Virus record (IMG/VR): IMGVR_UViG_3300028591_000082
Source: a virus
Lineage: Duplodnaviria > Caudoviricetes
Length of the DNA stretch: 64,000 nucleotides
Direction: 5' to 3' (one strand)
Shown here: piece after piece, positions 1 through 64,000 of the stretch
How the letters are laid out: each line of letters opens with the position of its first letter
Position numbering within the stretch: the stretch's first letter is position 1
Made by a program: the position numbers and the translations under genes
Notes under the pieces: generated by a model
What the model was told of the DNA's origin: nothing
The model's database searches: none
Seen by the model: the letters and a program-made list of their open reading frames with translations, nothing else

Positions 1-240
1 TATTATATCATAAAAAATACACTTTAACAGGGTGTAAAAAATAAGAGGAAAATATTAAATAACATCTTTTTCTATTATATCTTCAAAACCTTTCGTAAAA
101 GTTATATCGTCCATTATTTGATCGATATCAGGTTCTTTTTTGTCTACAGTTTCAATAGTTTCTGAAGATATTTGCTCAGTTATATTTTGAGCATTTTTAT
201 CATTTTTATCATTTTCGATAGACACCTACAAATCTCCTAT

Positions 241-963
241 TTAGGCAGCTCTATGCTTTTTTGCTATTTCTTGAGCTTTAAAATAATTAAACCAGTCATT
301 GTAAGAAATGTAAATAAATTTTCTTTCTTTTGTTTTTTCACTTTCAAATATTAAAGGTCTATATTCTACAAGCCCATTATTTATTTTAAAATCTTCTTCC
401 ATACAAACACCTATAGGAAGAAAACCTTTTAGTTTTTTATTTAAAAGATCTTCTAATTGTATTGGCGGTGGATCTTCCCTTACTTTTACAAAATCTCCTT
501 GAATATTTTCTGTGTCAATTTCTTCTGAATTTATATTATTTGTAATAAAAGAAAAATCATAATATTCTTCTTCTGCAGATGGCAATTCTTCCAAGTCACT
601 TTCAAAATCTTCTTCTATTTCTTCAAGGGCCCCAACAAACTGATCATCGAAAAAATCGTCACTTCCAGGATATTCCTTGTATGCTTTTTTTTCTTCAATA
701 TATTCTTCCAATGTTATATCCAAATTTACAACTTGAACAATCCTATGTTCCATTGGTTTATACTGTTCGTATTTATCATCCTCTCTTCTTAAAAAACCAG
801 AAATTGATATTTTTGATGGATCTTTCATAAGGTCTTCAAGCTCTTTTTCGCTAACACTATATACAGATTCATAGTATCCATGTTTAATAATCCAAACATA
901 AGATGGATTTACCTCGTATATATATGTTTTACTTTCCGATAATTTACATATTTTCAAAAGCAT
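241..963 (-). CDS. Acidic hypothetical phage protein (240 aa)
   Basis: Long ORF, AAGGA SD, D/E-rich, ends RAA. Confidence 0.75.
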   Translation of the reverse strand: MLLKICKLSESKTYIYEVNPSYVWIIKHGYYESVYSVSEKELEDLMKDPSKISISGFLRREDDKYEQYKPMEHRIVQVVNLDITLEEYIEEKKAYKEYPGSDDFFDDQFVGALEEIEEDFESDLEELPSAEEEYYDFSFITNNINSEEIDTENIQGDFVKVREDPPPIQLEDLLNKKLKGFLPIGVCMEEDFKINNGLVEYRPLIFESEKTKERKFIYISYNDWFNYFKAQEIAKKHRAA

Positions 964-1048
964 ATTTTTTTATCCTTATATCCCAAAACAAAATAAGGGA
1001 AGCATCGAAACTTTCAACGCTTCCCAAGAAGTAAGAGGTGAGTATTAT

Positions 1049-1222
1049 TTATTCGTCGAGAACACTATAGTCGACGAACTCTTCCGATTTACCTTCAATT
1101 TTTCTTCGAAGTTTTTCTGCTTCGGCAACTGAAATCTTTATACCGTTGTAATCAACACTTAAAGAGCCATTGCTTTCAACATTAATCGTTCCGACATTTT
1201 TTATAAATCTTGTTCTGCCCAT
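1049..1222 (-). CDS. Hypothetical protein, 57 aa (MGRTRFIKNV...VLDE), below ORF-track cutoff
   Basis: Manual translation; GGGAG SD; fills the gap between 241-963 and 1235-1753. Confidence 0.65.
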   Translation of the reverse strand: MGRTRFIKNVGTINVESNGSLSVDYNGIKISVAEAEKLRRKIEGKSEEFVDYSVLDE

Positions 1223-1234
1223 TTTACTTCTCCC

Positions 1235-1753
1235 TTATACAGCAAAAATATAAACTTTTACATCACCACTTTCTTCATAGTCAAATGAAACTTCACTTTT
1301 ATCTTCTGGATCAACTCCTTCTGTATAAAAGTAATCGTTATAAAGAGAAATAAAGCCAATCATTTTTTGACAAGTAGAAATCTTATAAGCAAAATCATTT
1401 GCGTCATCTTCAAGATAAGCAATATCATCTTCGAGCTGTTGTTTCTGCTCTGCATCAAGTTTGTAATACTCAACGCTATTTTTTATTGCTTTCTTTACTG
1501 CGGCTTCTTGAATCATTTCACGATACTTTCGTTCGTAAATTTCAGAAGCATTTGCAAATGAATTAAGATCATACCATTCTCCAAAAGAATCTTTTGTACC
1601 ACTTGGAGTAGGAAGATCACATTTGCAAGGAACAATTTCTTCGTCAAGATGTGCAGAATATCGAGTCTGATTTACATTCTTAAGTTCATTGAAACAAGCG
1701 TTAAACTGAAGTTTACCGTTCTTAAAAAGTTTGAAATGGATATCGTATCCCAT
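1235..1753 (-). CDS. Hypothetical phage protein
   Basis: ORF with AGGGGG SD in a co-directional run. Confidence 0.75.
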   Translation of the reverse strand: MGYDIHFKLFKNGKLQFNACFNELKNVNQTRYSAHLDEEIVPCKCDLPTPSGTKDSFGEWYDLNSFANASEIYERKYREMIQEAAVKKAIKNSVEYYKLDAEQKQQLEDDIAYLEDDANDFAYKISTCQKMIGFISLYNDYFYTEGVDPEDKSEVSFDYEESGDVKVYIFAV

Positions 1754-1772
1754 ATGATCCCCCTTATTTGTT

Positions 1773-2012
1773 TTATTTTATTTCAATGGTAACACCATTT
1801 TTCTTATGCACAATTACTTTTGCAGCAAGTGTTTTCTTAGAACCAGTTCCTGCCATTTTGTATTTATTTCTGTTCGTTATTTTTTCATTGTTAATCTTAT
1901 CCCATTCTTCGTCAGAGATTTTGAAACTATCACGAACAGCCTGCTTTTCCATAGCCTCACGAACTCTTAATTCTTTGAAGCTCAATCTTTTTCCACCTTT
2001 AAGATTTTTCAT
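1773..2012 (-). CDS. Small basic hypothetical protein
   Basis: First gene after the box A promoter at 2036-2070; GAGG SD before MKNLKGG. Confidence 0.7.
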   Translation of the reverse strand: MKNLKGGKRLSFKELRVREAMEKQAVRDSFKISDEEWDKINNEKITNRNKYKMAGTGSKKTLAAKVIVHKKNGVTIEIK

Positions 2013-2080
2013 TTTATACCTCACCTTACTCTTATATTATATCACGAAAATATCATTTCGACAGGGTGCAAAATTTTTGG

Positions 2081-2410
2081 TTAAATCTTAATATTATTTC
2101 TTGAAGATTGTTCAAGCTCTTTTAATATTTTAAAAGAACTTTTTCTTATATCGTCGCAATTATTCATTGGAAAATAACAATCTGCATAACAATTAACAAG
2201 TTTTATAATTAAAGTACATACAGGAATATCACATCTTCCTGCAAAGATTTCTCCTCTACCTGTTAACATAGTTTTTAATACACAATCAGAGCAAGGAATA
2301 TAATCATGTTCTAATTTTAATTCTCTACTTCTAGGAACTCTACTTATATATTTATTATATGATAAATATGATAATTGTCTTTTTGCTTCTTTCTTTTGTT
2401 CTGAATTCAT
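2081..2410 (-). CDS. Cys-rich small protein with C-terminal tag (RNNIKI)
   Basis: CxxC plus further Cys; tag ends in an ATT codon plus TAA with no overlapping downstream gene. Confidence 0.75.
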   Translation of the reverse strand: MNSEQKKEAKRQLSYLSYNKYISRVPRSRELKLEHDYIPCSDCVLKTMLTGRGEIFAGRCDIPVCTLIIKLVNCYADCYFPMNNCDDIRKSSFKILKELEQSSRNNIKI

Positions 2411-3045
2411 TTTACATTCCTGAAACTAGATTTCTTATCAAAACCGTGATTTTCTATTTTCTCATTGTTTGAAAGACCTTTACTCTCTGTCTTTTCGCTA
2501 TTCTCTTGCAAAGCAGTAAAATATTCTACAAAGGCAAAGTAAATTTCTTCAGCAGAAGTGCAAGAAGGAATACCACTTTCTTTAAGAATTATAATTCCTT
2601 TTTTGTTTCCATAAGGAGCATCTTCTATTACTTTTGAGTAATAATATTTATTAAGAACACATTTTATTATTTCTTCATTTCCCCTTCCATTGTTTTTCCA
2701 GCCAAGCTTCCAAAAATCAACATAAAGTTTTTCAAGAGTAAATTCAGATAAATGATCGTAATCCTTCCATTTATGTATAAGTTCTGTATTAAAATCAATT
2801 ACTTCTCTATACATAGAATCTGATTTTACAACATTTACTTTATAAAGAAATCTTGTATAACCAATAGATAAAAGCAAAACGCAATATTTATTGCCATTAT
2901 CATATGAACGATCGTCTATGCTAAAGTGAGCACACCATTCTTGTCTGGAAATAGATATAGAACCCCTTCTATCAAATGTATAAAAATCGGGGTATATTCC
3001 TTGAAGATAATCGTAAAAGTCTTTGTTTTTATCTATTATTCTCAT
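2407..3045 (-). CDS. Hypothetical phage protein, probably leaderless (starts MRIIDKNKDFYD)
   Basis: ATG lies 6 nt past the -10 at 3052-3057; no SD. Confidence 0.7.
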   Translation of the reverse strand: MRIIDKNKDFYDYLQGIYPDFYTFDRRGSISISRQEWCAHFSIDDRSYDNGNKYCVLLLSIGYTRFLYKVNVVKSDSMYREVIDFNTELIHKWKDYDHLSEFTLEKLYVDFWKLGWKNNGRGNEEIIKCVLNKYYYSKVIEDAPYGNKKGIIILKESGIPSCTSAEEIYFAFVEYFTALQENSEKTESKGLSNNEKIENHGFDKKSSFRNVK

Positions 3046-3095
3046 ATGTGTATTATACAACTAAAAAATTATTTAAGCATGGTGCAGATACTTTG

Positions 3096-3365
3096 TTATT
3101 TTAAATCTAATATATCGTCAAAACTATATATAAAATAATATTTTACTTCTTCTAATATGTCTTTACAACGAATGTAACCAGATCCATCTTTTTGCTTAAT
3201 GTTCATTCCAGGATACATTCTGTTTAACAATTTAATGCAAGAATCAATTCTTAATATTTTCTTTAAAAATCTACAAGGACAATCAATACAATCAATATCA
3301 TCTTCATGTAATTCTGACAATTCATTTACTTTATTTACAATTAATGCACTAAAACTTCTTTCCAT
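3096..3365 (-). CDS. Cys-rich small protein (CIDCPC...C...C) lacking the C-terminal tag
   Basis: Same Cys spacing as the array proteins; ends DILDLK. Confidence 0.6.
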   Translation of the reverse strand: MERSFSALIVNKVNELSELHEDDIDCIDCPCRFLKKILRIDSCIKLLNRMYPGMNIKQKDGSGYIRCKDILEEVKYYFIYSFDDILDLK

Positions 3366-3981
3366 ACTTTTCTTCACAATCAACCAAAGCAAATAAAAGT
3401 TCTTTTGATATATTTAGTTTATCAAGAAGTTCCAAATTCTTTGGAATTAAAAACATACAATCTTTATCAAAACCAACTATTTTAATATCTACTTTTTTAC
3501 CATTTAGTAAATCTATAAATTTTTGATTTCCTTCTTTTTTATTATACAAAATAAGATCGCTGCAAGTTCTAAATTCTTCGTTATTAAGAACTGTTTTGTC
3601 AAACTTCTCGATAAACAAATCTGAATTTATTACAAATGCATTATTAAACATTGAAACAAATAAATTTGCAGCCTTTGAGATCAATTTATCAAAATCTTCT
3701 GTATCGTCTGGAAATATAGTAATAAGTGGTTCTACAGGAATTGATACAATTTTTCCATTACCTATAGACTTAATCCAAGATTTAATACATCTTTTTTTGT
3801 GTGGATATTTTTCAAAGTCATAACCTTCGTCAAAATGAAATAATATGTATACCATTTCATTTTCTTTTGTACTTTCAATTACTTCTTTAATAGACCCACA
3901 GCTCATTTCACCACTTTCAGGATCAATTATTGTAACAATTAAAAAATCCCTTAAGTATTCTAAATCTTTATCACTTACCAT
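3349..3981 (-). CDS. Hypothetical protein
   Basis: ORF; start moved to MVSDKD to avoid overlap with the upstream gene. Confidence 0.65.
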   Translation of the reverse strand: MVSDKDLEYLRDFLIVTIIDPESGEMSCGSIKEVIESTKENEMVYILFHFDEGYDFEKYPHKKRCIKSWIKSIGNGKIVSIPVEPLITIFPDDTEDFDKLISKAANLFVSMFNNAFVINSDLFIEKFDKTVLNNEEFRTCSDLILYNKKEGNQKFIDLLNGKKVDIKIVGFDKDCMFLIPKNLELLDKLNISKELLFALVDCEEKYGKKF

Positions 3982-3997
3982 TTTATTCCCAAAAATA

Positions 3998-4486
3998 TTA
4001 GTCGTCTTTCTGATTAAAATATGAAGCAAGAATTTCAGATAATTGCTTTGCTTCATTAGCTGTTACTAAATCTTTATCTTTAATAAAGACAGATTTTTCG
4101 CTGCCAACTCCTACGAGTTTTGAAAGATTTATAATCTTCCTACAAAGAGTTCCATCTCCACCGACATCTTCACATCTGTCGGGCCAGGCAACACACTTCT
4201 CTTTATCTTTTGCAGAACAAGGATAACAAATTTCTACAAAATCAGAAGAAGGCATAATTACTTCTTCGGCTTTTCCATCAACACAACAAGAATTAATGAA
4301 GTCAATAAAGCACTGGTCGTCAACCATCTTTGCAACTTCCTGCTCAGAAATTTCTTTTCCAACTGGAGTTAAGTCATTATGACCCTGACAATAAAACCTC
4401 CAAAGAATTTCTTTGAAAGGAACAGGCTCCCAATCTTTTCTTGAGGCTTCGTAAAACTTTTCAAAATTTTCTCTTAAGTCTTTCAT
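3998..4486 (-). CDS. Hypothetical protein with Cys cluster
   Basis: ORF, GGAG SD. Confidence 0.7.
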   Translation of the reverse strand: MKDLRENFEKFYEASRKDWEPVPFKEILWRFYCQGHNDLTPVGKEISEQEVAKMVDDQCFIDFINSCCVDGKAEEVIMPSSDFVEICYPCSAKDKEKCVAWPDRCEDVGGDGTLCRKIINLSKLVGVGSEKSVFIKDKDLVTANEAKQLSEILASYFNQKDD

Positions 4487-4488
4487 TG

Positions 4489-4839
4489 CTATATCTCCAA
4501 TTTTTCTCTAGTGTCTTTGACACCATTTATTCTTTTAACCTGAATCCAAATCCAACGGCAATCGTCGTCAGAAACCGTAATGTGTGCATTATTTAATAAT
4601 TCTTCAAATGTAAATTTACCGTTATACATACACCACATTACATTATATTCACCATTTTGATGGGCAGCATCTGCAGCCTCTTCGCTTTCAACAAATTTTG
4701 CGTCAAAATCTGAGCAAATTTCTTCTACAGCTTTTCTTATTTTTGGAAATGATCTTTTATTAAAATAAAAAGGACTACAATAATCATAATCACCATTGTA
4801 ATCTTTTGCTTCAATTATTACGATTTTTTCGTCTTTCAT
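4489..4839 (-). CDS. Hypothetical protein (ends REKLEI, borderline tag)
   Basis: ORF in co-directional run. Confidence 0.65.
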   Translation of the reverse strand: MKDEKIVIIEAKDYNGDYDYCSPFYFNKRSFPKIRKAVEEICSDFDAKFVESEEAADAAHQNGEYNVMWCMYNGKFTFEELLNNAHITVSDDDCRWIWIQVKRINGVKDTREKLEI

Positions 4840-4864
4840 TGTTATATAAAAGTCAGAACTACCT

Positions 4865-4936
4865 TCGTAGAAACAGGACTCGAACCCATATTCACATCTT
4901 ATATTGATGGTATGCTACCAATTACATCATTCCACT
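4865..4936 (-). tRNA. Degenerate tRNA-like gene, nominal anticodon TAT (Ile), enclosed by a 9-bp inverted repeat
   Basis: Minus strand: acceptor GTGGAA/TTCTAC, D arm ATGT-AATTGGTA-GCAT, anticodon arm CATC-AATATAA-GATG, T arm ATGGG-TTCGAGT-CCTGT; lacks U33 and CCA. Confidence 0.55.
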
Positions 4937-4957
4937 TTCGTTCTGACTTATTTCTCC

Positions 4958-5308
4958 TTACTTTTCACTTTTGAATGTATAGAAACCATTTTCCTTAACT
5001 ATCAATCCCTTTTTAAGAGATCCTTCGATAAGCTGTCTTGCATACTTAGGCATCTTTTTCTTTAAGACTACCATTTGCTTATCTGAAAGGAAATTTCTGC
5101 TCTTGTACTGCATAGCAAAAGATGTAAGAAGAGGGGCATCTGATGGAGTAAATCCTACACCATTATTATAATGGGTGTCTCCACTTTCTTGTTCACTCTC
5201 TGTCTGATTTGCAAACACAGTCATAAGACCTTTTACAGCCTGATTATCACGAACTGATAACTGTTCTCTGAGATATGAAATTAAATCATTTTTAGAAGTG
5301 TATTTCAT
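4958..5308 (-). CDS. Conserved-type phage hypothetical protein (QTxxEQ...NGVGF...LSxKQ...KYxxQL)
   Basis: Motif pattern recalled from other large phages; box A promoter and GGGG SD upstream. Confidence 0.75.
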   Translation of the reverse strand: MKYTSKNDLISYLREQLSVRDNQAVKGLMTVFANQTESEQESGDTHYNNGVGFTPSDAPLLTSFAMQYKSRNFLSDKQMVVLKKKMPKYARQLIEGSLKKGLIVKENGFYTFKSEK

Positions 5309-5370
5309 TTGTCGCCCCCTATATGTATATTATACACCGAAAAATCCATTTCAGCAGGGTGCAAAAAATA

Positions 5371-5512
5371 TTGACATAAAAAATTTAAAAAAATAAAATA
5401 CGAGCAAAGCGAGTAAATACACAATGCTTTCTACTACTTGCAATTCGATTTCTGTTTGTTGGTTCCACTTCGTTTCACCAACAAACAGAAATAAGGGGAC
5501 ATAGTCCCCTTA
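5371..5512 (+). ncRNA. Candidate sigma70-driven small RNA with three hairpins
   Basis: TTGACA(5371)-17-TAAAAT(5394); downstream ORF-less sequence with 15-bp perfect stem TTTCTGTTTGTTGGT/ACCAACAAACAGAAA and a TAAGGGGAC/GTCCCCTTA hairpin. Confidence 0.4.
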
Positions 5513-5516
5513 TGAT

Positions 5517-6044
5517 TTAGCAATATTCGTTGTCGTACCAAATACTCTTTTTGAGTTTTAAAAGTCTTGCAATCTGAACGCAGCCGCTATTACCATAACC
5601 TTTATCAAGTTCTTCGCAGAAACCATCATATGAGTAATTTACTCTAAATTCTGGTTCAAAACCTTCTTCAAATTTTTTGAATTCTTCGTAAGCTTCTTCT
5701 TTTGTTGTTCCTTCAAAAACAAACTGATCAAAAAATTCATAAATACTGTCATAATGAAAAGTTTTATTGATCAATTCTATATCTTCTTCAAACAAAAGAT
5801 TATCAAGCATATTTTCATACTTGATATTTTTGAGAAGATCTTCGTCATTCAGTTCCATATATTCAGCGGCATCTATGTTGTAAGAACCGTGATTCATTGG
5901 ACTTTTGTAATGAGATACATAAATGTATTCGTGATCATATCCATTTGCATTTTGAATTATACGATGAACTTCAAAATATACATCAGATGGATTTGATGAC
6001 CAAAGATCCTTAACTGTAAAACTTCCTATTTTTCTTGATTTCAT
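5517..6044 (-). CDS. Acidic, aromatic-rich hypothetical protein
   Basis: Box A promoter and GGGGTG SD upstream. Confidence 0.75.
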   Translation of the reverse strand: MKSRKIGSFTVKDLWSSNPSDVYFEVHRIIQNANGYDHEYIYVSHYKSPMNHGSYNIDAAEYMELNDEDLLKNIKYENMLDNLLFEEDIELINKTFHYDSIYEFFDQFVFEGTTKEEAYEEFKKFEEGFEPEFRVNYSYDGFCEELDKGYGNSGCVQIARLLKLKKSIWYDNEYC

Positions 6045-6121
6045 AATCACCCCTTATTTGTACATATATTATATCACGAAAAATATATCTTAACAGGGTG
6101 CAAAAATTTAAATATAGAATG

Positions 6122-6343
6122 TTATTCTTCGAATAATGATCTTTGATATTCTACATATACTGCTAATGTAAAAAGCCAAGCTAATGTTTCTAAAGAAACT
6201 TCTGCAGTTCCATTCTTTGCAAAACTTTCAAGTTTCTTTTTCTTTATATCTTCTACTGTTATAATTTCTTTTTTAAAATAGCTCCACCCATTTTCTTCAA
6301 TAAATGTCATTACATTTTCAACAAGGTGTTCTTCACAAGACAT
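6122..6343 (-). CDS. Hypothetical protein
   Basis: GGAG SD, ORF. Confidence 0.65.
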   Translation of the reverse strand: MSCEEHLVENVMTFIEENGWSYFKKEIITVEDIKKKKLESFAKNGTAEVSLETLAWLFTLAVYVEYQRSLFEE

Positions 6344-6356
6344 TAAATTTCTCCAT

Positions 6357-6713
6357 TTATATTTTTATATTACGATCTGTTATTTTTATTTTTACAGGAA
6401 ATTTTTCAAAAAAAAGATCACATAACAAAGAATCATCTTCAACAAATTCTTCTATAAAATCTCGAAGAGTTCCACTCCAACCAATAAGTTTACATAAAGC
6501 ATAAGCTCTTTGAGCACAACAAGATATTGTACTTCTACTTGCATAACTAAAAAATTTTTCAAATTTTTTATTTTCGTGAAGAATAGCACGATTATCTGGT
6601 TCAAAAGGGCAATGATATCCATAGCAATTGTCAGTAAAACCTTCCCCTTCGCCAATTTCTATTTTATTTTTGATATATTTTAAGTTTTCTGATAATTGTT
6701 TTTCTAATTTCAT
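6357..6713 (-). CDS. Cys-rich tagged protein (ends DRNIKI)
   Basis: CxxxxCP...CC; C-terminal tag. Confidence 0.75.
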   Translation of the reverse strand: MKLEKQLSENLKYIKNKIEIGEGEGFTDNCYGYHCPFEPDNRAILHENKKFEKFFSYASRSTISCCAQRAYALCKLIGWSGTLRDFIEEFVEDDSLLCDLFFEKFPVKIKITDRNIKI

Positions 6714-7015
6714 ATTTTCGTATTTACCCTTGTTTTAACTTCTATATCATAAAACCATCTTGAAAACCTATCGCACCAAACTCCAGAACCTGGTTCGTGA
6801 ATTTCCTTTGGCAAATTTTCAATTTTAAAATAATCTAATATTTTTTCACAGTTAACTCCACAATCAAAAGCATTACTTATACCAATTTCTTTTCTGTAAA
6901 GACTCATTGATGTTTTTATTGGACAGTAATCACATTGTCCAAATCTTTTAGGATTTATTGTTTCTTTTATTTTATAAAAAATTTTTAATTTATTATATGG
7001 CATTCTTATTTTCAT
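6710..7015 (-). CDS. Cys-rich tagged protein (RVNTKI), paralogue of 7012-7326
   Basis: Shared FG.C..CPI, CG.NC..LDYF.I, GSG..C..FSRWF.D. Confidence 0.8.
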   Translation of the reverse strand: MKIRMPYNKLKIFYKIKETINPKRFGQCDYCPIKTSMSLYRKEIGISNAFDCGVNCEKILDYFKIENLPKEIHEPGSGVWCDRFSRWFYDIEVKTRVNTKI

Positions 7016-7326
7016 ATTTTTATATTATACCTTGATACAATTTTTAAATCACAAAACCATCTTGAGAATTCTTCACATGAAACACCATTGCCACTACCAT
7101 ATTTATGAATATGTTCAGGCAAAAGCCATCTAATGTTAAAATAATCTAATAATCTATCACAATTAAATCCACATCTTCTATTGTCAGATGTATTTGTCTC
7201 ATTTGGAAATTCTTCTTTTGCTATCGCTATAGGGCAACTGCAGCAATCACCAAAATAATCTGGATCACAAAAATTTACTATTTTATTAAATATTTTTACT
7301 TTTTTTGAAGTAAGTTTTATTTTCAT
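7012..7326 (-). CDS. Cys-rich tagged protein (RYNIKI)
   Basis: Paralogy to 6710-7015; ATGA overlap. Confidence 0.8.
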   Translation of the reverse strand: MKIKLTSKKVKIFNKIVNFCDPDYFGDCCSCPIAIAKEEFPNETNTSDNRRCGFNCDRLLDYFNIRWLLPEHIHKYGSGNGVSCEEFSRWFCDLKIVSRYNIKI

Positions 7327-7327
7327 T

Positions 7328-7534
7328 TTATTTCCCAAAAATCAAAGAAAGAACAAAAACCAATCCATATACAGATGTTTCAAGAACAAGAGCGTTGAAT
7401 GTCTTTTTGCATATATTCTTTCTTTCAAATGTATGTTCTGTATCGTGTTTTACTTTTGATTTTGATTGTACAAAGTTGTAAATAAGAGAAGCTGATTTTC
7501 CCATAAAAAGTACAAATGAAATATCTTTTATCAT
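7328..7534 (-). CDS. Small membrane protein
   Basis: Two hydrophobic segments; GGAGG SD; box A promoter upstream. Confidence 0.6.
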   Translation of the reverse strand: MIKDISFVLFMGKSASLIYNFVQSKSKVKHDTEHTFERKNICKKTFNALVLETSVYGLVFVLSLIFGK

Positions 7535-7594
7535 AATTTTTGCCTCCACATATAATTATATCACGAAAAATATATTTCAGCAGGGTGCAAATAA

Positions 7595-7903
7595 TTATAT
7601 TTTAATTTCTCTATTTGTTGTGATCATTGTTAAAATTTTTTTTGCTGAATCTAAGTTTCTACCACAAGTATCATTGTTTAAATAAAAATTGGTACGTAAT
7701 GATATAACATAATTAGTTAATGTTTGACAATTAGTATAATAATTTCCAGTTTTCTCTGTTCTTAATGGACATTGATCGCATGTACGACCACAAACATTAA
7801 TATACATATCTATAAATTCTATCATTTTTTTTGGACTAATCTTATATCTTTTTGAATAAAAATTTCTTATTCTAAGTGCTTCAATATTTTTGAATCTTTT
7901 CAT
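7595..7903 (-). CDS. Cys-rich tagged protein (REIKI)
   Basis: CDQCPL...C...C; tag followed by TAA. Confidence 0.75.
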   Translation of the reverse strand: MKRFKNIEALRIRNFYSKRYKISPKKMIEFIDMYINVCGRTCDQCPLRTEKTGNYYTNCQTLTNYVISLRTNFYLNNDTCGRNLDSAKKILTMITTNREIKI

Positions 7904-8235
7904 ATTTTTATATTCCTACTCTTAAGTCCAATGTTATATACCCAATTTTGAAAATTATCACAATCAACGCTGCCACGAATATATTTACACTGATATAGAT
8001 CCAAGTCAAAATAATGCATTATATCTATTGCTATATCAGAACAAGAATCAAAAATATCTACTTCTAATCTTATATTATTTATAAGATTATTTTCTGTGGC
8101 AATACCATATCTTCCTCTTAGTATACATACTGGGCATCCTTTGCAACTTTCATTTATTGTTTCTTTTTGCTCTTGTGGAGTTTTTATTCGAAACATATAT
8201 TTTTTTAACTCTTTAAATTCTTTAATATGTTTCAT
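7900..8235 (-). CDS. Cys-rich tagged protein (RNIKI)
   Basis: CKGCPVC...C...C. Confidence 0.75.
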   Translation of the reverse strand: MKHIKEFKELKKYMFRIKTPQEQKETINESCKGCPVCILRGRYGIATENNLINNIRLEVDIFDSCSDIAIDIMHYFDLDLYQCKYIRGSVDCDNFQNWVYNIGLKSRNIKI

Positions 8236-8489
8236 ATATTTATACTCCTACTTTTATTTAAAATATATTTTATTGCTTTTATATGGCTTCTACATCCATC
8301 TCTTCCTTCGTTAATTTTTCTCCAAATATCAAAACCACCTACTGTTTCTATATATCTTCCACAAGTAAGATGTAAACGATTATTTCTATCTGCACAAGCA
8401 CACATAATACATCCAGGATAACCTTTATTTCTAGAATGTTTGACGTACTCAACGGCTTTTTTAAAAGCAATTTTATCAATATTTTTCAT
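8232..8489 (-). CDS. Cys-rich tagged protein (RSINI)
   Basis: CIMCAC..NN...TC...GG...GC..HI.AIKY; related to 11566 and 11835. Confidence 0.75.
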   Translation of the reverse strand: MKNIDKIAFKKAVEYVKHSRNKGYPGCIMCACADRNNRLHLTCGRYIETVGGFDIWRKINEGRDGCRSHIKAIKYILNKSRSINI

Positions 8490-8755
8490 ATTTTTATATG
8501 CCTACCAAAATTGTTTACTATTTTGCAAATTATTGCTCTTCCTTCAGCACAACTTGTAAATTTTTTATCACCACCCATTGCTTTGTATATATCTGCACAA
8601 GAACCATGCATAGCATATTTCTCTCTTGGGAAGTCTGTTTTAAGTCTTTGCCATACACATTCTGCACAAGCAGTAACCTTTTCGTTTACTGTAACATTTT
8701 TATCGTATTTTATTATCCATTTGATATCTTTTAACAATTCTTTGTTTAAAGGCAT
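8486..8755 (-). CDS. Cys-rich tagged protein (RHIKI)
   Basis: CAEC...C...C. Confidence 0.75.
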   Translation of the reverse strand: MPLNKELLKDIKWIIKYDKNVTVNEKVTACAECVWQRLKTDFPREKYAMHGSCADIYKAMGGDKKFTSCAEGRAIICKIVNNFGRHIKI

Positions 8756-8783
8756 TTGCTAATCCTTCTTAATTATTTTTTTA

Positions 8784-9074
8784 TCATATTTTTATATCAC
8801 GTTTTGAATTATTGTCTAAAGCAAATTTTATTGCTACTATATGCTCGTCGCAACTAAGTTCATCTTCTTCAAAGCCAAGTCTTTCCCAAATATCTTCTCC
8901 TAAAACTTTTTCTATGCGTTCATAACAATATAAATTATCAGAATTATTTTGATGAGAGCTTGGGCAATTTTCACATTCGTCACAATCACTACTTTCATAA
9001 TCCAAAAATGTTATATAATGTAAAGTATCTTTAAATATTATTTCAGTTTGCTTATTTAGTTTTATTTTTTTCAT
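8784..9074 (-). CDS. Cys-rich tagged protein (RDIKI), paralogue of 9071-9328
   Basis: CENCP...C..IE.V.GE...EDE..C....AIK. Confidence 0.75.
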   Translation of the reverse strand: MKKIKLNKQTEIIFKDTLHYITFLDYESSDCDECENCPSSHQNNSDNLYCYERIEKVLGEDIWERLGFEEDELSCDEHIVAIKFALDNNSKRDIKI

Positions 9075-9328
9075 ATTTTGGCTGGTTTCCTATAATTTTC
9101 CAAAGTATATTTTATTGCTTTTAATCTATCACTACAGTTGTGCTCGTCTTCTCCTATTCCTATTTTTCTAAGAGATTCTCCAATTACTTCTTCAATAAAA
9201 ACACAACAGCCAAGATGAAGTGGATTATACTCAAAACTACAAGGACATTCAGTACAATTCCTTTCACCATATTTATGATATTCTAATGTTTTCTTAAAAA
9301 GTTCTATATAAGTTGAATTTAGTCTCAT
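9071..9328 (-). CDS. Cys-rich tagged protein (RKPAKI)
   Basis: CTECPC...CC...C. Confidence 0.75.
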   Translation of the reverse strand: MRLNSTYIELFKKTLEYHKYGERNCTECPCSFEYNPLHLGCCVFIEEVIGESLRKIGIGEDEHNCSDRLKAIKYTLENYRKPAKI

Positions 9329-9570
9329 ATTTTTGCTGGCTTCCTATGATTATAATCTTTTAAAGCTTTTTTAACTGATTCTAATCTTCTTTTGCATGAA
9401 TAAAAACCGAAACGATCTATATATTGTGGAATCACTCTAGTAAGAAAATCCATGCATCCTTCCCCACTTGGATTATTTGAATAACTAAGTGAACATATAC
9501 TACAGTCATGGCCTTGGTTTTCTTTTAATGCATTTTTTAAAGTTCTTATTTCTTCTTTGCTTAGTTTCAT
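9325..9570 (-). CDS. Cys-rich tagged protein (RKPAKI)
   Basis: CSIC...NN...GC...C. Confidence 0.75.
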   Translation of the reverse strand: MKLSKEEIRTLKNALKENQGHDCSICSLSYSNNPSGEGCMDFLTRVIPQYIDRFGFYSCKRRLESVKKALKDYNHRKPAKI

Positions 9571-9821
9571 ATTTTAGTTGCTCTTATTTTACTTTTTGTT
9601 TTATATATTATATCAGAAAAGCGTCTGACATCATCACAATTAAATAAATTAAACATTCGTTTTCCAGGAACAAATTTTGCAAACACTTCATTAAAATAAT
9701 CAATACAACCAATACCAATATCATTATTAGAAGAACTCATTGGGCATTCTTCACAAGCTGTAAAATCATTTATATATTTCATTTCAGAAAGTATTTTCAT
9801 TAATTTTCTGCTTGGTCTCAT
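9567..9821 (-). CDS. Cys-rich tagged protein (RATKI)
   Basis: CEECPM..NN...GC...C. Confidence 0.75.
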   Translation of the reverse strand: MRPSRKLMKILSEMKYINDFTACEECPMSSSNNDIGIGCIDYFNEVFAKFVPGKRMFNLFNCDDVRRFSDIIYKTKSKIRATKI

Positions 9822-10096
9822 ACTTTAATGTTCCTATATGATTTTTTTAATAATATATCTGTATAATTCCTAATTGTTAGACAATAACTTTCGTATTTTT
9901 TACTATTGTTAATAATCCATTGTTCAGAATTACTGCAAATTTCATGTAGATAAGTAAGACAAGAAATATTAAATCCACTATTAGTGGCATACAAAGGACA
10001 ATTGTCACAACCAATGTGCGTTCTTTTACAATCAAGAGAAAATCCTTTTGACAATATATTTTTTCTTAATGCATTTAATTTACTAATATCAATCAT
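9818..10096 (-). CDS. Cys-rich tagged protein (RNIKV)
   Basis: CDNCPL...C...C. Confidence 0.75.
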   Translation of the reverse strand: MIDISKLNALRKNILSKGFSLDCKRTHIGCDNCPLYATNSGFNISCLTYLHEICSNSEQWIINNSKKYESYCLTIRNYTDILLKKSYRNIKV

Positions 10097-10374
10097 ATTT
10101 TAATAATCCTAAAATTGGTAGGTAGCTGCTCCAAAAACCAACAATAAAACCTACTGCAATTAACGGAATTATCTATAATTGCTCTTGGCGGGTAATCCAT
10201 TTTTAATATGTCAAGCATTCTGTAAACTTCCATAGCACAACTTCCATTGCATATTTTTTTCCCAGTAATTTTTTTATAGATTTCCTTTGGACAAATATGA
10301 CATTCGTTGGCAATATCATTAGAGCGTGATATCATTGTTTCTTTTATTTTAAGAGCCAAGGTTGAATTTTTCAT
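10093..10374 (-). CDS. Cys-rich tagged protein (RIIKI)
   Basis: CHICP...C...C; start at ATGA overlap with 10371-10670. Confidence 0.75.
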   Translation of the reverse strand: MKNSTLALKIKETMISRSNDIANECHICPKEIYKKITGKKICNGSCAMEVYRMLDILKMDYPPRAIIDNSVNCSRFYCWFLEQLPTNFRIIKI

Positions 10375-10670
10375 GCTGGTATTTCCATTTCCTGATATTC
10401 CTTTCCAGCTTTCCAAGATTGATAGGTAGATACTTTCATTACACCTGAAGTATTATCAGTTAAAAAGCCTTCGCTGTTGTATTCACGATTATTGTCTTTG
10501 TGATATTCTTCATTAATACCGTCAAAGCCATCAAAGAAAGCGGCATTGATGTATGTCATATCTATTTCATCAAAGTTTTGAAACTCTTCGGAGTGTTCAC
10601 CATTATAATAATAGTCGTACCAGGCATCTCCCTTGTTATTATAAGCCTTCTTCATATCAGGAAACAACAT
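10371..10670 (-). CDS. Acidic hypothetical protein
   Basis: GGAGGTG SD; ORF. Confidence 0.7.
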   Translation of the reverse strand: MLFPDMKKAYNNKGDAWYDYYYNGEHSEEFQNFDEIDMTYINAAFFDGFDGINEEYHKDNNREYNSEGFLTDNTSGVMKVSTYQSWKAGKEYQEMEIPA

Positions 10671-10674
10671 AAGA

Positions 10675-10935
10675 CTACACCTCCTCTACTTCTAAGCAGT
10701 CTTCTTCAGCAAGCTTGTTAAATTCTTCTTCTGAGATTTCTTCAAGAATATAAGAGATGTGAAGTTCTTCTTCGTCTTCTTGTTCGTCGTCCCAATCAGC
10801 TTCTTCCATAGAGCGATCGTCTGCATGTTCGCAGCAGAAGTCGTCTACTGCGTTATAGTCCTTGTCAGACTTAATGAGATATTCGTTAGTATATCCACAG
10901 TAATTTGCATCTTCTTCTACTTTATAAAACTTCAT
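10675..10935 (-). CDS. Very acidic small protein (DNA-mimic candidate)
   Basis: GGAGG SD; box A promoter; long D/E runs. Confidence 0.7.
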   Translation of the reverse strand: MKFYKVEEDANYCGYTNEYLIKSDKDYNAVDDFCCEHADDRSMEEADWDDEQEDEEELHISYILEEISEEEFNKLAEEDCLEVEEV

Positions 10936-11021
10936 AATTTGCCTCCAGTTATTCCTCATATATATTATACAACAAAAAAAGCACCTTAGCAGGGTGCAAA
11001 AGTTTTAGGAATAATCAATAA

Positions 11022-11279
11022 CTATATCTTCACAGATTTTCTTTTTGACTTAAAATCCTCACATATTTGATAACAAGCATCTCTTACGTCACAGCAGCTA
11101 AACAAATGACCCGATGGTAAATATCCCTCAATTATTTCCTTACCAATCATATCTCGCAGGACAGTTAAGCAAGTTCTAAAATAAATTCTATCATTGAGTG
11201 GACACGTTTCACAATGCAAATCAGGAACTGTAGTTGTCATTTTTAACATTTTAATTATATCGGGTCTTATTTTTTTCAT
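11022..11279 (-). CDS. Cys-rich tagged protein (RKSVKI)
   Basis: CETCPL...C...CC; tag followed by TAG. Confidence 0.75.
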   Translation of the reverse strand: MKKIRPDIIKMLKMTTTVPDLHCETCPLNDRIYFRTCLTVLRDMIGKEIIEGYLPSGHLFSCCDVRDACYQICEDFKSKRKSVKI

Positions 11280-11569
11280 ATTTTTGTATTTCTTGAGAAT
11301 TTGTAATTTTTAACAAAATCATATACTTTTTGGTGTATAGTTGGGCAATGAGTGGTCATATCAATACCAAATATTCTCTGTATTTCACTGCATGGCTTTT
11401 CCCCACCAAGACAACTAATCATTGTATCTTTTTTCTTTCCAATACTTTCAAAGTATTTATGCAGTATACAAGTTTCTCGCATCAAAACCCCATAACCAGT
11501 TCTTCCAATATCTTCATTACAATTCTTTTGTATGCATTTGAATTTAGCTATCACATCATCTTTTTTCAT
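11276..11569 (-). CDS. Cys-rich tagged protein (RNTKI), CILHK subfamily
   Basis: CILHK...C.GG..C...C..IH shared with 12092 and 12382. Confidence 0.8.
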   Translation of the reverse strand: MKKDDVIAKFKCIQKNCNEDIGRTGYGVLMRETCILHKYFESIGKKKDTMISCLGGEKPCSEIQRIFGIDMTTHCPTIHQKVYDFVKNYKFSRNTKI

Positions 11570-11838
11570 ATTTTACATCCAAGCCTGTATTTAGAATGAT
11601 TAACCATATATTTAATTGCAATTACCTGATCTCTACAACCAGTACAGTCTCCCCCAGATTCTTCATATATTTTATCTCCTCCAATCTTCATTATAAATAA
11701 ATAGCATCCAACTTTTGCTCTATTATTTTTTTTAGACATAGGACATTTTTCACATATATGCCCTTCACTTTGATGCTCTTCTACATATTTTAAAGCACTT
11801 TTAAGCGTCATTAAATCTTTTTTACCAATCTTTTTCAT
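11566..11838 (-). CDS. Cys-rich tagged protein (RLGCKI)
   Basis: CEKCPMS..NNR...C..FI...GG; paralogue of 11835. Confidence 0.8.
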   Translation of the reverse strand: MKKIGKKDLMTLKSALKYVEEHQSEGHICEKCPMSKKNNRAKVGCYLFIMKIGGDKIYEESGGDCTGCRDQVIAIKYMVNHSKYRLGCKI

Positions 11839-12095
11839 ATCTTAATACCTCTAGTAGAGTTAGAATATTTAATCATATATTCAATTGCCATATGCTGAGA
11901 ATTATACCCCTTCATTGCCGCTTCATCGCGTATATTCTTTCCTCCCAAGAACTTTATAAATTCTGGGCAAGTCAATCCCACTCTATTATTAGTACTGCTC
12001 ATAGGACAAGTTCTACAATCAGCAAACCCCTTTCCCTCCCAAAGTCTTTTAGCAGTTTTCATAGTAGCCAGATCACTTTTACTAATCCTTTTCAT
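11835..12095 (-). CDS. Cys-rich tagged protein (RGIKI)
   Basis: CRTCPMS..NNR...C. Confidence 0.8.
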   Translation of the reverse strand: MKRISKSDLATMKTAKRLWEGKGFADCRTCPMSSTNNRVGLTCPEFIKFLGGKNIRDEAAMKGYNSQHMAIEYMIKYSNSTRGIKI

Positions 12096-12385
12096 ATTTT
12101 AATACCCCTTAAATGGCAAATTCTATATATTTCTTTATGTATATCAGCACACATAATATATCTATTAAGTCCAAACTCTTCTACTATTTTACCACATATT
12201 TTCCCACCAAGACATTGACTTCCGTGATATTCTTGTTGTAAAGCTTGTTCTAAGAATTTATGCAATATACAAGATTTTCGTATAATAAACCCATTATCAT
12301 CTATTTTAATATTAGGAGAGCATTTTATGCTTTTAAGTTTATTAAACATCTGCCTATAGTTAAGTATTTGTTGATACCCATTCAT
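12092..12385 (-). CDS. Cys-rich tagged protein (RGIKI), CILHK subfamily
   Basis: CILHK...CLGGKIC...MCADIHK. Confidence 0.8.
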   Translation of the reverse strand: MNGYQQILNYRQMFNKLKSIKCSPNIKIDDNGFIIRKSCILHKFLEQALQQEYHGSQCLGGKICGKIVEEFGLNRYIMCADIHKEIYRICHLRGIKI

Positions 12386-12663
12386 ATCTTAGTCTCCCTA
12401 ATACCTCTTTTTATAATATTATATACATTCTTATGTATATCAGCACACATATTAGTTGCTTTTAATCCAAGCATTTTCTGTATGCCTTCACATATATATC
12501 CTCCAACACAATTAGCTCCATAAAACCTTAATGGTGGGTTTACACATAATAAGTACTTATGCAGTATACAGTTATGCCGCCAGTTAACGCCACAAGTATT
12601 AAGATTAGGATTACACTCTTTTCTTACTTTACAAAGTAAGCGTATCATTTCATTATTAGCCAT
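12382..12663 (-). CDS. Cys-rich tagged protein (RETKI), CILHK subfamily
   Basis: CILHK...CVGGYIC...MCADIHK. Confidence 0.8.
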   Translation of the reverse strand: MANNEMIRLLCKVRKECNPNLNTCGVNWRHNCILHKYLLCVNPPLRFYGANCVGGYICEGIQKMLGLKATNMCADIHKNVYNIIKRGIRETKI

Positions 12664-12670
12664 ATTTCCT

Positions 12671-12919
12671 TTATATCCTACAAAATCTATTAATTTTTAT
12701 ATTCATAAATGCATCATAAAACTCTATACAACCACATCCACCACTATACTTTATACCAAGCCTTTTACATAACTGTTCCCGGTGTTCTGCACACCCAATG
12801 CCCTTAAGTCTTCTTATAGATAAATTACTATAAATGGTAATAGGACAGCACCTACAAGCACCAGGAGCATTGTTCTTAGCTAATTCTGCTTGTATTTTCC
12901 TTATCATTCTCTTATCCAT
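12671..12919 (-). CDS. Cys-rich tagged protein (RFCRI)
   Basis: CRCCPI...C...CGC. Confidence 0.75.
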   Translation of the reverse strand: MDKRMIRKIQAELAKNNAPGACRCCPITIYSNLSIRRLKGIGCAEHREQLCKRLGIKYSGGCGCIEFYDAFMNIKINRFCRI

Positions 12920-12975
12920 ACCCTATACCCTCTACATATAAAAATTCAAAAGTAAATATTTATCCTTATAACTAT

Positions 12976-13004
12976 ATTATACCATAAATCGCCCATAAAA
13001 TCAA
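12976..13004 (-). promoter_or_regulatory. Sigma70-type promoter heading the 12919-11022 array
   Basis: TTGATT-17-TATAAT on the minus strand. Confidence 0.6.
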
Positions 13005-13074
13005 TAAAAATGCTTATTTTGTCTCAGCCAGTGGTTTTTTGAAAGAAAAAGTCATTTTGAAGCGGTTTCAAGGT

Positions 13075-13140
13075 CAAAAACATCCAAAAAAGCTCAAAAA
13101 TACCCAAAAAGTGCCAATAAAACCCATAGTTTTGCCATAG
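13075..13140. repeat. Phased A-tracts (CAAAAA every 10 bp)
   Basis: CAAAAA at 13075, 13085, 13095, 13105; CAATAA at 13115; CATAGT at 13125. Confidence 0.8.
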
Positions 13141-13226
13141 TTATGTGTATATATAGGGGAGTAATAAAGGCACTTTGCCGATTATTATTGGAACTTTGAG
13201 GGAGTCCCCGCTCTCTCCTCCGTGTC

Positions 13227-13341
13227 AACAAAAAAACCTGCCCAGAGCAGCTGATTCAGGTGACAAAAATTATTCGCCAGATGCGTGGATTATGATGACA
13301 AAAAAATCTGCCCAGAGCAGCAGATTACCAAGACAAAAAAC
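13227..13341 (+). repeat. 35-bp degenerate tandem repeat, three units plus a partial
   Basis: Units start at 13227, 13262, 13297, 13332 (RACAAAAA...); CTGCCCAGAGCAGC is exact in units 1 and 3. Confidence 0.75.
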
Positions 13342-13370
13342 TTGAACTGTTTATTGTTCCGTGCTATAAT
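13342..13370 (+). promoter_or_regulatory. Sigma70 promoter with leaderless start at 13377
   Basis: TTGAAC-17-TATAAT (extended TG), ATG 6 nt downstream. Confidence 0.65.
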
Positions 13371-13376
13371 TGAGCT

Positions 13377-13730
13377 ATGCCTAGAATAAGTGATAGATAT
13401 AGAGTAATAGAAAGCGATTGGACTCCATATGTAACTGTAACACATAATGATACTACAGCTGATGCAACTACAGCTACTAGTACTGGTACATATTGGACAT
13501 TTAATGATGATGTTAATGATAATCGTGTAACAGTTAATTTACATGATTATTGGTATGAGGTACCTAATTCAAATGGATACATTACTTTGGATCCAAGTCT
13601 AAGCTTTAATAGTAATTCATTATGGTCTGATAATAGATCATATGTTAGTTGGGATCCAGGATTAAGTTTTGAAGAAGCTTACAAAAGATGGTTGAAAAGA
13701 CGGAATAAGAAGAGAGTTATAAGGATATAG
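13377..13730 (+). CDS. Cys-free hypothetical protein with C-terminal tag (KRVIRI)
   Basis: Thr/Trp/Asn-rich ORF directly after the promoter. Confidence 0.7.
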   Translation: MPRISDRYRVIESDWTPYVTVTHNDTTADATTATSTGTYWTFNDDVNDNRVTVNLHDYWYEVPNSNGYITLDPSLSFNSNSLWSDNRSYVSWDPGLSFEEAYKRWLKRRNKKRVIRI

Positions 13731-13732
13731 CA

Positions 13733-13912
13733 ATGGAAGAAGAACTTTTAGAATCGGTTAGACGATTACTAGATAGTGTTTATAGGGATAATATCAGCCG
13801 CAGAATATTTAGAGAATACTCTATGGAAGTGTCGGGAGATACTATTTATTATGTTAGACCATTCTTTGGAAAGAATATAAAACACAAGTGCAGGAAGAAT
13901 TGCAAGATATAA
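13733..13912 (+). CDS. 59-aa tagged protein (MEEELLESV...RKNCKI), below ORF-track cutoff
   Basis: Manual translation; AAGGA SD in the end of the previous gene; followed by a hairpin and T-run. Confidence 0.6.
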   Translation: MEEELLESVRRLLDSVYRDNISRRIFREYSMEVSGDTIYYVRPFFGKNIKHKCRKNCKI

Positions 13913-14048
13913 TCGAATATTTGCGCCAATTAGGCTTTGCGGCCACTGTGGCTTTTTTATTGACAGTGTAATGATAGGAACCCCGTTTCGGGGCAAAAAT
14001 AAAAGCCCCTCGGGCGAACCCAAGAGGCTTCTAGCAATTTTTTTATGA

Positions 14049-14432
14049 TTAAGCAGCAGGCTGAATGCTTACAACCTTACCGAAGTTGATGTAGCGTACA
14101 CCAGTTGTTCCGTTAGGAGTGTTGTCTTCGGTGTAGTTTACAGTGATTGTAGCCTCGCCAATCTTTACGATTGGGAACTGATACTCTTTAGCAAACTTGC
14201 CAGAGCCGCAGATTACAGTAGCGATGTCGCCAACCTTTGCGTCCTTAACAAGAGCCTTACCAGCTTCAATTGCTTCAGCCTTAGCGGCTTCGCGAGCTGC
14301 CTTTGCCTGTTCAGCAAAAGCTTCCTTACCAGCCTTCTTCATTTCCTTGAGGGCGTCGATAGCAGCGTTGATTGAATCGAGGTTGTCAGCCTGAATACCG
14401 ATAGTAGCGAATGTTTCTGGAGTGAATTCCAT
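14049..14432 (-). CDS. Coiled-coil + KOW/SH3-like protein, paralogue 1 of 3
   Basis: VGDIATVICGSGKFAKEY.FPI.KIGEAT.TV.YTE.NTPNGT.GVRYINF.KVV shared with 15842 and 20484; the fold call is inference. Confidence 0.8.
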   Translation of the reverse strand: MEFTPETFATIGIQADNLDSINAAIDALKEMKKAGKEAFAEQAKAAREAAKAEAIEAGKALVKDAKVGDIATVICGSGKFAKEYQFPIVKIGEATITVNYTEDNTPNGTTGVRYINFGKVVSIQPAA

Positions 14433-14444
14433 AATTTTGTCCTA

Positions 14445-14512
14445 CCTAAGTAAACTTAGGATTTTGATTAAATTTGTTGTTCTTACGAACTTTTTTGAGG
14501 AGCAACGCTCCC
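14445..14512 (-). promoter_or_regulatory. Conserved 5' leader of the KOW-like paralogues (also 16276-16327 and 20923-20975)
   Basis: Identical CCTAAG-TTTA-CTTAGG hairpin abutting the SD in all three; 5' hairpin GGAGC-GTT-GCTCC vs GGGTC-GTT-GACCC covaries. Confidence 0.75.
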
Positions 14513-14564
14513 TTACTCTTATATTATACACCGCAAATCCTAACAGAACAGGGTGCATATTTTT

Positions 14565-14960
14565 TTGGTCTTGCGACCGTTTGCAGCTTCGAAACCTCTC
14601 TGAGAAGGGGGCAGAACCCAGCCCACAAATTGGGCTTCAATCTCATAAAAGATTTCTGACTGCGACATTCCTTGCAGGAGTTGCACCGTGCATTTCTTGC
14701 CTGAGAAGCAATCGTCCTAGCTGTTAGACGAAAGGAACATAAAAGGTGCGAAGGTTTCGCATTCGCTTGCGGAGCTCACCTTGACCCGATGGGGAGTGGG
14801 GTTTTGTTGTCGCACAATCACTAAGGCGTTGCTCTTTTTTCGAATGGATGTAAGCAATAGCCACAAATTCGCAAAAGTAGGTAAGGGTTAGATCACGCAC
14901 ACTATCTAAAGTGCATCTTCTAGTGGGAGAGGGAATTTCTTCGTATTCCTATCGTTCCTT
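14565..14960 (-). ncRNA. ORF-less box A transcription unit: structured leader, tRNA-like gene, 3' hairpins
   Basis: Promoter 14969-15003; 5' GTAAGG pairs with CCTTAC; ends GGTC-GCAA-GACC. Confidence 0.55.
14666..14738 (-). tRNA. tRNA-Glu(CTC)-like gene with atypical T arm
   Basis: GTTCCTT/AAGGAAT acceptor, Glu-type D arm TC-GTCT...AGGAC, TTGC-TT-CTC-AG-GCAA anticodon arm; T loop TGCAACT with a bulged stem; no encoded CCA. Confidence 0.65.
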
Positions 14961-15011
14961 ACTCTTATATTATATCACGAAACTTTTAATTCAGCAGGGT
15001 GCAGAATTTTT

Positions 15012-15105
15012 TGGTCTCGCGAAAGAACGGGGGATTTTTGTGAGGTGAACTTTGTAACCGATCTGCTCATTTGGAAAAGCAGAACGATCAATCTCCCGTT
15101 CCTTA
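15012..15105 (-). ncRNA. About 95-nt ORF-less RNA closed by a terminal stem
   Basis: Promoter 15113-15147; 5' AAGGAACGGGAGATT pairs with 3' AATCCCCGTTCTTT; internal TCTGCT/AGCAGA hairpin. Confidence 0.55.
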
Positions 15106-15154
15106 TACTAATATTATACACCGTAAACCTGAAGTCAGCAGGGTGCATAATTTT

Positions 15155-15267
15155 TAGGGTTCGGCAGCAAATTCTTCTTGGACATGCGAGCCATAAAACT
15201 CTATACCAAGGTTCCGCCACTCTTATATCTCTTTCGAGGGAAGTTCGACCTTCCTTTGCTGCCTTAC
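15155..15267 (-). ncRNA. About 110-nt ORF-less RNA closed by a terminal stem
   Basis: Promoter 15274-15308; GGCAGCAAA pairs with TTTGCTGCC; internal GGAAG/CTTCC and CTC-GAAA-GAG hairpins. Confidence 0.5.
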
Positions 15268-15327
15268 ACTAATATTATACCACGCAAAAGTGAACTGGGC
15301 AGGGTGTAAAATTTTTTGGTTTTTTTA

Positions 15328-15465
15328 TTGACTTAAAATCGATCTTAAGTTATACTGTGAGTACACTTGAATAAATTCGGATTTTCCGAATATTTAAGTA
15401 CAAACATATACAACACCAAAATCCGACTTTTTCGCGAGGTTGATCTTCGCGAGGAAGTCGGTGCT
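15328..15465 (+). ncRNA. Candidate sigma70-driven plus-strand small RNA
   Basis: TTGACT(15328)-17-TATACT(15351); two long hairpins, ATTCGGA/TCCGAAT and CCGACTT..TCGCGA/TCGCGA..AAGTCGG. Confidence 0.4.
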
Positions 15466-15553
15466 GCTGCCTATAGTGTAATGATAGGAACAACGGTTTT
15501 GTCAAGGTGGGCAGGGTGCAAAAGTGTGAGTACATGAGTTTTTTCAAATACAT

Positions 15554-15749
15554 GTCGACTTTTTACAAAAAGTCGACTATTTACATAGTGTAGGCTTCGA
15601 AGCCGTTTTGGTTTCAAAATCAGACATATGTATAGTATACTAGAATACTACTATACATATGTAGTGTAATGATTTGAATAACTATATTATATCATAAGGT
15701 TTGGTTAAGCAGGGTGCAATACAAATACACTATACATATGTATAGTGTA
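15554..15749. repeat. Cluster of DNA palindromes
   Basis: GTCGACTTTTT-AC-AAAAAGTCGAC at 15554-15577; ACATATGTATAGTA...TACTATACATATGT at 15624-15662; perfect 24-bp TACACTATACATATGTATAGTGTA at 15726-15749. Confidence 0.8.
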
Positions 15750-15841
15750 ATGATAGGAGCCCCGCAATAAAAAAGGCTAGGTGGCTTTCGCCGACCTAGT
15801 CGATTTATTTTAGGAGTGTCTGCCCTTTCGGGCAGGGTGCA

Positions 15842-16258
15842 TTACTGTGCGTCTACTCCGACAACCTTACCGAAGTTGATGTAGCGAACACCTACTGTGC
15901 CATTCGGTGTGTTATCTTCGGTGTAGCGAACAGTAATTGTTGCTTCGCCGATTTTTTCGATAGGGAACTTGTATTCCTTTGCGAACTTTCCACTACCACA
16001 GATAACTGTAGCAATGTCGCCGACTTTTGCGTTTTTGAGCAAAACCTTTCCGTTTTCAACGGCTTCGGCATTTTTTGCTTCGCGGGCAGCCTTCTGCTGT
16101 TCTGCGAACATTTCCTTTCCCGATTTCTTCAACTGACGGAGAACTTCCATAGTTGCGTCGAGTTCGTCAAGATTTATGAAATCCTTTGAGATTCCGATTG
16201 TTGCGAGTTTTTCTGTCTGAGCAGCCAAAAGTGATGGAGAAAAAGTTTTGTTAGCCAT
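15842..16258 (-). CDS. Coiled-coil + KOW/SH3-like protein, paralogue 2 of 3
   Basis: C-terminal about 60 aa nearly identical to 14049 and 20484; same leader. Confidence 0.8.
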   Translation of the reverse strand: MANKTFSPSLLAAQTEKLATIGISKDFINLDELDATMEVLRQLKKSGKEMFAEQQKAAREAKNAEAVENGKVLLKNAKVGDIATVICGSGKFAKEYKFPIEKIGEATITVRYTEDNTPNGTVGVRYINFGKVVGVDAQ

Positions 16259-16664
16259 AATGGTAATTTCCTTTGCCTAAGTAAACTTAGGACTTTTATT
16301 AGATTTTTTGTTCGGGTCAACGACCCTTGATGTCTTTATTCTACAACCCGAACTCTGACAGAGCAGGGTGCAGATTTTTGTTTTTTCTGCAAGGCAGAAA
16401 CTTTTTATTTTTCTGCCCTACGCCTATATTATAACATTTTGAACTTGGTTTAGCAGGGTGCAAATTGAATTATCTTTTGCAATTCACTCACCCTTCCTTC
16501 CCTAGTAATGTCAAAGAACTGTAGGCTCTTGTTCGTGCCTTACTCCTATATTATAGCAAGTGAAATTGATTTGAGCAGGGTGCAAATTGTCTACAGGATC
16601 TTTTTGATCTGAGCAGGGTGCAGCGGCTGCGGGGGTGTAATGATATGAACAACGAAAGGAAATC

Positions 16665-17011
16665 CCCTAGGGGCACTTAGACCCACTAGGGAACTTCTAA
16701 AATCACTTCCTATGGTGAAGGCATGTCTGCGACTAGGAAACCCTCTACATCATTTTATAAGTTTTTCTCACCGAAAACTAGAGAACCCGTAGTGAAACTT
16801 AAAAGGGGCTCGCAATTGTTTTATTAGTTTCCTATAGTTGAACTCTCAAAGCAACGAGCGTGCAAAGTAAAACTGCATGGATAATTTATGGATAATCACT
16901 ATGCTCAAAACCCACTTTACCCTAAAGTGTAAGCTGACACCAATCTTCCCTGTGTCAGTAGGGTAAGGACTCGAACCACTTTTATTAGTGGGGTACCTCA
17001 TCGTTCCTTAC
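16665..17011 (-). ncRNA. About 340-nt ORF-less structured RNA
   Basis: Promoter 17018-17052; starts GTAAGGAACGAT like the 14960 unit; GGTTCGAGTCC T-loop-like motif; stems CTGACAC/GTGTCAG, CACTTTA/TAAAGTG, GCTCG/CGAGC; terminal CCCTAG/CTAGGG hairpin. Confidence 0.55.
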
Positions 17012-17125
17012 ACCATTATTATAGCAAGGTTATTCCAATTAAGCAGGGTGCAATTCTACTAATGTGTTATGATTTGAATAACGAAAAAAAGCCCACTATA
17101 CGAAAGTATAGTGGGCAGAGGTGAT

Positions 17126-17710
17126 TTATACTATTGTGTATGAAGTCCAATCATTGTTTTTCCTTATTTCTTCAATAGGAATAACTGTGAAACTGTAGTC
17201 AGGCCCCTCATCTTCGACATTTTCATCTTCATCTTCGCCATAGCCCATACTGTCATACCAAGATTGAGCACAGTCGCCAATGTAATCCAATATTTCTTTT
17301 TTAGTATATTCTGCAGGAAAAGCATAGGATTCAATTTCGTCGTGACAATCGTATGAGGAACTATAAGTTGCCTCGATATACTGAAGTTTATTGTCAAGAT
17401 ATTTTCGCAATTCCTTTTCATGTTCTTTTGTGAACTTGAGCATAAACTGAACAACTTTGACAAGAGCAGGAGTAAAAGAATCAAATTGATAATTCTTAAA
17501 CTTTTCAAGGAACTTATCAACAAACCCTGCTCGCATACTTGAATAATTACAATGTTCCAAGCCCTCGACCAATTCATCGTATTTTTTGCCAAAACTGATA
17601 TAAGTGTTTAAATCCTGAACTTCACGCTCAAATTGAGCACAACCGATTCTGTCAGCAAATACAATATCTATACCACAAACATCTGAAACATACTTTGTTA
17701 TTTCTTTCAT
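17126..17710 (-). CDS. Hypothetical protein with acidic C-terminal domain
   Basis: Box A promoter, GAGGTG SD, followed by a GCCCACTATAC hairpin with T-run. Confidence 0.8.
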   Translation of the reverse strand: MKEITKYVSDVCGIDIVFADRIGCAQFEREVQDLNTYISFGKKYDELVEGLEHCNYSSMRAGFVDKFLEKFKNYQFDSFTPALVKVVQFMLKFTKEHEKELRKYLDNKLQYIEATYSSSYDCHDEIESYAFPAEYTKKEILDYIGDCAQSWYDSMGYGEDEDENVEDEGPDYSFTVIPIEEIRKNNDWTSYTIV

Positions 17711-17767
17711 ATCATCACCTCACGCTTTTATTGTAACCCACTCGGCAGAGCCGAGCAGGGTGCAGAT

Positions 17768-18058
17768 TTAACATTCACGCACTAATCGATCTTCGGCTTT
17801 ATATTCCAACTGATCGATTTGAGCCTGCGTTAATTCTACATTGTACTTTGTTTCGTACAGGGTGCAGAAATCCTCAAAACACTCTTGAAAAGAATAGTAT
17901 CTTTCCTTTTTCAAAAATGTTTTTTTGGTAATATCACTGTAAACACCTATACAATAAATGCCTTTATACATATAAAGCATAACTGTTTGCATACCTATAA
18001 CAAAACGGAAATCGACACTGTCATCGTTGACGATAATTTCTTTTGAAGCCTTCCACAT
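17768..18058 (-). CDS. Hypothetical cassette protein (starts MWKASKE)
   Basis: Box A promoter, GAGGTG SD. Confidence 0.75.
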   Translation of the reverse strand: MWKASKEIIVNDDSVDFRFVIGMQTVMLYMYKGIYCIGVYSDITKKTFLKKERYYSFQECFEDFCTLYETKYNVELTQAQIDQLEYKAEDRLVREC

Positions 18059-18178
18059 CTTTATCACCTCGCACCAACAGTATAACAAGATCAATCTGAT
18101 TGAGCAGGGTGCAACACTGCCACTGTGTTATAATTTGAACACCACTTTTTCAAGTGGTAGGGGCTTTCGCCCCTAGAC

Positions 18179-18583
18179 TTAGGCAACCAAGGCTACCTGC
18201 AACCTACTTGCTACATAGGCTACAGCCCACCTAGAAGATTCGCCATTTTGGTTTTTACATACGATAGGGTATGTTCGGGCACGATTATTCCAGTCAAGAA
18301 TACGCCAGGTATTCCCCTTTTCATCACGCCATTTTAAGCCGATGACTACTTTAGGAACATCACGATAATAACACCATAAAGCGTCATGAATTTTGGCATT
18401 TGCGAAATCGTCGATTTTAAGAGAGCCGTCGGTATTTTTTTCGACAGTTTCAATAGTAATCTTCAAGCCAGTATCTGAATAAGTAATACGAGATCTAGAC
18501 ATCTCATTATTAAACTCAGCCAATAAACCACTAAGCATAGAATCAAGTCTAGCATGGAAAACTTTACAAGTTGATTTATCCAT
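18179..18583 (-). CDS. Hypothetical cassette protein, ends ALVA
   Basis: Box A promoter, GAGGTG SD. Confidence 0.8.
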   Translation of the reverse strand: MDKSTCKVFHARLDSMLSGLLAEFNNEMSRSRITYSDTGLKITIETVEKNTDGSLKIDDFANAKIHDALWCYYRDVPKVVIGLKWRDEKGNTWRILDWNNRARTYPIVCKNQNGESSRWAVAYVASRLQVALVA

Positions 18584-18710
18584 TTTATCACCTCACATCT
18601 TTATTATAATCTGCTCGGACTAACCGAGCAGGGTGCAGCACCACAACTGTGTTGTAATTTGAATACCGCAAATAAGAGCACCACCCTTTCGGGTGGTGTA
18701 GAGTGTGATG

Positions 18711-18992
18711 TTATGCGGTCATTAAAGATACTTCTCCGAGTGGAGAATGCACCCGTCTATGGCAGTTCGCACAAAGGCACACAAAGTTGTTTATATCGTT
18801 TTTACCACTTACTGCAAGTGGAACGATATGGTGGAGTTCAATGACATATTTGTCTCTTTCTCCACAAATCTGACATTCATACCCAAGACGCTCTTTAATT
18901 CGTCTAATGGTTGCCATTTTAGGTCTATCTCGTTTTATCGGAAAGTGATGGCAAATACGCTCGTACTCGCTCATTTTGTGTCCTTTCTTCAT
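18711..18992 (-). CDS. Small HNH endonuclease
   Basis: CQICG...ELHHIVP...G.N..NNFVCLCANCHRRVH. Confidence 0.85.
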   Translation of the reverse strand: MKKGHKMSEYERICHHFPIKRDRPKMATIRRIKERLGYECQICGERDKYVIELHHIVPLAVSGKNDINNFVCLCANCHRRVHSPLGEVSLMTA

Positions 18993-19066
18993 AAACTTGC
19001 CCCCTTAGTTTATTATGTCTTATGCCCTTATTATACTCGGCTAGCACTAGCCGAGCAGGGTGCAGA

Positions 19067-19198
19067 TTAGAACAGAGCCGAATGTCTTTTCTTAATCCAC
19101 GAATGTATTTCTGTTACTGCAAGATAGATTGTAAGCACTACAAGAGCAGGTACTGCCACGAGTGTTTCTACTGAAAACTGATTAAGCCACTGTATCAT
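19067..19198 (-). CDS. 43-aa single-pass membrane peptide
   Basis: Manual translation MIQWLNQFSVETLVAVPALVVLTIYLAV...; box A promoter and GAGGTG SD. Confidence 0.65.
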   Translation of the reverse strand: MIQWLNQFSVETLVAVPALVVLTIYLAVTEIHSWIKKRHSALF

Positions 19199-19253
19199 TT
19201 TATCACCTCACGACTATAGTATACCCCATTCGCACTAGGCGAACAGGGTGCAA

Positions 19254-19427
19254 TTAACAGATACTACTCCAAGAAGTATAGTAAGAACAAAAGCCAAGAG
19301 CATTTAATCCCATACAGATTTCTCTTGCATCCCAACGAGCCAAATCTTTTGCAACAAGTCTTTCAACACCATTCTCTCTGATGTAGACATTACTAAGAAG
19401 TTGCCAATGAAGTTTCTCTTTGTACAT
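19254..19427 (-). CDS. 57-aa cassette protein (MYKEKLHWQ...)
   Basis: Manual translation; box A promoter and AAGGAGG SD. Confidence 0.65.
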   Translation of the reverse strand: MYKEKLHWQLLSNVYIRENGVERLVAKDLARWDAREICMGLNALGFCSYYTSWSSIC

Positions 19428-19548
19428 ACTGTCCTCCTTACGCCTTTATTATAGCAATCATTGATTGATTGAGCAGGGTGCAACGCTGCAGCAATGTAGT
19501 AATACCAACCCCGCCCTTTCGGGTGGTGGGGCTTTCGCCCCTAGCGGA

Positions 19549-20007
19549 TTATTCAGTAGCGTATTTGATAAACTCATCATAGAGATTATGCTTTGCAAGG
19601 AAATCAAAAAGATAACAACTACCAACATAATCTTGTAAGGCTTCGTCGATTGCATTTTTTATACTATCGTTGCCATTTTCAATAAGTGTTTCAAGTTCTT
19701 TTTGAGTAAAATCTGTAATACTTGCAGAAACATGAACATTATCATCGATTGCTTCAACTAAAGCCCTTAAATCTTCATTGTTGTCAAATTCAACATCGTC
19801 CAAGAAAGTAATACCATCAATAGATTGTACAAGTTCAATGGCTAATCTTTCGCCATAGTCATTTGCATACTCTCCAAGATACCCGTAGTACTGACCACAG
19901 TCATCGCAAAAATACAATTTTTTGGCAATATCTAATTCATGGTCTTTAATCTGTTGCTTTTCCCAATCTTCAAGACCACAGAATGCTTTTGTTGTTTTTG
20001 TTTTCAT
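19549..20007 (-). CDS. Acidic cassette protein with CxxC
   Basis: Box A promoter, GAGGTG SD. Confidence 0.8.
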   Translation of the reverse strand: MKTKTTKAFCGLEDWEKQQIKDHELDIAKKLYFCDDCGQYYGYLGEYANDYGERLAIELVQSIDGITFLDDVEFDNNEDLRALVEAIDDNVHVSASITDFTQKELETLIENGNDSIKNAIDEALQDYVGSCYLFDFLAKHNLYDEFIKYATE

Positions 20008-20099
20008 ATCATCACCTCACGCTTTTATTATAACAAAGTTTGACTGATTAAACAGGGTGCAACGCTCACCCCGATGTAGTAATACCAACACCGCAAATA

Positions 20100-20350
20100 A
20101 AAAACCCTAGGGGTTATCCCCTAGGGGTAACTACCTACCTATACCATAGGTATTTCGGTAGGCAATCGGTAGACTCTTGCTAACATTAGAGCACGAGAAA
20201 TGCGAGTGGATTAAAGTGGCTACCCGTTCACTCGATTGTTTTCTTTAAGCCCTCGACCAACCTTGAATACGAGGGGCTATTGTCGTGCAAGCAGACGGAG
20301 GGTTTGTTACGCCATAGCCCACAACTACGTGAGGCTTTCGCCTCATTACA
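20100..20350 (-). ncRNA. About 250-nt ORF-less multi-hairpin RNA
   Basis: Promoter 20356-20390; GAGGC-GAAA-GCCTC, GGGCTAT/ATAGCCC, CCTCG/CGAGG, CGAGTG/CACTCG and CTACC/GGTAG stems; terminal CCCTAGGGG hairpin plus T-run. Confidence 0.55.
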
Positions 20351-20483
20351 TCTGTATTATACTATACTCCCATAATGAGAGCAGGGTGCAACACTACTTG
20401 GTGTAGTAATACCAACCCCGAGGTCGGCTCGGCAGAAAACCCGAGAGCCGACTTCTATTCCCACCCTTTCGGGTGGGGGCAGA

Positions 20484-20906
20484 TTATTCTGCCTTTTCTA
20501 CGCCAACAACCTTTGAGAAGTTGATGTAGCGAACACCTGTTGTTCCGTTAGGGGTATTACCCTCTGTGTATTCTACGGTAACAGTTGCTTCACCGATTTT
20601 TACGATAGGGAACTTGTATTCCTTAGCAAACTTGCCCGAACCACAGATAACGGTTACGATGTCGCCAACATTTGCTCCCTTAAGCAGAGCCTTACCATTT
20701 TCGATATTTTCGGCTTTCTGAGCCTCTCTCTGAGCCTTAGCCTGTTCTGCGAGAGATTCCTTAGCAGAAGTCTTGATTTTGCGGATTTCGTCGATAGCAC
20801 AGTCGAGCAAATCCTTATCAACACATTCAGCGTTGATACCCATAGCATTAAGACCATTTGCAACTTTTGCAACCAATTCAGAAGAAAAAACTTTCTTAGC
20901 GTTCAT
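20484..20906 (-). CDS. Coiled-coil + KOW/SH3-like protein, paralogue 3 of 3
   Basis: Same C-terminal domain and leader as 14049 and 15842. Confidence 0.8.
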   Translation of the reverse strand: MNAKKVFSSELVAKVANGLNAMGINAECVDKDLLDCAIDEIRKIKTSAKESLAEQAKAQREAQKAENIENGKALLKGANVGDIVTVICGSGKFAKEYKFPIVKIGEATVTVEYTEGNTPNGTTGVRYINFSKVVGVEKAE

Positions 20907-21205
20907 AAGACACTCCGTTTTGCCTAAGTAAACTTAGGACTTTTATTAGATTTTGTTTTGAGGAGCAACGCTCCCTTATGCCTTTATTGTACTCCGTTCG
21001 ACCTAGCCGAGCAGGGTGCAAGTTTTAGCCTTTTCCATAGAGTGAGGGGCGAACCCTCACTCAGCCATAAGACTGTTTCTCACTGCCTTACACCATTATT
21101 ATAGCAAGGTTTATAGACTTAAGCAGGGTGCAACTCGGCAGAGCCAGACCCTGGTGTAGTGATAGCAACCCCGCCCCCGACCCTTTCGGGTCGGTGTATA
21201 CTTTA

Positions 21206-21382
21206 TTAAACAAACATTCTGATTAGTTCATTAGCGAGTAAGAGTTTTTTCTTTTTGTCGCTATCCAAGATTTTTTTGTCAGAAACACTTTTAATTAAAG
21301 CACGAGCAATTGTAAGTTTCTGACTGTCGGTAATTGTATTGCCCAAGTCGGCAATAAGTTCAAGCAATTCGTCGTCGTTCAT
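21206..21382 (-). CDS. Small helical cassette protein
   Basis: Box A promoter, AAGGAG SD. Confidence 0.65.
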   Translation of the reverse strand: MNDDELLELIADLGNTITDSQKLTIARALIKSVSDKKILDSDKKKKLLLANELIRMFV

Positions 21383-21392
21383 ACGCAACTCC

Positions 21393-21599
21393 TTATGGCT
21401 TTATTATAATGCCCTTGCCACTATCGAGCAGGGTGCAACTCTCACCAACTTTCCTTATGACTTCAAAAGGAAGTACCATATTATCGCCAACGAAAGCAAC
21501 CCTTTTATCGCTACTGAAGGAAGTGATTATGCCTACAGATACAGTAGCCAAACTTTTATAAATGATTCTGTCGCCAACATTAAGTTTTTCGATAACCAT
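21393..21599 (-). CDS. Small beta-barrel-like cassette protein (VGDRIIY...)
   Basis: Box A promoter, AGGGGG SD; reads through the next promoter. Confidence 0.55.
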   Translation of the reverse strand: MVIEKLNVGDRIIYKSLATVSVGIITSFSSDKRVAFVGDNMVLPFEVIRKVGESCTLLDSGKGIIIKP

Positions 21600-21721
21600 A
21601 TCTGACCCCCTTACGCCTTTATTATACGCCAATCAATCGAGCCAAGCAGGGTGCAACTCCAACGACTGTGTTGTAATTCGAACACCGAAACTCACCGAGC
21701 GAACTCGGTGAGCAAGAGATG

Positions 21722-21925
21722 TTATGTGTTTATGTGTAAGTGATTTGCAATAGTGTTCTTACCCTTAATTTTAGCCTTATGGTATTCATAGCAAACCTTT
21801 GCTACATTTACCCCTATCATAAAAATGGCAGAAACAATTTTAATCGGTGTATTACCGAGTACCATTCCAACAAAAGAAATAGTCCTTACGAGTGTAGATA
21901 CAGATTCGATATAAAACTTTTCCAT
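21722..21925 (-). CDS. Small membrane cassette protein
   Basis: Box A promoter, GAGGTG SD, hydrophobic core. Confidence 0.65.
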   Translation of the reverse strand: MEKFYIESVSTLVRTISFVGMVLGNTPIKIVSAIFMIGVNVAKVCYEYHKAKIKGKNTIANHLHINT

Positions 21926-22015
21926 TTTATCACCTCACACCCATAGTATAACAAGGCTTGACTGATTGAGCAGGGTGCAAGTCGGCAACTGTGTTGTAAT
22001 TCGAACACCGAAAAT

Positions 22016-22303
22016 AAAAAAACTCACCACCCCCTGAGAGCAACGCCTGCTCTTGTGGAGATGGTGAGTGTAACTCAATACCCTTTTATTTTCGCCAAAA
22101 GGGTGAAAAGAACTCGGCGGTATTAGGCTCGCGAATGCCCACATCAACTGCAATAGTGATACTTTCCATTAAAGACAGAAACTTTTAATCTACTATGGCT
22201 TTCTACGATACCACTAACGGTAATCAAGGTCGTCAGATTACATGACGGATTTTGTAAGTGTTTTCTCACATAGACTGTCTATAGGAGGCTTTCACTCCCT
22301 TAT
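22016..22303 (-). ncRNA. About 285-nt ORF-less structured RNA with intrinsic terminator
   Basis: Promoter 22310-22344; GGAG/CTCC, CGTCA/TGACG and ACCCTTTT/AAAAGGGT stems; CTCACCA/TGGTGAG plus T7. Confidence 0.5.
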
Positions 22304-22345
22304 GCTTTTATTATACCCCATTCGTACTAGGCGAACAGGGTGCAA

Positions 22346-22531
22346 CTATGCTACAAGTTCCACATAGTCAATTACTTTTATGCAATAAACATCTGCCCTA
22401 GAAATCTTCTTGCCAAGTTTCTTAGACATCTTTTCAATATAGAAGGGCAACTTCATTTCGACATCTTCCTTAGAAGCGTTGTCGACAAGCACACATTCGC
22501 CCAACCAACTTCTTAAAATTATAGCAACCAT
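22346..22531 (-). CDS. Cassette protein, ends ELVA
   Basis: Box A promoter, AGGGGG SD; stop abuts the next box A. Confidence 0.7.
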   Translation of the reverse strand: MVAIILRSWLGECVLVDNASKEDVEMKLPFYIEKMSKKLGKKISRADVYCIKVIDYVELVA

Positions 22532-22651
22532 ATCTTGCCCCCTTACGCCTTTATTATAGCAAGGTTATTCAAACAGAGCAGGGTGCAACTCTACTACTGT
22601 GTTATAATTTGAATACCGTTTTGGAACGGTAGGGGCTTTCGCCCCTAGTCT

Positions 22652-22942
22652 CTAGTCGCTATCTTCAAGTCTTGTAAGATAGTCGTATTCTTTTAATTCC
22701 TTTTCAGTTGCAAACTGATACAGTTCGTCGTCGCGTATTGCAATAAAGAAAGGATTTTCTCTTTCAAAAAACTTGTAAAGAACATCAAGAGCATTTTTCT
22801 TACACTTCATTTCTTCAAGTTCTGATTCTGCAAATAAACCACCAACGCAAGTGTTCATTCTCAAATCATTCTCGTCGTTTATACTCCAACCCAAAAGGTA
22901 AGTAAGTTCACAAAAGAACTGTTTCTTTTCCAAATCAACCAT
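22652..22942 (-). CDS. Acidic cassette protein
   Basis: Box A promoter, GAGGTG SD. Confidence 0.7.
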   Translation of the reverse strand: MVDLEKKQFFCELTYLLGWSINDENDLRMNTCVGGLFAESELEEMKCKKNALDVLYKFFERENPFFIAIRDDELYQFATEKELKEYDYLTRLEDSD

Positions 22943-23053
22943 AACCACACCTCTTGCCCTAAGTATACTCCACTCACACCACCAAAACAGGGTGCAACAC
23001 CAACTATTGTGTTATAATTTGAATAGCGTAGGTGGGGCGTCTGCCCCTTTTAC

Positions 23054-23302
23054 CTATGCAACTTTTATATTGCGTACAATGAAATTGTTTTTCTTTTCTT
23101 TTTTGATAATCTTTATAAGACTAATTGAATTGATAACCAAGCAAGAGCCATTCATAAAAATCATACTAGGTAAGCCAAGCACGATAGCATAAACCAAGAA
23201 CATAATTCCACTTACTATTGCGATAGTACGGAAAATTTTCTGATTCTTTACACAGTATGTAACCAACACCAAGCAACTTGCAATAGTACTTAAAACTTCC
23301 AT
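23054..23302 (-). CDS. Small three-TM membrane protein, YgjV-like
   Basis: Hydrophobic pattern with K..R.I...FLVYA...N; family call is from memory. Confidence 0.6.
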   Translation of the reverse strand: MEVLSTIASCLVLVTYCVKNQKIFRTIAIVSGIMFLVYAIVLGLPSMIFMNGSCLVINSISLIKIIKKEKKNNFIVRNIKVA

Positions 23303-23357
23303 AACATCACCTCACGACAACAGTATACTATGCTCTCACTAGGAGAGCAGGGTGCAA

Positions 23358-23576
23358 CTATGCTACAAACTTGCAAACATCTACTGTCTTATATAAGTCG
23401 CATACTTTTTTTGACTTCAAATCTTTACAAAGTTTTTTGGCATACTGTCTTGCTTTTCTTTTAGAAGAAAAGTGTATTGCATTAGAGGGTCTGCCAACAA
23501 GAAAGCCACCGTTATCATAGTACATACGACCGTCCCAAGATTTTACTCCGACCAAATAATACTTGACTCTTTTCAT
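23358..23576 (-). CDS. Basic cassette protein, ends KFVA
   Basis: Box A promoter, GAGGTG SD. Confidence 0.7.
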   Translation of the reverse strand: MKRVKYYLVGVKSWDGRMYYDNGGFLVGRPSNAIHFSSKRKARQYAKKLCKDLKSKKVCDLYKTVDVCKFVA

Positions 23577-23704
23577 ACGCACCTCTTACCCATATTATAA
23601 CAACCATTGATCGATCGAGCAGGGTGCAACGCTGCCACTGTGTTGTAATTTGAATAACGAGTTGAGGGACAGATTGGCTCTGCCCCTTGTTCTATATCAC
23701 AGCG

Positions 23705-23845
23705 TTATCTCCACAGTAATGTTTCAGGGTTGTCTGCAATCTTTTTTGCCGAACCCTCGATTGCTTTATCCATATCATAGGTCTTAGCCTTGATAGCCTT
23801 CTTCAATGCGACAACTCTTCTGTGTCGCTCTGCTATTGTAATCAT
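23705..23845 (-). CDS. 46-aa FlgM-like (anti-sigma28) peptide, below ORF-track cutoff
   Basis: MITIAERHRRVVALKKAIKAKTYDMDKAIEGSAKKIADNPETLLWR; own box A promoter, AAGGAG SD and downstream hairpin; resembles the FlgM C-terminal consensus. Confidence 0.55.
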   Translation of the reverse strand: MITIAERHRRVVALKKAIKAKTYDMDKAIEGSAKKIADNPETLLWR

Positions 23846-23901
23846 AAGCAACTCCTTATGCCTATACTATACTCCCCCTAGGTTGAGGGAGCAGGGTGCA
23901 G

Positions 23902-24231
23902 TTAAAGCGTTATCTCTTTAAGAAGTTCAATAGATGATTTATCCTTGTACTTCTTTTCGTAGTAATACTTCCACTCTGCGAAGTAATAAAAACCATCTGA
24001 AGTGTTATTAGTATAGCAAGGCATTTTTAAGATGACTGCTTCTTTGAAACTATCATCATCGTTTTCAAAAGCCTTAAAGATTTCTGCATAAGCTCTGACA
24101 TTTTCCTCTGCTTCTTTGGCGGTGTCAAAGTTTTCATCAGCAATATTAAATGCTCGGTCTGTAAACTCGTTATAAATAATGTTATCCAAAACCTTAAAAG
24201 CATTATCGCTAAGCGTTATAGTTTTTTCCAT
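23902..24231 (-). CDS. Cassette protein (starts MEKTITLS)
   Basis: Box A promoter at 24250-24284. Confidence 0.7.
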   Translation of the reverse strand: MEKTITLSDNAFKVLDNIIYNEFTDRAFNIADENFDTAKEAEENVRAYAEIFKAFENDDDSFKEAVILKMPCYTNNTSDGFYYFAEWKYYYEKKYKDKSSIELLKEITL

Positions 24232-24287
24232 ATCATCATCTCTGACTAGAGTATAGTAACCCCACTGTGTGAGAGCAGGGTGCAAGA

Positions 24288-24500
24288 TTAGAAGAGTTCC
24301 ATAATGATAGATCCATTATCATCACCATAGCACTGTGGATTATTACAGTACCATTCATATTCTTCCCATGTTGGTTCTGTGCCTTTTTTGAAACACATCA
24401 TTTCATACTCTGCCCATGTGAAACAATCTTCATACTGTTCCTCTGCAAAGCAAGAACAACCAACCAATAACAAAGCAAGTATTAAAATAATCTTTCTCAT
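24288..24500 (-). CDS. Small exported acidic protein with signal peptide, leaderless
   Basis: MRKIILILALLLVGCSCFA; ATG 6 nt past the -10. Confidence 0.65.
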   Translation of the reverse strand: MRKIILILALLLVGCSCFAEEQYEDCFTWAEYEMMCFKKGTEPTWEEYEWYCNNPQCYGDDNGSIIMELF

Positions 24501-24640
24501 AGCCATAGTATATACAGTGGTGTATATACAAACAGGGTGCAGACTCCACCACCTGAGTTTGATTATGCACCCTGCTATAGCACCTCAATCTTTGTATAAT
24601 AAAGTTGTGAGGTGATAATATGAAGAAGTTCTAATTTGTT

Positions 24641-24961
24641 CCTGGCAGGGTATGTATATATACAGTACCCTGTGGGATAGGTGCCCCCGCATCTTCCAAC
24701 GCCGAAAGGCTTAAAAAGTTTATGCAGGGGGTGGGTAAAAAACTCCTGGCAGGGTTTACTATACATATATATAGTACTATGGTATGCCCCCACGCACTCT
24801 CCAATTGTATAAGGCTAAATGCCTACACAAAGAGCTAGTAAAAAGTTCCTGGCAGGGTTTCCACTATATAATGGTATGTGTATATAGTGCCCTCCGCTAT
24901 TCCTCCCCTCAAACTGCCATAAAAGGCTATAAAAAGGTATAGTGTTTTACTCCTGGCAGGG
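24641..24961. repeat. About 104-bp degenerate tandem repeat anchored by CCTGGCAGGGT
   Basis: Anchors at 24641, 24745, 24848, 24952; each unit has a TATA-rich palindrome, TGCCC(C/T)C and AAGGCT. Confidence 0.8.
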
Positions 24962-24962
24962 T

Positions 24963-25337
24963 TTATATATGTATATTCCTTTTAAAGAAGTGGCTTTCTA
25001 CCCAATCAGAAGTAGGATACTCGCATCTTTTACAACTATAATCACAAAGGTCTTCATAGCGTTCCTTATTGTATAAATTAGGGAGCTTAAGCTTTGTTCC
25101 TATCACCTTCCATATTGCAGTACATGAATACCTGGTTCCTAAGGTCTTGGCAAGTAAGTGAAATCTAATTCTACCGTCTTGGTTTAATAGCCAGAAGTAT
25201 TGGTGTGCTACACAGCCCTTACAGTGCTCGTCTTCTACTTTACTAAAAATTGGTTCATCATATTTAGCTATTTCTTTATTGTTGGCTTTTTTAATTGCCT
25301 GTTTTAAGATACTAATATTTAATATTTTATCTATCAT
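24963..25337 (-). CDS. Cys-rich tagged protein (RNIHI), paralogue of 25670
   Basis: EHCKGC.A..YFWLL...GR...LGT...CTA.WK.I. Confidence 0.8.
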   Translation of the reverse strand: MIDKILNISILKQAIKKANNKEIAKYDEPIFSKVEDEHCKGCVAHQYFWLLNQDGRIRFHLLAKTLGTRYSCTAIWKVIGTKLKLPNLYNKERYEDLCDYSCKRCEYPTSDWVESHFFKRNIHI

Positions 25338-25355
25338 TATTACTCCTGGCAGGGT

Positions 25356-25652
25356 TTATATATGTATGGTACGGTTACAGTGCTGTAGTTTTGCCAGTAT
25401 ATAATCTGAGCGTTGTGGAGGTGCACATAATATTGTGTTATAATTTGTTCCATACTGATAATTTAAACATTCTCTAATATCAATACAACTTATAAGGTAA
25501 GTGGTAAGTTCTTTACTTACTATATCTAATAGTTTACTTATATAACATCCATCGCAGTAGCAACTTGCTTCTTTTCCTTTTACCTGCTCTATGGATTTAA
25601 GTATTTGTTTTTTTGTTATATTAATATTTGATCTATCCACTATAGATGGCAT
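25356..25652 (-). CDS. Cys-rich tagged protein (RTIHI)
   Basis: CDGCYI...C...YGT.Y...C; start at the linker ATG. Confidence 0.75.
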   Translation of the reverse strand: MPSIVDRSNINITKKQILKSIEQVKGKEASCYCDGCYISKLLDIVSKELTTYLISCIDIRECLNYQYGTNYNTILCAPPQRSDYILAKLQHCNRTIHI

Positions 25653-25669
25653 AATTACTCCTGGCAGGG

Positions 25670-26053
25670 TTATATATGTATAGTTTTTCTTACAGAAACT
25701 AAAGATTCTACTCTTTTTGGATTTGGATAAAGGCAAAAGTTTCTTGGCTCTTCATCGTATTCATCTTCATCTTCAAGATCTTCAAATGTACTTCTGTCAT
25801 ATATATGAGTACCATATTTAATATCAATCAATTTCCATACTGCAGTACATGCGAATTTAGTTCCAAGTTCAGCAGCATTCGACCATAAATCACTTCTGCC
25901 ATTTCTATCTAAAAGCCAGAAATAATAATAAGCAGTACATCCTTTGCAATGTTCTTGTTCTCTTTGCATTGAAAGTCTGGCTTCTTTGTTACCTTCTCTT
26001 TTTCTGGCACTTTCAATTGCTTTCTTTAATTTATGTAAATCAATTTTATGCAT
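25670..26053 (-). CDS. Cys-rich tagged protein (KTIHI)
   Basis: Paralogue of 24963. Confidence 0.8.
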   Translation of the reverse strand: MHKIDLHKLKKAIESARKREGNKEARLSMQREQEHCKGCTAYYYFWLLDRNGRSDLWSNAAELGTKFACTAVWKLIDIKYGTHIYDRSTFEDLEDEDEYDEEPRNFCLYPNPKRVESLVSVRKTIHI

Positions 26054-26062
26054 TTGCCTTTC

Positions 26063-26368
26063 CTATATATCAATACATCTGAAACATTTAGTAGCATTAA
26101 TAAAATCATTTGCTACTAATTGAGTCAACGAGCAGCTTGTTGGACAATATGGGAAGAAACGTTGAAATAATCCCTTACCGCCACAAGGACTTCCACATAA
26201 ATCAACACCAAGTGCAAGCATAAGATCTTGAACTACACAAGTTTCACAAGATCCAATATAAACTTTTCTTGTTTTGATTTGTCTTATTTCTTTTGCATAT
26301 TTTTTTATTTCACCATTAAAGTAATTTTTATCTATAGTTTTCGTATTAATTTTTGCTGTTGCTGGCAT
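26063..26368 (-). CDS. Cys-rich tagged protein (RCIDI), paralogue of 26671
   Basis: CG....FQ..FP.CP..C...Q.V...FI. Confidence 0.8.
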   Translation of the reverse strand: MPATAKINTKTIDKNYFNGEIKKYAKEIRQIKTRKVYIGSCETCVVQDLMLALGVDLCGSPCGGKGLFQRFFPYCPTSCSLTQLVANDFINATKCFRCIDI

Positions 26369-26386
26369 AATTACTCCTGGCAGGGT

Positions 26387-26662
26387 TTATATTATAGTAA
26401 CCCTTGAAACTTTAAGTAATATTTCTTTTGTTTGGATTGGCTTTGTTGGACAAAATGACATACCTTTAAAATAAGATGTTCCATATTGTTTATCAAGAAG
26501 CTTTTTTACTTCAGAACAACTTGGTCGATTAACTTCTTCAAATAATTCTTCACAACGTCTTAAATAATGTATAAAACAATTACCACATTCATTAAATCCT
26601 TCATCTTTTATTTTAGTAGCATTTTTTATAGATTCTAAAATATATTTTCTACTAATATTCAT
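26387..26662 (-). CDS. Cys-rich tagged protein (RVTII)
   Basis: CGNCFI...SC...YGTSY...C. Confidence 0.75.
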   Translation of the reverse strand: MNISRKYILESIKNATKIKDEGFNECGNCFIHYLRRCEELFEEVNRPSCSEVKKLLDKQYGTSYFKGMSFCPTKPIQTKEILLKVSRVTII

Positions 26663-26670
26663 TGCTTCTC

Positions 26671-26997
26671 CTATAAAGGTAAAATTCTTTTATATTTTCT
26701 TTGTACATAATCTATAAAATTTGCTGATACCATTTGTGACATATCGCATAAATAAGGACAGTCTGGAAAATACTTTTGAAATCGTTCTTCGTTACCACAC
26801 CCACATTCAATTTTGATACCAAATGTTTTTAATAAGCAAACAACTATACAATCATCATCAGAACAATCAGTTTTGATACCAATACGAAAATTATCTATAT
26901 CAATTTTATTTATCTCTTTAATGATTTTTGGATTAAGGGAACCTTTAAATTTACCAAAATCAACCGCTTTTTTAAATCTTATTGATGGCATATTCAA
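26671..26997 (-). CDS. Cys-rich protein with variant tag (RILPL)
   Basis: Paralogue of 26063. Confidence 0.75.
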   Translation of the reverse strand: MNMPSIRFKKAVDFGKFKGSLNPKIIKEINKIDIDNFRIGIKTDCSDDDCIVVCLLKTFGIKIECGCGNEERFQKYFPDCPYLCDMSQMVSANFIDYVQRKYKRILPL

Positions 26998-27001
26998 TTC
27001 C

Positions 27002-27322
27002 TTAAATGTTAATTAGTCTTGCGTTGTTTATAATGCGTAGTATATCTTTTGTTGATGAATGAATGTCTTCTTCTAAATAACCATTACATACAATAATGCC
27101 TTTATGATACTTTTCTTTTATCATATCTTTTATATAAAAACAAGAATTTTTATAACTTTTTTTTGGTATTATTTCATCATACCATTCTTGAATAGTTATA
27201 TCATGCATAAGGTAATTAATAAAACATTTTCTACATTTTGGCGGATATGCATTGCCTCCAAATGAAGCTTCCGCATATTTTATACATTTTAGTATATTAC
27301 TTTTATCTAAATTTAATCCCAT
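27002..27322 (-). CDS. Cys-rich tagged protein (RLINI)
   Basis: CRKCFI...SC...C. Confidence 0.75.
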   Translation of the reverse strand: MGLNLDKSNILKCIKYAEASFGGNAYPPKCRKCFINYLMHDITIQEWYDEIIPKKSYKNSCFYIKDMIKEKYHKGIIVCNGYLEEDIHSSTKDILRIINNARLINI

Positions 27323-27341
27323 AATTTATTCCTGGCAAGGT

Positions 27342-27611
27342 TTATATTTCAATACATCCTCTCCCAGATATCTCATTATATAAAGTCTTGTATGCTTTAT
27401 TACAATCAAAATAGTTATATAATCCTGGATTTTTTTTAAATATCGTAGGTTCTATTTTAAATTTATAAAGTTCATTTTCTATACCAGTAGAACATATACC
27501 ACCATTAAATCTACATAAATTACAAACTCTATTACCTTGTTTAATAAGTTTATTTATTTCAGAAAGTTCTCTTTTTGTAAAAATAGGTTTTAAGATTGGT
27601 TTAGTTTTCAT
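27342..27611 (-). CDS. Cys-rich tagged protein (RGCIEI)
   Basis: CNLC...C...C. Confidence 0.75.
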   Translation of the reverse strand: MKTKPILKPIFTKRELSEINKLIKQGNRVCNLCRFNGGICSTGIENELYKFKIEPTIFKKNPGLYNYFDCNKAYKTLYNEISGRGCIEI

Positions 27612-27883
27612 ATTTTTGTTACTCTTTTAAGACTTGCAATTATATATATTATATCGTTTCTTGCTTCATTACAAGTTTTTGCTTCGCCATTATAAGTTGT
27701 ATAATATCCAAGAACAGATCCGCATCCGCTAGTAAAAGTGTCTTGTCCAAATCCTAAAATTTTAAGTGCTTTGCATACAACACAATAACTACAATTAGTT
27801 GATGCTCTGATTCTTGGATTTTGTAATAATTTTTTTAATTTTATTTTTTGCATTGATGTTGGATCTGCCAATAACTTAATCAA
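27608..27883 (-). CDS. Cys-rich tagged protein (RVTKI)
   Basis: CSYCVVC...C...C. Confidence 0.75.
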   Translation of the reverse strand: MIKLLADPTSMQKIKLKKLLQNPRIRASTNCSYCVVCKALKILGFGQDTFTSGCGSVLGYYTTYNGEAKTCNEARNDIIYIIASLKRVTKI

Positions 27884-28434
27884 TCTTCTCCTCCAGCAGC
27901 TTTTAACAAGTCTGCTTTATCCTGTACATTATTACAAAATTTTGCCCAAAGAGTTTCTGTATCTATAGGAATAAATTCAAAATCTTTAAAGAACTTACTT
28001 TCAGAGTTTGATTTAATACTTTTATTTATTTTCTCTGCTTCTCTACATTGTTCTGAAGTTGGATTTTCCAAAGAAGAATAAAATTCATATTGTTCATTCT
28101 TGTATCTTTTTATATCATTATTTTCACCTGGAATATATAAAATTGCTCCAAACAAAAGAAGTATTGTACCAAAAACATCAAGTGCTACAGATAACATCAA
28201 TAATATTTTATACCAAACATAACAACAGTAACTATCCCAACATAAATGTTCTGTACAAAAATATTTTATTTCATTAAATTTTTTTGCAATAGCATATTCT
28301 TTATCTGTTTTGTAAAGATTTTTTAAATGAAAATTATAAACAAAAATTTCTTTTATTATCAAAAGAATTTGAGGAATAAACATTAAAAATATTATTAATA
28401 AAAATCTTCTATATGTTACCCAATTTATATACAT
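27880..28434 (-). CDS. Membrane protein
   Basis: Two hydrophobic segments. Confidence 0.65.
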   Translation of the reverse strand: MYINWVTYRRFLLIIFLMFIPQILLIIKEIFVYNFHLKNLYKTDKEYAIAKKFNEIKYFCTEHLCWDSYCCYVWYKILLMLSVALDVFGTILLLFGAILYIPGENNDIKRYKNEQYEFYSSLENPTSEQCREAEKINKSIKSNSESKFFKDFEFIPIDTETLWAKFCNNVQDKADLLKAAGGED

Positions 28435-28784
28435 AAGCTTCTTTCTTGTATTTTTGCAAATTCAAAAGATGTCATAAATACTTTACAAACATCATCACCT
28501 TTGCTATCTAGTTCATTATATAATTTTACAAAATCTTTTGTGCCAAATAAGTCATCAAATATATAAGCATTTATATGACAGCTGCTTGTTGCAACTATTT
28601 TTTTATCACGAGCAAGGTTGTTATAAAAAGTTTTTTTATTTAAAAAAATTTCTTTGTATCTTGGAGGTAAATCTCTTTTTAGTAATCCATCACTAAATGG
28701 GCATTTACAAAAAAAAGATCCATCACCTCTAACTATATTTTTTATACAGATTAACATATCTGAATTTTTTCTTATTAGTACCAT
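28425..28784 (-). CDS. Cys-containing tagged protein (RSLCI), related to 6357
   Basis: G.G....C.CPF...SC...A...C pattern. Confidence 0.65.
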   Translation of the reverse strand: MVLIRKNSDMLICIKNIVRGDGSFFCKCPFSDGLLKRDLPPRYKEIFLNKKTFYNNLARDKKIVATSSCHINAYIFDDLFGTKDFVKLYNELDSKGDDVCKVFMTSFEFAKIQERSLCI

Positions 28785-29269
28785 CCAATTGGTTCTCCAA
28801 ATATTTGCTCATACTCATCAGCTTTATCAAGTATCATTGTTTTTATATCACCTTTAGATAATATATCTACTTTTAAAATATTTTCTGATGGTTTATTTGT
28901 TACTCCCATAACATATATTCCATTCGGAATATCTTCATCAATTTTAAGAATGTTCATTATATTCTTTGGTCTAAATGATTCAAAATCTATTTTGTTTCCA
29001 AAAATTCTTGGAACTATCAAATCATTCTTTATGTCAAATTCAATCATTAATGAAAGAAGAAAAGGAAGTTCTTTTTTATTATATTCTGTAATTCTAAAAG
29101 ATTTTTCACAAGCAAAAACTCCTAGCTCTACATCACATATATCAAATTTATAAATAAATTTTTCATAATAATATTTTTTTTCATGTATCTGACAAAGTTT
29201 TTTATCTAAAAAAACTAGATTATCTTCAGAGATAAATTTTTTAATTCCTTTTTCTTCTATTTCTTTCAT
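28775..29269 (-). CDS. Hypothetical protein
   Basis: ORF overlapping its neighbours. Confidence 0.65.
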   Translation of the reverse strand: MKEIEEKGIKKFISEDNLVFLDKKLCQIHEKKYYYEKFIYKFDICDVELGVFACEKSFRITEYNKKELPFLLSLMIEFDIKNDLIVPRIFGNKIDFESFRPKNIMNILKIDEDIPNGIYVMGVTNKPSENILKVDILSKGDIKTMILDKADEYEQIFGEPIGWY

Positions 29270-29580
29270 TTTGTTGTTATCTGCCCTTGCTTATTTATGA
29301 TTATTTTTTTTGTATTAGATTCTGCTTGTATTTCACAAACTGAGTTATAGCAACTAAATTCTTCTATGTTAGAAATAGATGCTGTTATATTCGAAGGTAT
29401 TACAATTTTTTTATTGCCATCTACTATAACAAGTTCCATATTCGAATTGTTTTCAATAACAATGTCCTGGCAATCTTCTTCTTGTACTAATTCTTTTTTA
29501 GTATTTAATTTTACTTTTATACATCCAACAGTTAAAAGTAATAAAGCAATAACTAAAAATACTTTTTTCATAATTCCCAC
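29266..29580 (-). CDS. Putative lipoprotein
   Basis: MKKVFLVIALLLLTVGC lipobox-like. Confidence 0.6.
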   Translation of the reverse strand: MGIMKKVFLVIALLLLTVGCIKVKLNTKKELVQEEDCQDIVIENNSNMELVIVDGNKKIVIPSNITASISNIEEFSCYNSVCEIQAESNTKKIIINKQGQITTK

Positions 29581-29591
29581 CCGTATGTTTT

Positions 29592-29939
29592 TTAAAAATT
29601 ATTTAATATATTTTCTCTTAATAAGAGTAATTCTTTTTTATATACATAATTAAAACGCGAATAATTATAAAACATTTTATAATTCTCTTCTGCTTCAAAA
29701 AGTTCCCAGAAAAAATTTGTTCCAAATAATCTGTCAATTTTCATTAATGTTGCACCAAATAAATCATGTGTTGTTGTTCTGTAATTTGATATATCTTCAA
29801 AGTGTTTAAGGCTAGAGTATAACTGATCAACAAAATTATTTAATACAACATCATACCAGTAATTATCTATATTAGAACACGTATGTATAAAATTATTTAT
29901 ATCTAAAAAATTTAATATGTTATCTGCATTTGTTTTCAT
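29592..29939 (-). CDS. Hypothetical protein
   Basis: ORF only. Confidence 0.5.
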   Translation of the reverse strand: MKTNADNILNFLDINNFIHTCSNIDNYWYDVVLNNFVDQLYSSLKHFEDISNYRTTTHDLFGATLMKIDRLFGTNFFWELFEAEENYKMFYNYSRFNYVYKKELLLLRENILNNF

Positions 29940-29976
29940 AAGCTAATATTAAGGAAAAAGGAGTAGGAGCGTAATT

Positions 29977-30324
29977 ATGGAAAGCGTAACAACTATGCTT
30001 GTTCAGCAGTATGGGCCCCTAATCGTAGACTGCCTTATAATAGCTGTTGAAACAATAGGTCTTGTTAAGTTCTTCGACAACTTTATTTTTCCAAAAAGAG
30101 ATCTGTCACTTAGAGAAAAATGTTTTCTTGAACTTATAATTTGTTGCAGCTGTGCTTTTGTAAATAGTGGTGCAGTTTCAGCTCTTTTAAACAAGATTAT
30201 TAACCTATTCCTGCTTTCTCTGTCATTTACTCAGCTTGCTTATGATTGTATCATAAGTGGTATAAGACACCTTATTGACAGAGCCTTTAAGGTTAAGGAA
30301 AACGAAAACGGAGAGGGCAAGTAA
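29977..30324 (+). CDS. Small multi-TM protein, holin candidate
   Basis: Three hydrophobic segments, charged C-tail, AGGAG SD, isolated plus-strand unit. Confidence 0.5.
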   Translation: MESVTTMLVQQYGPLIVDCLIIAVETIGLVKFFDNFIFPKRDLSLREKCFLELIICCSCAFVNSGAVSALLNKIINLFLLSLSFTQLAYDCIISGIRHLIDRAFKVKENENGEGK

Positions 30325-30329
30325 ACTTA

Positions 30330-30360
30330 GTAAGGACTGCTATATAGCAGTCCTTACTTT
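30330..30360. terminator. Hairpin between convergent genes
   Basis: GTAAGGACTGCTA-TA-TAGCAGTCCTTAC followed by a T-run. Confidence 0.75.
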
Positions 30361-30389
30361 TATTTATAGCCTTGCGGCGTTAAATGGTA

Positions 30390-30935
30390 TTAGGCTGCTC
30401 TTGTGAGCAGCTTGTTCCAAGGAATTGTTGGCTCAGTAAGAGCCTCTTCTTCATCAAGAAGAATTGTTTCCTCGGTAGGAACGTGATAAAGATATCTGTT
30501 GCCATCAATTGAAAGAACCAAAGAATCTTTATTTGAAACAATTATTCTTATCATATCTCCACGATAATAAATTGCTGACAACCTCAAAGATTTTCCTTTT
30601 TCTGTACATTCGTTATAAAAATCTTTTATCGCTTTCCTTATTTCTGGCTTAAGAACTGTATGTGCAGTAGCTGTTGCATCTGCTATTTCTTTTTTAGATG
30701 CTTCTTCTTCAGCTATTTCCCATCCTTCGTAAGAATACATGTTTATGTTATTCTTTGCACAAAATGTTTTTAATGTAGCACCACGATCTCTGTTTTTAAA
30801 CATTTCGTTATATTGGTCAAGTGTATATACACCTGCATAAAATGATTTGGCATTAACCTTGTAAATTACAAGGTTAGAGCCATCACTTCCAGTAATTGCA
30901 GCTCCTACAAAGGCATTTTCGCTTGTAAGTTTCAT
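30390..30935 (-). CDS. Hypothetical protein, ends RAA
   Basis: ORF, ATGA overlap. Confidence 0.75.
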   Translation of the reverse strand: MKLTSENAFVGAAITGSDGSNLVIYKVNAKSFYAGVYTLDQYNEMFKNRDRGATLKTFCAKNNINMYSYEGWEIAEEEASKKEIADATATAHTVLKPEIRKAIKDFYNECTEKGKSLRLSAIYYRGDMIRIIVSNKDSLVLSIDGNRYLYHVPTEETILLDEEEALTEPTIPWNKLLTRAA

Positions 30936-31231
30936 GACTGTGCCTTTTGAAGAGTTGCAATTGCAACATTGATGGTGTAATACTTGTTAAGAACAGCATA
31001 CAAAATTTTCCAACTTTCTGGAATGTTTTTGATTACATCAAAATCACTTTCAAAAATGTTAAGATTTTCAATCTTTGTCAATTTTGCTTTTGTCATTGGG
31101 ACATCTTCTTTGCGAAGAAGTTCTACGAATTCGCTGTCAAACTTTTCCCATTCTGCCTGGTTTGTAAACTTTGGCTGTTCTCCAGTCATCATTTTGTATA
31201 CAGTGTCAAATCCTTCATTTACATTTTTCAT
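30932..31231 (-). CDS. Hypothetical protein
   Basis: AGGAG SD. Confidence 0.7.
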   Translation of the reverse strand: MKNVNEGFDTVYKMMTGEQPKFTNQAEWEKFDSEFVELLRKEDVPMTKAKLTKIENLNIFESDFDVIKNIPESWKILYAVLNKYYTINVAIATLQKAQS

Positions 31232-31251
31232 AATCTTACTCCTTTTTTAAA

Positions 31252-31695
31252 TTAAGCCATTTCTGGAACTGCTATTTTTTCTTCGACAGTTTCAGTAATT
31301 TCTTCTTTTGGCTGTTCTTCCAAAGAAGCTTCTTCTGCTGGAGCAGTAACTTCTGCTACTGCTGCTGGCTCTGGATGTTCTTCTTCTGCTGGAAGTTCAA
31401 TTTTTGATATATGATCTGGCTTGTCGTCTGGAGATTCATATACAAATTGTGCTTTGTTTCCTTCGCTATCTTCTGAAGGATTGTCAGAGTTGACTTCAGT
31501 AAAAGCTGGCTGAGGTTCAACTCCCTGCTTTACAACAGCCTGTGAAAAAAGTTTATGTTGAATTTTTGATGATGTTGGAGAAGCTCCAATTGCTGTAGAT
31601 GGGGATCCATAAAGAACCCAACCTGAGTTGAGTTTTTCCTGAACCATTAAACTTAATCTTTTAGAATCGTCTGATGATAAAAGTAGAAACTGCAT
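31252..31695 (-). CDS. DUF1737-like N-terminal domain plus acidic low-complexity tail
   Basis: V...L..GW.LYGSP...QAVVK pattern. Confidence 0.6.
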   Translation of the reverse strand: MQFLLLSSDDSKRLSLMVQEKLNSGWVLYGSPSTAIGASPTSSKIQHKLFSQAVVKQGVEPQPAFTEVNSDNPSEDSEGNKAQFVYESPDDKPDHISKIELPAEEEHPEPAAVAEVTAPAEEASLEEQPKEEITETVEEKIAVPEMA

Positions 31696-31756
31696 ATTGT
31701 TTCCGCCTTAAAATGTGGGATAATTCTTCATACGAAGAATTTTTCTTTATATTATA

Positions 31757-31901
31757 ATTATAACATTTTTTACAAAAAATGTCAATAAAAATTCTTAAGA
31801 AACTTTAAATCTTTGCAGAGACTTTTCAGTCCCAGCAAAAACTTAAAGTCATATTCTATATACTCTATATATATTATAACATTATTTATATATTTTGTCA
31901 A
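31757..31901 (-). promoter_or_regulatory. Two tandem consensus sigma70 promoters
   Basis: TTGACA-17-TATAAT at 31785-31757 and 31901-31873. Confidence 0.75.
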
Positions 31902-31915
31902 CAAAATTAATAACT

Positions 31916-33649
31916 TTATTTCAAATCTTGAAGCATCTCTTCAAGCTCAGCTTCTGCTGATTTCATAAATATCTTTTTTGGTTCTTCTTTTTCTGCAGCT
32001 GTTATCTCTGTGCTTTTTTCCATGATCGGGGCAGGCTCTTCTTCTTTAGAAGTTTCTACTTCAACCAATGGGCTCCTTTCAGCAGGCGGATTAAAAACAA
32101 AAATGTTATCTTCTTCAATATCATTTTCAGCCACTTCCTTTTCGGAGATTTTGTCTCCTGCCTGCTTAGCAGTTGCTACTTTCGGCTTTGAAGACCTATC
32201 TGTCTTCCGTTTAGTTTTCTTAAATTCTTCCAATGTCTTTGGTATATTATCAATAGACTTGTTCTTTTCTGCTTTTGCATAAAATTCTTCAAGATTGATA
32301 ACTCCCTTTGAAAGATATTTACGATTAATTTGATACATTATGCTTTCTATATCTAATTCTTCATCGAAATAATATTTCTCGAAAACTTTTCTAGTAATCA
32401 TTGGTTTTGGTGTGAATGCCCATATAAGTAATTCAACTAATAAACCAGAGAAAAGAATAAATGCCATAATCATTATTTCTGTTGATCCGAATGAAGAAGC
32501 ATTATTCTTTTTAGAAAGGTTTTCTAATGTTGCTTTAGCTGTGAAAGCATTATCAATTGCTGGTCCGAGTAATACAAAAATCTTTGCAGATTCTCCAACG
32601 TCACCAGTATCATTTTCATATGCTGCTTTTAAATCTTTTAATGTAGTTAAAGCCAAACTTGGATTATCTTCATTAAACTCTACAAGCTCCCCACCAACTG
32701 ATGCTGGCCAGTAAAATCTTCCCTGCAGATTTCTAATAGCTGTTGTCATTGCATCTTTTGTTTGTGTGTCCAAAAGAATTAAATCATCTTTGGAAGTATT
32801 TTTGTTTAAAGCTTCAATTTCATTTTTGATTTGTTGTGCAAGTACAGCTTCAGATGTTATATTTCTAATTTGATTAATAGAAAGATTTCTACCTTTAGCC
32901 TTTACTTGACTTACAACCAAAGAGTTTTGTTCATCCCAATAATTAGTTGGTATTATTGTTTGTCCTTTATAAACAACCTCTTCGTTTGAAGAAAAGTTTG
33001 CACCAAACTCAGCTTCAAATTCTGCTCTATTCTCTCTATAAGCCTCTATAATAGGCCAGATCTTTGCAGCATCTTCCTGTGCCTTAATTGTAGAGTTTGT
33101 CCCCACACTTACAGAAGAATAAATAATTTCTCGCTGTTTTGATTGTCCAATAGAATTAGCATTAATAAGTTCTGCTAATGCAGTTATTTCTTCATTTGCT
33201 TTCTTAATTTCATTTTGATTTTTTCTTATACCATCACCAACTGATACTACAGATAAGCTCATGGCAGTCAAAAGTGAAATTGACATACAAAGTAAATGAA
33301 GTGTTTTCCAAAATCTTCTTGGTTTACGTAACTGTTTCCAGCAATCTTTTTTGATTGATTTAAGATGTGATGTGAGTTCGTCAATTTGAGAAACACGCAT
33401 TGCACACCAAGCCTTACCAAAAATAATTACTACAGACATTAATCCAAGAACTAATCCTGCTGGTATAACTTTAAATCCAAATAATGAGTATAATGTTACT
33501 GATAATCCAGAAAAGAATACAAGATCAATAAAACCAGACTCGCCACTGGCAATAAGGAACGTTCTTAATTCCCCTTTGTCTTGTACTGTATCATCTTTTA
33601 AAATTTTTTTTCTTGATTCTATCTTTTCTATAAATTTGAACTTTTTCAT
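31916..33649 (-). CDS. Large membrane protein with coiled-coil extracytoplasmic region
   Basis: Three N-terminal TM segments, one C-proximal TM, acidic tail. Confidence 0.75.
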   Translation of the reverse strand: MKKFKFIEKIESRKKILKDDTVQDKGELRTFLIASGESGFIDLVFFSGLSVTLYSLFGFKVIPAGLVLGLMSVVIIFGKAWCAMRVSQIDELTSHLKSIKKDCWKQLRKPRRFWKTLHLLCMSISLLTAMSLSVVSVGDGIRKNQNEIKKANEEITALAELINANSIGQSKQREIIYSSVSVGTNSTIKAQEDAAKIWPIIEAYRENRAEFEAEFGANFSSNEEVVYKGQTIIPTNYWDEQNSLVVSQVKAKGRNLSINQIRNITSEAVLAQQIKNEIEALNKNTSKDDLILLDTQTKDAMTTAIRNLQGRFYWPASVGGELVEFNEDNPSLALTTLKDLKAAYENDTGDVGESAKIFVLLGPAIDNAFTAKATLENLSKKNNASSFGSTEIMIMAFILFSGLLVELLIWAFTPKPMITRKVFEKYYFDEELDIESIMYQINRKYLSKGVINLEEFYAKAEKNKSIDNIPKTLEEFKKTKRKTDRSSKPKVATAKQAGDKISEKEVAENDIEEDNIFVFNPPAERSPLVEVETSKEEEPAPIMEKSTEITAAEKEEPKKIFMKSAEAELEEMLQDLK

Positions 33650-33899
33650 TTTAACCTACATTAATCGCCTTTCATAGGCTTCAATTATTTCTTCTTTTGT
33701 TGCTTGATAATCTAGACTATGTCTTAAATCAAGTGTCATAAATGTTGAAATAACCTTAACCTTATCTTTTAGACAATGTATAAAGTAATCATCTTTTGAT
33801 TGTGGTTCAGTATAGATTTTATGCGTTGTCCCATTATACACAAAATCTATATTACCACTTTTAAAATCCTCTTCAGTTGGTTTATCTATAAATTCAAAA

Positions 33900-34148
33900 T
33901 CAGTCTTCCTTGTCGACGTTTGCATAGATACCATCCTCATCGAATATTCCAAGATAGTCACATAATGTACAGAACCTACTAATTGTTTTACCAACCAAAA
34001 GACCAATTTGTGTCATCTTTTCTTCTTTCTGCTCTTGCAGAGAATAATTAGTACAGATTTCTTCAAGCAAATTTAAACTATCTGAAATATTTTGAGCGGC
34101 TTCCCTTACCCTCATTCTTCTTGCAACTTCTTCATTAGATACTCTCAT
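33900..34148 (-). CDS. Hypothetical protein
   Basis: AGGAG SD. Confidence 0.6.
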   Translation of the reverse strand: MRVSNEEVARRMRVREAAQNISDSLNLLEEICTNYSLQEQKEEKMTQIGLLVGKTISRFCTLCDYLGIFDEDGIYANVDKED

Positions 34149-34150
34149 TA

Positions 34151-34627
34151 TTAACTCCTTTTTGACATAAAGTTTTTGCTACTATCAATTTTCTTATTTC
34201 CAAAAAATTTAAACTTTATATTATTTTTGTATAACTCTATAATTTCTTTTTTTGGAAGAGATTTTAAGTTCCTATCACCATCTTTAAAGAAAGTAATATT
34301 CTCTCCTTTATGATTTTTAGCTACTTCTTTCAATTTTTTTGCTACTGTTTTTTTGTCATTAACCAAAATAATATATTGTATTAATCTTCCTTTATTGCCA
34401 TTGATATAATCACATATCATTTCTGCTACTTCATTGCTTGATGAATGATTATAGTTTGGATATTTTTTATCCAACATTTCATCACTCTGTATTATTACAT
34501 AAAGAATATCACTTTTTTTAATTGCTGAGTTTATATATTCTTTATGCCCATCGTGCAATACTTTTCCTGCAAAATATCCACTTATTATTCCTATTCTAAC
34601 TTCTCTTCCTATCATTAATTTCTCCAA
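34151..34627 (-). CDS. Cytidylyltransferase-like (HIGH superfamily) nucleotidyltransferase
   Basis: SGYF...LHDGH motif, L.VII.SD, K.GDR, K..SS. Confidence 0.75.
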   Translation of the reverse strand: MEKLMIGREVRIGIISGYFAGKVLHDGHKEYINSAIKKSDILYVIIQSDEMLDKKYPNYNHSSSNEVAEMICDYINGNKGRLIQYIILVNDKKTVAKKLKEVAKNHKGENITFFKDGDRNLKSLPKKEIIELYKNNIKFKFFGNKKIDSSKNFMSKRS

Positions 34628-34817
34628 TCAATAAATAAAAAAATATAAATGCAAGTAACAAAACAATAAGTAAAAAACTAATCCACAAAGGACTAAGTAC
34701 CCATATCCAAGACCAAGATATTTTACCAATTAATTTTAATACTATAAAAACAATAGTAAGTAATCCAGTAAAACCTATTCCTCCACTTGCACTTGCTGTT
34801 GCTTTACTATCACTCAT
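34596..34817 (-). CDS. Small phage membrane protein (GF.GLLTIVFIVLKL.G.ISWSW.WVLSPLWI family)
   Basis: Motif common in phage genomes. Confidence 0.75.
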   Translation of the reverse strand: MSDSKATASASGGIGFTGLLTIVFIVLKLIGKISWSWIWVLSPLWISFLLIVLLLAFIFFYLLIGEINDRKRS

Positions 34818-36169
34818 TTTCTTTCTCCTATCTTTTCTTTTAGAGACATATAACTCCAATCAATTTCGAAATCAACACTTCTACCAGTGTCTCCATTTCT
34901 ATTCTTTCCAACAACAATTCTATATTCACCTTTCTTAGAATCATCTTTGTTATATTTCTGCTGTTCTGTTTGAACAATACCAACAATATAATCACAAGTA
35001 TCAACAATTGCTTTTGATTCAGATATCTGTGATGTACTTATTGTTGCCTTAGATCCTCCACCTTTTTCACTCATAGCACCTCTGTTAAGCTGACATGCTG
35101 TGAATACTGGACAGCTAAATTCAAATGCTATATTTCTCATTTCTTCAGATACAGCTTTATAATAAGTATAAGGATTTTCTCTAGAAAGTCTTCCATCATT
35201 TGATGCTGTAATAAGCATATAATCTATTACAATTACATCAGGCACCCAACCTCTTGATGCTTTAAGATCTTTCAAAAGAGTTGTTATATCATTAGAACAT
35301 ACTGTGTGTGCTCCAAAATTCTTTATAAGAATATCACCAGTTCCATTTGGATTCATAAGATGAAGTTGTTCATCAACTTCTTTCGCATCTATGTCCATAA
35401 GTTCCAAACCAGTTTTATGAAGCATATTCTGGTAAAGACGAACTGCTAATCTTCTCTTATCTACTTCCAAAGAAGCAAAGAAAACTTTTTTACCTTCAAG
35501 AAAATTCTTAACTGCAACATTACCAAGCCATAGTGTCTTTCCAACTCCTGGCACACCTAAGAAGCAACATAGTTCTCCACCATTTGCCTTACCTAGAATT
35601 TTATCTAGCCCAGCTGAGCCCCAAGTTATACTTCCTTGTTCATCACCAAGAGTTTTGATGTTTGCAATTGTCTCTTGTGCATTATTAAGAGACATACCAT
35701 AATCTTTATCAAGATTAACAGAAACAGCTTCTTCCATTCTTTTAGAAAGTGAATCAAAGTTTCCATTAATAATATCCTGCTGGTTAAGCATTGTTGCTTC
35801 TACAGCTCTAGTTGTCTGTATAAATTTAACAGTTCTTTCTTGAAGATATTGTTCTGATACTGCACCTTTTGGTATTGCAAGCAATTCATCAAGTTTATCA
35901 TGGATTGCTTTATTAAGTACTTCATCATCTTTAATTACTCTATTGGTAATTAAATGAAGCGCCTGTGTGGTAACAGGCGTTTTATAATTTTCTTGATACT
36001 TTATTGCTGTATTAAGTATGAATTGAATTTTAGGATCTTGAAAATATTGTTTCTTTGTCCAGTCTTTTGTTACTAAATATTTTGATACTTTTAGAAAAAA
36101 TAACTGATCTTGTAGCAAATAAGAAGCGATATATTTCTCTTCTTCTTTGTCATCAAATTTTAACTCCAT
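34814..36169 (-). CDS. Replicative DNA helicase, DnaB/T4 gp41-like
   Basis: Walker A GVPGVGKT, SLE, VIVIDY, QLNR, KNRNG. Confidence 0.9.
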   Translation of the reverse strand: MELKFDDKEEEKYIASYLLQDQLFFLKVSKYLVTKDWTKKQYFQDPKIQFILNTAIKYQENYKTPVTTQALHLITNRVIKDDEVLNKAIHDKLDELLAIPKGAVSEQYLQERTVKFIQTTRAVEATMLNQQDIINGNFDSLSKRMEEAVSVNLDKDYGMSLNNAQETIANIKTLGDEQGSITWGSAGLDKILGKANGGELCCFLGVPGVGKTLWLGNVAVKNFLEGKKVFFASLEVDKRRLAVRLYQNMLHKTGLELMDIDAKEVDEQLHLMNPNGTGDILIKNFGAHTVCSNDITTLLKDLKASRGWVPDVIVIDYMLITASNDGRLSRENPYTYYKAVSEEMRNIAFEFSCPVFTACQLNRGAMSEKGGGSKATISTSQISESKAIVDTCDYIVGIVQTEQQKYNKDDSKKGEYRIVVGKNRNGDTGRSVDFEIDWSYMSLKEKIGERK

Positions 36170-36205
36170 TTTCCGTTCCTTAATTATTTATATTATATCA
36201 GATTT

Positions 36206-36784
36206 TTATGTTTTGTCAATAATAAAAAAATATTCATCTGGAAGCTTTAGTAAATCATCAAACCAATAACAAGCCCTTCCATTATGGAAGAAAATTGGCA
36301 TAGGTACATCTGTGCCTGGTTTTGGTATATCATTAACTGGTATAAAAACTATCCTTTTATGATTATTTATTTTAACAACAAGCATTGGTATTTTACCAAC
36401 GTTCCTGGCATCTGTTTCTGATTGTTCATACCAATGATATAAGTCAGATTTTAAATTAAACAGCCACCAAAAGTCAAATTCGGCATATGCCTTGTGTTCA
36501 ATTGTAAACTTAAAGTTTTTTGGTACTCTAATATCTCCAGAGAATACAAGCCTTTGTTCTTCAGTAAGTGCTTCTGCTCTTGATTGATTAACTCCACCAG
36601 TATATGCACCACTTTGTACTGAACGAGCAAATGTATATCCTTGAAATCTTTCATTAAGTATATGAACTAAATCAAGTTCCGCAGAAGAACCTTTACGTTT
36701 ACTATTTATGCTCTTCTTTCTTAATTTTGGTTTTGTTTTAATTTTTGTTTCTACTTCTGATAAAAATTCTTCTTCTATGTTCAT
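36206..36784 (-). CDS. Holliday junction resolvase-like PD-(D/E)XK nuclease
   Basis: NSKRKG..AE, SGA, GDI, IEHK. Confidence 0.75.
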   Translation of the reverse strand: MNIEEEFLSEVETKIKTKPKLRKKSINSKRKGSSAELDLVHILNERFQGYTFARSVQSGAYTGGVNQSRAEALTEEQRLVFSGDIRVPKNFKFTIEHKAYAEFDFWWLFNLKSDLYHWYEQSETDARNVGKIPMLVVKINNHKRIVFIPVNDIPKPGTDVPMPIFFHNGRACYWFDDLLKLPDEYFFIIDKT

Positions 36785-37038
36785 ATTCTTAACCTCATTC
36801 CTGGCTGCCAAGTTTCTCCATTGACTTTAAAATCAGTCACGTCTGGCAAAATTGAATATGTTGTACTACCTTTATTCTTTTCTACTTCATAAACAAAGCA
36901 GCCTGTTAAATTTAAATCAAAAGCATAATCAGATTTTTTTACAAAGCCATCTCTTAGTGCTTTTAAAGTTTTCATTCTACTTTCTTCAAATGCTTCGCGA
37001 AGTATATCGTTATTATCAAGTTCTACCGTTATTTTCAT
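36781..37038 (-). CDS. Hypothetical protein
   Basis: ATGA overlaps on both sides; ends MRLRI. Confidence 0.55.
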   Translation of the reverse strand: MKITVELDNNDILREAFEESRMKTLKALRDGFVKKSDYAFDLNLTGCFVYEVEKNKGSTTYSILPDVTDFKVNGETWQPGMRLRI

Positions 37039-37225
37039 TTTTCTTCCTTTATTTTTGTTTCAAGTATCACTTCTTTCCAGCCACCTAAATCCATTGATAT
37101 AAACTTGTTAAGCTCTTCTGATGTATAGTTTTCAAGAAGTTCCCAATCTGTTATTGGTGTGATTATTTCAGTTTCTCCATGACCTCCACCAATTTCTTTT
37201 ATTGAATATCTGTAATATGCTCTTT

Positions 37226-37735
37226 TCATTCTTTGTCAAGTTCCTCTATTATTAAATCCTTTGGTAAAAAATTCCAACAATAATATGCACTACTAAATGT
37301 TATACCTTTATCTTCTGGAGCATTATCAAACTCCATTCTTTTGTCAAACATAAGAAGCTGCAAACCTTTATCTTTAAAAAGTAAAGCTGGCGCTCTATCT
37401 GAAAGCCATGTTAATGTCATTATCAATGCGAATGGTTTATTAAATGACAAAGCTCTCTCAAAGAATAATCTTTTATTTTTGAAAGGTGGGTTGCTTATAA
37501 TACAGTCCCAAGGTTCATCTGGCTCCCACTCAAAAAAGTTTTGACCAGTATCTATATGTGAATAGATTACTTTATTAGTTCTTGATATAAGTCTAACAAA
37601 AGCACTATCTTCTTTATCAAATGGACACCATACAACCCAATCTTCTGGTATATATTTAAGAATAGGCTCTACTGCGTATTCTTTTGTGTACCTTTCATCA
37701 TCTGATTTTCCATATAAAATATCATTACTTTTCAT
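37226..37735 (-). CDS. Adenine-specific methyltransferase-like protein, leaderless
   Basis: DE.YT, WCPFD, NFF, IISNPPF; TTGACA-16-TAAAAT-6-ATG. Confidence 0.8.
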   Translation of the reverse strand: MKSNDILYGKSDDERYTKEYAVEPILKYIPEDWVVWCPFDKEDSAFVRLISRTNKVIYSHIDTGQNFFEWEPDEPWDCIISNPPFKNKRLFFERALSFNKPFALIMTLTWLSDRAPALLFKDKGLQLLMFDKRMEFDNAPEDKGITFSSAYYCWNFLPKDLIIEELDKE

Positions 37736-38174
37736 ATTTTTATTTTACCTTATTTTTTTTAGTTGTCAATTTTTTCTTTTCTTCTTCTTTTTCTGTATAA
37801 GAAGGTGGAATTGCTGGCACGGAATTTTCATTCATCTTTTCCAATTCCTCCATTGATTTTAAAGTTTCCTCTATTAAATCCATAGAAATTCTCCTATATT
37901 AAAAATAACATAGTCTAACTTAAATGTCAAGATAAATTTGTGAAAACTATACTAAAAAAGAAATTAGACAATCTCGATGTTTACTTAAACAAAGGAAACA
38001 CAATTGTTTTAGGTGAGGAATATTTTTTTTCTGGAAAGTTTTATAAAACTGAAGATGGTGGGTTACAATTAGATAACTGCCTCAATAATGAATTAAGTGA
38101 GGCAGTTAAATATTTGAGTAAGAAGGGAATAAATATTGAAATAATATCTGGACCGCCGTTAAGATATATTTTTG

Positions 38175-39164
38175 TTAAAAGCTGATTTTATCTATCCAAG
38201 ACTTATCAAACTTTGTAGGTTTATACAAAGTACATTCTTTTTTTAATATAAAATTTTTACCAGTTTTAACCTTAAGCTCATTTAAATCTTTTATTGTGTT
38301 TGGTAAATCATATAAATATATTGGTTTGTCATAACCATACATTATAAGTTTTGATATATTATTCTTTAATGTCCTGGCACCAGTTTCATCATTATCTCTT
38401 GCATATATAATATAACTAGGTTTCTTTTTTACAATTTTCTCTATTTGTTTTACTCCAAGATCACCAGAGCACATACAAGTTGCTGCTTGTTCATCCATAC
38501 TCATAGCATCAAATACTCCCTCACAAATTATGAGTTCGTCATTTATATCATCTATATTAAACACATATTCTTTTGTATCAATCCCAGTTGGATTTATATA
38601 TCTGAATTTTGCGTCTTTCTCTAAGCTCCTGGCTTGGAAATATACAAACTCTCCATTTTCAAAATATGGTATTATTACTCTTTTATCATATCTTGAATCA
38701 TCATTAAATACATACATCATTTTATCTATATATCTATCTGATATTTTTCTTTTCTCAAGATAACCTCTAACGATATTACAAAACGTTCCTTTATTACCAG
38801 CTATTTTCTGAGGCTTATCTTCTTTCAAAAATGTTTCTATAACATTTCCTTTTGGTTTACTTTCTTCTATTACTTTTTTTTGAGTTGCACTTCCATAATT
38901 TAAAATTATATATTCAATAACTGCTCTTGTTGAATCTATATTTAGATATTCTTTTATAAATTTTATAACAGAACCAGAACTCTCATCAAGACCAGAAACT
39001 TTATAATCACAATATACACCTTTATCAAGGTTTATATAACAATGATATTTTGAGTCTTGTTTAAATATTGAATTGATTCTTATTTCTTTTGGGTCAGATG
39101 TTCTCTTTATAGTAAACTCTGACTCAAAAAAATTTAAGAGAAGTTCTGCTGGTATTTTATACAC
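38175..39164 (-). CDS. DNA primase (TOPRIM, T4 gp61-like)
   Basis: RVIIPY, FQAR, ICEGVFDA, DND.TG, KDLNE. Confidence 0.9.
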   Translation of the reverse strand: MYKIPAELLLNFFESEFTIKRTSDPKEIRINSIFKQDSKYHCYINLDKGVYCDYKVSGLDESSGSVIKFIKEYLNIDSTRAVIEYIILNYGSATQKKVIEESKPKGNVIETFLKEDKPQKIAGNKGTFCNIVRGYLEKRKISDRYIDKMMYVFNDDSRYDKRVIIPYFENGEFVYFQARSLEKDAKFRYINPTGIDTKEYVFNIDDINDELIICEGVFDAMSMDEQAATCMCSGDLGVKQIEKIVKKKPSYIIYARDNDETGARTLKNNISKLIMYGYDKPIYLYDLPNTIKDLNELKVKTGKNFILKKECTLYKPTKFDKSWIDKISF

Positions 39165-39173
39165 TTTTTACCT

Positions 39174-39605
39174 CTATGTGATTATTTCTTCTATACTTTT
39201 AAATACTTTGCAGTTTCTAATTCCTGCTAAATCATAATGTTTATTTTTTTCTTTACAATAAAGAAAGTTTCCCTGTTTTTCGCATTTTTCACAATACTTA
39301 CAACCATTGAATGGTGGAAGATAGAAGTTTAAATTTACTATCTTTGGTTTCTTTATTTTTTCTGTTTTGTAGATTACTTCTATGTATTCTTTCTCATCTA
39401 TTCTTTCAACAAAATTTTCTACAAATTCATCTCTGATTAGTTTTTCTATTTTTCTTTTTAAAAGATATCTTGCATCATAGGCATATGTCAGATATTTTTT
39501 ATTTGTTACGTTAAATTCAAATATTTGATGTAATTCATCACCATTTTTTTTATACTTGATATTAACATAAAAATCTATTTGCCTTGCAATTTTAATATCT
39601 GACAT
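39174..39605 (-). CDS. Hypothetical protein with C-terminal Cys4 motif
   Basis: CKYCEKC...C...C. Confidence 0.65.
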   Translation of the reverse strand: MSDIKIARQIDFYVNIKYKKNGDELHQIFEFNVTNKKYLTYAYDARYLLKRKIEKLIRDEFVENFVERIDEKEYIEVIYKTEKIKKPKIVNLNFYLPPFNGCKYCEKCEKQGNFLYCKEKNKHYDLAGIRNCKVFKSIEEIIT

Positions 39606-39761
39606 ATTTATTTTATTCCTCTTTCGCTATACTTGCAACTTCATTTTGATAATCATTATCATATTTACTAAGAAGCGAGTACATTTTTGAAAGTAATTCA
39701 ATTATTATTTTTTGATTACTTATCAGTTCATCCATTTTAATTGATATTAGCTCATCTCCCA

Positions 39762-40016
39762 TTAAATCCTACCTTGAACCTGGTCAACAAGAGTTGAAAT
39801 TGCGTCCGTTTCGGATTCACCTTTATCATACTTTTCTTTCATTATTTTAAGCATCTTACCAGCTTCTCTTTTACCACCCTCAATTACTTTAGCAACTTCT
39901 TCTTTTACTATACTTTCTTCATCTTTAAGATTTGTTTTTCTATCATTAATTTCCAAATACTTTTCAAAAGAAATTTTTATCTGGCTAATATCATCTTCGT
40001 TAAGACTGTCCTTCAT
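39762..40016 (-). CDS. Small helical protein, possibly T4 DsbA-like dsDNA-binding
   Basis: Size, charge pattern and location only. Confidence 0.4.
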   Translation of the reverse strand: MKDSLNEDDISQIKISFEKYLEINDRKTNLKDEESIVKEEVAKVIEGGKREAGKMLKIMKEKYDKGESETDAISTLVDQVQGRI

Positions 40017-40311
40017 TTGTTTCCTCCTTTACTTCTGTAACTCCTGCTGCTGCAGCTTTTCTTTCTTCCATTTTAGATTTCAAGAAATTCATATATTTTT
40101 CAGCCATATCCTTTGTAATTCTTTTACCATCCTCTGAACTATACGCTTCACCTTTCATAAGTTTTTTTAGAGGATTATAATATTGAATAGAAACATTCCC
40201 ACTTTCATCTCTTTTTGAATATGGTTCTGGAGAAGCATCTTTTAGCATTTCGTTTATTGCTTTTCTTGCTCTTGCAGAATACATCTTTTTCATTCTACTT
40301 TTTCTTCCCAT
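40000..40311 (-). CDS. Basic hypothetical protein
   Basis: AGGAG SD. Confidence 0.65.
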   Translation of the reverse strand: MGRKSRMKKMYSARARKAINEMLKDASPEPYSKRDESGNVSIQYYNPLKKLMKGEAYSSEDGKRITKDMAEKYMNFLKSKMEERKAAAAGVTEVKEETNEGQS

Positions 40312-41156
40312 TTTATCTCCTGGTCCTTAATTACTTTTTTAAAAATTTCATAATTAGGATTTTCTTTATCTCTACAATAAACTGGGAAGACAATATTGTC
40401 AAATAAATAGCCATATTTTGCTATAATATCACTATATGCTTTTGCAACAACTTCTGGATTATTCCAGAATGCACCACAACCAAATGCTCCAAGAACAAGA
40501 GTATCTACTTTGTGAGCAGCAGCTACTTCAAAAATTCTTGTTGCTCTTTTAAAATGTATTTTGTATAATTCTTCATCAGAAATTAATGTTGGCTTACCAG
40601 TTTCATCAAGATTGTTTCTTGTTGCTGGTACAGCCCTTAGATTTGGAGCAGCACAGGTAATTACATCTGTAAGTTTCCATTCTGACTTTGGAAGAATTTT
40701 AAAATATTCATTTCTAAATATACATACTTTTGGTGTATAAATTATATCATCATTGTGCAATACATCTTTTGCTTTTATGTGAGGGTCATAGAATTTTTCA
40801 TGTGCTTCATCTATTGATAATGAAGCATAAAGAGTTGATGTCCTACATACACCTTCCTCCTGTGCAGTGCTACCTTTAAGTACTCCTCCTCCAGGGTTAG
40901 TTGCTGATGCGAAATTCAAAAGAGCAACCTTACCTTCGCATCTTGCAGCACATTCTGTACTCTTTTCTTTAGTTATTTCAACTTTTGTTACTTTTCTTTT
41001 TTTAAATGCTGACCAATTATATTCTTCTCTTCCTTCAAGAATATATTCCTGCTTCTTCTTCTGATTTTCAACTACTTGTTTTAATATTTTATCAGATTCG
41101 AATAATTCTATATTCTCCTGTATTACTTCTATATTTTTTTCTCTTTGATTTATCAT
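40290..41156 (-). CDS. TIGR02452-family PARG-like macrodomain protein
   Basis: LNFASA.NPGGG, AQEE..CR.S.LY, IYTP.V, ITCAAPN, LGAFGCGAF.N. Confidence 0.9.
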   Translation of the reverse strand: MINQREKNIEVIQENIELFESDKILKQVVENQKKKQEYILEGREEYNWSAFKKRKVTKVEITKEKSTECAARCEGKVALLNFASATNPGGGVLKGSTAQEEGVCRTSTLYASLSIDEAHEKFYDPHIKAKDVLHNDDIIYTPKVCIFRNEYFKILPKSEWKLTDVITCAAPNLRAVPATRNNLDETGKPTLISDEELYKIHFKRATRIFEVAAAHKVDTLVLGAFGCGAFWNNPEVVAKAYSDIIAKYGYLFDNIVFPVYCRDKENPNYEIFKKVIKDQEIKWEEKVE

Positions 41157-41314
41157 ATGTTTTCTCCATTGATTCTGTTAGCCAATTCCAAGCTTCTTCG
41201 TAACCATAATCTCTATTATCAAGTTCTACATAAGAAAGTTGCCCTCTTCTAGCATTTATTTCTGTTTCTACAGAAGCTCTCATTATTTGAGAATATAAAT
41301 CATAAACTTCATCA

Positions 41315-42226
41315 TCATCCATTTAATATCTCCATTATTTCATCTTCTGCTGCAGCCATATCATTTCCATTAAGCATCATTTCTATTTGACCACATTGAG
41401 AGCCCCACTCCTCCTGACACTTTTTTAGATTATGTTCTATTAAGAATAATTCAACTTTATTTTTATCAAATGTATTCCAATCTTTACTCTCTAATTCCTT
41501 GATTATGTTATTTTTATATTCATCTGGGTACTTTCTTAAGTCTACAATATTGAGAATATTCTCATATATAATAACATTCTCGGGTGTCATTTTTTTACAC
41601 CAAAGTGCTTTATCATTAAGCATTTCTTCAAATGTTTTTTCTCCGATTCTTGGAACACCTTTTATGTTATCTGATGTATCACCAACTATTGCTTTCTTTT
41701 CTATAATGTTTGGATTTGGTTCTGCTTTTCTTGACTTAATTGGATTAAAAACAGTTACTTCTTCAAAAAATAATGCTATCTGTGTTAAATCTTCGTCACC
41801 AGAAATAATCTGTATTCTTTCTCCTTTGTCTGCATAATATTTTGCACAAGCATATATTACATCATCGCCTTCACAATTATCAACTCTCATTGTTTTACAA
41901 TGAAAGTATGAAAGATATGTTTCTATTTCATTAAGAAGTGGTCCTATAAATCTATAGTCTGGATCTTCTTTTCTGTCTTTTCTGTTCTCCTTATAAAGAG
42001 GGTAAATACTTTTTCTCCAAGCAGTTGAATTGTGTCCCTCAAATGCCCATATACTGTTCTCATAAGTTGTAAGGAATGGCATAGCATATTTTATAAACAT
42101 ATGCCAAAATAATCCCAAATCCTTTTCTTCTATTTCATAGTCTGGACCATTATTCTTTTTTATTGTTTTTATAAACATAGAATATGTTATAAAAAATATA
42201 TTACTAGTATCTATTAAACAAACCAT
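41315..42226 (-). CDS. 5'-3' exonuclease / T4 RNase H-like
   Basis: LID.SN, YKENR, EGDDVI, SGD.D, GD.SDNIKGV..IGEKT. Confidence 0.9.
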   Translation of the reverse strand: MVCLIDTSNIFFITYSMFIKTIKKNNGPDYEIEEKDLGLFWHMFIKYAMPFLTTYENSIWAFEGHNSTAWRKSIYPLYKENRKDRKEDPDYRFIGPLLNEIETYLSYFHCKTMRVDNCEGDDVIYACAKYYADKGERIQIISGDEDLTQIALFFEEVTVFNPIKSRKAEPNPNIIEKKAIVGDTSDNIKGVPRIGEKTFEEMLNDKALWCKKMTPENVIIYENILNIVDLRKYPDEYKNNIIKELESKDWNTFDKNKVELFLIEHNLKKCQEEWGSQCGQIEMMLNGNDMAAAEDEIMEILNG

Positions 42227-42395
42227 AATCTTCTTCTCCTATTTCTGCAAATATTCTATCTTCTCTTTCGTATTTGTCTAATTCATTTTCCCATTTATAT
42301 TCTGCCTGTTTCCACGTCAAGTCAAACTCTTCACCGAGCGTGCATATTGCGTTATATCTTGCTTGTTTCCAGTCTTCTTCTTTCATTATTATTCC

Positions 42396-42683
42396 TTATA
42401 TTTTAATTAGCCTAGTATTTTTAATTGGAGTAAAACAAAAAATCTCATCAAATGTTCTGCCTTTTCTATTCACTCTAGCTCCTGAAATAATCATACTAAT
42501 AGTTATACTTATTAGGTTTTCTGCTGCAGTAATTCCTCTTAAAAAATCAATAGCTCCGTCTTTTTCTTTAAATAATCTAATAAAATCATTTTTAAGAAGT
42601 TTGTAAATATCCAAATTTATTTTTGCTTTTATTTTCTCAAATTCACATTTAGATTTTAAATAACTTTCTATTACTTCATTCAT
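42396..42683 (-). CDS. Tagged protein within the replication cluster (RLIKI)
   Basis: No CxxC; C-terminal tag plus TAA. Confidence 0.65.
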   Translation of the reverse strand: MNEVIESYLKSKCEFEKIKAKINLDIYKLLKNDFIRLFKEKDGAIDFLRGITAAENLISITISMIISGARVNRKGRTFDEIFCFTPIKNTRLIKI

Positions 42684-43267
42684 ATACAATCATTTCCAAG
42701 TAATTGTTTTATTTTTGCTATTATTTTTGGATAATGACTTGGTGCAACTCTTAGTATTTCTGGATTATATTTTTCTTTAAATCTTTCTTTATTTTCTTCA
42801 TAATATTTTATAAAAGTTTTGGAAAACCAAAATAACAAAAGATCAAAATCATTATATCCTTGTTCTATTTGATTTAAATAATATTTACCATCTGTAATAA
42901 ATTTATCCATACTTCCATATTTTTTAAATATTGTAGCACTTGAAGCAAGTTTTACTGCAAATGTATATTCTTCATTGTTATCATCATTTTTTGTATTAGA
43001 TATATACTGAATATATTTTGTCCAATTGTGTTCATATGGAAGCTGTTGAGGATATTTTACTCCTTCTCCATAAAAAAAGACTTCAATGAATTTATCAACT
43101 TTGAAGTCTTTTCTTTCAGCAAACATCATTGCAGTTCTGTCAAAATACTGTTTGTATTTTTTATAAAATGCTTGGTTATTAACAAACTTTCCAGATGCTT
43201 TACGATATACATTAGCAAATGTATATCCAATATCAAGAGAATAACTATTTATTTGATTTTCGTTCAT
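42680..43267 (-). CDS. Hypothetical protein (gp59 helicase-loader-like size and composition, unproven)
   Basis: Aromatic/basic helical 195 aa near replication genes. Confidence 0.5.
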   Translation of the reverse strand: MNENQINSYSLDIGYTFANVYRKASGKFVNNQAFYKKYKQYFDRTAMMFAERKDFKVDKFIEVFFYGEGVKYPQQLPYEHNWTKYIQYISNTKNDDNNEEYTFAVKLASSATIFKKYGSMDKFITDGKYYLNQIEQGYNDFDLLLFWFSKTFIKYYEENKERFKEKYNPEILRVAPSHYPKIIAKIKQLLGNDCI

Positions 43268-43485
43268 TTTTTTGTTTTAAAATCTTCGTATGCTTTAAGA
43301 ATAGGTCTTAAGTTTTTTATTTCAACACCAGAGGTGAAGCAATATATATCTTTGAAAGCTGGATTATCCATTTTCATTTTACATATTTGAAACCATGGAT
43401 ATTCATTTGAACTAGCCATGTAAAAGTCCTTAAATCCCATATCTAATTTGGAATAAGGACATTTTTCGCAATCTTTTACAATCAT
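43264..43485 (-). CDS. Small Cys-rich protein, leaderless
   Basis: TTGACA-17-TATAAT-6-ATG; CEKCP. Confidence 0.65.
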   Translation of the reverse strand: MIVKDCEKCPYSKLDMGFKDFYMASSNEYPWFQICKMKMDNPAFKDIYCFTSGVEIKNLRPILKAYEDFKTKK

Positions 43486-43516
43486 AAAAATATTATAATA
43501 CTTATTTTTTTAAATG

Positions 43517-43960
43517 TCAATTTTTCTTATTATTGAAGTTTTTAAATTGCTTTTCTATTTCTTTTGTAACTATAGAAGCAATCTGTTTTGTTGTATCTTC
43601 TTTTCTTTCTTTACTAAGAGTTTCTATACTTTTTTGTATTTGTTGAAACTGAGCTTTGTTCTGTTGTTGCTGCTGTTGCTGAGCATTTGACATTTGACTT
43701 ACTTGATTAGATGTTTGCTGCTGTTGTTGCTGCATATTCTGCTGTTGCTGATCTTTATTTTGCTGCTGAGCCATCTGCAAAGCTTTTGCAGTAGCCATAC
43801 CAGACTGTTTAAGTGTTTCAAAATTCTTCAATATATTTGGATCATTATATACAGTTTTTGCCTGATTTGTAAAATTATTAAGGTTTTGCATCAACTGAGC
43901 AAATTGTTTATTAAAATTTTCGAGATTAAGCTCTTCATCTATTACTTGTCTAAGTGTCAT
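43517..43960 (-). CDS. Gln-rich coiled-coil protein
   Basis: Poly-Q tracts. Confidence 0.75.
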   Translation of the reverse strand: MTLRQVIDEELNLENFNKQFAQLMQNLNNFTNQAKTVYNDPNILKNFETLKQSGMATAKALQMAQQQNKDQQQQNMQQQQQQTSNQVSQMSNAQQQQQQQNKAQFQQIQKSIETLSKERKEDTTKQIASIVTKEIEKQFKNFNNKKN

Positions 43961-43964
43961 ACTA

Positions 43965-44378
43965 TTAACTTACTTGCTCTAAGTATACTTTCACGTTTCT
44001 TAGATTGTTATAGTTATATCCTACTTTATCAAGCAATAATTTCTTTTCTAATGCATCTTCTACAAAGTGGTCTTTCTCGCGTTTTCGTATAGTGTTTGGT
44101 CTTACTTTTAATATTGCTCCAACTACGGCAACTTTATTTTCTACTGTAACGTCATTTATTATAACAAGTCTATCTTCTTCTTCATCATTATCATCTATTA
44201 TGATTTCAACACCTTGTGATCTCTCACCAGGTGTTTTATCAAAATCAAAATCATCAAAATTAAAATAAACTTCTTCGTTAGTATCCGTTAAACAGTATAC
44301 TCTTCCGTTTTCCTTTCTGATTGGCATTACGAGTCTATTTGAATCTTTTAAATCTGACCATTCATTATACTTAAACAT
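43965..44378 (-). CDS. Hypothetical protein
   Basis: ORF. Confidence 0.7.
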   Translation of the reverse strand: MFKYNEWSDLKDSNRLVMPIRKENGRVYCLTDTNEEVYFNFDDFDFDKTPGERSQGVEIIIDDNDEEEDRLVIINDVTVENKVAVVGAILKVRPNTIRKREKDHFVEDALEKKLLLDKVGYNYNNLRNVKVYLEQVS

Positions 44379-44395
44379 GGGCTATAAATTTATCT

Positions 44396-47300
44396 TTAAT
44401 TCTGAATATACTTTCCAAGAGAAACAACAAATCTCTTTATTTTTTCTCCATCTTTTATCCATCTTTTGCTTCCAAACTTTATTGAACCATCATCATCTGC
44501 ATATAAAGAAAGAAGATACAAATCATCACCACGCCATCTTTCTCTACAGAACTGATAATATGAAGCAAATATAGGTATTCTATAACTCTCTCCATTTATA
44601 TCAGATATTTCACAGAATGCCATATCATTTCCATTTTTGTCTTTCTTAAACATAAAGTTCTTTGCATAAACTGGACACATTGCATTTGGAAGATTTCTTT
44701 CTTTTACTTCCTGCATACTTCTTAAGCATAAGCCTCTTTCATAAAGTTTTTGTATTTTATCTCCAATTGCTGAGAAAATATTATGAAAGAAATTTCCACC
44801 AAGATAATTTTTTTCATATTCCATATATTGTTCATTAGATGTATCTTCATCAAGAACATCTTCTTCACAATCTTCCCATAACTGAATTAAAAGTTCTGGA
44901 GTTTTCTTTGTCTTTTTCTTTTCGTAAAATTGTGTACAAAGTTTATCATATCTGCTTCTTTTTGTTCCAATTATTTCATCAAAAGCACCAGAACATATAA
45001 GAGCATTTGTAATTCTCTTTGTATATCCTTCTGTTTCTATATTTTTAATAATACAGTCTATTACAGATTCGTATGGTCTATTTTCAATAATTCCATCAAT
45101 AGGCTTTTCTCCAATTCCTTTAACCTCATTTAATCCAAATCTGATTGTATCTTCAGATATAGGTGTAAAATGAGCATCAGATTCGTTTACATCTGGTGGA
45201 AGAATTTTAAATCCATTCTTTTGGGCATTATTTATAGAGTCTTTAAGAGCATCATTCTTTGTAGCATCATATGTAAGAGATGCAGCCCAGAAATACTGTC
45301 TAAAATATCTAGACATATACAAAGTCTCACAAGCAACATATGTATATGCAGATGCATGAGATTTATTGAAAGAATATGCAGAAAGAGTAATTAAATCTGC
45401 AGTAAGTTCATCTACTTCTCTTGTTGTAAGCTTATCTTGTGCCTCATCTTTAATTGTTTTTACAAGTTTGTTCCAAGCATCAAGATCTTCTTGTTTTTTA
45501 TTTGCTTTACCAAGCTTTTTCAAAAGACCACGAGCATAATTACCAGATACTTTACCATTCGAGAGATATTCTACAAGACGCATAATTTCCTCTTGGAATA
45601 AAATACATCCGTGAGAATCTTTTAAGAACTTTGAAACTTCTTCTGGGTATTTAGAACCACCAACTCCATTTCTTACAAAATCATCAAATGAGAATGAGCT
45701 TCCTGGTCTAGACAAAGCATTAAGGCAAGTAAGTTCATCAAAATTCTTTGGTAATGCTCTTTGAATCATTCCAGATGCAGTTCCTCCAGAAAACTGGAAT
45801 ATGTTATCTTGAGATTCATTTACTTGCTGATAAAGTTGCTTATCATTATAGTCCATTCCACAATATAAGAAATTTTTCAAATCTTGTTTTGATACATTTA
45901 CTTCTATTGTTTCTGCCGCACATTTTTCTGCGTAGCTTTCTGGAACTATTTTTATAATTCCATCCTCATCTTTTACTTTAATTATATCTTCTTTTACAAG
46001 ATCTATAGCATTACTTATTACTTCAAGTACAGTAATTGCAAGACAGTCTACTTTAATAATTCCAAGTTCATCAAGCTCTGTAGCAGAACCAGATTCTACA
46101 AACGCAGAAGCTATACCATCTTTTGTGTGAATTACTGGTACATATTCCCATACTGGATTATCCAAAATAAGTACACCACCAGCATGCTGACCAAGTTGTC
46201 TTATCTGTCCCATAATCTTTGGAGTAAAATCAAGATATGCCTTGTATTGAGAATATATTCTGTAAAGATTTGGGAAATTATTTCTGTAATTCTCCATGTT
46301 TTCTTCAAACGACATTTCATCATTTAATTCTTTACAGAAATTATTACTATCAGCAAATGGAACTTCGCATTTTCTTAAAATATCTTTTATTGCAGAAGCA
46401 AGACCAACAGTACCATATGTACCAACGCCCATAACTCTTTCCTGACCATATTTTTCAATAAGCCATTGTTTGAGTTCTTCTTTGGCTGCTGGTTCGTAGT
46501 CAGAGTCAATATCCAATCCCCCACTACCACCTTGTTTAATTTGAGCTATTTCAAGTGGTTTTTCCAAATCAACTTTATCTGTTCTACCAAGAAAGAATGG
46601 AAGTACATATCTATCATCACATTCTACTTCCATAATTTCATCATATACAGACATTTCATTTTCAAGCCATTTAGCACGTCTAAGTTCCTTAATGGCTCTG
46701 TCTTTATATTGAGGATATTCTTTGATTTTTTCTATTACTATTTTCTTAAGATCTTCAAAAGAATAATTTCTATTTTTTGTTATATACCAATCTCCAACAT
46801 AATACTTATAAGTATTAGAAACGAGACGATCATCTGATACAAAACGTTCAAAAAGAAGACCAAGCTTAAGAGGATCTAGTGCCCAAGAGGCAATACCAAG
46901 ACACAATGCTGTAAGACATCCTCCACAAGAACCTCTTGATGGACCAACCATAAACTTCTTTTCTCGTGCATGATTTACAAATGATGCTACTGTAAGCATA
47001 TATCTGTATGCACCTTTCTTTAAAAGAACTTCAAGTTCATGTTCGAGTCTTTCTTTATATTCTTTTGGACAATTGTCATATTCACAATTAAAGTGTTTTG
47101 CAAGACCTTCTTTTGCAAGTCTTACAAAATCCTCTTCTTCGTCAAATGAGTATCTTGGAAGTTTCATTCCAGTTCCAAGAGGAATTGTAAAATTACATTT
47201 TTTAGCAATCTTATCTGAATTTGCACACCATTGTTCTATCTGTTCATCAGTATATCCATAATTCCATTGCTTGTTGAACTGCTTAAAATCTTCTACACCC

Positions 47301-48037
47301 TGATAAAATAATGACTTACATTTGTAAGTATCATCACCTTCTGAATCATCTTCTTTTCTAAGATTAAAAATAAATCTTTGTGTTGCTGCACCTTCAGGTG
47401 TTGCATAATGTATATCACCAGTTAATATAACTGGAACATTATATTTTTCAGCAACTTTTATAATCCAATCGTTATATTTTTTTTGCTCATCTCTTAATTC
47501 ATTTAATTGTACTTCTGCATAAAAATTCTCGCCAAATTTATCATAGAATTTCTTAAAATATTCTTCTGCTTTTTCTTCATTTCCGCCAAGAACATACTGA
47601 GAGAATATAGAAGCAAGACAAGCTGTTCCAACTATAATACCTTTTGAGTGTTCAAAAAGTTCATCGAATGTAATTCTTGGTTTATAGTAAAAATGAATAT
47701 CATCTGAATTGGCTATATATGAAAGTTTACAAAGATTCTTCCAACCATATTCATTTGATGCGAGTAATATTATATGAGTATTTTTTGTTCTTATTCTCTT
47801 TTTACCGTCTGTAGTTACAAGTTCTTCTACAAGATAAGATTCATTTCCAAGAATTGGTTTTATTCCATTTGCAATTGCATATTGCTGGAATCTAAACAAA
47901 TCTCCCATTGAATCAAGCCCATGATTTGTTATCGCTAATGCTTTATGACCATGTGCAACTGCTTGATCTACAAGTTCTTGTACTGATGAAACTCCATCAT
48001 AACGAGAATAATTCGAGTGAGTATGAAGATGTACCAA
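44396..48037 (-). CDS. dnaE: DNA polymerase III alpha subunit (family C) with internal insertion
   Basis: PHP HLHTHS.YS..DG, RGS, LLFERF, DIDSD, HAGGV, KVD.L, RPG, FQEEIM, YSFNKSHA, PDVN.S, FGL..VKGIG. Confidence 0.95.
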   Translation of the reverse strand: MVHLHTHSNYSRYDGVSSVQELVDQAVAHGHKALAITNHGLDSMGDLFRFQQYAIANGIKPILGNESYLVEELVTTDGKKRIRTKNTHIILLASNEYGWKNLCKLSYIANSDDIHFYYKPRITFDELFEHSKGIIVGTACLASIFSQYVLGGNEEKAEEYFKKFYDKFGENFYAEVQLNELRDEQKKYNDWIIKVAEKYNVPVILTGDIHYATPEGAATQRFIFNLRKEDDSEGDDTYKCKSLFYQGVEDFKQFNKQWNYGYTDEQIEQWCANSDKIAKKCNFTIPLGTGMKLPRYSFDEEEDFVRLAKEGLAKHFNCEYDNCPKEYKERLEHELEVLLKKGAYRYMLTVASFVNHAREKKFMVGPSRGSCGGCLTALCLGIASWALDPLKLGLLFERFVSDDRLVSNTYKYYVGDWYITKNRNYSFEDLKKIVIEKIKEYPQYKDRAIKELRRAKWLENEMSVYDEIMEVECDDRYVLPFFLGRTDKVDLEKPLEIAQIKQGGSGGLDIDSDYEPAAKEELKQWLIEKYGQERVMGVGTYGTVGLASAIKDILRKCEVPFADSNNFCKELNDEMSFEENMENYRNNFPNLYRIYSQYKAYLDFTPKIMGQIRQLGQHAGGVLILDNPVWEYVPVIHTKDGIASAFVESGSATELDELGIIKVDCLAITVLEVISNAIDLVKEDIIKVKDEDGIIKIVPESYAEKCAAETIEVNVSKQDLKNFLYCGMDYNDKQLYQQVNESQDNIFQFSGGTASGMIQRALPKNFDELTCLNALSRPGSSFSFDDFVRNGVGGSKYPEEVSKFLKDSHGCILFQEEIMRLVEYLSNGKVSGNYARGLLKKLGKANKKQEDLDAWNKLVKTIKDEAQDKLTTREVDELTADLITLSAYSFNKSHASAYTYVACETLYMSRYFRQYFWAASLTYDATKNDALKDSINNAQKNGFKILPPDVNESDAHFTPISEDTIRFGLNEVKGIGEKPIDGIIENRPYESVIDCIIKNIETEGYTKRITNALICSGAFDEIIGTKRSRYDKLCTQFYEKKKTKKTPELLIQLWEDCEEDVLDEDTSNEQYMEYEKNYLGGNFFHNIFSAIGDKIQKLYERGLCLRSMQEVKERNLPNAMCPVYAKNFMFKKDKNGNDMAFCEISDINGESYRIPIFASYYQFCRERWRGDDLYLLSLYADDDGSIKFGSKRWIKDGEKIKRFVVSLGKYIQN

Positions 48038-48053
48038 TTATTTTTCTCCCAGA

Positions 48054-48236
48054 TTATATTTTTATTATTCTTTTTGGTTGTATGTCTACATTTAATTTAA
48101 TTTTTTTATAAATTTCATCAAGACACTTTACAATTATTGCTTCAACTTCTGAATGCAATATTCTTTCTTGATATTGCAAAAAATGTTCTTGAATATCTAT
48201 TCCATTTCTTGCAAGTTCTTCAAAATCAGGTGGCAT
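48054..48236 (-). CDS. 60-aa tagged protein (KRIIKI)
   Basis: Sits between DUF3310 and dnaE; tag plus TAA. Confidence 0.6.
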   Translation of the reverse strand: MPPDFEELARNGIDIQEHFLQYQERILHSEVEAIIVKCLDEIYKKIKLNVDIQPKRIIKI

Positions 48237-48492
48237 TTTTTAAATCTTCCACTAACTTATTTATATACCAAATTGCTTTATTACACTCTTGAGCTGCTTC
48301 ATCTTTTTTTCCAGTTCTACAAAGATATTTAATTGCGTTTCCTCTTAAAAATCCTCTGTATTCATCTGGTGACATCCAAGCTTTTAAAACTTTAATACAT
48401 TCATATGTTGTATCACCACCATAATGTTGTGGGTGATTTACCATTTCTTTTGGCTTTTGTTGTGGCTTTTTTTTAGAAATTTTATTAGCCAT
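48226..48492 (-). CDS. DUF3310 family protein
   Basis: VNHPQHY, ECI, GFLRGNAIKYL.R.GKK. Confidence 0.85.
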   Translation of the reverse strand: MANKISKKKPQQKPKEMVNHPQHYGGDTTYECIKVLKAWMSPDEYRGFLRGNAIKYLCRTGKKDEAAQECNKAIWYINKLVEDLKNAT

Positions 48493-48560
48493 AAAAATTC
48501 TCCTTACTTTTTCTACAATTTTATTATATCATGAGGCAATATAAAAATCAAGTTAATCAT

Positions 48561-48920
48561 ATGATAGATAAGAAAAAAATAAATACTCTCACATTAAGAA
48601 GATTCAATGAAATGTATCACAACGAAAATGTAAAATTTGGTGGTTGGGATAAATATCATATTCCAAGTGAAAAAAAATATTTCTTATCTTTGTATTGCCC
48701 ATTTGCTAATTTTAAAGATCCATTTGGTGTTTATTGGCATTCTGGAAAATTTCATGTACCAAAATATAAAGACCTTTCTTATAGACAGTCATCAAGACTT
48801 GAAGATATATGCAATTCTTTAAATTCAAATCAAAGTTTGATAAGAGCTTGCAGAGAAGTAGATAGACTTATAGATTTAAAAGCTACAAGAGCATTTACTG
48901 GAAAATATTTTAATTATTAA
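48561..48920 (+). CDS. Hypothetical protein
   Basis: ORF convergent with 48917-49420; AAGTTAA just upstream. Confidence 0.55.
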   Translation: MIDKKKINTLTLRRFNEMYHNENVKFGGWDKYHIPSEKKYFLSLYCPFANFKDPFGVYWHSGKFHVPKYKDLSYRQSSRLEDICNSLNSNQSLIRACREVDRLIDLKATRAFTGKYFNY

Positions 48921-49420
48921 TCAATAAGAAAATCAGTGATATTTCCAATAGGTAAAATATCCCATAAATTTTGTTCCTCTATTTCTTTTTTACTTATTTT
49001 TGCTTTATATGAATGTTCACTTAATAAATGCGGTTTAAGATTTTTAAGACTCCAGCATTTTCTTGCTTCATCATCAATTAATGACTTAAATTTATAACAT
49101 CTTTTTGGTATATAAAATGTAACTCCCCAAACTTTACCATAATTTTCAAATGTCATTTCATTTGTAAATCTTTCTTCAAGATGCCTTCTTATGTCTTCTG
49201 CTGTATAACCAAGTATTCCACTCCAAGAAAATGGACCATTATATTTTATGCAATATATAAGACATTGTCTTATATTCTTATCCATTTTTGAGACTTTATT
49301 AGTTTTTCTTTTTGACATACAGGATTTACATTTATTTTTGTAGCCATCTTTATTATTTGAATCTTTGTAGAATTGGCTTATATCTTTTTCAATCCCGCAA
49401 GTATTACAAATCTTGGTCAT
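48917..49420 (-). CDS. Zn-ribbon + degenerate HNH-type protein
   Basis: CNTC..EK...F......DG....CKSC; LGY.......LE..F...MT.ENYG..W; SL.NL.P; catalytic His motif absent. Confidence 0.65.
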   Translation of the reverse strand: MTKICNTCGIEKDISQFYKDSNNKDGYKNKCKSCMSKRKTNKVSKMDKNIRQCLIYCIKYNGPFSWSGILGYTAEDIRRHLEERFTNEMTFENYGKVWGVTFYIPKRCYKFKSLIDDEARKCWSLKNLKPHLLSEHSYKAKISKKEIEEQNLWDILPIGNITDFLID

Positions 49421-50366
49421 ATCCTTCGTGATCTTTTATATTATTTACTCCTTCAAGTACATTCTCAAGGTTGCTAGCACCTATTTTATCAAATATTTGT
49501 TTAAGCTTTTCTGTTTTTCTTGATTCATAATTTGCCTTAACCTTTTTAATTATTTCTCTTTTCTTCTTAGAAAGAATTCTTGAATTTCTTAATCCATCTA
49601 TAATGGCGAGCTGAAGATCTCCCATTTGTCTATCCATTACTATTTTAGCTATCTCGCAATCTACTGGTGTTTCATATGACATAACTTGATTTCTTAATGT
49701 AGTAGAAAGATCTATTGCTTTTGCTCTTATTTCTTCATCAAATTCAAGATCATCTTTATTTATAAGATGGTTCTTTTCTATTATTTCATAAACTTTTTCA
49801 AGTATTGGTTTAAAATCTTGGGTCATTTTTGCTTCAAAATATGTTAACCCAGACTTGCATTTAATTTTACAAGTACAAGATTCCATACCATCAATGCCTT
49901 TTCTTCTTTGCTCTACTTCTTCTTTTGATATTTCACCAATTCTTGCTACTATTTCTTCTTTAGATGGTGTTTCAATGCTTCCTTTAAAATACACATTTGC
50001 ATATGCAATTTTATACATTTCTATTATATTATTTTTAGAAGCTATTATTCTTGATTTTGCATAATCTTTAGATTGTCTAAAAAATCTGTCTTTTATACCA
50101 TGTATATCATCAACAAGTTCACATTGCTTTTCTTCTATGAACTTAACGCAATCTTTTATATCATTTACACTTACTTTTCCAGCATTTCCTATAAGACCGC
50201 CTTTTGCGTCTAATACTTTTATACCTCTTGAAGATATTTCAAGCTGTTTTTTTAGTAATACCTTAAGTATGCGTGTTATAATTACTACAATAAGTGCTAA
50301 AATACTAAAAAATATAATAAAGAAAATGACTGGGTTATTAGAAGCCCAATTTAATAAGTCTAACAT
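49404..50366 (-). CDS. N-terminally anchored coiled-coil membrane protein
   Basis: Single TM at the N-terminus. Confidence 0.75.
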   Translation of the reverse strand: MLDLLNWASNNPVIFFIIFFSILALIVVIITRILKVLLKKQLEISSRGIKVLDAKGGLIGNAGKVSVNDIKDCVKFIEEKQCELVDDIHGIKDRFFRQSKDYAKSRIIASKNNIIEMYKIAYANVYFKGSIETPSKEEIVARIGEISKEEVEQRRKGIDGMESCTCKIKCKSGLTYFEAKMTQDFKPILEKVYEIIEKNHLINKDDLEFDEEIRAKAIDLSTTLRNQVMSYETPVDCEIAKIVMDRQMGDLQLAIIDGLRNSRILSKKKREIIKKVKANYESRKTEKLKQIFDKIGASNLENVLEGVNNIKDHEGYDQDL

Positions 50367-50466
50367 TTTTACTCCCTTACTTCGTCTTTTTCATTTTTTC
50401 TTCTTTAAATTAACTTATTAAAGCTAAATAATAAGGAGGCCACCTCTTCTATGGTGGTAGTTAATA

Positions 50467-50919
50467 ATGAATTATAATGAAGTTTTAGATACTTTGAAGG
50501 AAGAAATGGAAATCCTCATTGAAGAGGAAAAGAAACCTGGTTCTCCTCTTAGAAATGGCAGCGAACCAAGTTGCGAAACTGGAGCTGGTACTGCTAGAAC
50601 TGGTAGTGAACCAAGCTGTTACACATCGGATGATGACAAAAAACCTGCAGTAAAAGCAGCAGAAATGCCAGAAGTTACAGCAATGGTATTATCTGTTCTT
50701 AAGAAGAATAAGGTAGAAACAGCATCTGCAATTAAACTTGCAAGACCAATTTCTTCAACAATCCTTGCTTTTGAAAGAAAAAATAGTAAAAAAGATTTAA
50801 ACGATTTTGATGCAGAACTTTACTCAAAACTTTGTTCAGATTTTGAAAAGATATCAGCACTTAAATCAAATGCTGATAAACTTGCACAAAAAATAGTAGA
50901 TGGTTATCACAACTGCTAA
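50467..50919 (+). CDS. Hypothetical protein with duplicated R.GSEPSC motif
   Basis: RNGSEPSC / RTGSEPSC. Confidence 0.7.
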   Translation: MNYNEVLDTLKEEMEILIEEEKKPGSPLRNGSEPSCETGAGTARTGSEPSCYTSDDDKKPAVKAAEMPEVTAMVLSVLKKNKVETASAIKLARPISSTILAFERKNSKKDLNDFDAELYSKLCSDFEKISALKSNADKLAQKIVDGYHNC

Positions 50920-50921
50920 AT

Positions 50922-50948
50922 AAAAAAGCCACTCTTTTGAGTGGCTTT
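50922..50948. terminator. Bidirectional terminator
   Basis: AAAGCCACTC-TTTT-GAGTGGCTTT between convergent genes. Confidence 0.8.
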
Positions 50949-50952
50949 AATT

Positions 50953-51324
50953 TTATTCATTTATTTCATAAACACATTTTATTGAATCTGCTTGTGTTAA
51001 TGCATAGAAAACATCATCATTTGGTCCAATAAATTGCAAATCATAGTTATTAGCTATAACAATATCACCAACCTTAAATCCGTATTTGTCTCCTTCTACT
51101 AATGGTCCAATAGAATGAACATACATATCAACTTTTGTTTTATCTCCAGAAGATTTTGTTACTTCCTGACCATTTGTGGAATTTTCCTGACCTGGTATAA
51201 TAATTCCGCCAGGTGTCTTAATCAAATTTGATGTTTTCTCGACAATCCTTACACACTTTAAAACAACATATTTTCCAGTTGCTTCAATTTTGTCGATTCC
51301 TCCATTATCATCTACTGTTGCCAT
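50953..51324 (-). CDS. groES: GroES-like co-chaperonin
   Basis: G.YVVL, mobile loop KTPGGIIIPG, V.SIGP, KVGD.V. Confidence 0.75.
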   Translation of the reverse strand: MATVDDNGGIDKIEATGKYVVLKCVRIVEKTSNLIKTPGGIIIPGQENSTNGQEVTKSSGDKTKVDMYVHSIGPLVEGDKYGFKVGDIVIANNYDLQFIGPNDDVFYALTQADSIKCVYEINE

Positions 51325-52043
51325 TATTTACTCCTTTTCTTTGTTTCTTTTTTTGGGCTATTAATAATTTTCTGAATTTCAGCGTTAATTATTTTTTCAT
51401 ATTTACTTGTTACTTCTTGAACTGCTTTCTGCTTTTCATTATCTTCTTTTGTATATGCTTCAAGTCTCTTTATTGTTTCTTCAGCATTAAACCAGAAATC
51501 TTTTCCATTGAGACAAGCTTCAATTTCTTCATCTGTCATAAAATCTTTGTAAAGCTCTCTAAATTGAGGTTCTGAAGATTTTTCATCAAAATGATATTGT
51601 GCTTTTATTTCATGCCATTTTCCAGCCAAGACTTCACTCCAAGAATGAACCATAACAGTTGCATGTGGAGAAACTTCCCACTCATTTGCTGCAAGCATTA
51701 TATCTGTAGCAGCTGAGGCGCAAATTCCTTCAATACAAGCCTTTACATTTGCATCTGTTTTTAATAATGCATCATGTAGGTTCATAGAAACAAATGTATT
51801 TCCACCATAACAATTTATATGAATTACGATTTCATCTCCAGTCCTACAACTTTCAACAGCCCTTAAAAAATCAATATAATCATCAATGCTTTCAATTACT
51901 TCTGTAAGATAGAAATCAATTTTTCTACCCTGATCTGTATCGACTACTTTCAAAGGATCGTTTAAAACAGCGACCTTTTCCATAGGTTGCAAATTTCCGC
52001 CTTCAAATCTTCTCATTACTTCTCCTTTTTTACATTTCTTCAA
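51324..52043 (-). CDS. clpP: ClpP-like protease
   Basis: IHINCYGG, EGICASAA (Ser), MVH (His), GKD.W..AEE (Asp). Confidence 0.85.
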   Translation of the reverse strand: MKKCKKGEVMRRFEGGNLQPMEKVAVLNDPLKVVDTDQGRKIDFYLTEVIESIDDYIDFLRAVESCRTGDEIVIHINCYGGNTFVSMNLHDALLKTDANVKACIEGICASAATDIMLAANEWEVSPHATVMVHSWSEVLAGKWHEIKAQYHFDEKSSEPQFRELYKDFMTDEEIEACLNGKDFWFNAEETIKRLEAYTKEDNEKQKAVQEVTSKYEKIINAEIQKIINSPKKETKKRSK

Positions 52044-52653
52044 ATAATAGTATATTATCGTTTACTTTGTCAAGATAAGCAGATTTACTTTTCTTTTTGG
52101 CATGTACATGCCCTTCGTTATATGCTATTATTTTTTTATTAGTTCCATAAACCCCATATTTTTCATTATATTCATAAATCCAACAAGAAACAATAACATT
52201 TATTCTTATATCATACAAATCTTCTGGTTTATAATCAGTACCATTTTTCCAATTATAATCAGTCAATCCAATTTCAGATACTTGCCCAACACCTCTACCA
52301 AATTCAGCTCCACAATATGAGTTTGCATACATCTTAAATTTACTTTCTTGCTTGTATATAGCAAGCATTATTAAAGGTTCTTCTGAATTTTCTTCAAGAG
52401 TATCTAATAATATTTTTATTTGTTGCTTATTTAGATTTCCATATGTTTCGATGAACTTTTCCATTTTTAATCTTATTAATTCATCTTCAGAAACTATTTC
52501 TTCTTGTATTATTTGAGGTTCTTCTATTATTTCATTTGTAACAGATTGCTCTTGCTTTTGTTCTATTTTTATTTCTATAACAAGAGTAATCTGTACAGCA
52601 ATTAATATAATTGCTGCCGCAATAAGCGACAGCAACTTCGTATTTCTACGCAT
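52030..52653 (-). CDS. Lytic transglycosylase (SLT domain) with signal anchor
   Basis: QES.F, G.G.GQV, LYD...N, AYN.G. Confidence 0.85.
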   Translation of the reverse strand: MRRNTKLLSLIAAAIILIAVQITLVIEIKIEQKQEQSVTNEIIEEPQIIQEEIVSEDELIRLKMEKFIETYGNLNKQQIKILLDTLEENSEEPLIMLAIYKQESKFKMYANSYCGAEFGRGVGQVSEIGLTDYNWKNGTDYKPEDLYDIRINVIVSCWIYEYNEKYGVYGTNKKIIAYNEGHVHAKKKSKSAYLDKVNDNILLFEEM

Positions 52654-53929
52654 TTTCTTTATCTATTTCCATCTGTTTAATCATTGAAGCTAACTCGATT
52701 TCTTCATCTCCAGTATCAACTCCATTTTCAGCTAAAGCTTCATTAATGTCATTAACATCGAGATTTTGTCTTATTCTCTTCAATTCTTCTTCTCTGTTGT
52801 CAAGAGCTTTCTGAAGTTTTTCTACATTTTCCTCTTCATTTTCTTCAAAGAGTTTTAAAAAATCCTTTTTATAGAAAGCTTTATCCCAAAGTGCTGGTAT
52901 AGAATACATTGAGCCACTCTTTGTACAAAGTCCATAATCTTTTAACATTTCAAAAAGACCAGAATTTTGTACAATACCGAAATCGGCATCCATAAGATAT
53001 GTGGCATTTTTATTGGTTGTACCAAATCTAGATTTAGTAACCCTTGCTCTTACAATAGATAAACAAGTACCAATAGCACTCTTTCTACTTAACTTCTCGT
53101 CGTCTACTTCTTTTCCAGACAATTCTACAGCATTTGTGTCGTTCATTGCAAGATTAGTAAGTTCAATACTGAGAGATGGGTTATAGATTACAGAATCTCC
53201 ACCTTTCTGAATAAATCCAGTATATTCATCCATAGAATTATATACTTTATTTGTAAATACGAGTGTACAATGAGCTTCTTCAAGTAAAGAATCTATTGAA
53301 CTAAACAAATCATTTAAATTCTGACCTGTCATTCCCATATCATATCCACCAGAAAGTTGTCTTACCGATTTAACATTTCCAAGAGAATCTATAGCAAGAA
53401 GAATTTCTTCTTCATTGTGATTATAAATCAATTTATTAAGGATACCCTTAAGCATTGATATAAGACCTCTCTTGTAGAAAAAAGAATCACTTTCTAGATT
53501 TGCAGGAAGTTCTTTCTCTGAAATCTCTGTAATTGTTCCATCTTTCTTTGAAATCTTATAAGAAGTAAATGTTTGAATTGGTACAATTCTTACTTTATCA
53601 TAAGGTGAATTAACGAATTCAAAAAGTGAGCGGCAGTTACCACCACCTTCTGATTCAAATATAATTGTTCTTTTAATTCTTGGATCTTTGTTTATATTAG
53701 CAATAAGCAGAGATTTACCAGTTTGAGACCTTCCATACAAAGATGAAATTCTATGCATTGGAATAGCCCCTTTTAAATTCTTTGAACATATATAATTCAA
53801 AGCATAATTACCAGTAGTAAGAAATTCTGATACAGAATCATCATCTTTTGATAAATCTCTTATCTCTGCGAATTCATCTGCTATAAGATCATCAAGAGAA
53901 TTTCCACTACTACTTTTGCTTTTTGCCAT
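52646..53929 (-). CDS. RecA/UvsX-like recombinase
   Basis: TG...LN...S, G.IP, GRSQTGKS, IDSLG, KGG, KSRF. Confidence 0.9.
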   Translation of the reverse strand: MAKSKSSSGNSLDDLIADEFAEIRDLSKDDDSVSEFLTTGNYALNYICSKNLKGAIPMHRISSLYGRSQTGKSLLIANINKDPRIKRTIIFESEGGGNCRSLFEFVNSPYDKVRIVPIQTFTSYKISKKDGTITEISEKELPANLESDSFFYKRGLISMLKGILNKLIYNHNEEEILLAIDSLGNVKSVRQLSGGYDMGMTGQNLNDLFSSIDSLLEEAHCTLVFTNKVYNSMDEYTGFIQKGGDSVIYNPSLSIELTNLAMNDTNAVELSGKEVDDEKLSRKSAIGTCLSIVRARVTKSRFGTTNKNATYLMDADFGIVQNSGLFEMLKDYGLCTKSGSMYSIPALWDKAFYKKDFLKLFEENEEENVEKLQKALDNREEELKRIRQNLDVNDINEALAENGVDTGDEEIELASMIKQMEIDKENA

Positions 53930-54224
53930 TCTTAGCTCCTCTTACAGATACATCAGCAGTTATTTTTGCATTTGCCAATGTGTTAAGTGCATTATCATCT
54001 TTTGGTTTTTTAATTTCTTCTTTTGGCTCTTCTTTAACGCCCTCATTTGGTTCATTATTTTCAGAATGGCAGTTACAACCACCATTACCTCTTACCAATC
54101 TTACAATAAAATTAAAAAACGCTCTTAACAAATCAAGTGCAACACTACCAACAACAACTATACCAACTGTTATACCAGCCCATACCCAGAAATTAGATGT
54201 ATAATATGTTAATATTTCTTTCAT
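53910..54224 (-). CDS. Small membrane protein
   Basis: N-terminal TM; AGGAG SD. Confidence 0.65.
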   Translation of the reverse strand: MKEILTYYTSNFWVWAGITVGIVVVGSVALDLLRAFFNFIVRLVRGNGGCNCHSENNEPNEGVKEEPKEEIKKPKDDNALNTLANAKITADVSVRGAKNGKKQK

Positions 54225-54253
54225 ATTTTCTCCTTTATATTAAAAAATATATA

Positions 54254-55132
54254 CTAGATTTTTGAAAGAATGTCATCTATATCATCTGGTAAGGTTTCTG
54301 TCTTTGGAGCTTCTGATTTTACTTCTTTTACTCCAAAAACTTGATCTTCAAAAGAACTAACAGCATCAGTTGCTGCTTCAACAGTTTCTTCTGACTTAAC
54401 TGTTTCGTTGAAATAATCTCCAAGAAGTTCTTTTAATTCCTCTGGTGATTTAAATTCTACCAACTGACTATAATCCATCTTTTTAAGAGAATCTGACAAA
54501 GTTTGAACTTTTGCAGCATCTGTAAATACAGGTGTCTGTTTCATTGATAATGAAGAACCAGAATAATCTGTATTTTTTCCAGTTCCTGTTTTTGAAAGAA
54601 GGAAATCTCTTCCATCTTTAAGTGAAAGGAAATTACCACACTCACCAAGCTTCATCTGCCCAAACAAATATGTATGAATCTTTGAACCAAATTCATAGAA
54701 TTGCGGAACAGCTTCTATATCGTTTCCTTTCTCATCTTTAAGTCCTCTTACAACAACTCTTGAAACATATCTATCCTTTGCAGAAATAGATGATGCAAGT
54801 TTTGCTTCTTCAGATTCCTTACCTGTTGAAAGTGCATAAAGTGCATTCTTTTTCTTACAAATAGGGCACTCTTCAGCTTCGTGAACAACACCATTTTTAT
54901 CTGTAAGAGTCTGATTTAAACAGAAATAAGGTTTCTTATTAATGTAATGGATTTTATGTCTTTGATAGAAGACAACTTCGTTAAAACTCTTTAACGGCGA
55001 AATGAAACGAATTGGATAAGTTCCTTCGTTTTTAGGGTTCCAGTAAAGAAGATTTCCTCTAGATTCTTTTTCTTCTTTCTCCATAGCCTGCAACATTGCG
55101 TTGTAGTCATCATTTGAAAAATCGTTACTCAT
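54254..55132 (-). CDS. Single-stranded DNA-binding protein, T4 gp32-like
   Basis: IRF, H...C...CPIC zinc site, GRDF.L.K.G, acidic C-tail DDIDDIL. Confidence 0.8.
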   Translation of the reverse strand: MSNDFSNDDYNAMLQAMEKEEKESRGNLLYWNPKNEGTYPIRFISPLKSFNEVVFYQRHKIHYINKKPYFCLNQTLTDKNGVVHEAEECPICKKKNALYALSTGKESEEAKLASSISAKDRYVSRVVVRGLKDEKGNDIEAVPQFYEFGSKIHTYLFGQMKLGECGNFLSLKDGRDFLLSKTGTGKNTDYSGSSLSMKQTPVFTDAAKVQTLSDSLKKMDYSQLVEFKSPEELKELLGDYFNETVKSEETVEAATDAVSSFEDQVFGVKEVKSEAPKTETLPDDIDDILSKI

Positions 55133-55307
55133 AATTTATCTCCTGCCTAAACGGTGCTATAGTGCTCTAAGGCGATGTGCGTGTTTAGGTCTTTATACCA
55201 ATAGTTTATAATATAAAAAAATTTAAGTCAATCAAATTACTTTGATTTTATTTTAACTTTGTTTTTGATATATAAAAAATTATAACAAATTATTTTTAAA
55301 AGTAAAT

Positions 55308-55334
55308 AAAAAAGGCGACCTAATTAGGTCGCCT
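55308..55334 (-). terminator. Intrinsic terminator
   Basis: AGGCGACC-TAATTA-GGTCGCCT with T-run on the minus strand. Confidence 0.8.
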
Positions 55335-55354
55335 ATATTTGCAAAAATATCTAA

Positions 55355-56473
55355 TTAAAGAGAAAGAATTGCAATACTCTCTTTAATTGCTCCAACATCT
55401 GTTTCATTATTCTTTGAGCTTGATTCAATTGCTGTAAGAAGAGCATTTATTTTTGAAACAAGTTTTTCATCTTCAATCTTGTCAGCTGCTGTTTCAAGTG
55501 CTTTCTTAAGCTTTTCTACGTCACTATCTTTAGCTGCAAGCTTTTCATCTTCTTTTTTCTCTTTATCGTCTTCACCTTCGAAATCGTCATCGCTCAAAGC
55601 TTCTTCGATAATAGATTTCTTGTCTGAAAGATATTCACTTTCTTCGATAATTTTATTAATTTCATCTGCAAGTTCTTTTCTTTCTGCAACAAGTTTTGGT
55701 TCTCCAAGAACACTCATTCCAACAAATTCTTTGAATTCGCTTTCATTAAGACCCATAATCATTTCATTATTTCCAACATAGTCTTCAATAACTGTAGGAT
55801 CTTCTGTTTCTTTATATACCTTGATTGCTTCAAGAAGTGCCTTCTTTGCTTCTGAATCTTTTGAGAATTTTGCAACTTTATCTGAAATATCAGAATAAAT
55901 TACTCTTTCTTCATCTTCATCAAGAACTGCTACTTTTACTGGGTGTACAAAATCAATATAGTGAATTGTAGAAACTGGTCTTTCTTCAAGAAGTGCAGAA
56001 TATTCTTCAAAAAGTGATGTTTCTTTAAGTTCATCAAGTTCTTCATTAATTCCGCAAAGTGGTGAATAATCAATTACATCACTAATATTCTTTGAAGCAA
56101 GTGCTTCAACTATTGAATCTTGAAGTTCATTATCATCTTTTTCGAATTCTTCAGAAAGAGCTTCGCCAATTCTTTCTGTATCAACTACTTCTTCATTAAA
56201 GTAATCACTAACTGCTTCTCTAAGTGAATTTGTTTCCTTCTCTAATTCAATATTTTCAAAATTTTCAAAAACAAAAGTATTGCCATCAAAACTGTAATCA
56301 GCAGTATAAATATTACCATTTGTATGGTCTGCAAGCAACACTTTATCCTCAAACATTTCCATAAGAACGGCGTTTGAGCTTTCATTTATAATTTTTCTTG
56401 CAAGCTTTTCAACCATTCTATTGCTATGTGCTATAGTATCTGATAATTTGCTAATTGTCATAGTAATCTCCAT
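55355..56473 (-). CDS. Acidic helical protein, possible prohead core/scaffold
   Basis: Very E-rich, downstream of portal; function is inference. Confidence 0.55.
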   Translation of the reverse strand: MEITMTISKLSDTIAHSNRMVEKLARKIINESSNAVLMEMFEDKVLLADHTNGNIYTADYSFDGNTFVFENFENIELEKETNSLREAVSDYFNEEVVDTERIGEALSEEFEKDDNELQDSIVEALASKNISDVIDYSPLCGINEELDELKETSLFEEYSALLEERPVSTIHYIDFVHPVKVAVLDEDEERVIYSDISDKVAKFSKDSEAKKALLEAIKVYKETEDPTVIEDYVGNNEMIMGLNESEFKEFVGMSVLGEPKLVAERKELADEINKIIEESEYLSDKKSIIEEALSDDDFEGEDDKEKKEDEKLAAKDSDVEKLKKALETAADKIEDEKLVSKINALLTAIESSSKNNETDVGAIKESIAILSL

Positions 56474-56496
56474 TTATACTTTTAACTTTGTCGTTT

Positions 56497-56907
56497 TTAT
56501 AGTTTATATATAGTTCTAGACAATTCAAGACTTCTGCGCTTAATTACGTTAAATTCTTTTTTAAGTATTTGAATTTTATCTATAACAAATGGGTTACTAT
56601 ATTCATCTTTTAACGATATATTTCTTACATAGACTTTATTTTTTTCTATTTTTTCAACAACAAGGACATCCCCTCTTGTGATATCCTTAAATACTTTTAA
56701 TAAAGGTGATTTTTCTTTTATAAGAATCTTTTTCCATTGTTGACTAGAAGCACTAGGAACAGTCATTCTTATTCCATCAATAATATAATTATTTTTTTTC
56801 AAAACAAATTGGGTTTTGTAAGTCTCAAGCATATCACCTGGACTTACAATTTCAATTTCATTATTAATTTTTTTTAATATGTCATTAATGGTTTTTTCAT
56901 ATTTCAT
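56497..56907 (-). CDS. Hypothetical protein
   Basis: ATGA overlap with portal. Confidence 0.7.
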   Translation of the reverse strand: MKYEKTINDILKKINNEIEIVSPGDMLETYKTQFVLKKNNYIIDGIRMTVPSASSQQWKKILIKEKSPLLKVFKDITRGDVLVVEKIEKNKVYVRNISLKDEYSNPFVIDKIQILKKEFNVIKRRSLELSRTIYKL

Positions 56908-58907
56908 TTTAAGGTCTTTGTTTCCTCGCTTTCTGTAAGTACTTCTTCTGCCTTTTTACCTTTTCCTTTCTGTTTAACTCTAGAATAAACACTAAATGAA
57001 TGAGAATCATATTTTAAACCACCAAGCTCATTTTCATAAAGTAATGAAATTGCTTCATCATTTGTAGTTTTTACTTTTTTAACACCCATTGCTTTCTGCA
57101 TTTCTGTAAGAATTTCGGCATTAAAATCTTCTTCTCTATTTACTTCTTTTAGTATCTTTTGCTCTTCGTTATATTCGTCCAAAGCCTTAAATAATTTACC
57201 GATATCTTGTTTATGTTCAAGAAGAACATCTTTTCCAAACATTTTTACGATAAGTTCCTGATTAATTACATTTTCTGAACCATCTATTGGTTGCTGACCA
57301 GGTTGTTGTGCATTATTATCTGGAGTTAGAGATGGCTGCATTCCCATATCTGGAGCTCCACCAATACCACCAGTCATTCCACCACCTATGCCACCACCAG
57401 GCATTCCACCAGCTGCTTGAGCTGCTGCATTATTTTCAACACTCTTAAAGAATGACAAATCATTTATTTCTTTGTTTGTCATTTTCATTACGTATTTTAG
57501 AATAAATTTACTTGGGAATAATTGTGTAGACATCATAGCAGAAATAAGAGACATTTTTTGATTAAGATATTCAATATCCATTATTTCCTTGATATTTGAA
57601 GGAGATGTTAATTCTATTTTAAAGTTTTTAAGATCATCTTTCTTCTTTTTCTTAAAGAAAAGCTCAATTGCTGCAAGCTTTATAAGTCCTTCTTCTATAT
57701 AATACTGAATTCTTTCAGCAAATCTTGCGAACTTAATATCCTGCATAGCAAGAGAACCACGTCCACCAGCACCAGCACCATTTCCATCTGAAGAACCTAA
57801 GTACTCTGGCGGAATATTCATTGTCCAAAGAATTTGATCTTTAAAGTATTTAATATCATCTATATTATTAAGAGCGTTTCCAGCTTGAAGTGTATCAATT
57901 ACTGTTGCTGCTCCATTATCCTTAACTGGAAGGAAAATATCTTGAGTAATTGCAAGAGCAGCTGCTTTTCTATCAATATTTCCTCTTTCGTCAAGAACCT
58001 GGCTTGTTCTGTAAGAATCTCTAATCTTTTGAACATATCTAAGCGCTTCATTTTTAGGAAGATTCCCTACTGGAATCTTAAATACTCTTCTTTCTGGAAC
58101 ACGAGCCATCCTATAAATAACCATTCCGTCTTCAAGAAGCTGTAATCTATTATATACTTTTATACCTGATTTTAAAAGCGAACCACCATAAGGATAAAAA
58201 TCTTTATCTGCAATTCTAAAGTGAATAATTTGCCAAGGTTCAAGTTTGTAAACTACATTTTTATTTTCTGTATCATTTGTGAGATCTGTATTTACATAAT
58301 TAAAAGTGTTTTGTTCATCTGAAGTTTCTGTAGAGTATGTATAAAATGCAAGTTTACCATTCTTTTCAATTCTGTTTACTTTTGTAGGATCAAGATAACG
58401 AATTCTTGCAACCATTGTTGGCTTATCATAACTATCTGGAATTACTTCATAGAAGTTATCACCAAGTTTACAAGTTTCATATACTATAGACCATAATTCT
58501 TTATTAAAATTAAGTCTATTATAAAATAAATCTTCAAGAATTTCTTTTATTTCATCATCATCAGAATTAATTTTTACTGTATGACCTTCTTGGTTTTTCT
58601 GAGAGCAATCATCAGCAATAATTTGCAAACCTCTATGAATAAAATTACAATTACTCATATCCTGGAATGTCTGATAATATTCTTTTCTATTTATTTTTCC
58701 TTCTTTTGAGAGAAATGTATTATTGTTTTGAAAACTAAAATCAACATTTATTAACGAATCTGAATCAAAGTTTTCGAGTTCTTTTACTTCTTTTTTGCTT
58801 GCTTCTACTTTAAGTGTTTCAGGAAGTGCATCTATTGGATTCATTTTTCTCTGAATCTCTTCAGCCTTCCTGAAATTTATATTTACATCCTTTCCGTTAA
58901 CAATCAT
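56904..58907 (-). CDS. Portal protein, T4 gp20-like
   Basis: LED.MVIYR..R.PERRVF.I.VGNLP, D.FLP, IDTL..G, DI.YF, DIKF..F. Confidence 0.92.
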   Translation of the reverse strand: MIVNGKDVNINFRKAEEIQRKMNPIDALPETLKVEASKKEVKELENFDSDSLINVDFSFQNNNTFLSKEGKINRKEYYQTFQDMSNCNFIHRGLQIIADDCSQKNQEGHTVKINSDDDEIKEILEDLFYNRLNFNKELWSIVYETCKLGDNFYEVIPDSYDKPTMVARIRYLDPTKVNRIEKNGKLAFYTYSTETSDEQNTFNYVNTDLTNDTENKNVVYKLEPWQIIHFRIADKDFYPYGGSLLKSGIKVYNRLQLLEDGMVIYRMARVPERRVFKIPVGNLPKNEALRYVQKIRDSYRTSQVLDERGNIDRKAAALAITQDIFLPVKDNGAATVIDTLQAGNALNNIDDIKYFKDQILWTMNIPPEYLGSSDGNGAGAGGRGSLAMQDIKFARFAERIQYYIEEGLIKLAAIELFFKKKKKDDLKNFKIELTSPSNIKEIMDIEYLNQKMSLISAMMSTQLFPSKFILKYVMKMTNKEINDLSFFKSVENNAAAQAAGGMPGGGIGGGMTGGIGGAPDMGMQPSLTPDNNAQQPGQQPIDGSENVINQELIVKMFGKDVLLEHKQDIGKLFKALDEYNEEQKILKEVNREEDFNAEILTEMQKAMGVKKVKTTNDEAISLLYENELGGLKYDSHSFSVYSRVKQKGKGKKAEEVLTESEETKTLK

Positions 58908-58942
58908 TAAAAAATCTCCAGGTCTACTATGTTAACTTTTTT

Positions 58943-59425
58943 TTAGATTCTAACGTTTCTTTTCGGAAGCTTATTTAATGTAGATAAAGTTGATAATCTA
59001 TTTGCAACACTTTCATATGATAAATACATATCATCACCATTGTTTCCAATAAATCTAAAATATTTTACAGGCATTTCTTTTTCAATTAAGTGAATTGTAT
59101 TAAAATCAGACTTAATAAATAATTCAGTTATGTTATCTTCAAGTGCATCTGCAAGAGCTATAAACCTAAATTTTAAATAACCTTCTAAATTATTTATATA
59201 TTCATTATACATACCACCAGTAGAGTTTAACAGATCATTTTGATATTCTGTCAATTTTTCCAGTATTCTTGGCTCCCAAATTGTAATAAATTTACCAAGG
59301 AATCTGGCAAATTCACTATTATTAATAGCAATAAATGAAATATCATCTTCAAATTCTATTCGAAAATCATTTACTCTGCCATAATCTACATCAAGTTTTA
59401 TTTCTTTTATAAATATTCTTCTCAT
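58943..59425 (-). CDS. Tagged protein between portal and terminase (RNVRI)
   Basis: No Cys motif; terminal Ile is encoded by ATC. Confidence 0.65.
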   Translation of the reverse strand: MRRIFIKEIKLDVDYGRVNDFRIEFEDDISFIAINNSEFARFLGKFITIWEPRILEKLTEYQNDLLNSTGGMYNEYINNLEGYLKFRFIALADALEDNITELFIKSDFNTIHLIEKEMPVKYFRFIGNNGDDMYLSYESVANRLSTLSTLNKLPKRNVRI

Positions 59426-59464
59426 AATAAAAAATTTTAAACATTGTTTAAAAAAAGTCAAGTA

Positions 59465-59860
59465 TTATATCTTAACAATACATCTACTAGCAACTGTTCT
59501 TTTTTTTGCTTTTACAAGTGCACTTACACAAATATTTGAAAAAACCTGTTTAAAATATATAGTTCTTCCATTATATGTATTAATTATAAAATCTCTTGAT
59601 GCTAATTCTTCAAGAATAAATTGACCAAAAAGACTAACTATAGTCATTCCAATGCTATATGATACTCTATTTGAAATATACATTGGATTGTTATTAATCT
59701 TTTCTATAAATTTTCTAATTATATTTTCAAAAGTTGGAGATATTATTATTAATTTTTTTGTTCTTGGTGTAAATTCAATATTTACATCACCATTTGTTCT
59801 TTCGATACCACTAATAAAAAATTTTCCAACATTAAAAAAATCAGCTTCAAGCATAAACAT
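59465..59860 (-). CDS. Tagged protein between portal and terminase (RCIVKI), leaderless
   Basis: TTGATT-17-TATAAT-6-ATG. Confidence 0.65.
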   Translation of the reverse strand: MFMLEADFFNVGKFFISGIERTNGDVNIEFTPRTKKLIIISPTFENIIRKFIEKINNNPMYISNRVSYSIGMTIVSLFGQFILEELASRDFIINTYNGRTIYFKQVFSNICVSALVKAKKRTVASRCIVKI

Positions 59861-59925
59861 ATTTATATTATACTATACACTAATATTTAAATCAAGTTAA
59901 ATAAGGAAACGAGCAGAAAAAAAGT

Positions 59926-61836
59926 ATGAATGAAATAGAAAAAAAATTTTCGGATGCTATAAAATATAAAATAAAACATTATTCAATAAATACAACATAT
60001 GAAAAAGTTCTAGCACATGCAAAAAATAAATTTGTAGAAACGGTATATCCAGATGGAGAAAGAGAACTTATAGATATAGGATGTGAAAAATTTTTATATC
60101 AAATGTCTCCATTACTTTTTCTTGAAAAATGGTGCTTTTTTGATTTGCCTGGTGTTGGAAGAATTTCTTGTAAACATTTATATTATTTTCAAAAAGAAAT
60201 TTTAAAAGATTTTACAAACTATCAAAGAATTGTGCTTTGTAAATCACGTCAGGTTGGTCTTTCTACACTTACTTCTCTTATATTTTTTTGGAAAGCTGTA
60301 TGTTTTTCAAGAGAATGGCTTGTTGTTATATCAAAAGACGCTAAATCATCTATGGAAGTTCTTGAAAAAATTAAAACAAATTTTGATTGTATTCCACCTT
60401 GGTTCGGATTAAGTGTTACAAAAAATAATACAGAAAGTTGTGCGTTTTCAAACAGAAGTAAAATAGATAGCTTTGCTCGTTCAAAATCTGCTGGTCGTGG
60501 TTGTTCTCCAACAATGGCACTTCTTGATGAGTGTGCTTTCTATACAACTGATAAAATAGTACAGGGAATTGTATCATCTGTAGTTCCTTCTCTTTCTAAA
60601 ACTGGTGGTAGAATGTTTGTAATTTCTACGCCTAATGGAAATATACCAGGTTCAGAGGGATATTGGTATTATGACCAAGTAAGACAGCTTAAAGATTGTG
60701 GCGGAAAAGATGGAAGTGCTATATTATATGATGTAAGTTGGTGGGAAATACCAGATATGGAAGAACCACCAATACCTCCATTTAAAGGATTTAATAAAAA
60801 ACTTCAAGAATATATAGATCGTGATTACTTTAATCATCCAGAAGTAAAAAGAGAAGCTGAAGCATTTTTTGAGCCAATCGCAAGAGATTGGAAAAATAAT
60901 GATTGGCTTAAATTCCAACATTCTTCTTCTGGTGAAGTAAAATACCGTCAGGAAATTCTTAAAGACTTCGTAATCATGGAGAATACTGTATTCTCTGCTG
61001 AAATTATCGAAAGAACAAAAAAGAAAATAAAAGAGCCTATTGAAATGAACGTTCTTGAAGGTAGAAGTTTTAAAAACTTCTGGGTTTGGAAAAAACCAGA
61101 AATTAATAAAAAATATATAGTTTCAATAGATGTTTCAAAAGGTACATCAAATGACTCTTCTGTAATAGAAGTTCTTGATATGACTACCTTGGAACAAGTA
61201 GCTGAATATTTTGGAAAATGTACAACTATGGATTTAGCAAGATATGCCTATAATATAGGTACTTATTATAATCAGGCATATGTAGTTGTAGAATGTAACT
61301 CTATTGGTGAAGCAACTTTTAGTGAACTTTATTATAATCTTAATTATCCAAATCTTTATAAACAAAAGAAAGTAAAAGAAGGAAGAGAAATTTGGACTGG
61401 ATGGATGACTACTCAAAAATCAAGAGAGTTGATAACATCAAAACTTATAGATTATTTTTATGAAGATGATTTATGGGCAGCATTTTCACCTCATTCTGAA
61501 AGACTTCTTGGACAACTTACTGGTTGGATTTGGAAAGGCGGTAGACCAGATCATCAAACTGGTGGTCACGATGATGCCATATTGTCTTTAGCAATTGGAC
61601 TTTATAATATTGATAAAGCAAAAACAGAAATAATTAATGATAATGATACAGTATTTATAGACGAAAATGGTAATGATATAATATATAATATGGATACAAA
61701 ATCAGACAAATATTCTGAATTAGAAGAGCGCGGTATTAATGTAAAATATGAACAAAGAAAAATGTATAAAAATGCTGGTATGAATGAAGATATGTTTGAT
61801 GATGGTGAAAATATTATGAATTGGTTACTTAGTTAG
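59926..61836 (+). CDS. terL: Terminase large subunit, T4 gp17-like
   Basis: LY.FQ, KSRQVGLST, LLDECAF, ISTPNG, QE, IDVSKG..D.S, VVE.N, HDD. Confidence 0.95.
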   Translation: MNEIEKKFSDAIKYKIKHYSINTTYEKVLAHAKNKFVETVYPDGERELIDIGCEKFLYQMSPLLFLEKWCFFDLPGVGRISCKHLYYFQKEILKDFTNYQRIVLCKSRQVGLSTLTSLIFFWKAVCFSREWLVVISKDAKSSMEVLEKIKTNFDCIPPWFGLSVTKNNTESCAFSNRSKIDSFARSKSAGRGCSPTMALLDECAFYTTDKIVQGIVSSVVPSLSKTGGRMFVISTPNGNIPGSEGYWYYDQVRQLKDCGGKDGSAILYDVSWWEIPDMEEPPIPPFKGFNKKLQEYIDRDYFNHPEVKREAEAFFEPIARDWKNNDWLKFQHSSSGEVKYRQEILKDFVIMENTVFSAEIIERTKKKIKEPIEMNVLEGRSFKNFWVWKKPEINKKYIVSIDVSKGTSNDSSVIEVLDMTTLEQVAEYFGKCTTMDLARYAYNIGTYYNQAYVVVECNSIGEATFSELYYNLNYPNLYKQKKVKEGREIWTGWMTTQKSRELITSKLIDYFYEDDLWAAFSPHSERLLGQLTGWIWKGGRPDHQTGGHDDAILSLAIGLYNIDKAKTEIINDNDTVFIDENGNDIIYNMDTKSDKYSELEERGINVKYEQRKMYKNAGMNEDMFDDGENIMNWLLS

Positions 61837-62219
61837 ACTTTAAAAAATAATAAACCTTTCTTTTCTTTAAAATTCTTTATTGCAGATTTTTTATAATGTC
61901 TTATATATCTAAGTGATGCTGGATATTTTTCTTTTATTTCTTTATAAATATCCAGTTTTTCTTTTTTTGCTTTTTCTGCTGCATTAAAAATTTCTTTTAT
62001 TTTTTTAATTTCTTTTGAATTTTTTACATAATTTATATTATAGCCGAGAATATCATGCTGATTTGGAATTTCTTTACCTCTTCCATTAAATCTATAATTA
62101 TCATCTAATATAAGAATTTTTGGATTTGGATCGTTTTTGTAATTATCGTATGAGAACTTTGCAGTTCTCATATCTTCTGTGATAACTAAACTTAAATCCT
62201 CGGCTTCTTCAAACTTCAT
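61833..62219 (-). CDS. Basic hypothetical protein (F.Y...K.DP.P.IL...G.N.NY...RHY)
   Basis: ORF; pattern loosely recalls T4 gp2-type end-protector proteins, unproven. Confidence 0.6.
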   Translation of the reverse strand: MKFEEAEDLSLVITEDMRTAKFSYDNYKNDPNPKILILDDNYRFNGRGKEIPNQHDILGYNINYVKNSKEIKKIKEIFNAAEKAKKEKLDIYKEIKEKYPASLRYIRHYKKSAIKNFKEKKGLLFFKV

Positions 62220-63148
62220 ACTTTTAACTTAGTTCTTATAGTTTGTGCTATTTCTCTTATTTCTGTCTGAGCATGTGGGTCATCTCTAAGAGCTATAAAT
62301 TTTTTCCAATCATTTGTAGTACCAGTTACAACAATAATTGTAGCTGCAGCATTTGGAAGTACCTCTCTAGCATCTTCTGGTTTAAGCCCATCATCTATAA
62401 GATCGAAATATTCAAGTTCTGCATGTTCAAAAGCATTTTTAAAAATATTTTCAATTGATTCATCATCTGCTGCGGGGGTCTTTTTATTACACTTAAATTT
62501 TGGCATAATAAAATTTATTGAGTGATCAAATTTATCATTAGAGAAATTACAGTATCTTTGACTCTGTTGTGAAAACGATAATGAACGATGACGTACTATT
62601 TGATGACTTGTTGAACGATTACAAACAATATTAAATGTTTTACTATCATGAAGCTCTTTTATACCTTCTGGTATATCTTCTTCTTTTATGTATTCAGCAC
62701 ATACTGGATAATTCAATGTAGCACCTTCTACATTATATGTAGTTTTAAGATCCCTTGTAAATATATATGGATATAATTCTTTAAGAATTGTATATGTTCC
62801 ATTATCATAATATATTTCTGGAGCATTTGTTGCATCCAACCAACCCCTTATATTTGATGAAACATATATAATTCCTTCTTCTCCTTGAGAAATATTAAAA
62901 AATTTCATATGATCTCTTTGAGAAATTGTTGCAAATGGGTCTCCTTTTCTAAGATCATATTTTATACATACTCTTTCGTGTTCTAGAACAGAACAGTGAC
63001 CACTTTTAACAACATTAGATATAAACTTTATGTATGAAGTATCATTTATGTTAGAATCACTTTTATAACATGTTCTACCAGCAATCTCTATTTTTTTACC
63101 AGGTGTTTTATTAATTATTTCTTCTACACTACTTTCTATTATATTCAT
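62216..63148 (-). CDS. thyX: Flavin-dependent thymidylate synthase, leaderless
   Basis: AGRTCY, GH.SVLEH, HQIVRHR..SFSQQSQRY, AR.VLP, AQ.EIR; TTGACT-17-TATAAT-7-ATG. Confidence 0.93.
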   Translation of the reverse strand: MNIIESSVEEIINKTPGKKIEIAGRTCYKSDSNINDTSYIKFISNVVKSGHCSVLEHERVCIKYDLRKGDPFATISQRDHMKFFNISQGEEGIIYVSSNIRGWLDATNAPEIYYDNGTYTILKELYPYIFTRDLKTTYNVEGATLNYPVCAEYIKEEDIPEGIKELHDSKTFNIVCNRSTSHQIVRHRSLSFSQQSQRYCNFSNDKFDHSINFIMPKFKCNKKTPAADDESIENIFKNAFEHAELEYFDLIDDGLKPEDAREVLPNAAATIIVVTGTTNDWKKFIALRDDPHAQTEIREIAQTIRTKLKV

Positions 63149-63207
63149 AAAAATAATTATATTATTATGATATTTACAAGTCAAGTTAAAAATAAAAAGG
63201 AGTTGAA

Positions 63208-63942
63208 ATGTGGATAAAAAGAATAAAATCATTATTGCCATTATTATTGGTAGCGTTTTGCTTTATGCAGCAGGCTTTGGCACAGCCTATTTTATCGGAA
63301 AATTTAAATACACAAGAAGTATCGATAAACTTGAACGAATTCTTGGGGATGGAGAGTATACTGGAACCAGAGTTTATGAAGGACTCGAACAAAGACTCAA
63401 AGAGCTCGACGGATTTAGAGAAACAACAGCAAATATCGAAAAAGACACAGACAAATGCCTCGACACTGTTAAACAATCAAGACTTACTATTGGACAACTT
63501 GGAAATACAGTGGAAAGAATTGGAGCTACAAGTACAGGCATTGGAGATACAATCAGACAGCTTAAAGAAGGACAATCAAAAACTAGAGAATATGTTGTCG
63601 AGCTCGAAAACAACAATATCAAACTTGAGACAGAACTTAGACGAATACAAGATAGCGTTAGAGAGCAATAAAGAAGATACAGGATATATTGTAGCATTAT
63701 TTGCAGATGCACAAAATGAATTACAAAATATAAAAGAATATGTTGCACAACTAGAACATTCTAAAGCAAAGCTTAAAAATATAAGAATAACAACTGGTGT
63801 ATTTACTAGTGCTGGAATTGCAATGTTTTTCTGTGCGGATCTTATACAAGACCATGATAAAGTTAAACAATTTTTAAAAAGTTTTGGTATAGGAATGGCT
63901 GCTGCTGGTGGGATTTCATTAGGTGTAAGTTTTATGTTTTAA
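63208..63942 (+). CDS. Signal-peptide coiled-coil protein with C-terminal hydrophobic segments (spanin-like partner)
   Basis: MWIKRIKSLLPLLLVAFC..ALA; heptads; overlaps 63210-63671 in another frame. Confidence 0.65.
   Translation: MWIKRIKSLLPLLLVAFCFMQQALAQPILSENLNTQEVSINLNEFLGMESILEPEFMKDSNKDSKSSTDLEKQQQISKKTQTNASTLLNNQDLLLDNLEIQWKELELQVQALEIQSDSLKKDNQKLENMLSSSKTTISNLRQNLDEYKIALESNKEDTGYIVALFADAQNELQNIKEYVAQLEHSKAKLKNIRITTGVFTSAGIAMFFCADLIQDHDKVKQFLKSFGIGMAAAGGISLGVSFMF
63210..63671 (+). CDS. i-spanin-like protein (N-terminal TM plus coiled coil), nested in 63208-63942
   Basis: MDKKNKIIIAIIIGSVLLYAAGFG; heptads; GTG start sharing the AAGGAG SD. Confidence 0.6.
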   Translation: MDKKNKIIIAIIIGSVLLYAAGFGTAYFIGKFKYTRSIDKLERILGDGEYTGTRVYEGLEQRLKELDGFRETTANIEKDTDKCLDTVKQSRLTIGQLGNTVERIGATSTGIGDTIRQLKEGQSKTREYVVELENNNIKLETELRRIQDSVREQ

Positions 63943-63943
63943 A

Positions 63944-63974
63944 TAAAAAAAGCGGGTTTAAAACCCGCTTTTTT
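63944..63974. terminator. Bidirectional intrinsic terminator
   Basis: A7-GCGGGTTT-A-AAACCCGC-T6. Confidence 0.85.
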
Positions 63975-64000
63975 ATTACTCGTCCCAAGTAAAATCTTCT

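Follow-up and report, generated by a model that had tools for sequence, protein, structure and literature searches.

Box A sites along the window

The window, i.e., the whole 64-kb stretch of DNA analysed here, derives from a T4-like giant phage, so far uncultured, of gut Treponema. To judge from its sequence, this phage starts about 40 early-type genes from promoters with a normal -10 hexamer and an invariant 11-letter box (box A) in place of the -35 element. The heptamer TGCACCC occurs 40 times in the window, whereas shuffling predicts 2.11 occurrences and gave six at most. The copies are confined to positions 2064-24572, the outer ends of the box A promoters being 2 and 24600, and 38 of the 40 lie on the minus strand, which is the gene strand. 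The arrangement TGCACCC-N22-TANNNT is present 36 times (0.04 expected), and three one-mismatch variants retain the same geometry (TACACCC at 2-36 and 15274-15308, TGCACCATG at 3052-3086). These 39 promoter-like copies and four box-only copies (15520, 16622, 17866, 18748) add up to 43, close to the approximately 42 of the original prediction, which had also described TGCACCCTGYT as near-invariant and the 22-nt distance to the -10 hexamer as holding in the great majority of copies. Both descriptions stand. Positions 0-8 (TGCACCCTG) do not vary among the 36 exact copies, position 9 holds either C (28 copies) or T (eight), and 34 have T at position 10; variants with a mismatch are nearly absent (three versus 36 exact copies). 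TANNNT follows at N22 in 36 of the 40 boxes, and the best -10 match falls at spacing 22 for 34.5 of the 38 scorable window copies. Among related contigs, by which we mean metagenome contigs with 65-90% identity, 67 copies have it at 22 and four at 21.

Sites are on the minus strand unless marked otherwise. The variant TACACCCTGTT-N18-TATAAT lies at the window edge (2-36) and TGCACCATG-N20-TATAAT at 3052-3086. Class 1 copies, which have an A/T tract upstream of the box, are located at 2036-2070 (with the extended -10 motif TGn; Shine-Dalgarno (SD) sequence and start codon at 2012), 5329-5363 (start 5308), 6068-6102 (TGn, start 6044), 7555-7589 (TGn, start 7534), and 10964-10998 (start 10935), the last having an orthologue on related contig L135 with 91.5% downstream identity. 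Paralogous genes follow behind hairpin-bearing leaders at 14523-14557 (90-nt leader, gene 14049-14432), 16338-16372 (TAGAAT, gene 15842-16258), and 20986-21020 (TACAAT, gene 20484-20906). Other copies precede units with few or no ORFs: 14969-15003 (TGn; no ORF, tRNA-like match at 14666-14738), 15274-15308 (TACACCCTGCC-N18-TATAAT, TGn; no ORF), 20356-20390 (structured ORF-less unit of about 250 nt with a terminator at its end), 22310-22344 (ORF-less or long-leader unit), and 17018-17052 (TGn; ORF-poor unit of about 380 nt). The latter promoter stands behind a terminator and box U, a conserved 20-nt element between terminator and promoter, as does 20027-20061 (TGn, start 20007). Box U also precedes the promoters at 18079-18113 (TGn, TATACT), 18603-18637 (8-bp spacer inverted repeat, start 18583), 19448-19482 (TGn, start 19427), 21621-21655 (start 21599), 21945-21979 (TGn, TATACT, start 21925), 22553-22587 (TGn, start 22531), 22962-22996 (TATACT, start 22942), and 23594-23628 (TGn, start 23576).

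Further spacer repeats occur at 17730-17764 (6 bp, start 17710), 19030-19064 (8 bp), which drives an HNH gene (18711-18992), 19218-19252 (TATACT, 5 bp, start 19198), and 23322-23356 (TATACT, 7 bp), ahead of a YgjV-like gene (23054-23302). Additional promoters lie at 15113-15147, 16428-16462 (TGn), 21098-21132 (TGn), 21403-21437 (start 21382), 23866-23900 (TATAGT, 46-aa ORF at 23705-23845), and 24250-24284 (TATACT). The outermost minus-strand copy (24507-24541, TATACT) stands back to back with the sole plus-strand promoter (24566-24600, TATAAT), which is followed by an SD and a 4-codon ORF; the single inverted copy reported earlier is thus real.

Some copies depart from the common form. The box at 15514-15520 has no -10 at N22 and is followed by a box U-like TATCATTACAC; the atypical copy at 15684-15718 has TAATAT at N22 and TATAAT at N20. 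The copy at 15807-15841 (TAAAAT at N22) is doubtful as a promoter; the 3' half of its box forms the stem of the terminator-like hairpin of gene 15842-16258. The box at 16616-16622, without a -10, lies 38 nt upstream of the 16584 box of a promoter with TGn (16550-16584), and this tandem pair is kept in related contigs L089 and L139. Of the remaining box-only copies, 17866 lies within an ORF and 18748 (plus strand) is probably a chance occurrence.

Promoter architecture and conservation

The full module reads (A/T tract) tTGCACCCTGYT, 18 nt, TATAAT, a 6-nt discriminator, and RTRAGG, which is the SD. Its downstream half is, by its sequence, an ordinary primary-sigma module. The -10 hexamer is close to TATAAT (in the 36 copies with TANNNT, position 3 is T in 31, position 4 A in 35, and position 5 A in 28), and a purine occupies the expected start 6 nt past the -10, transcription start sites being placed by sequence. 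SD and start codon follow 16-23 nt past the -10 in about 25 copies, and most mRNAs would therefore have a leader of only about 15 nt. A TTGACA-like -35 at 16-18 bp is missing throughout: as noted in the original prediction, CTGYTN is read at the 17-nt spacing, matching two of six positions in all copies, and TTGCAC, whose leading T is present in 25 of the 36 exact copies, lies 24 nt from the -10. TGn, the optional third sigma70 element, is found in 16 of 39 copies (41%) versus about two expected. The other 23 have neither a -35 nor TGn, which argues that a positive element is needed. Box A, asymmetric and 11-12 bp long, would extend from about -42 to -31, centred near -36. Within the AT-rich half of the region, where the class 1 copies lie, the box has an AAAATTTT tract ahead of it. 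The TTTTCGTGATATAAT half of the module, with TGn, also occurs in unrelated phages, there behind ordinary TTGAC(A/T) -35 hexamers. Terminator hairpins precede at least 14 copies.

In orthologous promoters of the related contigs, the box is 97.7%, the -10 85.5%, and RTRAGG 84.6% identical, as compared to 50.8% for the spacer and 47-54% for the upstream flank; the genes downstream are 72-91% identical. Box, -10, and 22-nt spacing are thus kept while spacers and upstream flanks drift. The same gene has different spacer types in different relatives, and gene order varies between contigs. Promoter and SD units, often behind a terminator, may behave as portable cassettes like the PeSL/PmSL elements of T4. 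In distant relatives, box A stands directly ahead of a gene for a CCA-adding-enzyme-like protein and an RNA ligase gene; in T4, such genes belong to the prereplicative class. Among bacteria, the strict motif occurs at most once per genome (185,579 species).

Other window genes, e.g., that for DnaB helicase, are served by canonical promoters. Perfect TTGACA promoters lie on the minus strand at four window sites (about 0.2 expected from base composition), three of them with 17 nt to TATAAT (31785, 31901, 43520) and one with 16 nt (36219). Two promoter classes, both prereplicative, therefore coexist; the coexistence of two classes had been proposed before. Gene orientation, 22-nt phase, TGn, the purine 6 nt after the -10, SD with ATG, and conservation of box and -10 all speak for box A sites being genuine promoters, forming a second prereplicative class, early or middle in type, with a replaced -35. 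The earlier proposal of a class combining a sigma70-type -10 with a non-canonical element was supported in every sequence test run; the original interpretation as a whole is partly supported.

Comparison with known promoter systems

Middle promoters of T4 combine a strict host -10, about half of them with TGn, with a replaced -35 (PMC2988021). Box A promoters resemble them in belonging to a T4-like phage, in their strict -10 with TGn in 41%, in the replacement of the -35 by a class-specific box containing TGCT, in serving prereplicative genes, and in coexisting with canonical early promoters. However, the MotA box, a degenerate element of 9 bp with the sequence (a/t)(a/t)(a/t)TGCTTtA, has its centre at -30 and leaves 12 +/- 1 bp to the -10 (PMC2988021). 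Box A, by contrast, has 11-12 bp and is essentially invariant; its centre is near -36, and 18 bp separate its end from the -10. UP elements are also absent from T4 middle promoters, while class 1 copies adjoin the AAAATTTT tract. We thus rejected membership among MotA boxes on form (the TGCT core alone is common, the upstream bases read CACCC instead of A/T, and the box does not vary where the MotA box is degenerate) as well as on spacing. The analogy to MotA drawn in the original prediction applies functionally (host-type -10, TGn in about 40%, replaced -35), but not as family membership.

The early 'uber' promoters of T4 (UP / -35 / TGn / -10) are similar in number (about 40), in conservation stronger than that of host promoters (PMC2988021), in the A/T-rich upstream tract, TGn, and perfect -10, and in their position ahead of many small takeover-type genes. 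Yet in T4 early promoters a -35 of GTTTAC or TTGACA-like form can be recognised at 17 bp; box A promoters read CTGYTN there, and their invariant bases reach 6 nt further upstream. The PeSL/PmSL cassettes of T4-like phages consist of a stem-loop, an early or middle promoter, and an SD (Arbiol 2010, Comeau 2014; PMC4122927). Like them, box A units are compact, run from a terminator stem-loop through promoter and SD to a start codon, sit between the small ORFans of a hyperplastic region, and have a highly conserved promoter core. Signs of cassette exchange between relatives are common to both; here they consist of the differing spacer types of orthologous genes and the differing gene order of the contigs compared. 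Box A units differ in a core that is neither sigma70-like nor Mot-like, in box U between terminator and promoter, in the stem-loop within the promoter spacer of a subset of copies, and in the presence of the same design in a bacterial chromosome.

Promoters of the N4 type, used by the virion RNA polymerase, each require a short hairpin at a set position. Box A spacers contain an inverted repeat of at least 6 bp in just 17 of 112 distinct copies (2.2 expected) and at variable positions, and an N4-type hairpin promoter was rejected. ECF-sigma promoters have a -10 of the CGTC/CGTA type and a GAAC-like -35; with TATAAT as the -10, this type was likewise rejected.

Promoters of spirochaetes follow TTGACN-16/18-TANNNT and start at a purine 6-7 nt past the -10, and the spirochaete sigma factor retains its -35-reading residues (bioRxiv 10.64898/2026.02.09.704077). 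The canonical window promoters fit this housekeeping consensus fully. Box A promoters fit it in the -10, discriminator length, and purine at the expected start and lack TTGACN, which indicates that box A is not what sigma region 4 normally reads.

Candidate readers of box A

Replacement of the -35, together with the occurrence of the same design in one Treponema chromosome, implies that a protein other than the usual sigma contact would have to read the box. Our leading explanation, to which we give roughly an even chance, is a second prereplicative class with a separate box A reader, most likely a phage factor. Host RNA polymerase with the primary sigma would melt the -10, while a sequence-specific module on box A would replace the contact of sigma region 4 with the -35 and recruit or stabilise the polymerase, i.e., the logic of sigma appropriation in T4. 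The most probable reader, at little short of even chance, is a phage protein that is made from the canonical TTGACA promoters or brought in with the virion. Box A promoters would then be a 'middle'-like class, and their approximately 40 units would be set apart in timing from the canonical promoters. Comparison of the 109 window ORFs, from a genome estimated above 200 kb, with Pfam and PHROGs detected no sigma, MotA, AsiA, or HTH protein. The UP-like A/T tract beside the box points away from a phage factor, being typical of promoters for unmodified host polymerase (T4 early) and not of T4 middle promoters. The departures of box A from the MotA box in position and length also weigh against this explanation.

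It is tempting to propose, as a clearly less probable but serious alternative, that the phage adopted a host promoter type and that an alternative sigma or activator encoded by Treponema reads box A. Such a reader would be lineage-specific and perhaps carried by a mobile island. The motif search in candidate host genomes, suggested earlier, revealed that the uncultured Treponema MAG CAMVDX010000003.1 has ten co-oriented box A sites in a 31-kb chromosomal island and an eleventh on another contig, a match that the original prediction had not foreseen. TANNNT follows at exactly N22 in six of the 11 sites (background 2.2%, P = 5e-8), and the upstream A/T tract is common to phage and island. The island, flanked by ABC-transporter and ComEC genes, encodes intact bacterial-type genes (BspA-type LRR, Sel1/TPR, a type IIG restriction-modification enzyme, SUFU). 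Box A sites ahead of such genes are more easily explained by a cell-resident reader, and the restriction-modification system must be expressed without the phage. Likewise, small early-type ORFan genes must be readable at injection, and with a host reader the box A promoters of takeover genes would fire at once. The proposed host activator is thus kept alive by one MAG, but such sites occur in only one of approximately 360 Treponemataceae species genomes, and of 20 sporadic 12-mer matches elsewhere, 19 fall within long ORFs. Neither a sigma nor an HTH gene was detected in the island. One gene (86% nucleotide identity) and one domain are common to the island and the phage lineage, and the cassettes of the island may therefore have come from phages. 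In addition, the phage also uses perfect canonical promoters, leaving no obvious reason for a second constitutive class.

Box A could instead be an operator, bound by a repressor or shut-off protein of the phage much as C1 binds its asymmetric operators dispersed over the phage P1 genome, with the promoters running as extended -10 promoters on host sigma70 alone. Its asymmetry, its high conservation, and its overlap with the -35 region would fit. We regard this as unlikely, even given the enrichment of TGn (16/39 copies), as the 23 copies without TGn and -35 would be very weak unaided and the -10 stands at a distance exact to the base pair, a precision that a polymerase partner requires and a repressor does not.

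Still more doubtful is that the box is kept mainly by cassette copying or recombination, be it by PeSL-like concerted evolution or as an exchange site. The terminator-promoter-SD architecture, the swapping of spacer types between orthologous genes, and the precedent of PeSL elements (PMC4122927, PMC2839356) are in accordance with it. Yet the 18-nt spacer and upstream flank of orthologue cassettes are about 50% identical and the box about 98%, a pattern that homogenisation of whole cassettes cannot explain, and the constant register with the -10 speaks for polymerase geometry.

Least credible of all is a role in RNA, in which read-through transcripts would carry box A as a signal for processing, stability, or termination. 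Spacer inverted repeats, the supposed structure, exceed expectation, in many cases pair with the box's 3' half, and tend to occur at sites at which the box directly follows the end of the upstream ORF (7/13 versus 4/23, P = 0.056). However, hairpins are missing from most copies, nothing at the level of RNA would account for the fixed distance to TATAAT, and many copies lie behind strong terminators and hence would not be transcribed.

Promoter class and module anatomy

Here, sequence evidence lends good support to a distinct class of predicted promoters in which the -35 hexamer is replaced by box A (tTGCACCCTGYT). We counted 40 copies of the heptamer TGCACCC in the 64-kb window (2.1 expected), all of them within 2064-24572 and 38 on the minus strand, the coding strand of that region. 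TANNNT follows at exactly 22 nt in 36 of the 40 heptamers, as compared to 0.04 expected. A box search allowing one mismatch yielded only three further sites of the same geometry (2-36, 3052-3086, and 15274-15308). The original prediction of about 42 copies with a 22-nt spacing thus agrees with the 40 exact heptamers and three one-mismatch variants found, and its single inverted copy at 24566-24600 was recovered. Four boxes lack a -10 (15520, 16622, 17866, and 18748); the one at 17866 is inside an ORF and kept as coding sequence in one relative, and the one at 18748, on the plus strand, is probably a chance match. One tandem pair of sites, separated by 38 nt, lies at 16550-16622 (minus strand); its upstream box has TAGACA or TAGGCA in place of a -10, and this arrangement is kept in two related phage contigs (L089 and L139).

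A position-by-position count bore out the predicted near-invariance of TGCACCCTGYT and gave the box consensus t-TGCACCCTG-Y-T-c, followed by a variable stretch and TATAAT, which some copies replace by TATACT or TACAAT. The -10 is followed by A-W-A-G-G-Y, then by a purine (G in 20 copies and A in 14) and T-R-A-G-G. Where a -35 would stand, box A promoters have CTGYTN, and the invariant bases continue for another 6 nt upstream of it. TG at -15/-14 is present in 16 of 39 box A copies (about 2 expected); the other 23 lack both TGn and a -35 and, without a positive contribution from box A, would make poor promoters. In about 25 copies, RTRAGG begins a strong Shine-Dalgarno sequence (GTGAGGTGAT) with the start codon 16-23 nt downstream of the -10, which would put the predicted mRNA start 2-3 nt ahead of the ribosome site. 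Copies with a long leader or without an ORF retain RTRAGG as well, e.g., at 15003, 15308, 16584, and 22344.

The modules come in two flavours. In the AT-rich flavour (2-15 kb, also in more distant relatives), AAAATTTT precedes the box and the spacer ends 3' in TTTTCG(T/G)(G/T)(A/G); in the GC-richer flavour (15.7-24.6 kb), the spacer is unconstrained. The G+C content is 38-43% in the promoter-dense stretch 14000-24600, as compared to 26-33% elsewhere in the window. tRNA genes were rejected as the cause of this stretch, as ARAGORN found none and Rfam only two tRNA-like matches.

Genes behind box A in the window include small ORFans, an HNH endonuclease, a YgjV-like membrane fragment, and several ORF-less structured units. 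Three paralogs of 127-140 aa (14049-14432, 15842-16258, and 20484-20906, all minus strand) each have a box A promoter and a conserved leader hairpin upstream. A 46-aa box A ORF gave only a faint match to FlgM (E = 0.11). In more distant relatives, box A lies directly ahead of a CCA-adding-enzyme-like gene (PolyA_pol plus HD) and an RNA ligase, on contigs that also hold an NAD-dependent DNA ligase and homing endonucleases. In T4, such a gene set is prereplicative.

Conservation in related phages

One metagenome scan provided more than 30 related phage fragments (65-90% nucleotide identity), some of which hold 10-13 box A copies in 3-5 kb. Window and relatives together gave 112 distinct copies, and in the relatives the best -10 was at a spacing of 22 in 67 boxes and of 21 in four. 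We paired promoters across contigs via the homology of their downstream genes (72-91% identical). Identity between orthologous promoters was 97.7% in box A, a measure that is partly circular for the seven selected bases and not for TGYT, the -10, or the phase; it was 85.5% in the -10, 84.6% in RTRAGG, 50.8% in the spacer, and 47-54% in the upstream flank. Spacers diverge faster than the genes, and orthologous genes sometimes have quite different spacer types, so homogenisation of whole cassettes cannot explain the invariant box. Cassettes seem to be exchanged between relatives, as described for the PeSL/PmSL elements found in T4-like phages (PMC4122927).

The window derives from an uncultured T4-like phage with a T4-type portal (PF07230), large terminase, prohead protease, UvsX-like recombinase, gp32-like SSB, DnaB, primase, DnaE-type polymerase, and ThyX. 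A related 54.9-kb fragment was rated 24% complete. No GenBank phage matched the window at the nucleotide level, and portal and DnaE are at most 32% identical to those of known phages. Relatives in IMG/VR identified by portal (55-88% identity) are fragments without box A, and the strict box A motif had a single match in IMG/VR, by chance. A microbial-type PARG catalytic domain is encoded by one of the 109 window ORFs (E = 1.7e-33).

Coexistence with canonical promoters

The predicted coexistence of two promoter classes holds, as four perfect canonical promoters lie outside the box A region: TTGACA-17-TATAAT at 31785, 31901, and 43520 (minus strand) and TTGACA-16-TATAAT at 36219 (minus strand), with about 0.2 perfect ones expected in the window. 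Near-perfect canonical promoters precede, e.g., the DnaB helicase, a methyltransferase-like gene, and ThyX. In spirochaetes, the -35-reading residues of sigma region 4 are reported to be conserved, and native promoters to read TTGACN-16/18-TANNNT with a purine start 6-7 nt past the -10 (bioRxiv 10.64898/2026.02.09.704077); a spirochaete primary sigma factor should therefore read the canonical class. From -17 downstream, box A promoters share everything with this canonical class. The downstream half of the box A promoters that have an A/T tract upstream (TTTTCGTGATATAAT) also occurs in unrelated phages, where it directly follows ordinary TTGACA hexamers. A search for diverged boxes with this downstream half (TTTTCGKKRTATAATATA) returned only unrelated phages with a normal TTGAC(A/T) -35.

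At the perfect promoter 43486-43520 (minus strand), an ATG lies only 6 nt past the -10, and the mRNA of ORF 43264-43485 would be leaderless. AAG(T/A)TAA was seen exactly 4 nt before start codons without a Shine-Dalgarno sequence at 37940 and 48561 (plus strand) and at 43960 and 62219 (minus strand).

A chromosomal island in a Treponema genome

The strict motif was multi-copy in none of 185,579 species genomes; it had 75 single matches there, none related to the window. Searches with ThyX and the YgjV-like ORF, meant to lead to a host genome, gave no relative either. Treponema genomes were gathered via a spirochaete-selective 16S primer, and about 360 Treponemataceae genomes were scanned. The host-genome search for the motif that had been proposed thereby yielded intergenic sites in one metagenome-assembled genome (MAG) of an uncultured Treponema sp. 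and sporadic occurrence of TGCACCCTG-N20-TANNNT and the 12-mer TGCACCCTGYTC in the others. Of 301 Treponemataceae genomes, 120 contained the 12-mer, which looked more frequent than its reversed control. We rejected it as a regulon, as 19 of 20 inspected sites were within long ORFs, where the coding sequence mostly carries its reverse complement.

MAG contig CAMVDX010000003.1 (207 kb) carries 10 co-oriented intergenic box A sites at 170.8-201.8 kb, and an eleventh is on another contig. Every site has an A/T tract upstream, and TANNNT (TAATTT or TATTTT) lies exactly at N22 in six of the 11 (2.2% background, P = 5e-8). Intact genes behind the sites encode BspA-type LRR and Sel1/TPR proteins, a type IIG restriction-modification enzyme, AAA ATPases, and small membrane and acidic proteins. 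The island is flanked by ABC-transporter genes on one side and ComEC on the other, and no phage structural or regulator genes were recognisable in it.

One 59-aa two-helix membrane protein is encoded directly behind an island box A by a gene with 86% DNA identity to a phage gene (L155:1436-1615), itself directly behind a box A promoter in the related phage contigs L155 and L180. Island and phage promoters of this gene have no homology outside the box. Furthermore, the C-terminal 65 residues of a 578-aa MAG protein (L452:5729-7465) are 57-65% identical to the box A paralogs of the window, and a nucleotide search of the MAG against window positions 1-40000 matched only a 40-nt snippet of this domain. 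At the sequence level, the shared promoter design and the shared gene independently support Treponema as the putative host, and would show that the design works, or has worked, in a Treponema cell.

The island consists of repeated cassettes of a box A site and a conserved leader (CCTCATAAAGAACAGCG..CACCTCACACAGTCACGGCGTCTC). It encodes two 59-aa membrane proteins, two very acidic Cys-containing proteins of 83-87 aa (MSQELIEE...), one of them just upstream of the type IIG restriction-modification gene, and a PARG-like macro domain. The number of sigma factors, eight in the MAG and 5-16 in its relatives, was uninformative.

The reader of box A

The fixed phase, the intolerance of mismatches, and the host-type -10 together argue for a protein docking on RNA polymerase, which would take the place of the sigma region 4 contact with the -35. 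The originally predicted second promoter class with a replaced -35 is well supported; as to the protein that reads box A, a host-resident factor is a serious rival to a phage factor. No sigma, MotA, AsiA, or helix-turn-helix family was detected among the 109 window ORFs with Pfam and PHROGs, and four candidate factor genes behind canonical promoters had no sequence match in the PDB and no Pfam or PHROGs family. A weak Sigma70_r2 match in one portal-related IMG/VR fragment was discarded, as hmmscan did not confirm it and the window has no counterpart.

Following the logic of T4, we see close to even chances that box A is read by a phage-made or virion-delivered factor. Such a factor would explain why the phage keeps two promoter classes, and fits the high copy number and perfection of the phage sites as well as how rarely the design is seen in Treponema genomes. 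In that case, the island would represent captured cassettes firing on infection. It could hold, e.g., defence or exclusion genes that fire only when triggered by the phage transcription switch.

A host-resident factor is possible, if not favoured. It would explain the intact bacterial genes of the island, including a restriction-modification system that needs constitutive expression, fits the UP-like tract adjoining the box, and would let early-type genes be read at injection; the island could then be a host regulon hijacked by the phage. However, it would call for a lineage-specific regulator, and none was found. We consider possible, if less likely than not, the full proposal that box A is an independent, non-MotA case of sigma appropriation, in which a factor retargets Treponema RNA polymerase through the invariant 11-bp box and 22-bp phase and into which the island is wired. 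An operator, a pure recombination site, or an RNA signal is, for all three jointly, improbable, and a Chi-like or packaging-signal reading was rejected because every copy has a fixed distance to a -10 and a gene behind it.

T4 middle promoters are functionally closest to the box A class, yet box A falls outside that family. The degenerate MotA box spans 9 bp, is centred at -30, and lies 12 ± 1 bp from the -10 (PMC2988021), whereas the invariant box A spans 11-12 bp, is centred at about -36, and has its end 18 bp from the -10. In genome organisation, box A cassettes match PeSL/PmSL elements (PMC4122927), apart from their new promoter core and the additional element box U. Literature searches for TGCACCC with 'promoter' gave nothing relevant, no paper was found that combines Treponema, jumbo phage, and rumen, and none that describes the box A motif or these phages.

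Detailed knowledge of temporal promoter classes is limited to a few model phages, and to our knowledge nothing comparable to the MotA system has been described in T4-like phages outside enterobacteria. The box A lineage offers a large and clean study set of about 40 copies per genome and over 100 distinct ones among the relatives, with invariant bases, an exact phase, and the canonical class as internal control. In these uncultured phages, the motif can already help to annotate transcription units and ORF-less RNA genes, and it can serve as a hook to fish out its reader protein, with box A DNA (AAAATTTTTGCACCCTGCT) as proposed bait. The chromosomal twin of the design in Treponema was unexpected and raises the testable question of whether a host island heeds a phage factor or the phage borrows a host factor.

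Box U, spacer repeats, and ORF-less units

Fourteen copies in the GC-richer part lie behind box U, a conserved 20-mer (cGGTrTTCrAATyAyAACACAGT) that is itself placed after a terminator hairpin. The distance from box U to box A is 21-37 nt in the window, mostly 22-23 nt, and 22-29 nt in related contigs. Box U was located on the minus strand at 17055-17085, 18116-18146, 18640-18670, 19485-19515, 20064-20095, 20392-20422, 21135-21175, 21658-21690, 21982-22012, 22590-22620, 22999-23030, and 23631-23661, with stand-alone variants near 13976, 15486, 15674, 15755, and 16645. It may serve as a UP-like element, bind a second factor, define another promoter class, or mark 3' ends. One variant, TATCATTACAC(TATAG), which stands without box A, is similar to the 3' end of T7/SP6-type promoters.

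Some promoter spacers contain inverted repeats, in the window at 17730-17764, 18603-18637, 19030-19064, 19218-19252, 23322-23356, and 23866-23900, and in the related contigs L141, L089, L139, L170, and L168; repeats of at least 6 bp are present in 17 of 112 copies (2.2 expected). The repeats show compensatory changes between orthologous promoters, frequently base-pair with the box A 3' half (CCTGCTC...GAGCAGG), and favour boxes where the upstream ORF stops right there (P = 0.056). Such a repeat may form a stem-loop at the 3' end of the upstream mRNA, placed within the following promoter.

Box A-driven units without a credible ORF (14560-15310, 16470-17020, 20100-20360, and 22150-22310, minus strand) are 150-400 nt long, all start with GTAAGG, and end in a terminator. 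Rfam tRNA matches above the gathering threshold were obtained at 14666-14738 (40.7 bits) and 4865-4936 (35.1 bits), both on the minus strand, with no tRNA called by ARAGORN at either. The match at 14666-14738 lies within one of the ORF-less units and is repeated several times per contig in the related phage contigs L150, L158, and L121 (92-94% identity).

Follow-up and report, generated by a model that had tools for sequence, protein, structure and literature searches.

Why should a third of the genes in one stretch of phage DNA end in the same few residues? The window analysed here, a 64-kb stretch (64,000 nucleotides) of a large uncultured T4-like phage, had been predicted to encode about 37 small proteins sharing a short C-terminal tag. 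The C-termini listed in that original prediction exist in the sequence, and a third of the genes in the window bear one tail, whose consensus is the exposed five-residue R-x-[I/V/T]-[K/R/H/N]-I-COOH. Arginine stands at -5 in most tails and at -6 in the remainder, isoleucine is last in nearly all, K or R occupies -2 in about two thirds, and -3 is I, V, T, A, C or L across the listed tails. The N-termini of the carriers show no conservation. These carriers, some 37 small accessory proteins, comprise one large Cys-rich family and six or seven unrelated proteins. The tail probably serves to address its carriers, perhaps to a Clp-type protease.

Carriers were called with a log-odds matrix over the last six residues, at a tail score of at least 7.2. 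By this measure 36 of the approximately 103 called genes end in a tail, a number close to that predicted and far beyond chance. The enrichment of the last residues, which the original prediction had proposed to check, exceeds the expectation from internal pentamers, the level in other-frame ORFs and that in a relative. Of 102 called genes, 24 end in R...I$ versus 0.4 expected from internal pentamers (P ~1e-35), and R..[KR]I$ was observed 17 times versus 0.04 expected; the corresponding count for other-frame ORFs is 3 of 177. With an internal frequency of 0.0004 for R..[KR]I, the motif is essentially restricted to gene ends. In a distant relative of similar composition (207,680 bases), none of 245 genes has a tail end (Fisher P 6e-22). 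The tail is confined to one phage clade.

Thirty of the carriers form one three-helix family, here called Cys4, in which four cysteines are invariant or nearly so (C-x2-C ... C ... C, 80-127 aa); because they belong to a single family their bodies can be aligned, and the earlier description of them as barely alignable was wrong. A profile (HMM) search at E below 1e-4 recovers 32 Cys4 proteins in the window. Among 1.8 billion representative proteins the family makes up just 22 clusters, and sequence and fold searches gave no Pfam, PHROG, PDB or BFVD match. When the member at 9071-9328 was folded by AF2 (pLDDT 86.5), the model had three helices and a free tail, and a fold search of PDB and BFVD with it returned nothing at E 0.001 or better. 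Cys4 is a new family, belonging to this phage clade, and we infer that its members bind metal. Viral-contig scans for further array-bearing relatives with 13377, 27880 and 5517 gave no match, nor did a metagenome scan with Cys4 protein 8784. Since 30 of 36 carriers are paralogs, most of the carrier count reflects descent, and independent acquisitions of the tail number about six, not 37. The prediction that dozens of variable effectors plug into one hub is overstated in this respect, and no hub was found.

All Cys4 members lie on the minus strand and were recovered by the HMM. The member at 2081-2410 (E 1.3e-10) has the tail RNNIKI, with a tail score of 12.3; that at 3096-3392 lacks the tail, ending in DILDLK, and was found at E 1.5e-7 though outside the seed alignment. 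They are followed by 6357-6713 (DRNIKI, also found by tail score; Arg codon CGT, stop TAA, no overlap), 6710-7015 (RVNTKI) and 7012-7338 (RYNIKI, start probably 7326), the latter two with ATATGA overlaps, and by 7595-7903 (NREIKI; stop TAA, 45-nt gap), 7900-8235 (SRNIKI, ortholog P0001), 8232-8489 (SRSINI, SRSIDI in its ortholog), 8486-8755 (GRHIKI), 8784-9074 (KRDIKI, Arg codon CGT), the AF2-folded 9071-9328 and its neighbour 9325-9570 (both RKPAKI), 9567-9821 (IRATKI), 9818-10096 (YRNIKV) and 10093-10416 (FRIIKI, start probably 10374). Beyond these lie 11022-11279 (RKSVKI; stop TAG, 62-nt gap), 11276-11569 (SRNTKI), 11566-11838 (RLGCKI), 11835-12095 (TRGIKI), 12092-12385 (LRGIKI), 12382-12663 (IRETKI) and 12671-12919 (NRFCRI), the first gene after an extended -10 promoter at 12984. 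The remaining members are 24963-25337 (KRNIHI, stop TAA), 25356-25736 (NRTIHI, Arg codon CGT, start probably at an internal ATG as in P0011), 25670-26053 (RKTIHI) and 26387-26662 (SRVTII), both with the Shine-Dalgarno sequence (SD) of the next gene 3' of the stop, 26063-26368 (FRCIDI), 26671-26997 (variant tail KRILPL, kept in its ortholog), 27002-27322 (ARLINI, Ile codon ATT), 27342-27611 (RGCIEI), 27608-27883 (KRVTKI) and 28425-28784 (ERSLCI).

Six carriers, and a weaker seventh, have no similarity to the Cys4 profile or to the family helix 3 that precedes the tail; with no detectable relation to Cys4, they bear out the claim that the tag also sits on proteins without the Cys motif. Six such tails compare with 0.07 expected by chance (P 1e-10, or 1e-8 leaving out 13733 and 41092). 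Two had been placed on the plus strand, of which one stands: 13377-13730 encodes 117 aa with no Cys, ends in KRVIRI (tail p 1.6e-4) and lies behind an extended -10 promoter of its own at 13362. The other, 13733-13912 on the same strand (59 aa, RKNCKI, tail score 12.8), has poor coding potential (coding score -0.9), which makes it a doubtful gene and only a possible carrier. The predicted list was also incomplete, having missed 41092-41322 (minus strand, 76 aa, no Cys, YRIIRI with CGA and ATC; tail score 9.0, coding score 28), the only one of 312 ORFs outside the gene set to reach the cut-off and a real gene, whose ortholog in the relative L005 ends in YRTIRI. Of the four carriers predicted among core genes, three hold, all on the minus strand: 42396-42689 (97 aa, TRLIKI), 48054-48236 (60 aa, KRIIKI by the tail test; directly upstream of the DNA polymerase gene and with no counterpart in the relative L006) and 58943-59461 (~160 aa, start probably 59425; KRNVRI, Ile codon ATC; upstream of the portal gene). 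The fourth, 59465-59860 (minus strand, 131 aa), aligns as a paralog of 58943, ends in KKRTVASRCIVKI and fits solely with Arg at -6. An AF2 model of 58943 has a free tail on a fold different from that of Cys4, and its fold search gave generic helical matches alone (Z 6.8 or below).

On visual inspection, 48054 and 13377 seem at their ends to be cryptic Cys4 homologs, with a module of last Cys, helix 3 and tail. We dropped this idea because it is supported neither by a helix-3 profile built without the tail (best empirical p 0.045 against the non-family carriers) nor by the pairwise similarity of these carriers to the family (p 0.33-0.87, null of 1,241 segments).

Sequence comparisons show that selection in the tail acts on the peptide and not on the DNA alone. 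Synonymous change is unreduced there (pS 0.29 in tail codons versus 0.31 in gene bodies), and pN/pS is 0.46 in the tail versus 0.63 in the bodies. Arg(-5) has undergone 5 synonymous and 3 non-synonymous changes, as against 1 and 12 at -4 and -3 combined (Fisher P 0.014), such that Arg and Ile are held and -4 and -3 drift; the terminal Ile is retained in every one of 17 diverged protein pairs. The tail is kept even though identity to the orthologs is as low as 39% for 58943, 35% for 42396 and 29% for 59465, and the DNA flanking these genes is 85-87% identical to the relatives. In 58943, the last six residues are the same in its L001 ortholog through two synonymous changes, AAA>AAG and AGA>CGA; the L005 ortholog of 42396 ends in KRTVKI, in different codons, and the L001 ortholog of 59465 in RGRVKV. 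The AF2 models place the tail as a free unstructured extension on two unrelated folds, an arrangement that would fit a docking or recognition peptide.

Selection on the protein, as originally proposed, is thus upheld by unreduced synonymous change and by the orthologs, yet the tail is in part dual-coded. An ATATGA overlap with the next start is found in 17 tails, 12 of which use AGG for Arg versus a 9% background (P 8e-10; overlapped versus non-overlapped tails, Fisher P 0.003). The last codon may be ATA, ATT or ATC, as had been noted, yet ATA dominates (33 of 37 tails) and is over-used without overlap too (17 of 21 non-overlapped tails, P 0.003); a general bias to A-ending last codons behind this excess is absent (30 observed versus 29.9 expected). 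The block 24963-28784 repeats the junction ATATAA-ACCCTGCCAGGAGTAAT-ATG, and each carrier has a close downstream gene on the same strand. All this would be expected if the tail were a by-product of junction signals, the translation signal of the next gene being read in frame (AGG as SD, an A/U-rich spacer, ATG over TGA), or if it acted on termination and re-initiation, and were spread by tandem duplication and left as a relic where junctions changed, an explanation that we consider unlikely. Besides the unreduced synonymous change, it is opposed by the non-overlapped tails, whose Arg codons occur at background frequencies, CGT among them, and by the retention of R, K and I through otherwise different codons in the 42396 ortholog pair. 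The ATGA overlap requires just an A-ending codon, and the last residue of other overlapped genes is K, E, S, D or V, their SD lying in any frame; the AGG of the tail lies 11-14 nt from the ATG, where SD spacing is usually 3-8 nt. As predicted, the tail persists where no gene overlaps the stop and the ribosome-binding site of the next gene lies 3' of it, as the downstream SD does in six non-family carriers. Finally, the tail is missing from approximately 65 further genes whose downstream neighbours lie just as close, and from the control genome throughout. Overlap by itself does not dictate a tail; what the AGG and ATA biases show is that some of the tail's codons also serve the translation signal downstream.

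We lean towards a common partner that reads the tail as a peptide. This partner may not be a protease: a replisome or transcription complex of phage or host, a modifying enzyme with the tail as its recognition sequence, or the Cys4 domain itself, through oligomers, would be served equally by a peptide-level, free and portable tail, and we regard such a reader as possible, if doubtful. The non-family carriers 41092, 42396 and 48054 are set among replication genes, adjoining those for an exonuclease, PARG and polymerase, and the tail's alternation of basic and hydrophobic residues is suited to beta-strand addition on domains of many types. Like a PDZ class II ligand, the tail has a hydrophobic -3 (I, V or T in most) and Ile at -1 with a free carboxylate. 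Against this, searches with Pfam and PHROGs found no domain that reads peptides, whether PDZ, TPR, clamp or another, among the scanned window proteins, and the C-terminus of the polymerase is unlike the tail, so that a clamp-type motif, which we had considered, is unlikely. Capsid loading, in which the tail would dock effector cargo on scaffold, portal or shell for co-injection with DNA, was among the candidates of the original prediction and seems to us improbable. Its model is a T4-type phage, as here, where the internal proteins are diverse defence inhibitors with only a short targeting peptide in common (PMC3012670), and the bodies of our small, highly diverse carriers evolve fast, in an arms-race-like manner. 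Encapsulins, which share the HK97 fold of phage capsids, load cargo through a C-terminal peptide that is short, as is the tail by description, transferable to foreign proteins and bound at one receptor site on the shell (PMC8346489, PMC11866011). The carriers 58943 and 59465 stand at the front of the operon that includes the portal gene, 59465 being preceded by a T4-late-like TATAAATA. The genomic context otherwise lends capsid loading no support: both large Cys4 arrays are preceded by sigma-70-like extended -10 promoters and adjoin replication rather than head genes, and the window has no recognised gene for a scaffold or major capsid protein. In T4, moreover, the signal is an N-terminal peptide of ~10 residues that acts in late-assembled proheads and is cleaved by the head protease (PMC3012670), whereas the tail is C-terminal and most of its carriers lie in early-looking arrays. 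The packaging of 37 different zinc-type domains would, to our knowledge, be without precedent.

The explanation that we prefer, and hold tentatively, is that the tail would be a short linear recognition peptide, R-x-[I/V/T]-[K/R]-I-COOH, on a flexible C-terminal extension, read by one shared partner. Its carriers are small, fast-evolving and probably early accessory proteins, the 32-copy Cys4 family and about six unrelated ORFans. The reader that we find likeliest, though still only a possible one, is a host Clp-type AAA+ protease, perhaps acting together with the phage's own ClpP-fold subunit. The tail might act as a degron limiting the lifetime of early proteins, or as a tether carrying the targets of the variable bodies to the protease. 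At overlaps its codons have in addition been tuned for the start of the next gene (AGG, ATA-TGA), as a second layer and not the cause. The predicted ClpP at 51324-52043 (minus strand) does have the fold of this serine protease (phrog_1827 7e-51, PF00574 9e-12) and aligns with solved ClpPs at E 2e-4, Ser and His included, yet its divergence is so great that it may act on its own or in head maturation and not as a partner of ClpX. Its suggested link to the tail would rest on analogy and on one presence/absence contrast: the gene is found here and in the close relative L006, and is absent from an 88%-complete distant relative that also lacks the Cys4 family. A predicted complex of the 7900-8235 protein with a Treponema denticola ClpX N-domain dimer, a Swiss-Prot stand-in, scored 0.12 (mark 0.32), which weighs on neither side.

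Known ClpX signals offer a partial parallel. The consensus of ClpX C-motif 2, as quoted from Flynn et al. 2003 in later accounts, is R/H-x-K/R-K-hydrophobic-COOH (PMC3983244, PMC12723719), and its type example, the phage protein MuA, ends in NRRKKAI (PMC3983244, PMC12723719), with Ile last as in the tail. Each is a portable signal made up of the last five or six residues of a free C-terminus; they share Arg at -5, Lys at -2 and a hydrophobic end, but the tail has Ile, Val, Thr, Ala, Cys or Leu at -3, where C-motif 2 has Lys/Arg. What is known of such degron specificity comes mainly from E. coli and may not hold for this phage's host. The XB peptide of SspB, RGGRPALRVVK-COOH, which docks on the zinc-binding N-domain of ClpX (PMC3983244, PMC7226468), is likewise a basic/hydrophobic C-terminal peptide, on a flexible leash behind a folded binding domain, and its R-V-V-K resembles R-x-[IV]-K; unlike it, the tail has one extra residue, a near-invariant Ile, and no long linker before it. 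The effect of that peptide is to tether its carrier, not to destroy it, and this mode of action would suit a set of variable binding domains. SPO1 Gp53 provides a case of a phage protein redirecting the Clp protease (PMC6873191). A more elaborate scenario, which we rate as a long shot, is that the phage makes interchangeable degradation adaptors: more than 30 Cys4 binding domains and the unrelated effectors would plug by their tails into a Clp-type protease containing the phage ClpP-fold subunit, each carrier delivering a different host protein, such as a defence factor, or being itself destroyed on schedule. Our literature search returned no described phage system with such a shared tail and no phage ClpP in jumbo phages. 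We also know of nothing comparable to one genome placing a C-motif-2 signal on some 37 proteins.

The position of two carriers upstream of the portal gene, one of them behind the T4-late-like element, is a better match for a head role than for Clp.

Individual cases of a short terminal peptide that directs many proteins to one machine are known, namely degrons, T4 capsid targeting, clamp-binding tails and encapsulin cargo. The reader of this tail, if found, would at once suggest a function for the orphan Cys4 family and several ORFans, allow dark-matter genes of phages to be sorted into functional groups by their tails, and yield a compact portable tag for the host concerned. That the same codons can hold a peptide and translational-coupling signals warns against reading one layer alone. 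A further reading of the junctions, considered from sequence only, was a programmed -1 frameshift at A-AAA-A ahead of the overlapped stop, which would fuse neighbouring genes; AAG tails and non-overlapped tails do not fit it.

In the 102-gene set, defined by codon usage with the GC-rich island left out, 24 genes encode an arginine five residues from the C-terminus and a final isoleucine, compared with 0.4 expected from internal pentamers, and 17 genes have the narrower ending R..[KR]I (0.04 expected). Isoleucine is the last residue of 41 genes in this set (8.8 expected). For ORFs in other frames the count is 3 of 177. All 429 ORFs of at least 35 aa were also scored with a log-odds matrix for the final six residues; 36 scored at least 7.2, and 35 of these belong to the gene set. 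Of the 312 ORFs outside it a single one, 41092-41322, scores this high; its coding potential is strong and its ortholog conserved. As a control genome we used a distant relative (207,680 bases, 36.5% G+C, polymerase 40% identical), in which tail-type ends are absent from all 245 called genes (96 small ones included) and 5.7% of genes end in isoleucine. Consistent with the original prediction, the shared tail R-x-[I/V/T]-[K/R/H/N]-I-COOH is thus enriched beyond composition.

Thirty of the proteins with this tail (carriers) form one family, whose alignment contains four invariant or nearly invariant cysteines (C-x2-C, C, C). Its profile picks up 32 proteins in the window (E <1e-4), including a tail-less member at 3096-3392 and one with a variant tail (KRILPL). 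The carriers' bodies had been described as barely alignable; because these 30 belong to one alignable family, that description is wrong for most of them. AlphaFold2 (43 sequences) predicts a confident three-helix domain for a family member (pLDDT 86.5, pTM 0.75), with coil at the last seven residues and pLDDT down to 57 in the last block; the four cysteines presumably bind metal. This model matched none of the solved and predicted viral structures searched, and the family has no matches in Pfam or PHROG. When 1.8 billion representative proteins were searched exhaustively with the family profile, only 22 clusters emerged, all with the tail, and the family was not found in the records of more distant relatives, one of them 88% complete.

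The tail is also present outside this family, in the genes starting at 13377, 41092, 42396, 48054 and 58943; the fit is weaker for 59465, a paralog of 58943, and 13733 is a doubtful case. None of the non-family carriers resembles the family profile (E >0.7). When the tail matrix is derived from family members alone and each gene is ranked against its own internal 6-mers, 5 of 70 non-family genes fall within the top 0.1% (0.07 expected, P 1e-8), or 6 of 71 with 41092 added (P 1e-10). Their ends conform closely to the consensus [K/Y/T]-R-x-[I/V]-[K/R]-I. Family helix 3 seemed by eye to be present in two of these carriers and was rejected by two tests, so the unit common to family and non-family carriers is only about six residues. 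The gene at 48054 is missing from the close relative L006, and 42396 and its neighbour are both missing from the more distant L009; the non-family carriers are accessory insertions.

A comparison of 26 orthologous pairs, drawn from eight related contigs, gives a pS of 0.29 for tail codons against 0.31 for bodies, and the tail is therefore under no extra DNA-level constraint; pN/pS is 0.46 in the tail versus 0.63 in bodies. Constraint on the tail residues is position-specific, with five synonymous and three non-synonymous changes at Arg(-5), two and one at Ile(-1), and one and 12 at positions -4 and -3 combined. The non-family orthologs provide the clearest single cases for peptide-level selection. 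The 58943 protein and its ortholog in the related contig L001 are 39% identical, within a DNA neighbourhood 85-87% identical, and share the end K-R-N-V-R-I despite AAA>AAG and AGA>CGA changes. Similarly, the 42396 pair (35% identical) keeps R, K and I while its other codons differ, and both members of the 41092 pair end in Y-R-x-I-R-I, using CGA and ATC codons. In the 58943 structure model, pLDDT is <50 over the last 16 residues.

A nucleotide signal is present as well. Seventeen tails overlap the next start through ATATGA, and their arginine codon is AGG in 12, compared with 9% of all arginine codons (P 8e-10) and with 4 of 21 non-overlapped tails (Fisher P 0.003); in overlapped tails this codon is evidently tuned toward a Shine-Dalgarno (SD) look. 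The tail could on this basis be a by-product of junction signals and descent, which we consider unlikely. The ATGA overlap requires merely a last codon with a final A, and the last residue of the 14 tail-less overlapped genes is K, E, S, D or V, their SD falling in any frame. The tail AGG lies at 11-14 nt, where SD-to-ATG spacing is usually 3-8 nt. In non-overlapped tails, arginine codons, CGT among them, are near background frequencies and the downstream SD lies beyond the stop; the codon before the stop is ATA in 17 of these 21 (P 0.003), and a general bias toward A-ending last codons was looked for and is absent. Nucleotide and peptide layers both exist in the tail. The earlier proposal that selection acts on protein is accordingly upheld by the unreduced pS and the position-specific constraint, but the AGG bias adds a nucleotide layer that it did not include.

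We think it probable that a common partner reads the tail as a peptide, and a Clp-type protease is a tentative candidate for that partner. The closest published signals are those of ClpX, whose C-motif-2 consensus is R/H-x-K/R-K-hydrophobic-COOH (MuA, NRRKKAI) and on whose zinc-binding domain the SspB tail ALRVVK-COOH docks (PMC3983244, PMC12723719, PMC5143411, PMC7226468). The tail agrees with C-motif 2 at -5, -2 and -1 but differs at -3, so at best it may work like such a signal; we do not count it as one. A known phage protein redirects ClpCP (PMC6873191). In the window, 50953-52653 (-) holds an SLT lytic transglycosylase-domain gene and a 123-aa weakly Cpn10/GroES-like gene (E 0.006), with a divergent ClpP-fold gene, 51324, between them. 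The best PHROG match of 51324 is "ATP-dependent protease" (7e-51), and its product is distant from solved ClpPs (E 2e-4), with Ser and His aligned. It is present in L006 and not in the distant family-less relative, a single contrast. A partner other than a Clp-type protease is only slightly less likely as the reader of the tail. Good precedents exist for capsid loading, for which the tail would be the signal (PMC3012670; encapsulins, PMC8346489), but gene context lends it little support and we regard it as improbable.

Extended -10 promoters (TGnTATAAT) lie at 12984 before the big array, at 13362 before 13377, and at 48531 before the block that contains 48054 and the polymerase gene, which suggests early expression. 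Upstream of 59465, which adjoins the portal gene, is a T4-late-like TATAAATA.

The window has 29% G+C, with genes almost all on the minus strand, and no near match was found among the deposited phages searched. The 667-aa product of 56904-58907 matches T4-type portal proteins at ~30% identity. Two genes past it, 55355-56473 (-) encodes a 372-aa protein that tops the window in codon-usage score relative to length and matches nothing in Pfam or PHROG; it could be a structural or scaffold protein made in abundance. The replication module at 30-56 kb comprises a DnaB-like helicase, primase, exonuclease, RusA, methyltransferase, PARG, DNA polymerase, UvsX and gp32. Its PF10021 microbial-type poly(ADP-ribose) glycohydrolase domain (40290-41156 (-), E 1.7e-33) could counter ADP-ribosylating defences. 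In more distant relatives, the polymerase match (L009 4095-8782; L010 and L011 6500-10230) is ~1 kb longer than the protein requires and split into several ORFs, which suggests that the polymerase gene carries insertions (inteins, introns or homing-endonuclease genes). The island at 13900-24640 has 38-41% G+C versus 29% and few convincing ORFs; ARAGORN found zero tRNAs there, and 14666-14738 (-) is a single tRNA-like Rfam match. Its paralogous ORFs 14049-14432, 15842-16258 and 20484-20906 all have a C-terminal NF[GS]KVV motif.

Some other gene ends resemble the tail without its final isoleucine and overlap the next start: ThyX, 62216-63241 (-), ends in RTKLKV, and a 217-aa protein, 2407-3060 (-), in FRNVK (AGG AAT GTA AAA TGA). 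These ends exemplify what arises from the coupling signal by itself. A conserved family-gene junction, ATATAA-ACCCTGCCAGGAGTAAT(T/A)ATG, occurs three or four times between genes in 24963-27322, and at 10997-10981 a related GCACCCTGC element folds into a terminator-like hairpin; this element also follows the 7595 and 11022 stops. The 129-aa protein of 48531-48920 (+) and its L006 ortholog, 2875-3261 (-), both end in GKYFNY. In the 2.4-kb related contig L004, a Cys-poor 109-aa ORF, 414-743 (+), has a tail-like end with leucine last (RDRVCKL) and adjoins a fragment resembling methionyl-tRNA formyltransferase, 1-390 (+).

Follow-up and report, generated by a model that had tools for sequence, protein, structure and literature searches.

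Poxvirus "genomic accordions", which Elde et al. are said to have described in 2012 for the amplification of K3L, are made of recent, near-identical copies whose number varies between close strains. At the protein level, WhiB-like (Wbl) proteins are small helical [4Fe-4S] proteins with the Cys pattern C-x14-22-C-x2-C-x5-C, and some actinophages carry Wbl genes. Wbl proteins and zinc-associated (ZAS) anti-sigma domains comprise about 80–120 residues, hold a four-ligand metal site and bind a host transcription protein. With regard to gene organization, the T4-type phages RB49 and phi1 contain PeSL (promoter-early stem-loop) cassettes (Arbiol et al. 2010, PMC2839356).

The array described here (Table 1) lies in a window of 64,000 nt from a phage typed as T4-like from its PolIII-alpha, T4-like portal, TerL and UvsX. 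The explanation favoured here, which has a little under an even chance of being right, is that it encodes metal-clamped, ATGA-coupled early mini-proteins acting as host-directed effectors. The ORF listing gives 23 minus-strand ORFs between positions 6357 and 12919, and 20 of them align as paralogues of a single family (81–118 residues), as the earlier note had proposed for a chained array of 20 Cys mini-proteins. Its statement that coupling occurs mostly by ATGA stop/start overlaps also holds, with 16 such junctions found from the ORF coordinates and junction sequences. Outside the family are a membrane mini-protein, found inside the array in every relative seen (60–99% identity in L001, L003, L008 and L009), and two Asp/Glu-rich ORFs without a match in Pfam or PHROG.

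Table 1. Features of the array from the head promoter to the last family gene, in window coordinates.
Feature	Coordinates	Strand	Details
Head promoter	12976..13004	-	TTGATT, 17 nt, TG-n-TATAAT; sigma-70-type consensus match, extended -10, 10/12 with TG; 57 nt upstream of first gene
m12671	12671..12919	-	first gene, cassette 1; 82 aa; CRCCP; tail NRFCRI; uncoupled, 7-nt gap before next gene; leave-one-out E 4.5e-5; orthologue in L001 (64%, dN/dS 0.45)
m12382	12382..12663	-	93 aa; C-x14-C-ILHKY subfamily; ATGA-coupled
m12092	12092..12385	-	97 aa; CILHK subfamily; ATGA-coupled; 42% to m12382 (BLASTP)
m11835	11835..12095	-	86 aa; CPMS-NNR subfamily; Tyr instead of 4th Cys, His four residues on; 92% orthologue P0010
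m11566	11566..11838	-	90 aa; CPMS-NNR subfamily; modelled (AlphaFold)
m11276	11276..11569	-	97 aa; CILHKY subfamily; 58% orthologue on L006
m11022	11022..11279	-	final gene, cassette 1; 85 aa; CETCP; 78% orthologue in L001/L002, dN/dS 0.29
Cassette boundary	10960..11021	-	TTGCACCCTG box within hairpin + T-run (terminator-like), then TATAAT; repeat family D2
Terminator-like site, cassette 1/2 boundary	10997-10981	-	
Non-family Asp/Glu-rich ORF	10675..10959	-	first gene, cassette 2; 94 aa
Non-family Asp/Glu/Tyr-rich ORF	10371..10670	-	99 aa; no Cys
m10093	10093..10374	-	93 aa from ATG at 10374; CHICP; 72% orthologue P0024
m9818	9818..10096	-	92 aa; tail NIKV; alignment, leave-one-out profile
m9567	9567..9821	-	84 aa; alignment, BLASTP, leave-one-out profile
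m9325	9325..9570	-	81 aa; CSICS; 93% orthologue P0015
m9071	9071..9328	-	85 aa; leave-one-out E 3e-13
m8784	8784..9074	-	96 aa; acidic, pI 4.6; 86% orthologue in L007, dN/dS 0.75
m8486	8486..8755	-	89 aa; CAECV; 91% orthologue in L007, dN/dS 0.68
m8232	8232..8489	-	85 aa; CIMCA; NNR subfamily; 85% orthologue in L007, dN/dS 0.50
m7900	7900..8235	-	111 aa; long subfamily; 97% orthologue P0017
m7595	7595..7903	-	final gene, cassette 2; 102 aa; long N-terminal helix; 91% orthologue P0029
Cassette boundary	7550..7594	-	TTGCACCCTG box, TG-A-TATAAT 24 nt downstream; PeSL-like promoter unit; repeat family D2
Non-family hydrophobic mini-protein	7328..7534	-	68 aa; two segments; strongly conserved; dN/dS 0.09
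m7012	7012..7326	-	104 aa from ATG at 7326; 93-94% orthologue (L008 copy = P0011), dN/dS 0.48
m6710	6710..7015	-	101 aa; modelled (AlphaFold); dN/dS 0.54
m6357	6357..6713	-	last family gene; 118 aa; C-x4-CP; 92% orthologue in L008, dN/dS 0.30

The members are held together by a cysteine pattern in which three columns are invariant in all 20 proteins and the fourth is kept in 19. The spacing CxxC(P)...C...C noted earlier stands for most of the family, with CxxC in 16/20 members and CxxCP in 13/20, but not for m6357, for m11835 or for the 11276/12092/12382 subfamily, where it becomes C-x14-16-C followed by ILHK. In m11835 and the relatives P0010, P0020 and P0021 alike, Tyr stands in place of the fourth Cys and is accompanied by a His four positions further on. 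Leave-one-out profiles run against all 303 window ORFs recovered 16/20 members at E<1e-3 and three marginally, while m10093 scored weakly (E 0.68) and is tied to the family solely by a pairwise BLAST match to m6710 (E 3e-6). The four subfamilies previously named were each recovered by all-vs-all BLASTP: 6710/7012 (44% identical, E 2e-28), 8784/9071 (E 7e-14), 8232/11566/11835 (E 1e-9 to 1e-16) and 11276/12092/12382 (E 1e-12 to 1e-15). Expansion of one family by duplication is thus supported by the alignment, BLASTP, the leave-one-out profiles and the tree. On the other hand, the claim that nothing but the Cys pattern and the tail has been retained is too narrow, since the subfamilies keep motifs of their own: one has an S-x2-NN-R loop together with A-I-K-Y, another CILHKY and C-x-GG.

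The earlier note had left room for an already described family, and no match to the members was obtained in Pfam, PHROGs, NCBIfam or PDB sequences. When 1.84 billion protein representatives were searched with a profile, only 28 matched; one is a repeat artefact, all others bear the same C-terminal tail, and those that could be placed belong to arrays of small genes on related contigs. Judging by these searches, the family is previously undescribed and confined to this ~223-kb T4-like phage and apparently a few related uncultured phages. The lack of database annotation, together with a base composition of ~27% G+C that favours long open frames, would suit nonfunctional ORFs, whether frames that AT-rich DNA leaves open by chance or duplicates in decay. 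However, this reading is barely credible, being contradicted by the orthologue alignments and by the selection on the genes: intact orthologues are present in several independent metagenomes, the Cys columns are invariant, two members yield confident AlphaFold models, start/stop coupling is ordered, and comparison of the family with close relatives gives a pooled dN/dS of 0.50, significantly less than 1 (p=0.002), which indicates that the genes are real. The same value lends no support to the diversifying selection that had been proposed: it is elevated compared to the embedded membrane gene (0.09), yet does not amount to positive selection, and a gene-wide dN/dS below 1 is no sign of an arms race. 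In the printed alignments of each member with its closest relative, the Cys columns show no difference at ≥85% identity, and the tail is altered in 4/20 comparisons.

Likewise, the term "accordion-like" does not describe the growth of the array. The best paralogue pair is only 44% identical in protein, no nucleotide repeat exceeds 81 nt at 73% identity, close relatives of ~90% identity keep the same gene order, and the tree has deep paralogue branches with an orthologue pair at each tip. In the more distant L001, L003, L004 and L009, anchor genes are retained at 55–78% identity with different members between them. Diverged paralogues, order kept nearby and member sets differing far away argue together for ancient birth-and-death instead of an accordion, and the sequences portray the family as an old, diverged and fast-evolving expansion. 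It would have grown by old tandem duplications, followed by gain and loss of whole genes at conserved junctions and cassette boundaries, with no recent amplification. The ATGA stop of m8784 starts only a four-codon remnant ORF, behind which comes a 28-nt gap; a member may have been lost at this point.

From their sequence, the array genes fall into three putative promoter cassettes within a hyperplastic early region. The two internal cassette units consist of TTGCACCCTG...TGATATAAT, and the head holds one sigma-70-like extended -10 promoter; all promoter calls are consensus matches, whose overall count equals that of shuffled sequence. The TTGCACCCTG box occurs in 42 copies where 1.7 would be expected, and three of these copies lie at boundaries of the array. 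The tight ATGA junctions could also mean that the paralogues form one hetero-oligomer, with stoichiometric output ensured by coupling and tails docking on neighbours. The adjacency of NNR-type and CILHKY-type genes, kept on L006, where the m11276 orthologue directly follows an NNR-type gene, would agree with it. Nevertheless, an obligate multi-subunit structure is hard to reconcile with member sets that differ strongly between relatives, and the tail is also found on unrelated proteins outside arrays, making such a complex very unlikely.

The C-terminal tail follows the motif R-x-phi-K-I, with K-I as the final two residues in 17/20 members (N-I, K-V and R-I in the others), far above chance. 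Its Arg is kept in all members and encoded by AGG, a rare and Shine-Dalgarno-like codon, in 12/15 coupled but 0/5 uncoupled genes (Fisher p=0.0036); as AGG makes up 9.7% of Arg codons in long ORFs, the excess in tails is significant (p=2e-10). On codon statistics it may serve as a ribosome-binding element, but it lies 7–14 nt from the ATG, farther than the spacing of 5–7 nt in the free-standing genes of the phage. In m6357, which does not overlap a following gene, the tail is kept with CGT as the Arg codon. The tail codons vary overall (AGG, AGA or CGT for Arg; ATA, ATT or ATC for the terminal Ile), and the motif recurs on 28/137 window ORFs, including uncoupled genes, non-family genes and both strands. 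The tail would consequently encode a peptide motif and a nucleotide signal at once, and both the common tail and its double coding through AGG are particular to this phage lineage.

A disordered peptide motif on so many ORFs of different folds could instead be a degradation or addressing tag, by which early mini-proteins are removed or routed together, possibly through the phage's own ClpP-like protease, or act as decoys flooding a host protease. The C-terminus of MuA, RRKKAI, is a ClpX C-terminal degron (PMC8138137, Table 1) that, like the tails, places basic residues before a short hydrophobic end in Ile on an exposed tail. The window also carries, adjoining a GroES-like gene, a gene for a ClpP-family protease at 51324-52043, which matches CLP_protease of Pfam (E 9e-12) and phrog_1827, "ATP-dependent protease" (E 7e-51), and in which the catalytic Ser and His motifs align. 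However, head-maturation protease families are matched by this gene as well (E 3e-23), so that its product may be the prohead protease, and no unfoldase or adaptor was found. Unlike RRKKAI, to which the likeness is loose, the R-x-phi-[KR]-I motif is in part a translation-coupling signal, and its recognition by an unfoldase is only putative. Given the choice of AGG in coupled genes, and ATA as the terminal Ile codon in 12/15 uncoupled tails against 49% usage, conservation is partly at the nucleotide level. Altogether, the tag is an improbable account of the tail.

As for the fold, structure prediction had been proposed as a check on whether the members share one, and the two AlphaFold models, from different subfamilies, agree. 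The model of m11566 (pLDDT 86.9, pTM 0.79) has helices at 6-21, 45-53, 57-61 and 68-80 with a disordered tail at 87-90, and that of m6710 (pLDDT 84.9, pTM 0.77) has helices at 7-18, 32-44, 52-62 and 81-90 with a disordered tail at 98-101. Both are confidently predicted to adopt one four-helix topology, in which an N-terminal helix is followed by the CxxC, the third and fourth Cys each start a helix, and the tail is disordered. This arrangement offers three to four Cys (or three Cys plus His) as candidate metal ligands, in a knuckle after helix 1 and at two later helix starts. A metal-clamped scaffold is plausible from the ligand columns, invariant between orthologues, and from the clade with the Cys-to-Tyr/His swap. 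Foldseek searches of the two models against PDB and BFVD gave nothing at E<=0.001, and the VIA structural search gave no match (best Z 4.5 and 3.4).

The Cys cluster might hold an iron-sulfur cluster in place of zinc, in which case the proteins would be redox, oxygen or NO sensors or electron carriers analogous to WhiB-like proteins. The presence of four Cys, two of them in a CxxC with Pro directly after it, and a size and helical content resembling Wbl proteins speak for this. However, neither Pfam Whib nor another Fe-S family was matched, the order and spacing of the Cys are unlike those of Wbl, one clade has Tyr/His in place of the fourth Cys, and more than 20 redox paralogues in an early region would lack a rationale, all of which renders an iron-sulfur role decidedly improbable.

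The charge of the proteins raises another alternative. The pI is above 9 in 15/20 members, and 17/20 have a pI of 8.2–9.8 and a net charge of +2 to +11, values that fit nucleic-acid binding and protein binding equally. The mini-proteins could thus be metal-clamped nucleic-acid-binding proteins whose paralogues differ in sequence specificity and not in host-protein targets, regulating phage transcription or translation, or coating or remodelling host or phage DNA or RNA. The subfamily loops adjoining the Cys knuckle, such as S-x2-NN-R, are in line with this, and the weak top structural rows include the DNA-binding helical domains of Rex, TetR and Reb1, although their Z of 3.5–4.1 is within noise. 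Contrary to such a role, three members are neutral or acidic, and no helix-turn-helix, zinc-ribbon or other such family was detected in Pfam, PHROGs or NCBIfam. Nucleic-acid binding is accordingly rated as rather unlikely.

Under the favoured explanation of host-directed early effectors, the Cys cluster would bind a single structural metal ion, with Zn the likeliest, allowing a tiny helical domain to remain folded as its surface diverges. The array genes would be transcribed early by the host RNA polymerase, for which the PeSL cassettes of T4-type phages (PMC2839356) offer a precedent, and termination-reinitiation, with AGG as a weak Shine-Dalgarno element, would yield roughly equal amounts of the members. 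The proteins may act in takeover or counter-defence, each subfamily probably recognizing, through its conserved loop, a host protein or nucleic acid of its own. The exposed R-x-phi-K-I C-terminus could be a short linear motif common to other small early proteins of this phage, with one shared partner.

Compared with the known systems, the array resembles the poxvirus accordions in that a small viral gene, presumably host-directed, has been multiplied in tandem; unlike them, its closest paralogues are strongly diverged, long nucleotide repeats are absent and close relatives keep the order. Like Wbl and ZAS domains, its proteins are small and helical with a predicted four-ligand metal site, but they lack a sequence-family match and differ in Cys order and spacing. 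Neither Wbl nor ZAS appeared among the top rows of the structural search, which need not set the folds apart. In organization it resembles the hyperplastic regions of RB49 and phi1, also in T4-like phages and full of small non-essential ORFans, with a repeated promoter and stem-loop unit and with relatives in which whole genes have been inserted, deleted or replaced. Here, however, the repeated box is TTGCACCCTG, 24 nt before the -10 of a predicted promoter unit, and the cargo consists not of unrelated single ORFans but of 20 paralogues of one family, ATGA-chained over three consecutive cassettes.

Twenty of the 23 ORFs that make up the main array (see the table) align as one family of small proteins, named here by m plus their lower coordinate. 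The other three are a hydrophobic mini-protein and two Asp/Glu-rich ORFs. The window belongs to a large uncultured phage, whose longest contig in the protein index measures 222,619 bp, and the gene products of the window include a PolIII-alpha-type polymerase, a DnaB-like helicase, a primase, a UvsX-like recombinase, a T4-like portal, a large terminase and ThyX. The best matches of the portal in the phage collection share ~30% identity and come from Microcystis and Flavobacterium myophages and from a 595-kb uncultured phage, and the array DNA had no blastn match in 50,697 phage records. G+C is ~26–33% over 1–14 kb of the window.

The paralogy of the family rests on several lines of evidence. 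Every subfamily named in the earlier note was recovered by all-vs-all BLASTP: 6710/7012 (44% identity, E 2e-28), 11566/11835 (E 4e-16), 12092/12382 (E 2e-15), 8784/9071 (E 7e-14), 8232 with 11566 (E 7e-14), and 11276 with 12382 and 12092 (E 4e-13 and 4e-12). Weaker BLASTP links join most of these groups. When leave-one-out profiles were run on the complete set of 303 window ORFs, 16 of the 20 members were regained at E<1e-3, and three more were marginal (E 0.0045–0.035); the sole link of m10093 is a BLAST match to m6710 (E 3e-6). The Cys4 signature CxxC(P) holds for most members (CxxC in 16/20, CxxCP in 13/20), but the rest deviate from it. In m6357, C-x4-CP stands instead of CxxC, and the 11276/12092/12382 subfamily carries C-x14-16-C-ILHK together with a fifth Cys and two His, all invariant. 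A Tyr replaces the fourth Cys in m11835 and in the related P0010, P0020, and P0021, and a His conserved among them follows four residues later. The family pattern contains no second CxxC, ligands 3 and 4 being single Cys residues 12–20 and 20–30 residues further on. More is retained than the Cys pattern and the C-terminal tail (R-x-φ-K-I) to which conservation had been thought to be limited, because the subfamilies keep motifs of their own (S-x2-NN-R and A-I-K-Y; CILHKY and C-x-GG).

No already described family emerged from the searches. Against Pfam-A, PHROGs v4, and NCBIfam 20, the best results for all 20 members were single-member chance matches (E 0.002–0.3), with no family in these collections matched by more than one member, and the family profile gave chance rows only among PDB sequences (E ≥ 0.04). 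Run against 1.84 billion representative proteins, the family profile matched 28 at E≤0.001; apart from a single repeat artefact, these are either the window's own or proteins of 80–110 aa with the same tail. Those that could be placed lie on related contigs with the same type of array—L001 (6.8 kb), L003 (a section of a 108-kb contig), L004, and L006–L009—and a further related contig of 25 kb (ENA) holds ~40 coupled small genes. Neither a flank gene nor m11566 retrieved a relative from IMG/VR. With its placed matches confined to related contigs and nothing in IMG/VR, the family is lineage-restricted; a described equivalent did not turn up in the literature searched. The family profile also has weak matches elsewhere in the window (see the table), so that the family extends beyond the 20 array genes.

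The layout of the main array recurs in a second one, which encodes ~10 small Cys proteins with an N-terminal helix, CxxC, C, C, and an R-x-I-x-I end. Its genes are separated by a conserved ~25-nt linker, TAA-ACCCTGCCAGGAGTAAT-ATG, rather than joined by ATGA overlaps. In a profile–profile comparison of both arrays, the four Cys all align, as does the tail, albeit weakly (probability 16.5%, E 0.0015).

Coordinates of the features in the window
Feature	Coordinates	Strand	Remarks
Main array, 23 ORFs	6357-12919	-
Hydrophobic mini-protein, 68 aa	7328-7534	-	non-family; inside array; two hydrophobic segments; copies at L001 4794-5000, L003 1071-1277, L008 111-317, L009 379-585
Asp/Glu-rich ORF, 99 aa	10371-10670	-	non-family; without family match
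Asp/Glu-rich ORF, 94 aa	10675-10959	-	non-family; without family match
Predicted cassette 1	12919-11022
Predicted cassette 2	10959-7595
Predicted cassette 3	7549-6122
Putative extended -10 promoter	13004-12976		TTGATT, 17 nt, TG-n-TATAAT
TTGCACCCTG copy	10999-10960	-	hairpin and T-run, then TATAAT; terminator-like
TTGCACCCTG copy	7590-7550	-	24 nt before TG-A-TATAAT
TTGCACCCTG copy	6103-6060	-	24 nt before TG-A-TATAAT
TTGCACCCTG positions	14500-24600; 2062, 5355, 6094, 7581, 10990	-
4-codon ORF and gap after m8784	8756-8786	-	ATG ATA AAA AAA TAA, then 28 nt
Weak family-profile matches	2081-2410; 3096-3392; 27608-27883	-	E 8e-7 to 4e-4 within window; same tail in 2/3
Weak family-profile matches	24963-25337; 25356-25736
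Second array	24963-28784	-
Tailed non-family ORFs	13377-13730; 13733-13912	+
Tailed ORFs among core genes	41092-41322; 48054-48236; 58943-59461; 59465-59860	-
ClpP-family serine protease	51324-52043	-	Pfam CLP_protease E 9e-12; phrog_1827 'ATP-dependent protease' E 7e-51; head-maturation protease families E 3e-23
GroES-like gene	50953-51324	-	phrog_3188, E 2e-5
Microbial-type poly(ADP-ribose) glycohydrolase catalytic domain	40290-41156	-	PF10021, E 2e-33; replication gene block; product may reverse ADP-ribosylation
Endonuclease VII / HNH / Lar-like zinc module match	48917-49420	-	N-terminal 50 residues; PHROGs, E 1e-8 to 1e-7

Two members of different subfamilies were modelled, each with an alignment of relatives. 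The model of m11566 (pLDDT 86.9, pTM 0.79) has helices at 6–21, 45–53, 57–61, and 68–80, and that of m6710 (pLDDT 84.9, pTM 0.77) at 7–18, 32–44, 52–62, and 81–90; the tail is disordered in both (87–90 and 98–101, respectively). Both are helical, with isolated bridge residues as the only beta structure at most; CxxC follows helix 1, and the third and fourth Cys each stand at the start of a helix. An additional helix in m6710 occupies the position of the NNR loop of m11566. This agreement in the order of helices and Cys bears out the expectation of one fold and supports a predicted common fold with insertions across subfamilies. Foldseek gave nothing at E≤0.001 for both models against PDB and for the m11566 model against BFVD, and the best Z-scores of the two models in a wide structural search (4.5 and 3.4) are below the typical value of the tool for unmatched models. 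A known fold was thus not found for these predicted structures, and a missing match is no proof of novelty.

The Cys cluster is a putative structural site for zinc or another metal; the ligand columns are invariant, and the swap of Cys to Tyr is accompanied by His in one clade. C4 zinc ribbons and treble clefs are built from two CxxC knuckles (or CxxC plus CxxH), on beta-hairpins or at a helix N-terminus, and the single CxxC and the helical models do not fit this class. The WhiB-like [4Fe-4S] proteins (Pfam Whib, PF02467) follow the pattern C-x14-22-C-x2-C-x5-C. Unlike them, the array family has CxxC first and then two distant Cys, and it has no Pfam match. WhiB-like and ZAS anti-sigma folds are absent from the best 50 rows of the wide structural search.

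Two short contigs of close relatives, L007 and L008, allowed dN/dS to be estimated against the window. In comparison with L007, m8784, m8486, and m8232 show 86%, 91%, and 85% amino acid identity and dN/dS of 0.75, 0.68, and 0.50; in comparison with L008, the values for m7012, m6710, and m6357 are 93%, 86%, and 92% and 0.48, 0.54, and 0.30. The six genes pooled have 32 synonymous and 74 non-synonymous changes (dS 0.106, dN 0.053), and the resulting omega of 0.50 is below neutrality (p=0.002), which rules out chance ORFs. These genes are real and fast-evolving. The diversifying selection postulated in the earlier note finds no support as gene-wide positive selection, since the pooled omega is below 1. 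The aligned family Cys columns show zero differences between close orthologues (85% or more identical). The gene for the hydrophobic, membrane mini-protein, which is found inside the array in every relative seen and is without family match, is far more conserved than its neighbours (99% identity to L008; dN/dS 0.09 vs 0.50).

Genomic accordions consist of near-identical tandem copies, whose number varies between close strains. The label "accordion-like" does not fit the array, where the closest paralogues share 44% amino acid identity, direct repeats run to no more than 81 nt (at 73%), and the close relatives L007 and L008 (85–99% amino acid identity) keep the same order and spacing as the window. 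In the tree, ~14 of the 20 window paralogues—those with a close orthologue recovered—pair with it on a short branch; long branches part the paralogue lineages, and within-genome pairs are never recent. The more distant relatives L001, L003, L004, and L009 keep a set of anchors, namely the orthologues of m12671 (64% identity) and m11022 (78%), the membrane gene (60–62%), and the flank genes (55–74%), with differing members between them; in L001, one truncated CILHKY-type gene stands in place of five genes of the window. A trace of such turnover is likely to be preserved downstream of m8784, whose stop ATGA opens a 4-codon ORF followed by a 28-nt gap, also present in L007, that looks like the scar of a lost array member. 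The history of the array is therefore corrected to old birth-and-death evolution at conserved junctions.

The tail is shared beyond the family. The K-I end is present in 17 of the 20 members, with Arg 3–5 residues before it, and R-x-φ-[KR]-I ends 28 of the 137 window ORFs on both strands, including proteins without the Cys motif; Ile is the last residue in 42 of the 137. The array has ATGA overlaps at 16 junctions and a ribosome-binding-like AGG element in the upstream gene, the features expected of a putative translationally coupled operon working by termination–reinitiation. This AGG is the codon of the tail Arg in 12 of the 15 coupled members vs none of the five uncoupled ones (Fisher p=0.0036), and lies 7–14 nt from the next ATG. 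AGG accounts for 9.7% of Arg codons in the long ORFs of the window (binomial p=2e-10 for the coupled tails), and the association extends to all 38 tailed ORFs (13/17 coupled vs 3/21 uncoupled, p=0.0002).

A tail that is merely a Shine–Dalgarno sequence plus the start of the next gene is rejected, because it persists on uncoupled and isolated genes of both strands. The uncoupled m6357, m8784, m7595, m11022, and m12671 keep Arg as CGT or AGA, and the terminal Ile is also encoded by ATT or ATC; ATGA demands a codon ending in A, not Ile. Among uncoupled tails, the terminal Ile is ATA in 12/15 vs 49% usage. Since AGG tracks coupling while Arg and Ile persist without it, the tail is best described as a short peptide motif whose Arg codon serves as a putative weak Shine–Dalgarno element where reinitiation is needed.

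At the sequence level only, the tail resembles the MuA-type degron, RRKKAI, which is recognised by ClpX at the MuA C-terminus (PMC8138137, Table 1). Recognition of the tail by a ClpX-type unfoldase would be one lead, together with the ClpP-family gene of the phage. This gene is directly upstream of a GroES-like gene and may equally encode a prohead protease; the two could work as a pair in proteostasis, or else as prohead protease and capsid chaperone.

As for the function of the family, host-directed early effectors would be the best-fitting reading, held tentatively and at somewhat less than an even chance, because of the early-cassette context, the lineage restriction, the rapid protein evolution, and the turnover of members. 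The two Asp/Glu-rich ORFs inside the array are compatible with it. Nucleic-acid binding, which the high pI of most members would favour, is a less likely but live rival. For m11566 and m11276, neighbours whose adjacency is conserved, complex prediction returned a score of 0.00 ('no answer'), which speaks neither for nor against binding. A bolder reading, and an improbable one, is that the array constitutes a natural library built on a new four-helix scaffold clamped by metal. The tail would then be a portable tag, also borne by ~30 other small early proteins of different folds and read by a Clp-type machine or another common hub, with its codons doubling as a ribosome-binding signal for the next gene. 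The ClpP-like protease of the phage could act as the reader together with an unfoldase of the host, and reading the tag would let the phage route or destroy the whole early effector set together.

In large phages, tens of kilobases are given over to small early ORFans, few of which have a known role. This locus is tractable, as it offers at least 20 natural variants of one tiny, confidently modelled domain with a defined ligand set, subfamily-specific loops, and a shared tail that is disordered. Should the members bind host factors, they would provide a ready-made panel for finding what the phage must switch off in its host, and binder engineering would gain a compact natural scaffold. The tail is a clean, testable case of dual coding, where the peptide motif is kept and the Arg codon becomes the rare, Shine–Dalgarno-like AGG only where downstream re-initiation is needed.

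With regard to transcription, a putative sigma-70-type extended -10 promoter matching the consensus precedes the array. Such matches are overall no commoner than in shuffled sequence, so it counts as a match and not as proof. The TTGCACCCTG box has 42 copies in the window, against an expectation of 1.7; almost every copy is on the gene strand, and three stand at internal or terminal gaps of the array. Its distance of 24 nt from the TATAAT-like -10 elements downstream is too great for a -35 element, and it may mark a class of promoters specific to the phage or serve as an activator site. Because of the promoter match at its head and the boxed gaps, the array is predicted to form three cassettes. 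The second is opened by the two Asp/Glu-rich ORFs, whose composition recalls that of DNA-mimic anti-restriction proteins.

This plan agrees with that of the promoter-early stem-loop (PeSL) cassettes, which drive modular shuffling in T4-type phages (PMC2839356) and whose hyperplastic region is the closest described framework: a repeated unit of sigma-70-like promoter and stem-loop appears to flank small ORFs in a variable region. What is new with respect to the PeSL regions is the paralogous cargo filling three consecutive cassettes, and, beyond this, the family itself, its confidently predicted fold without detectable structural relative, and its dual-coded tail.
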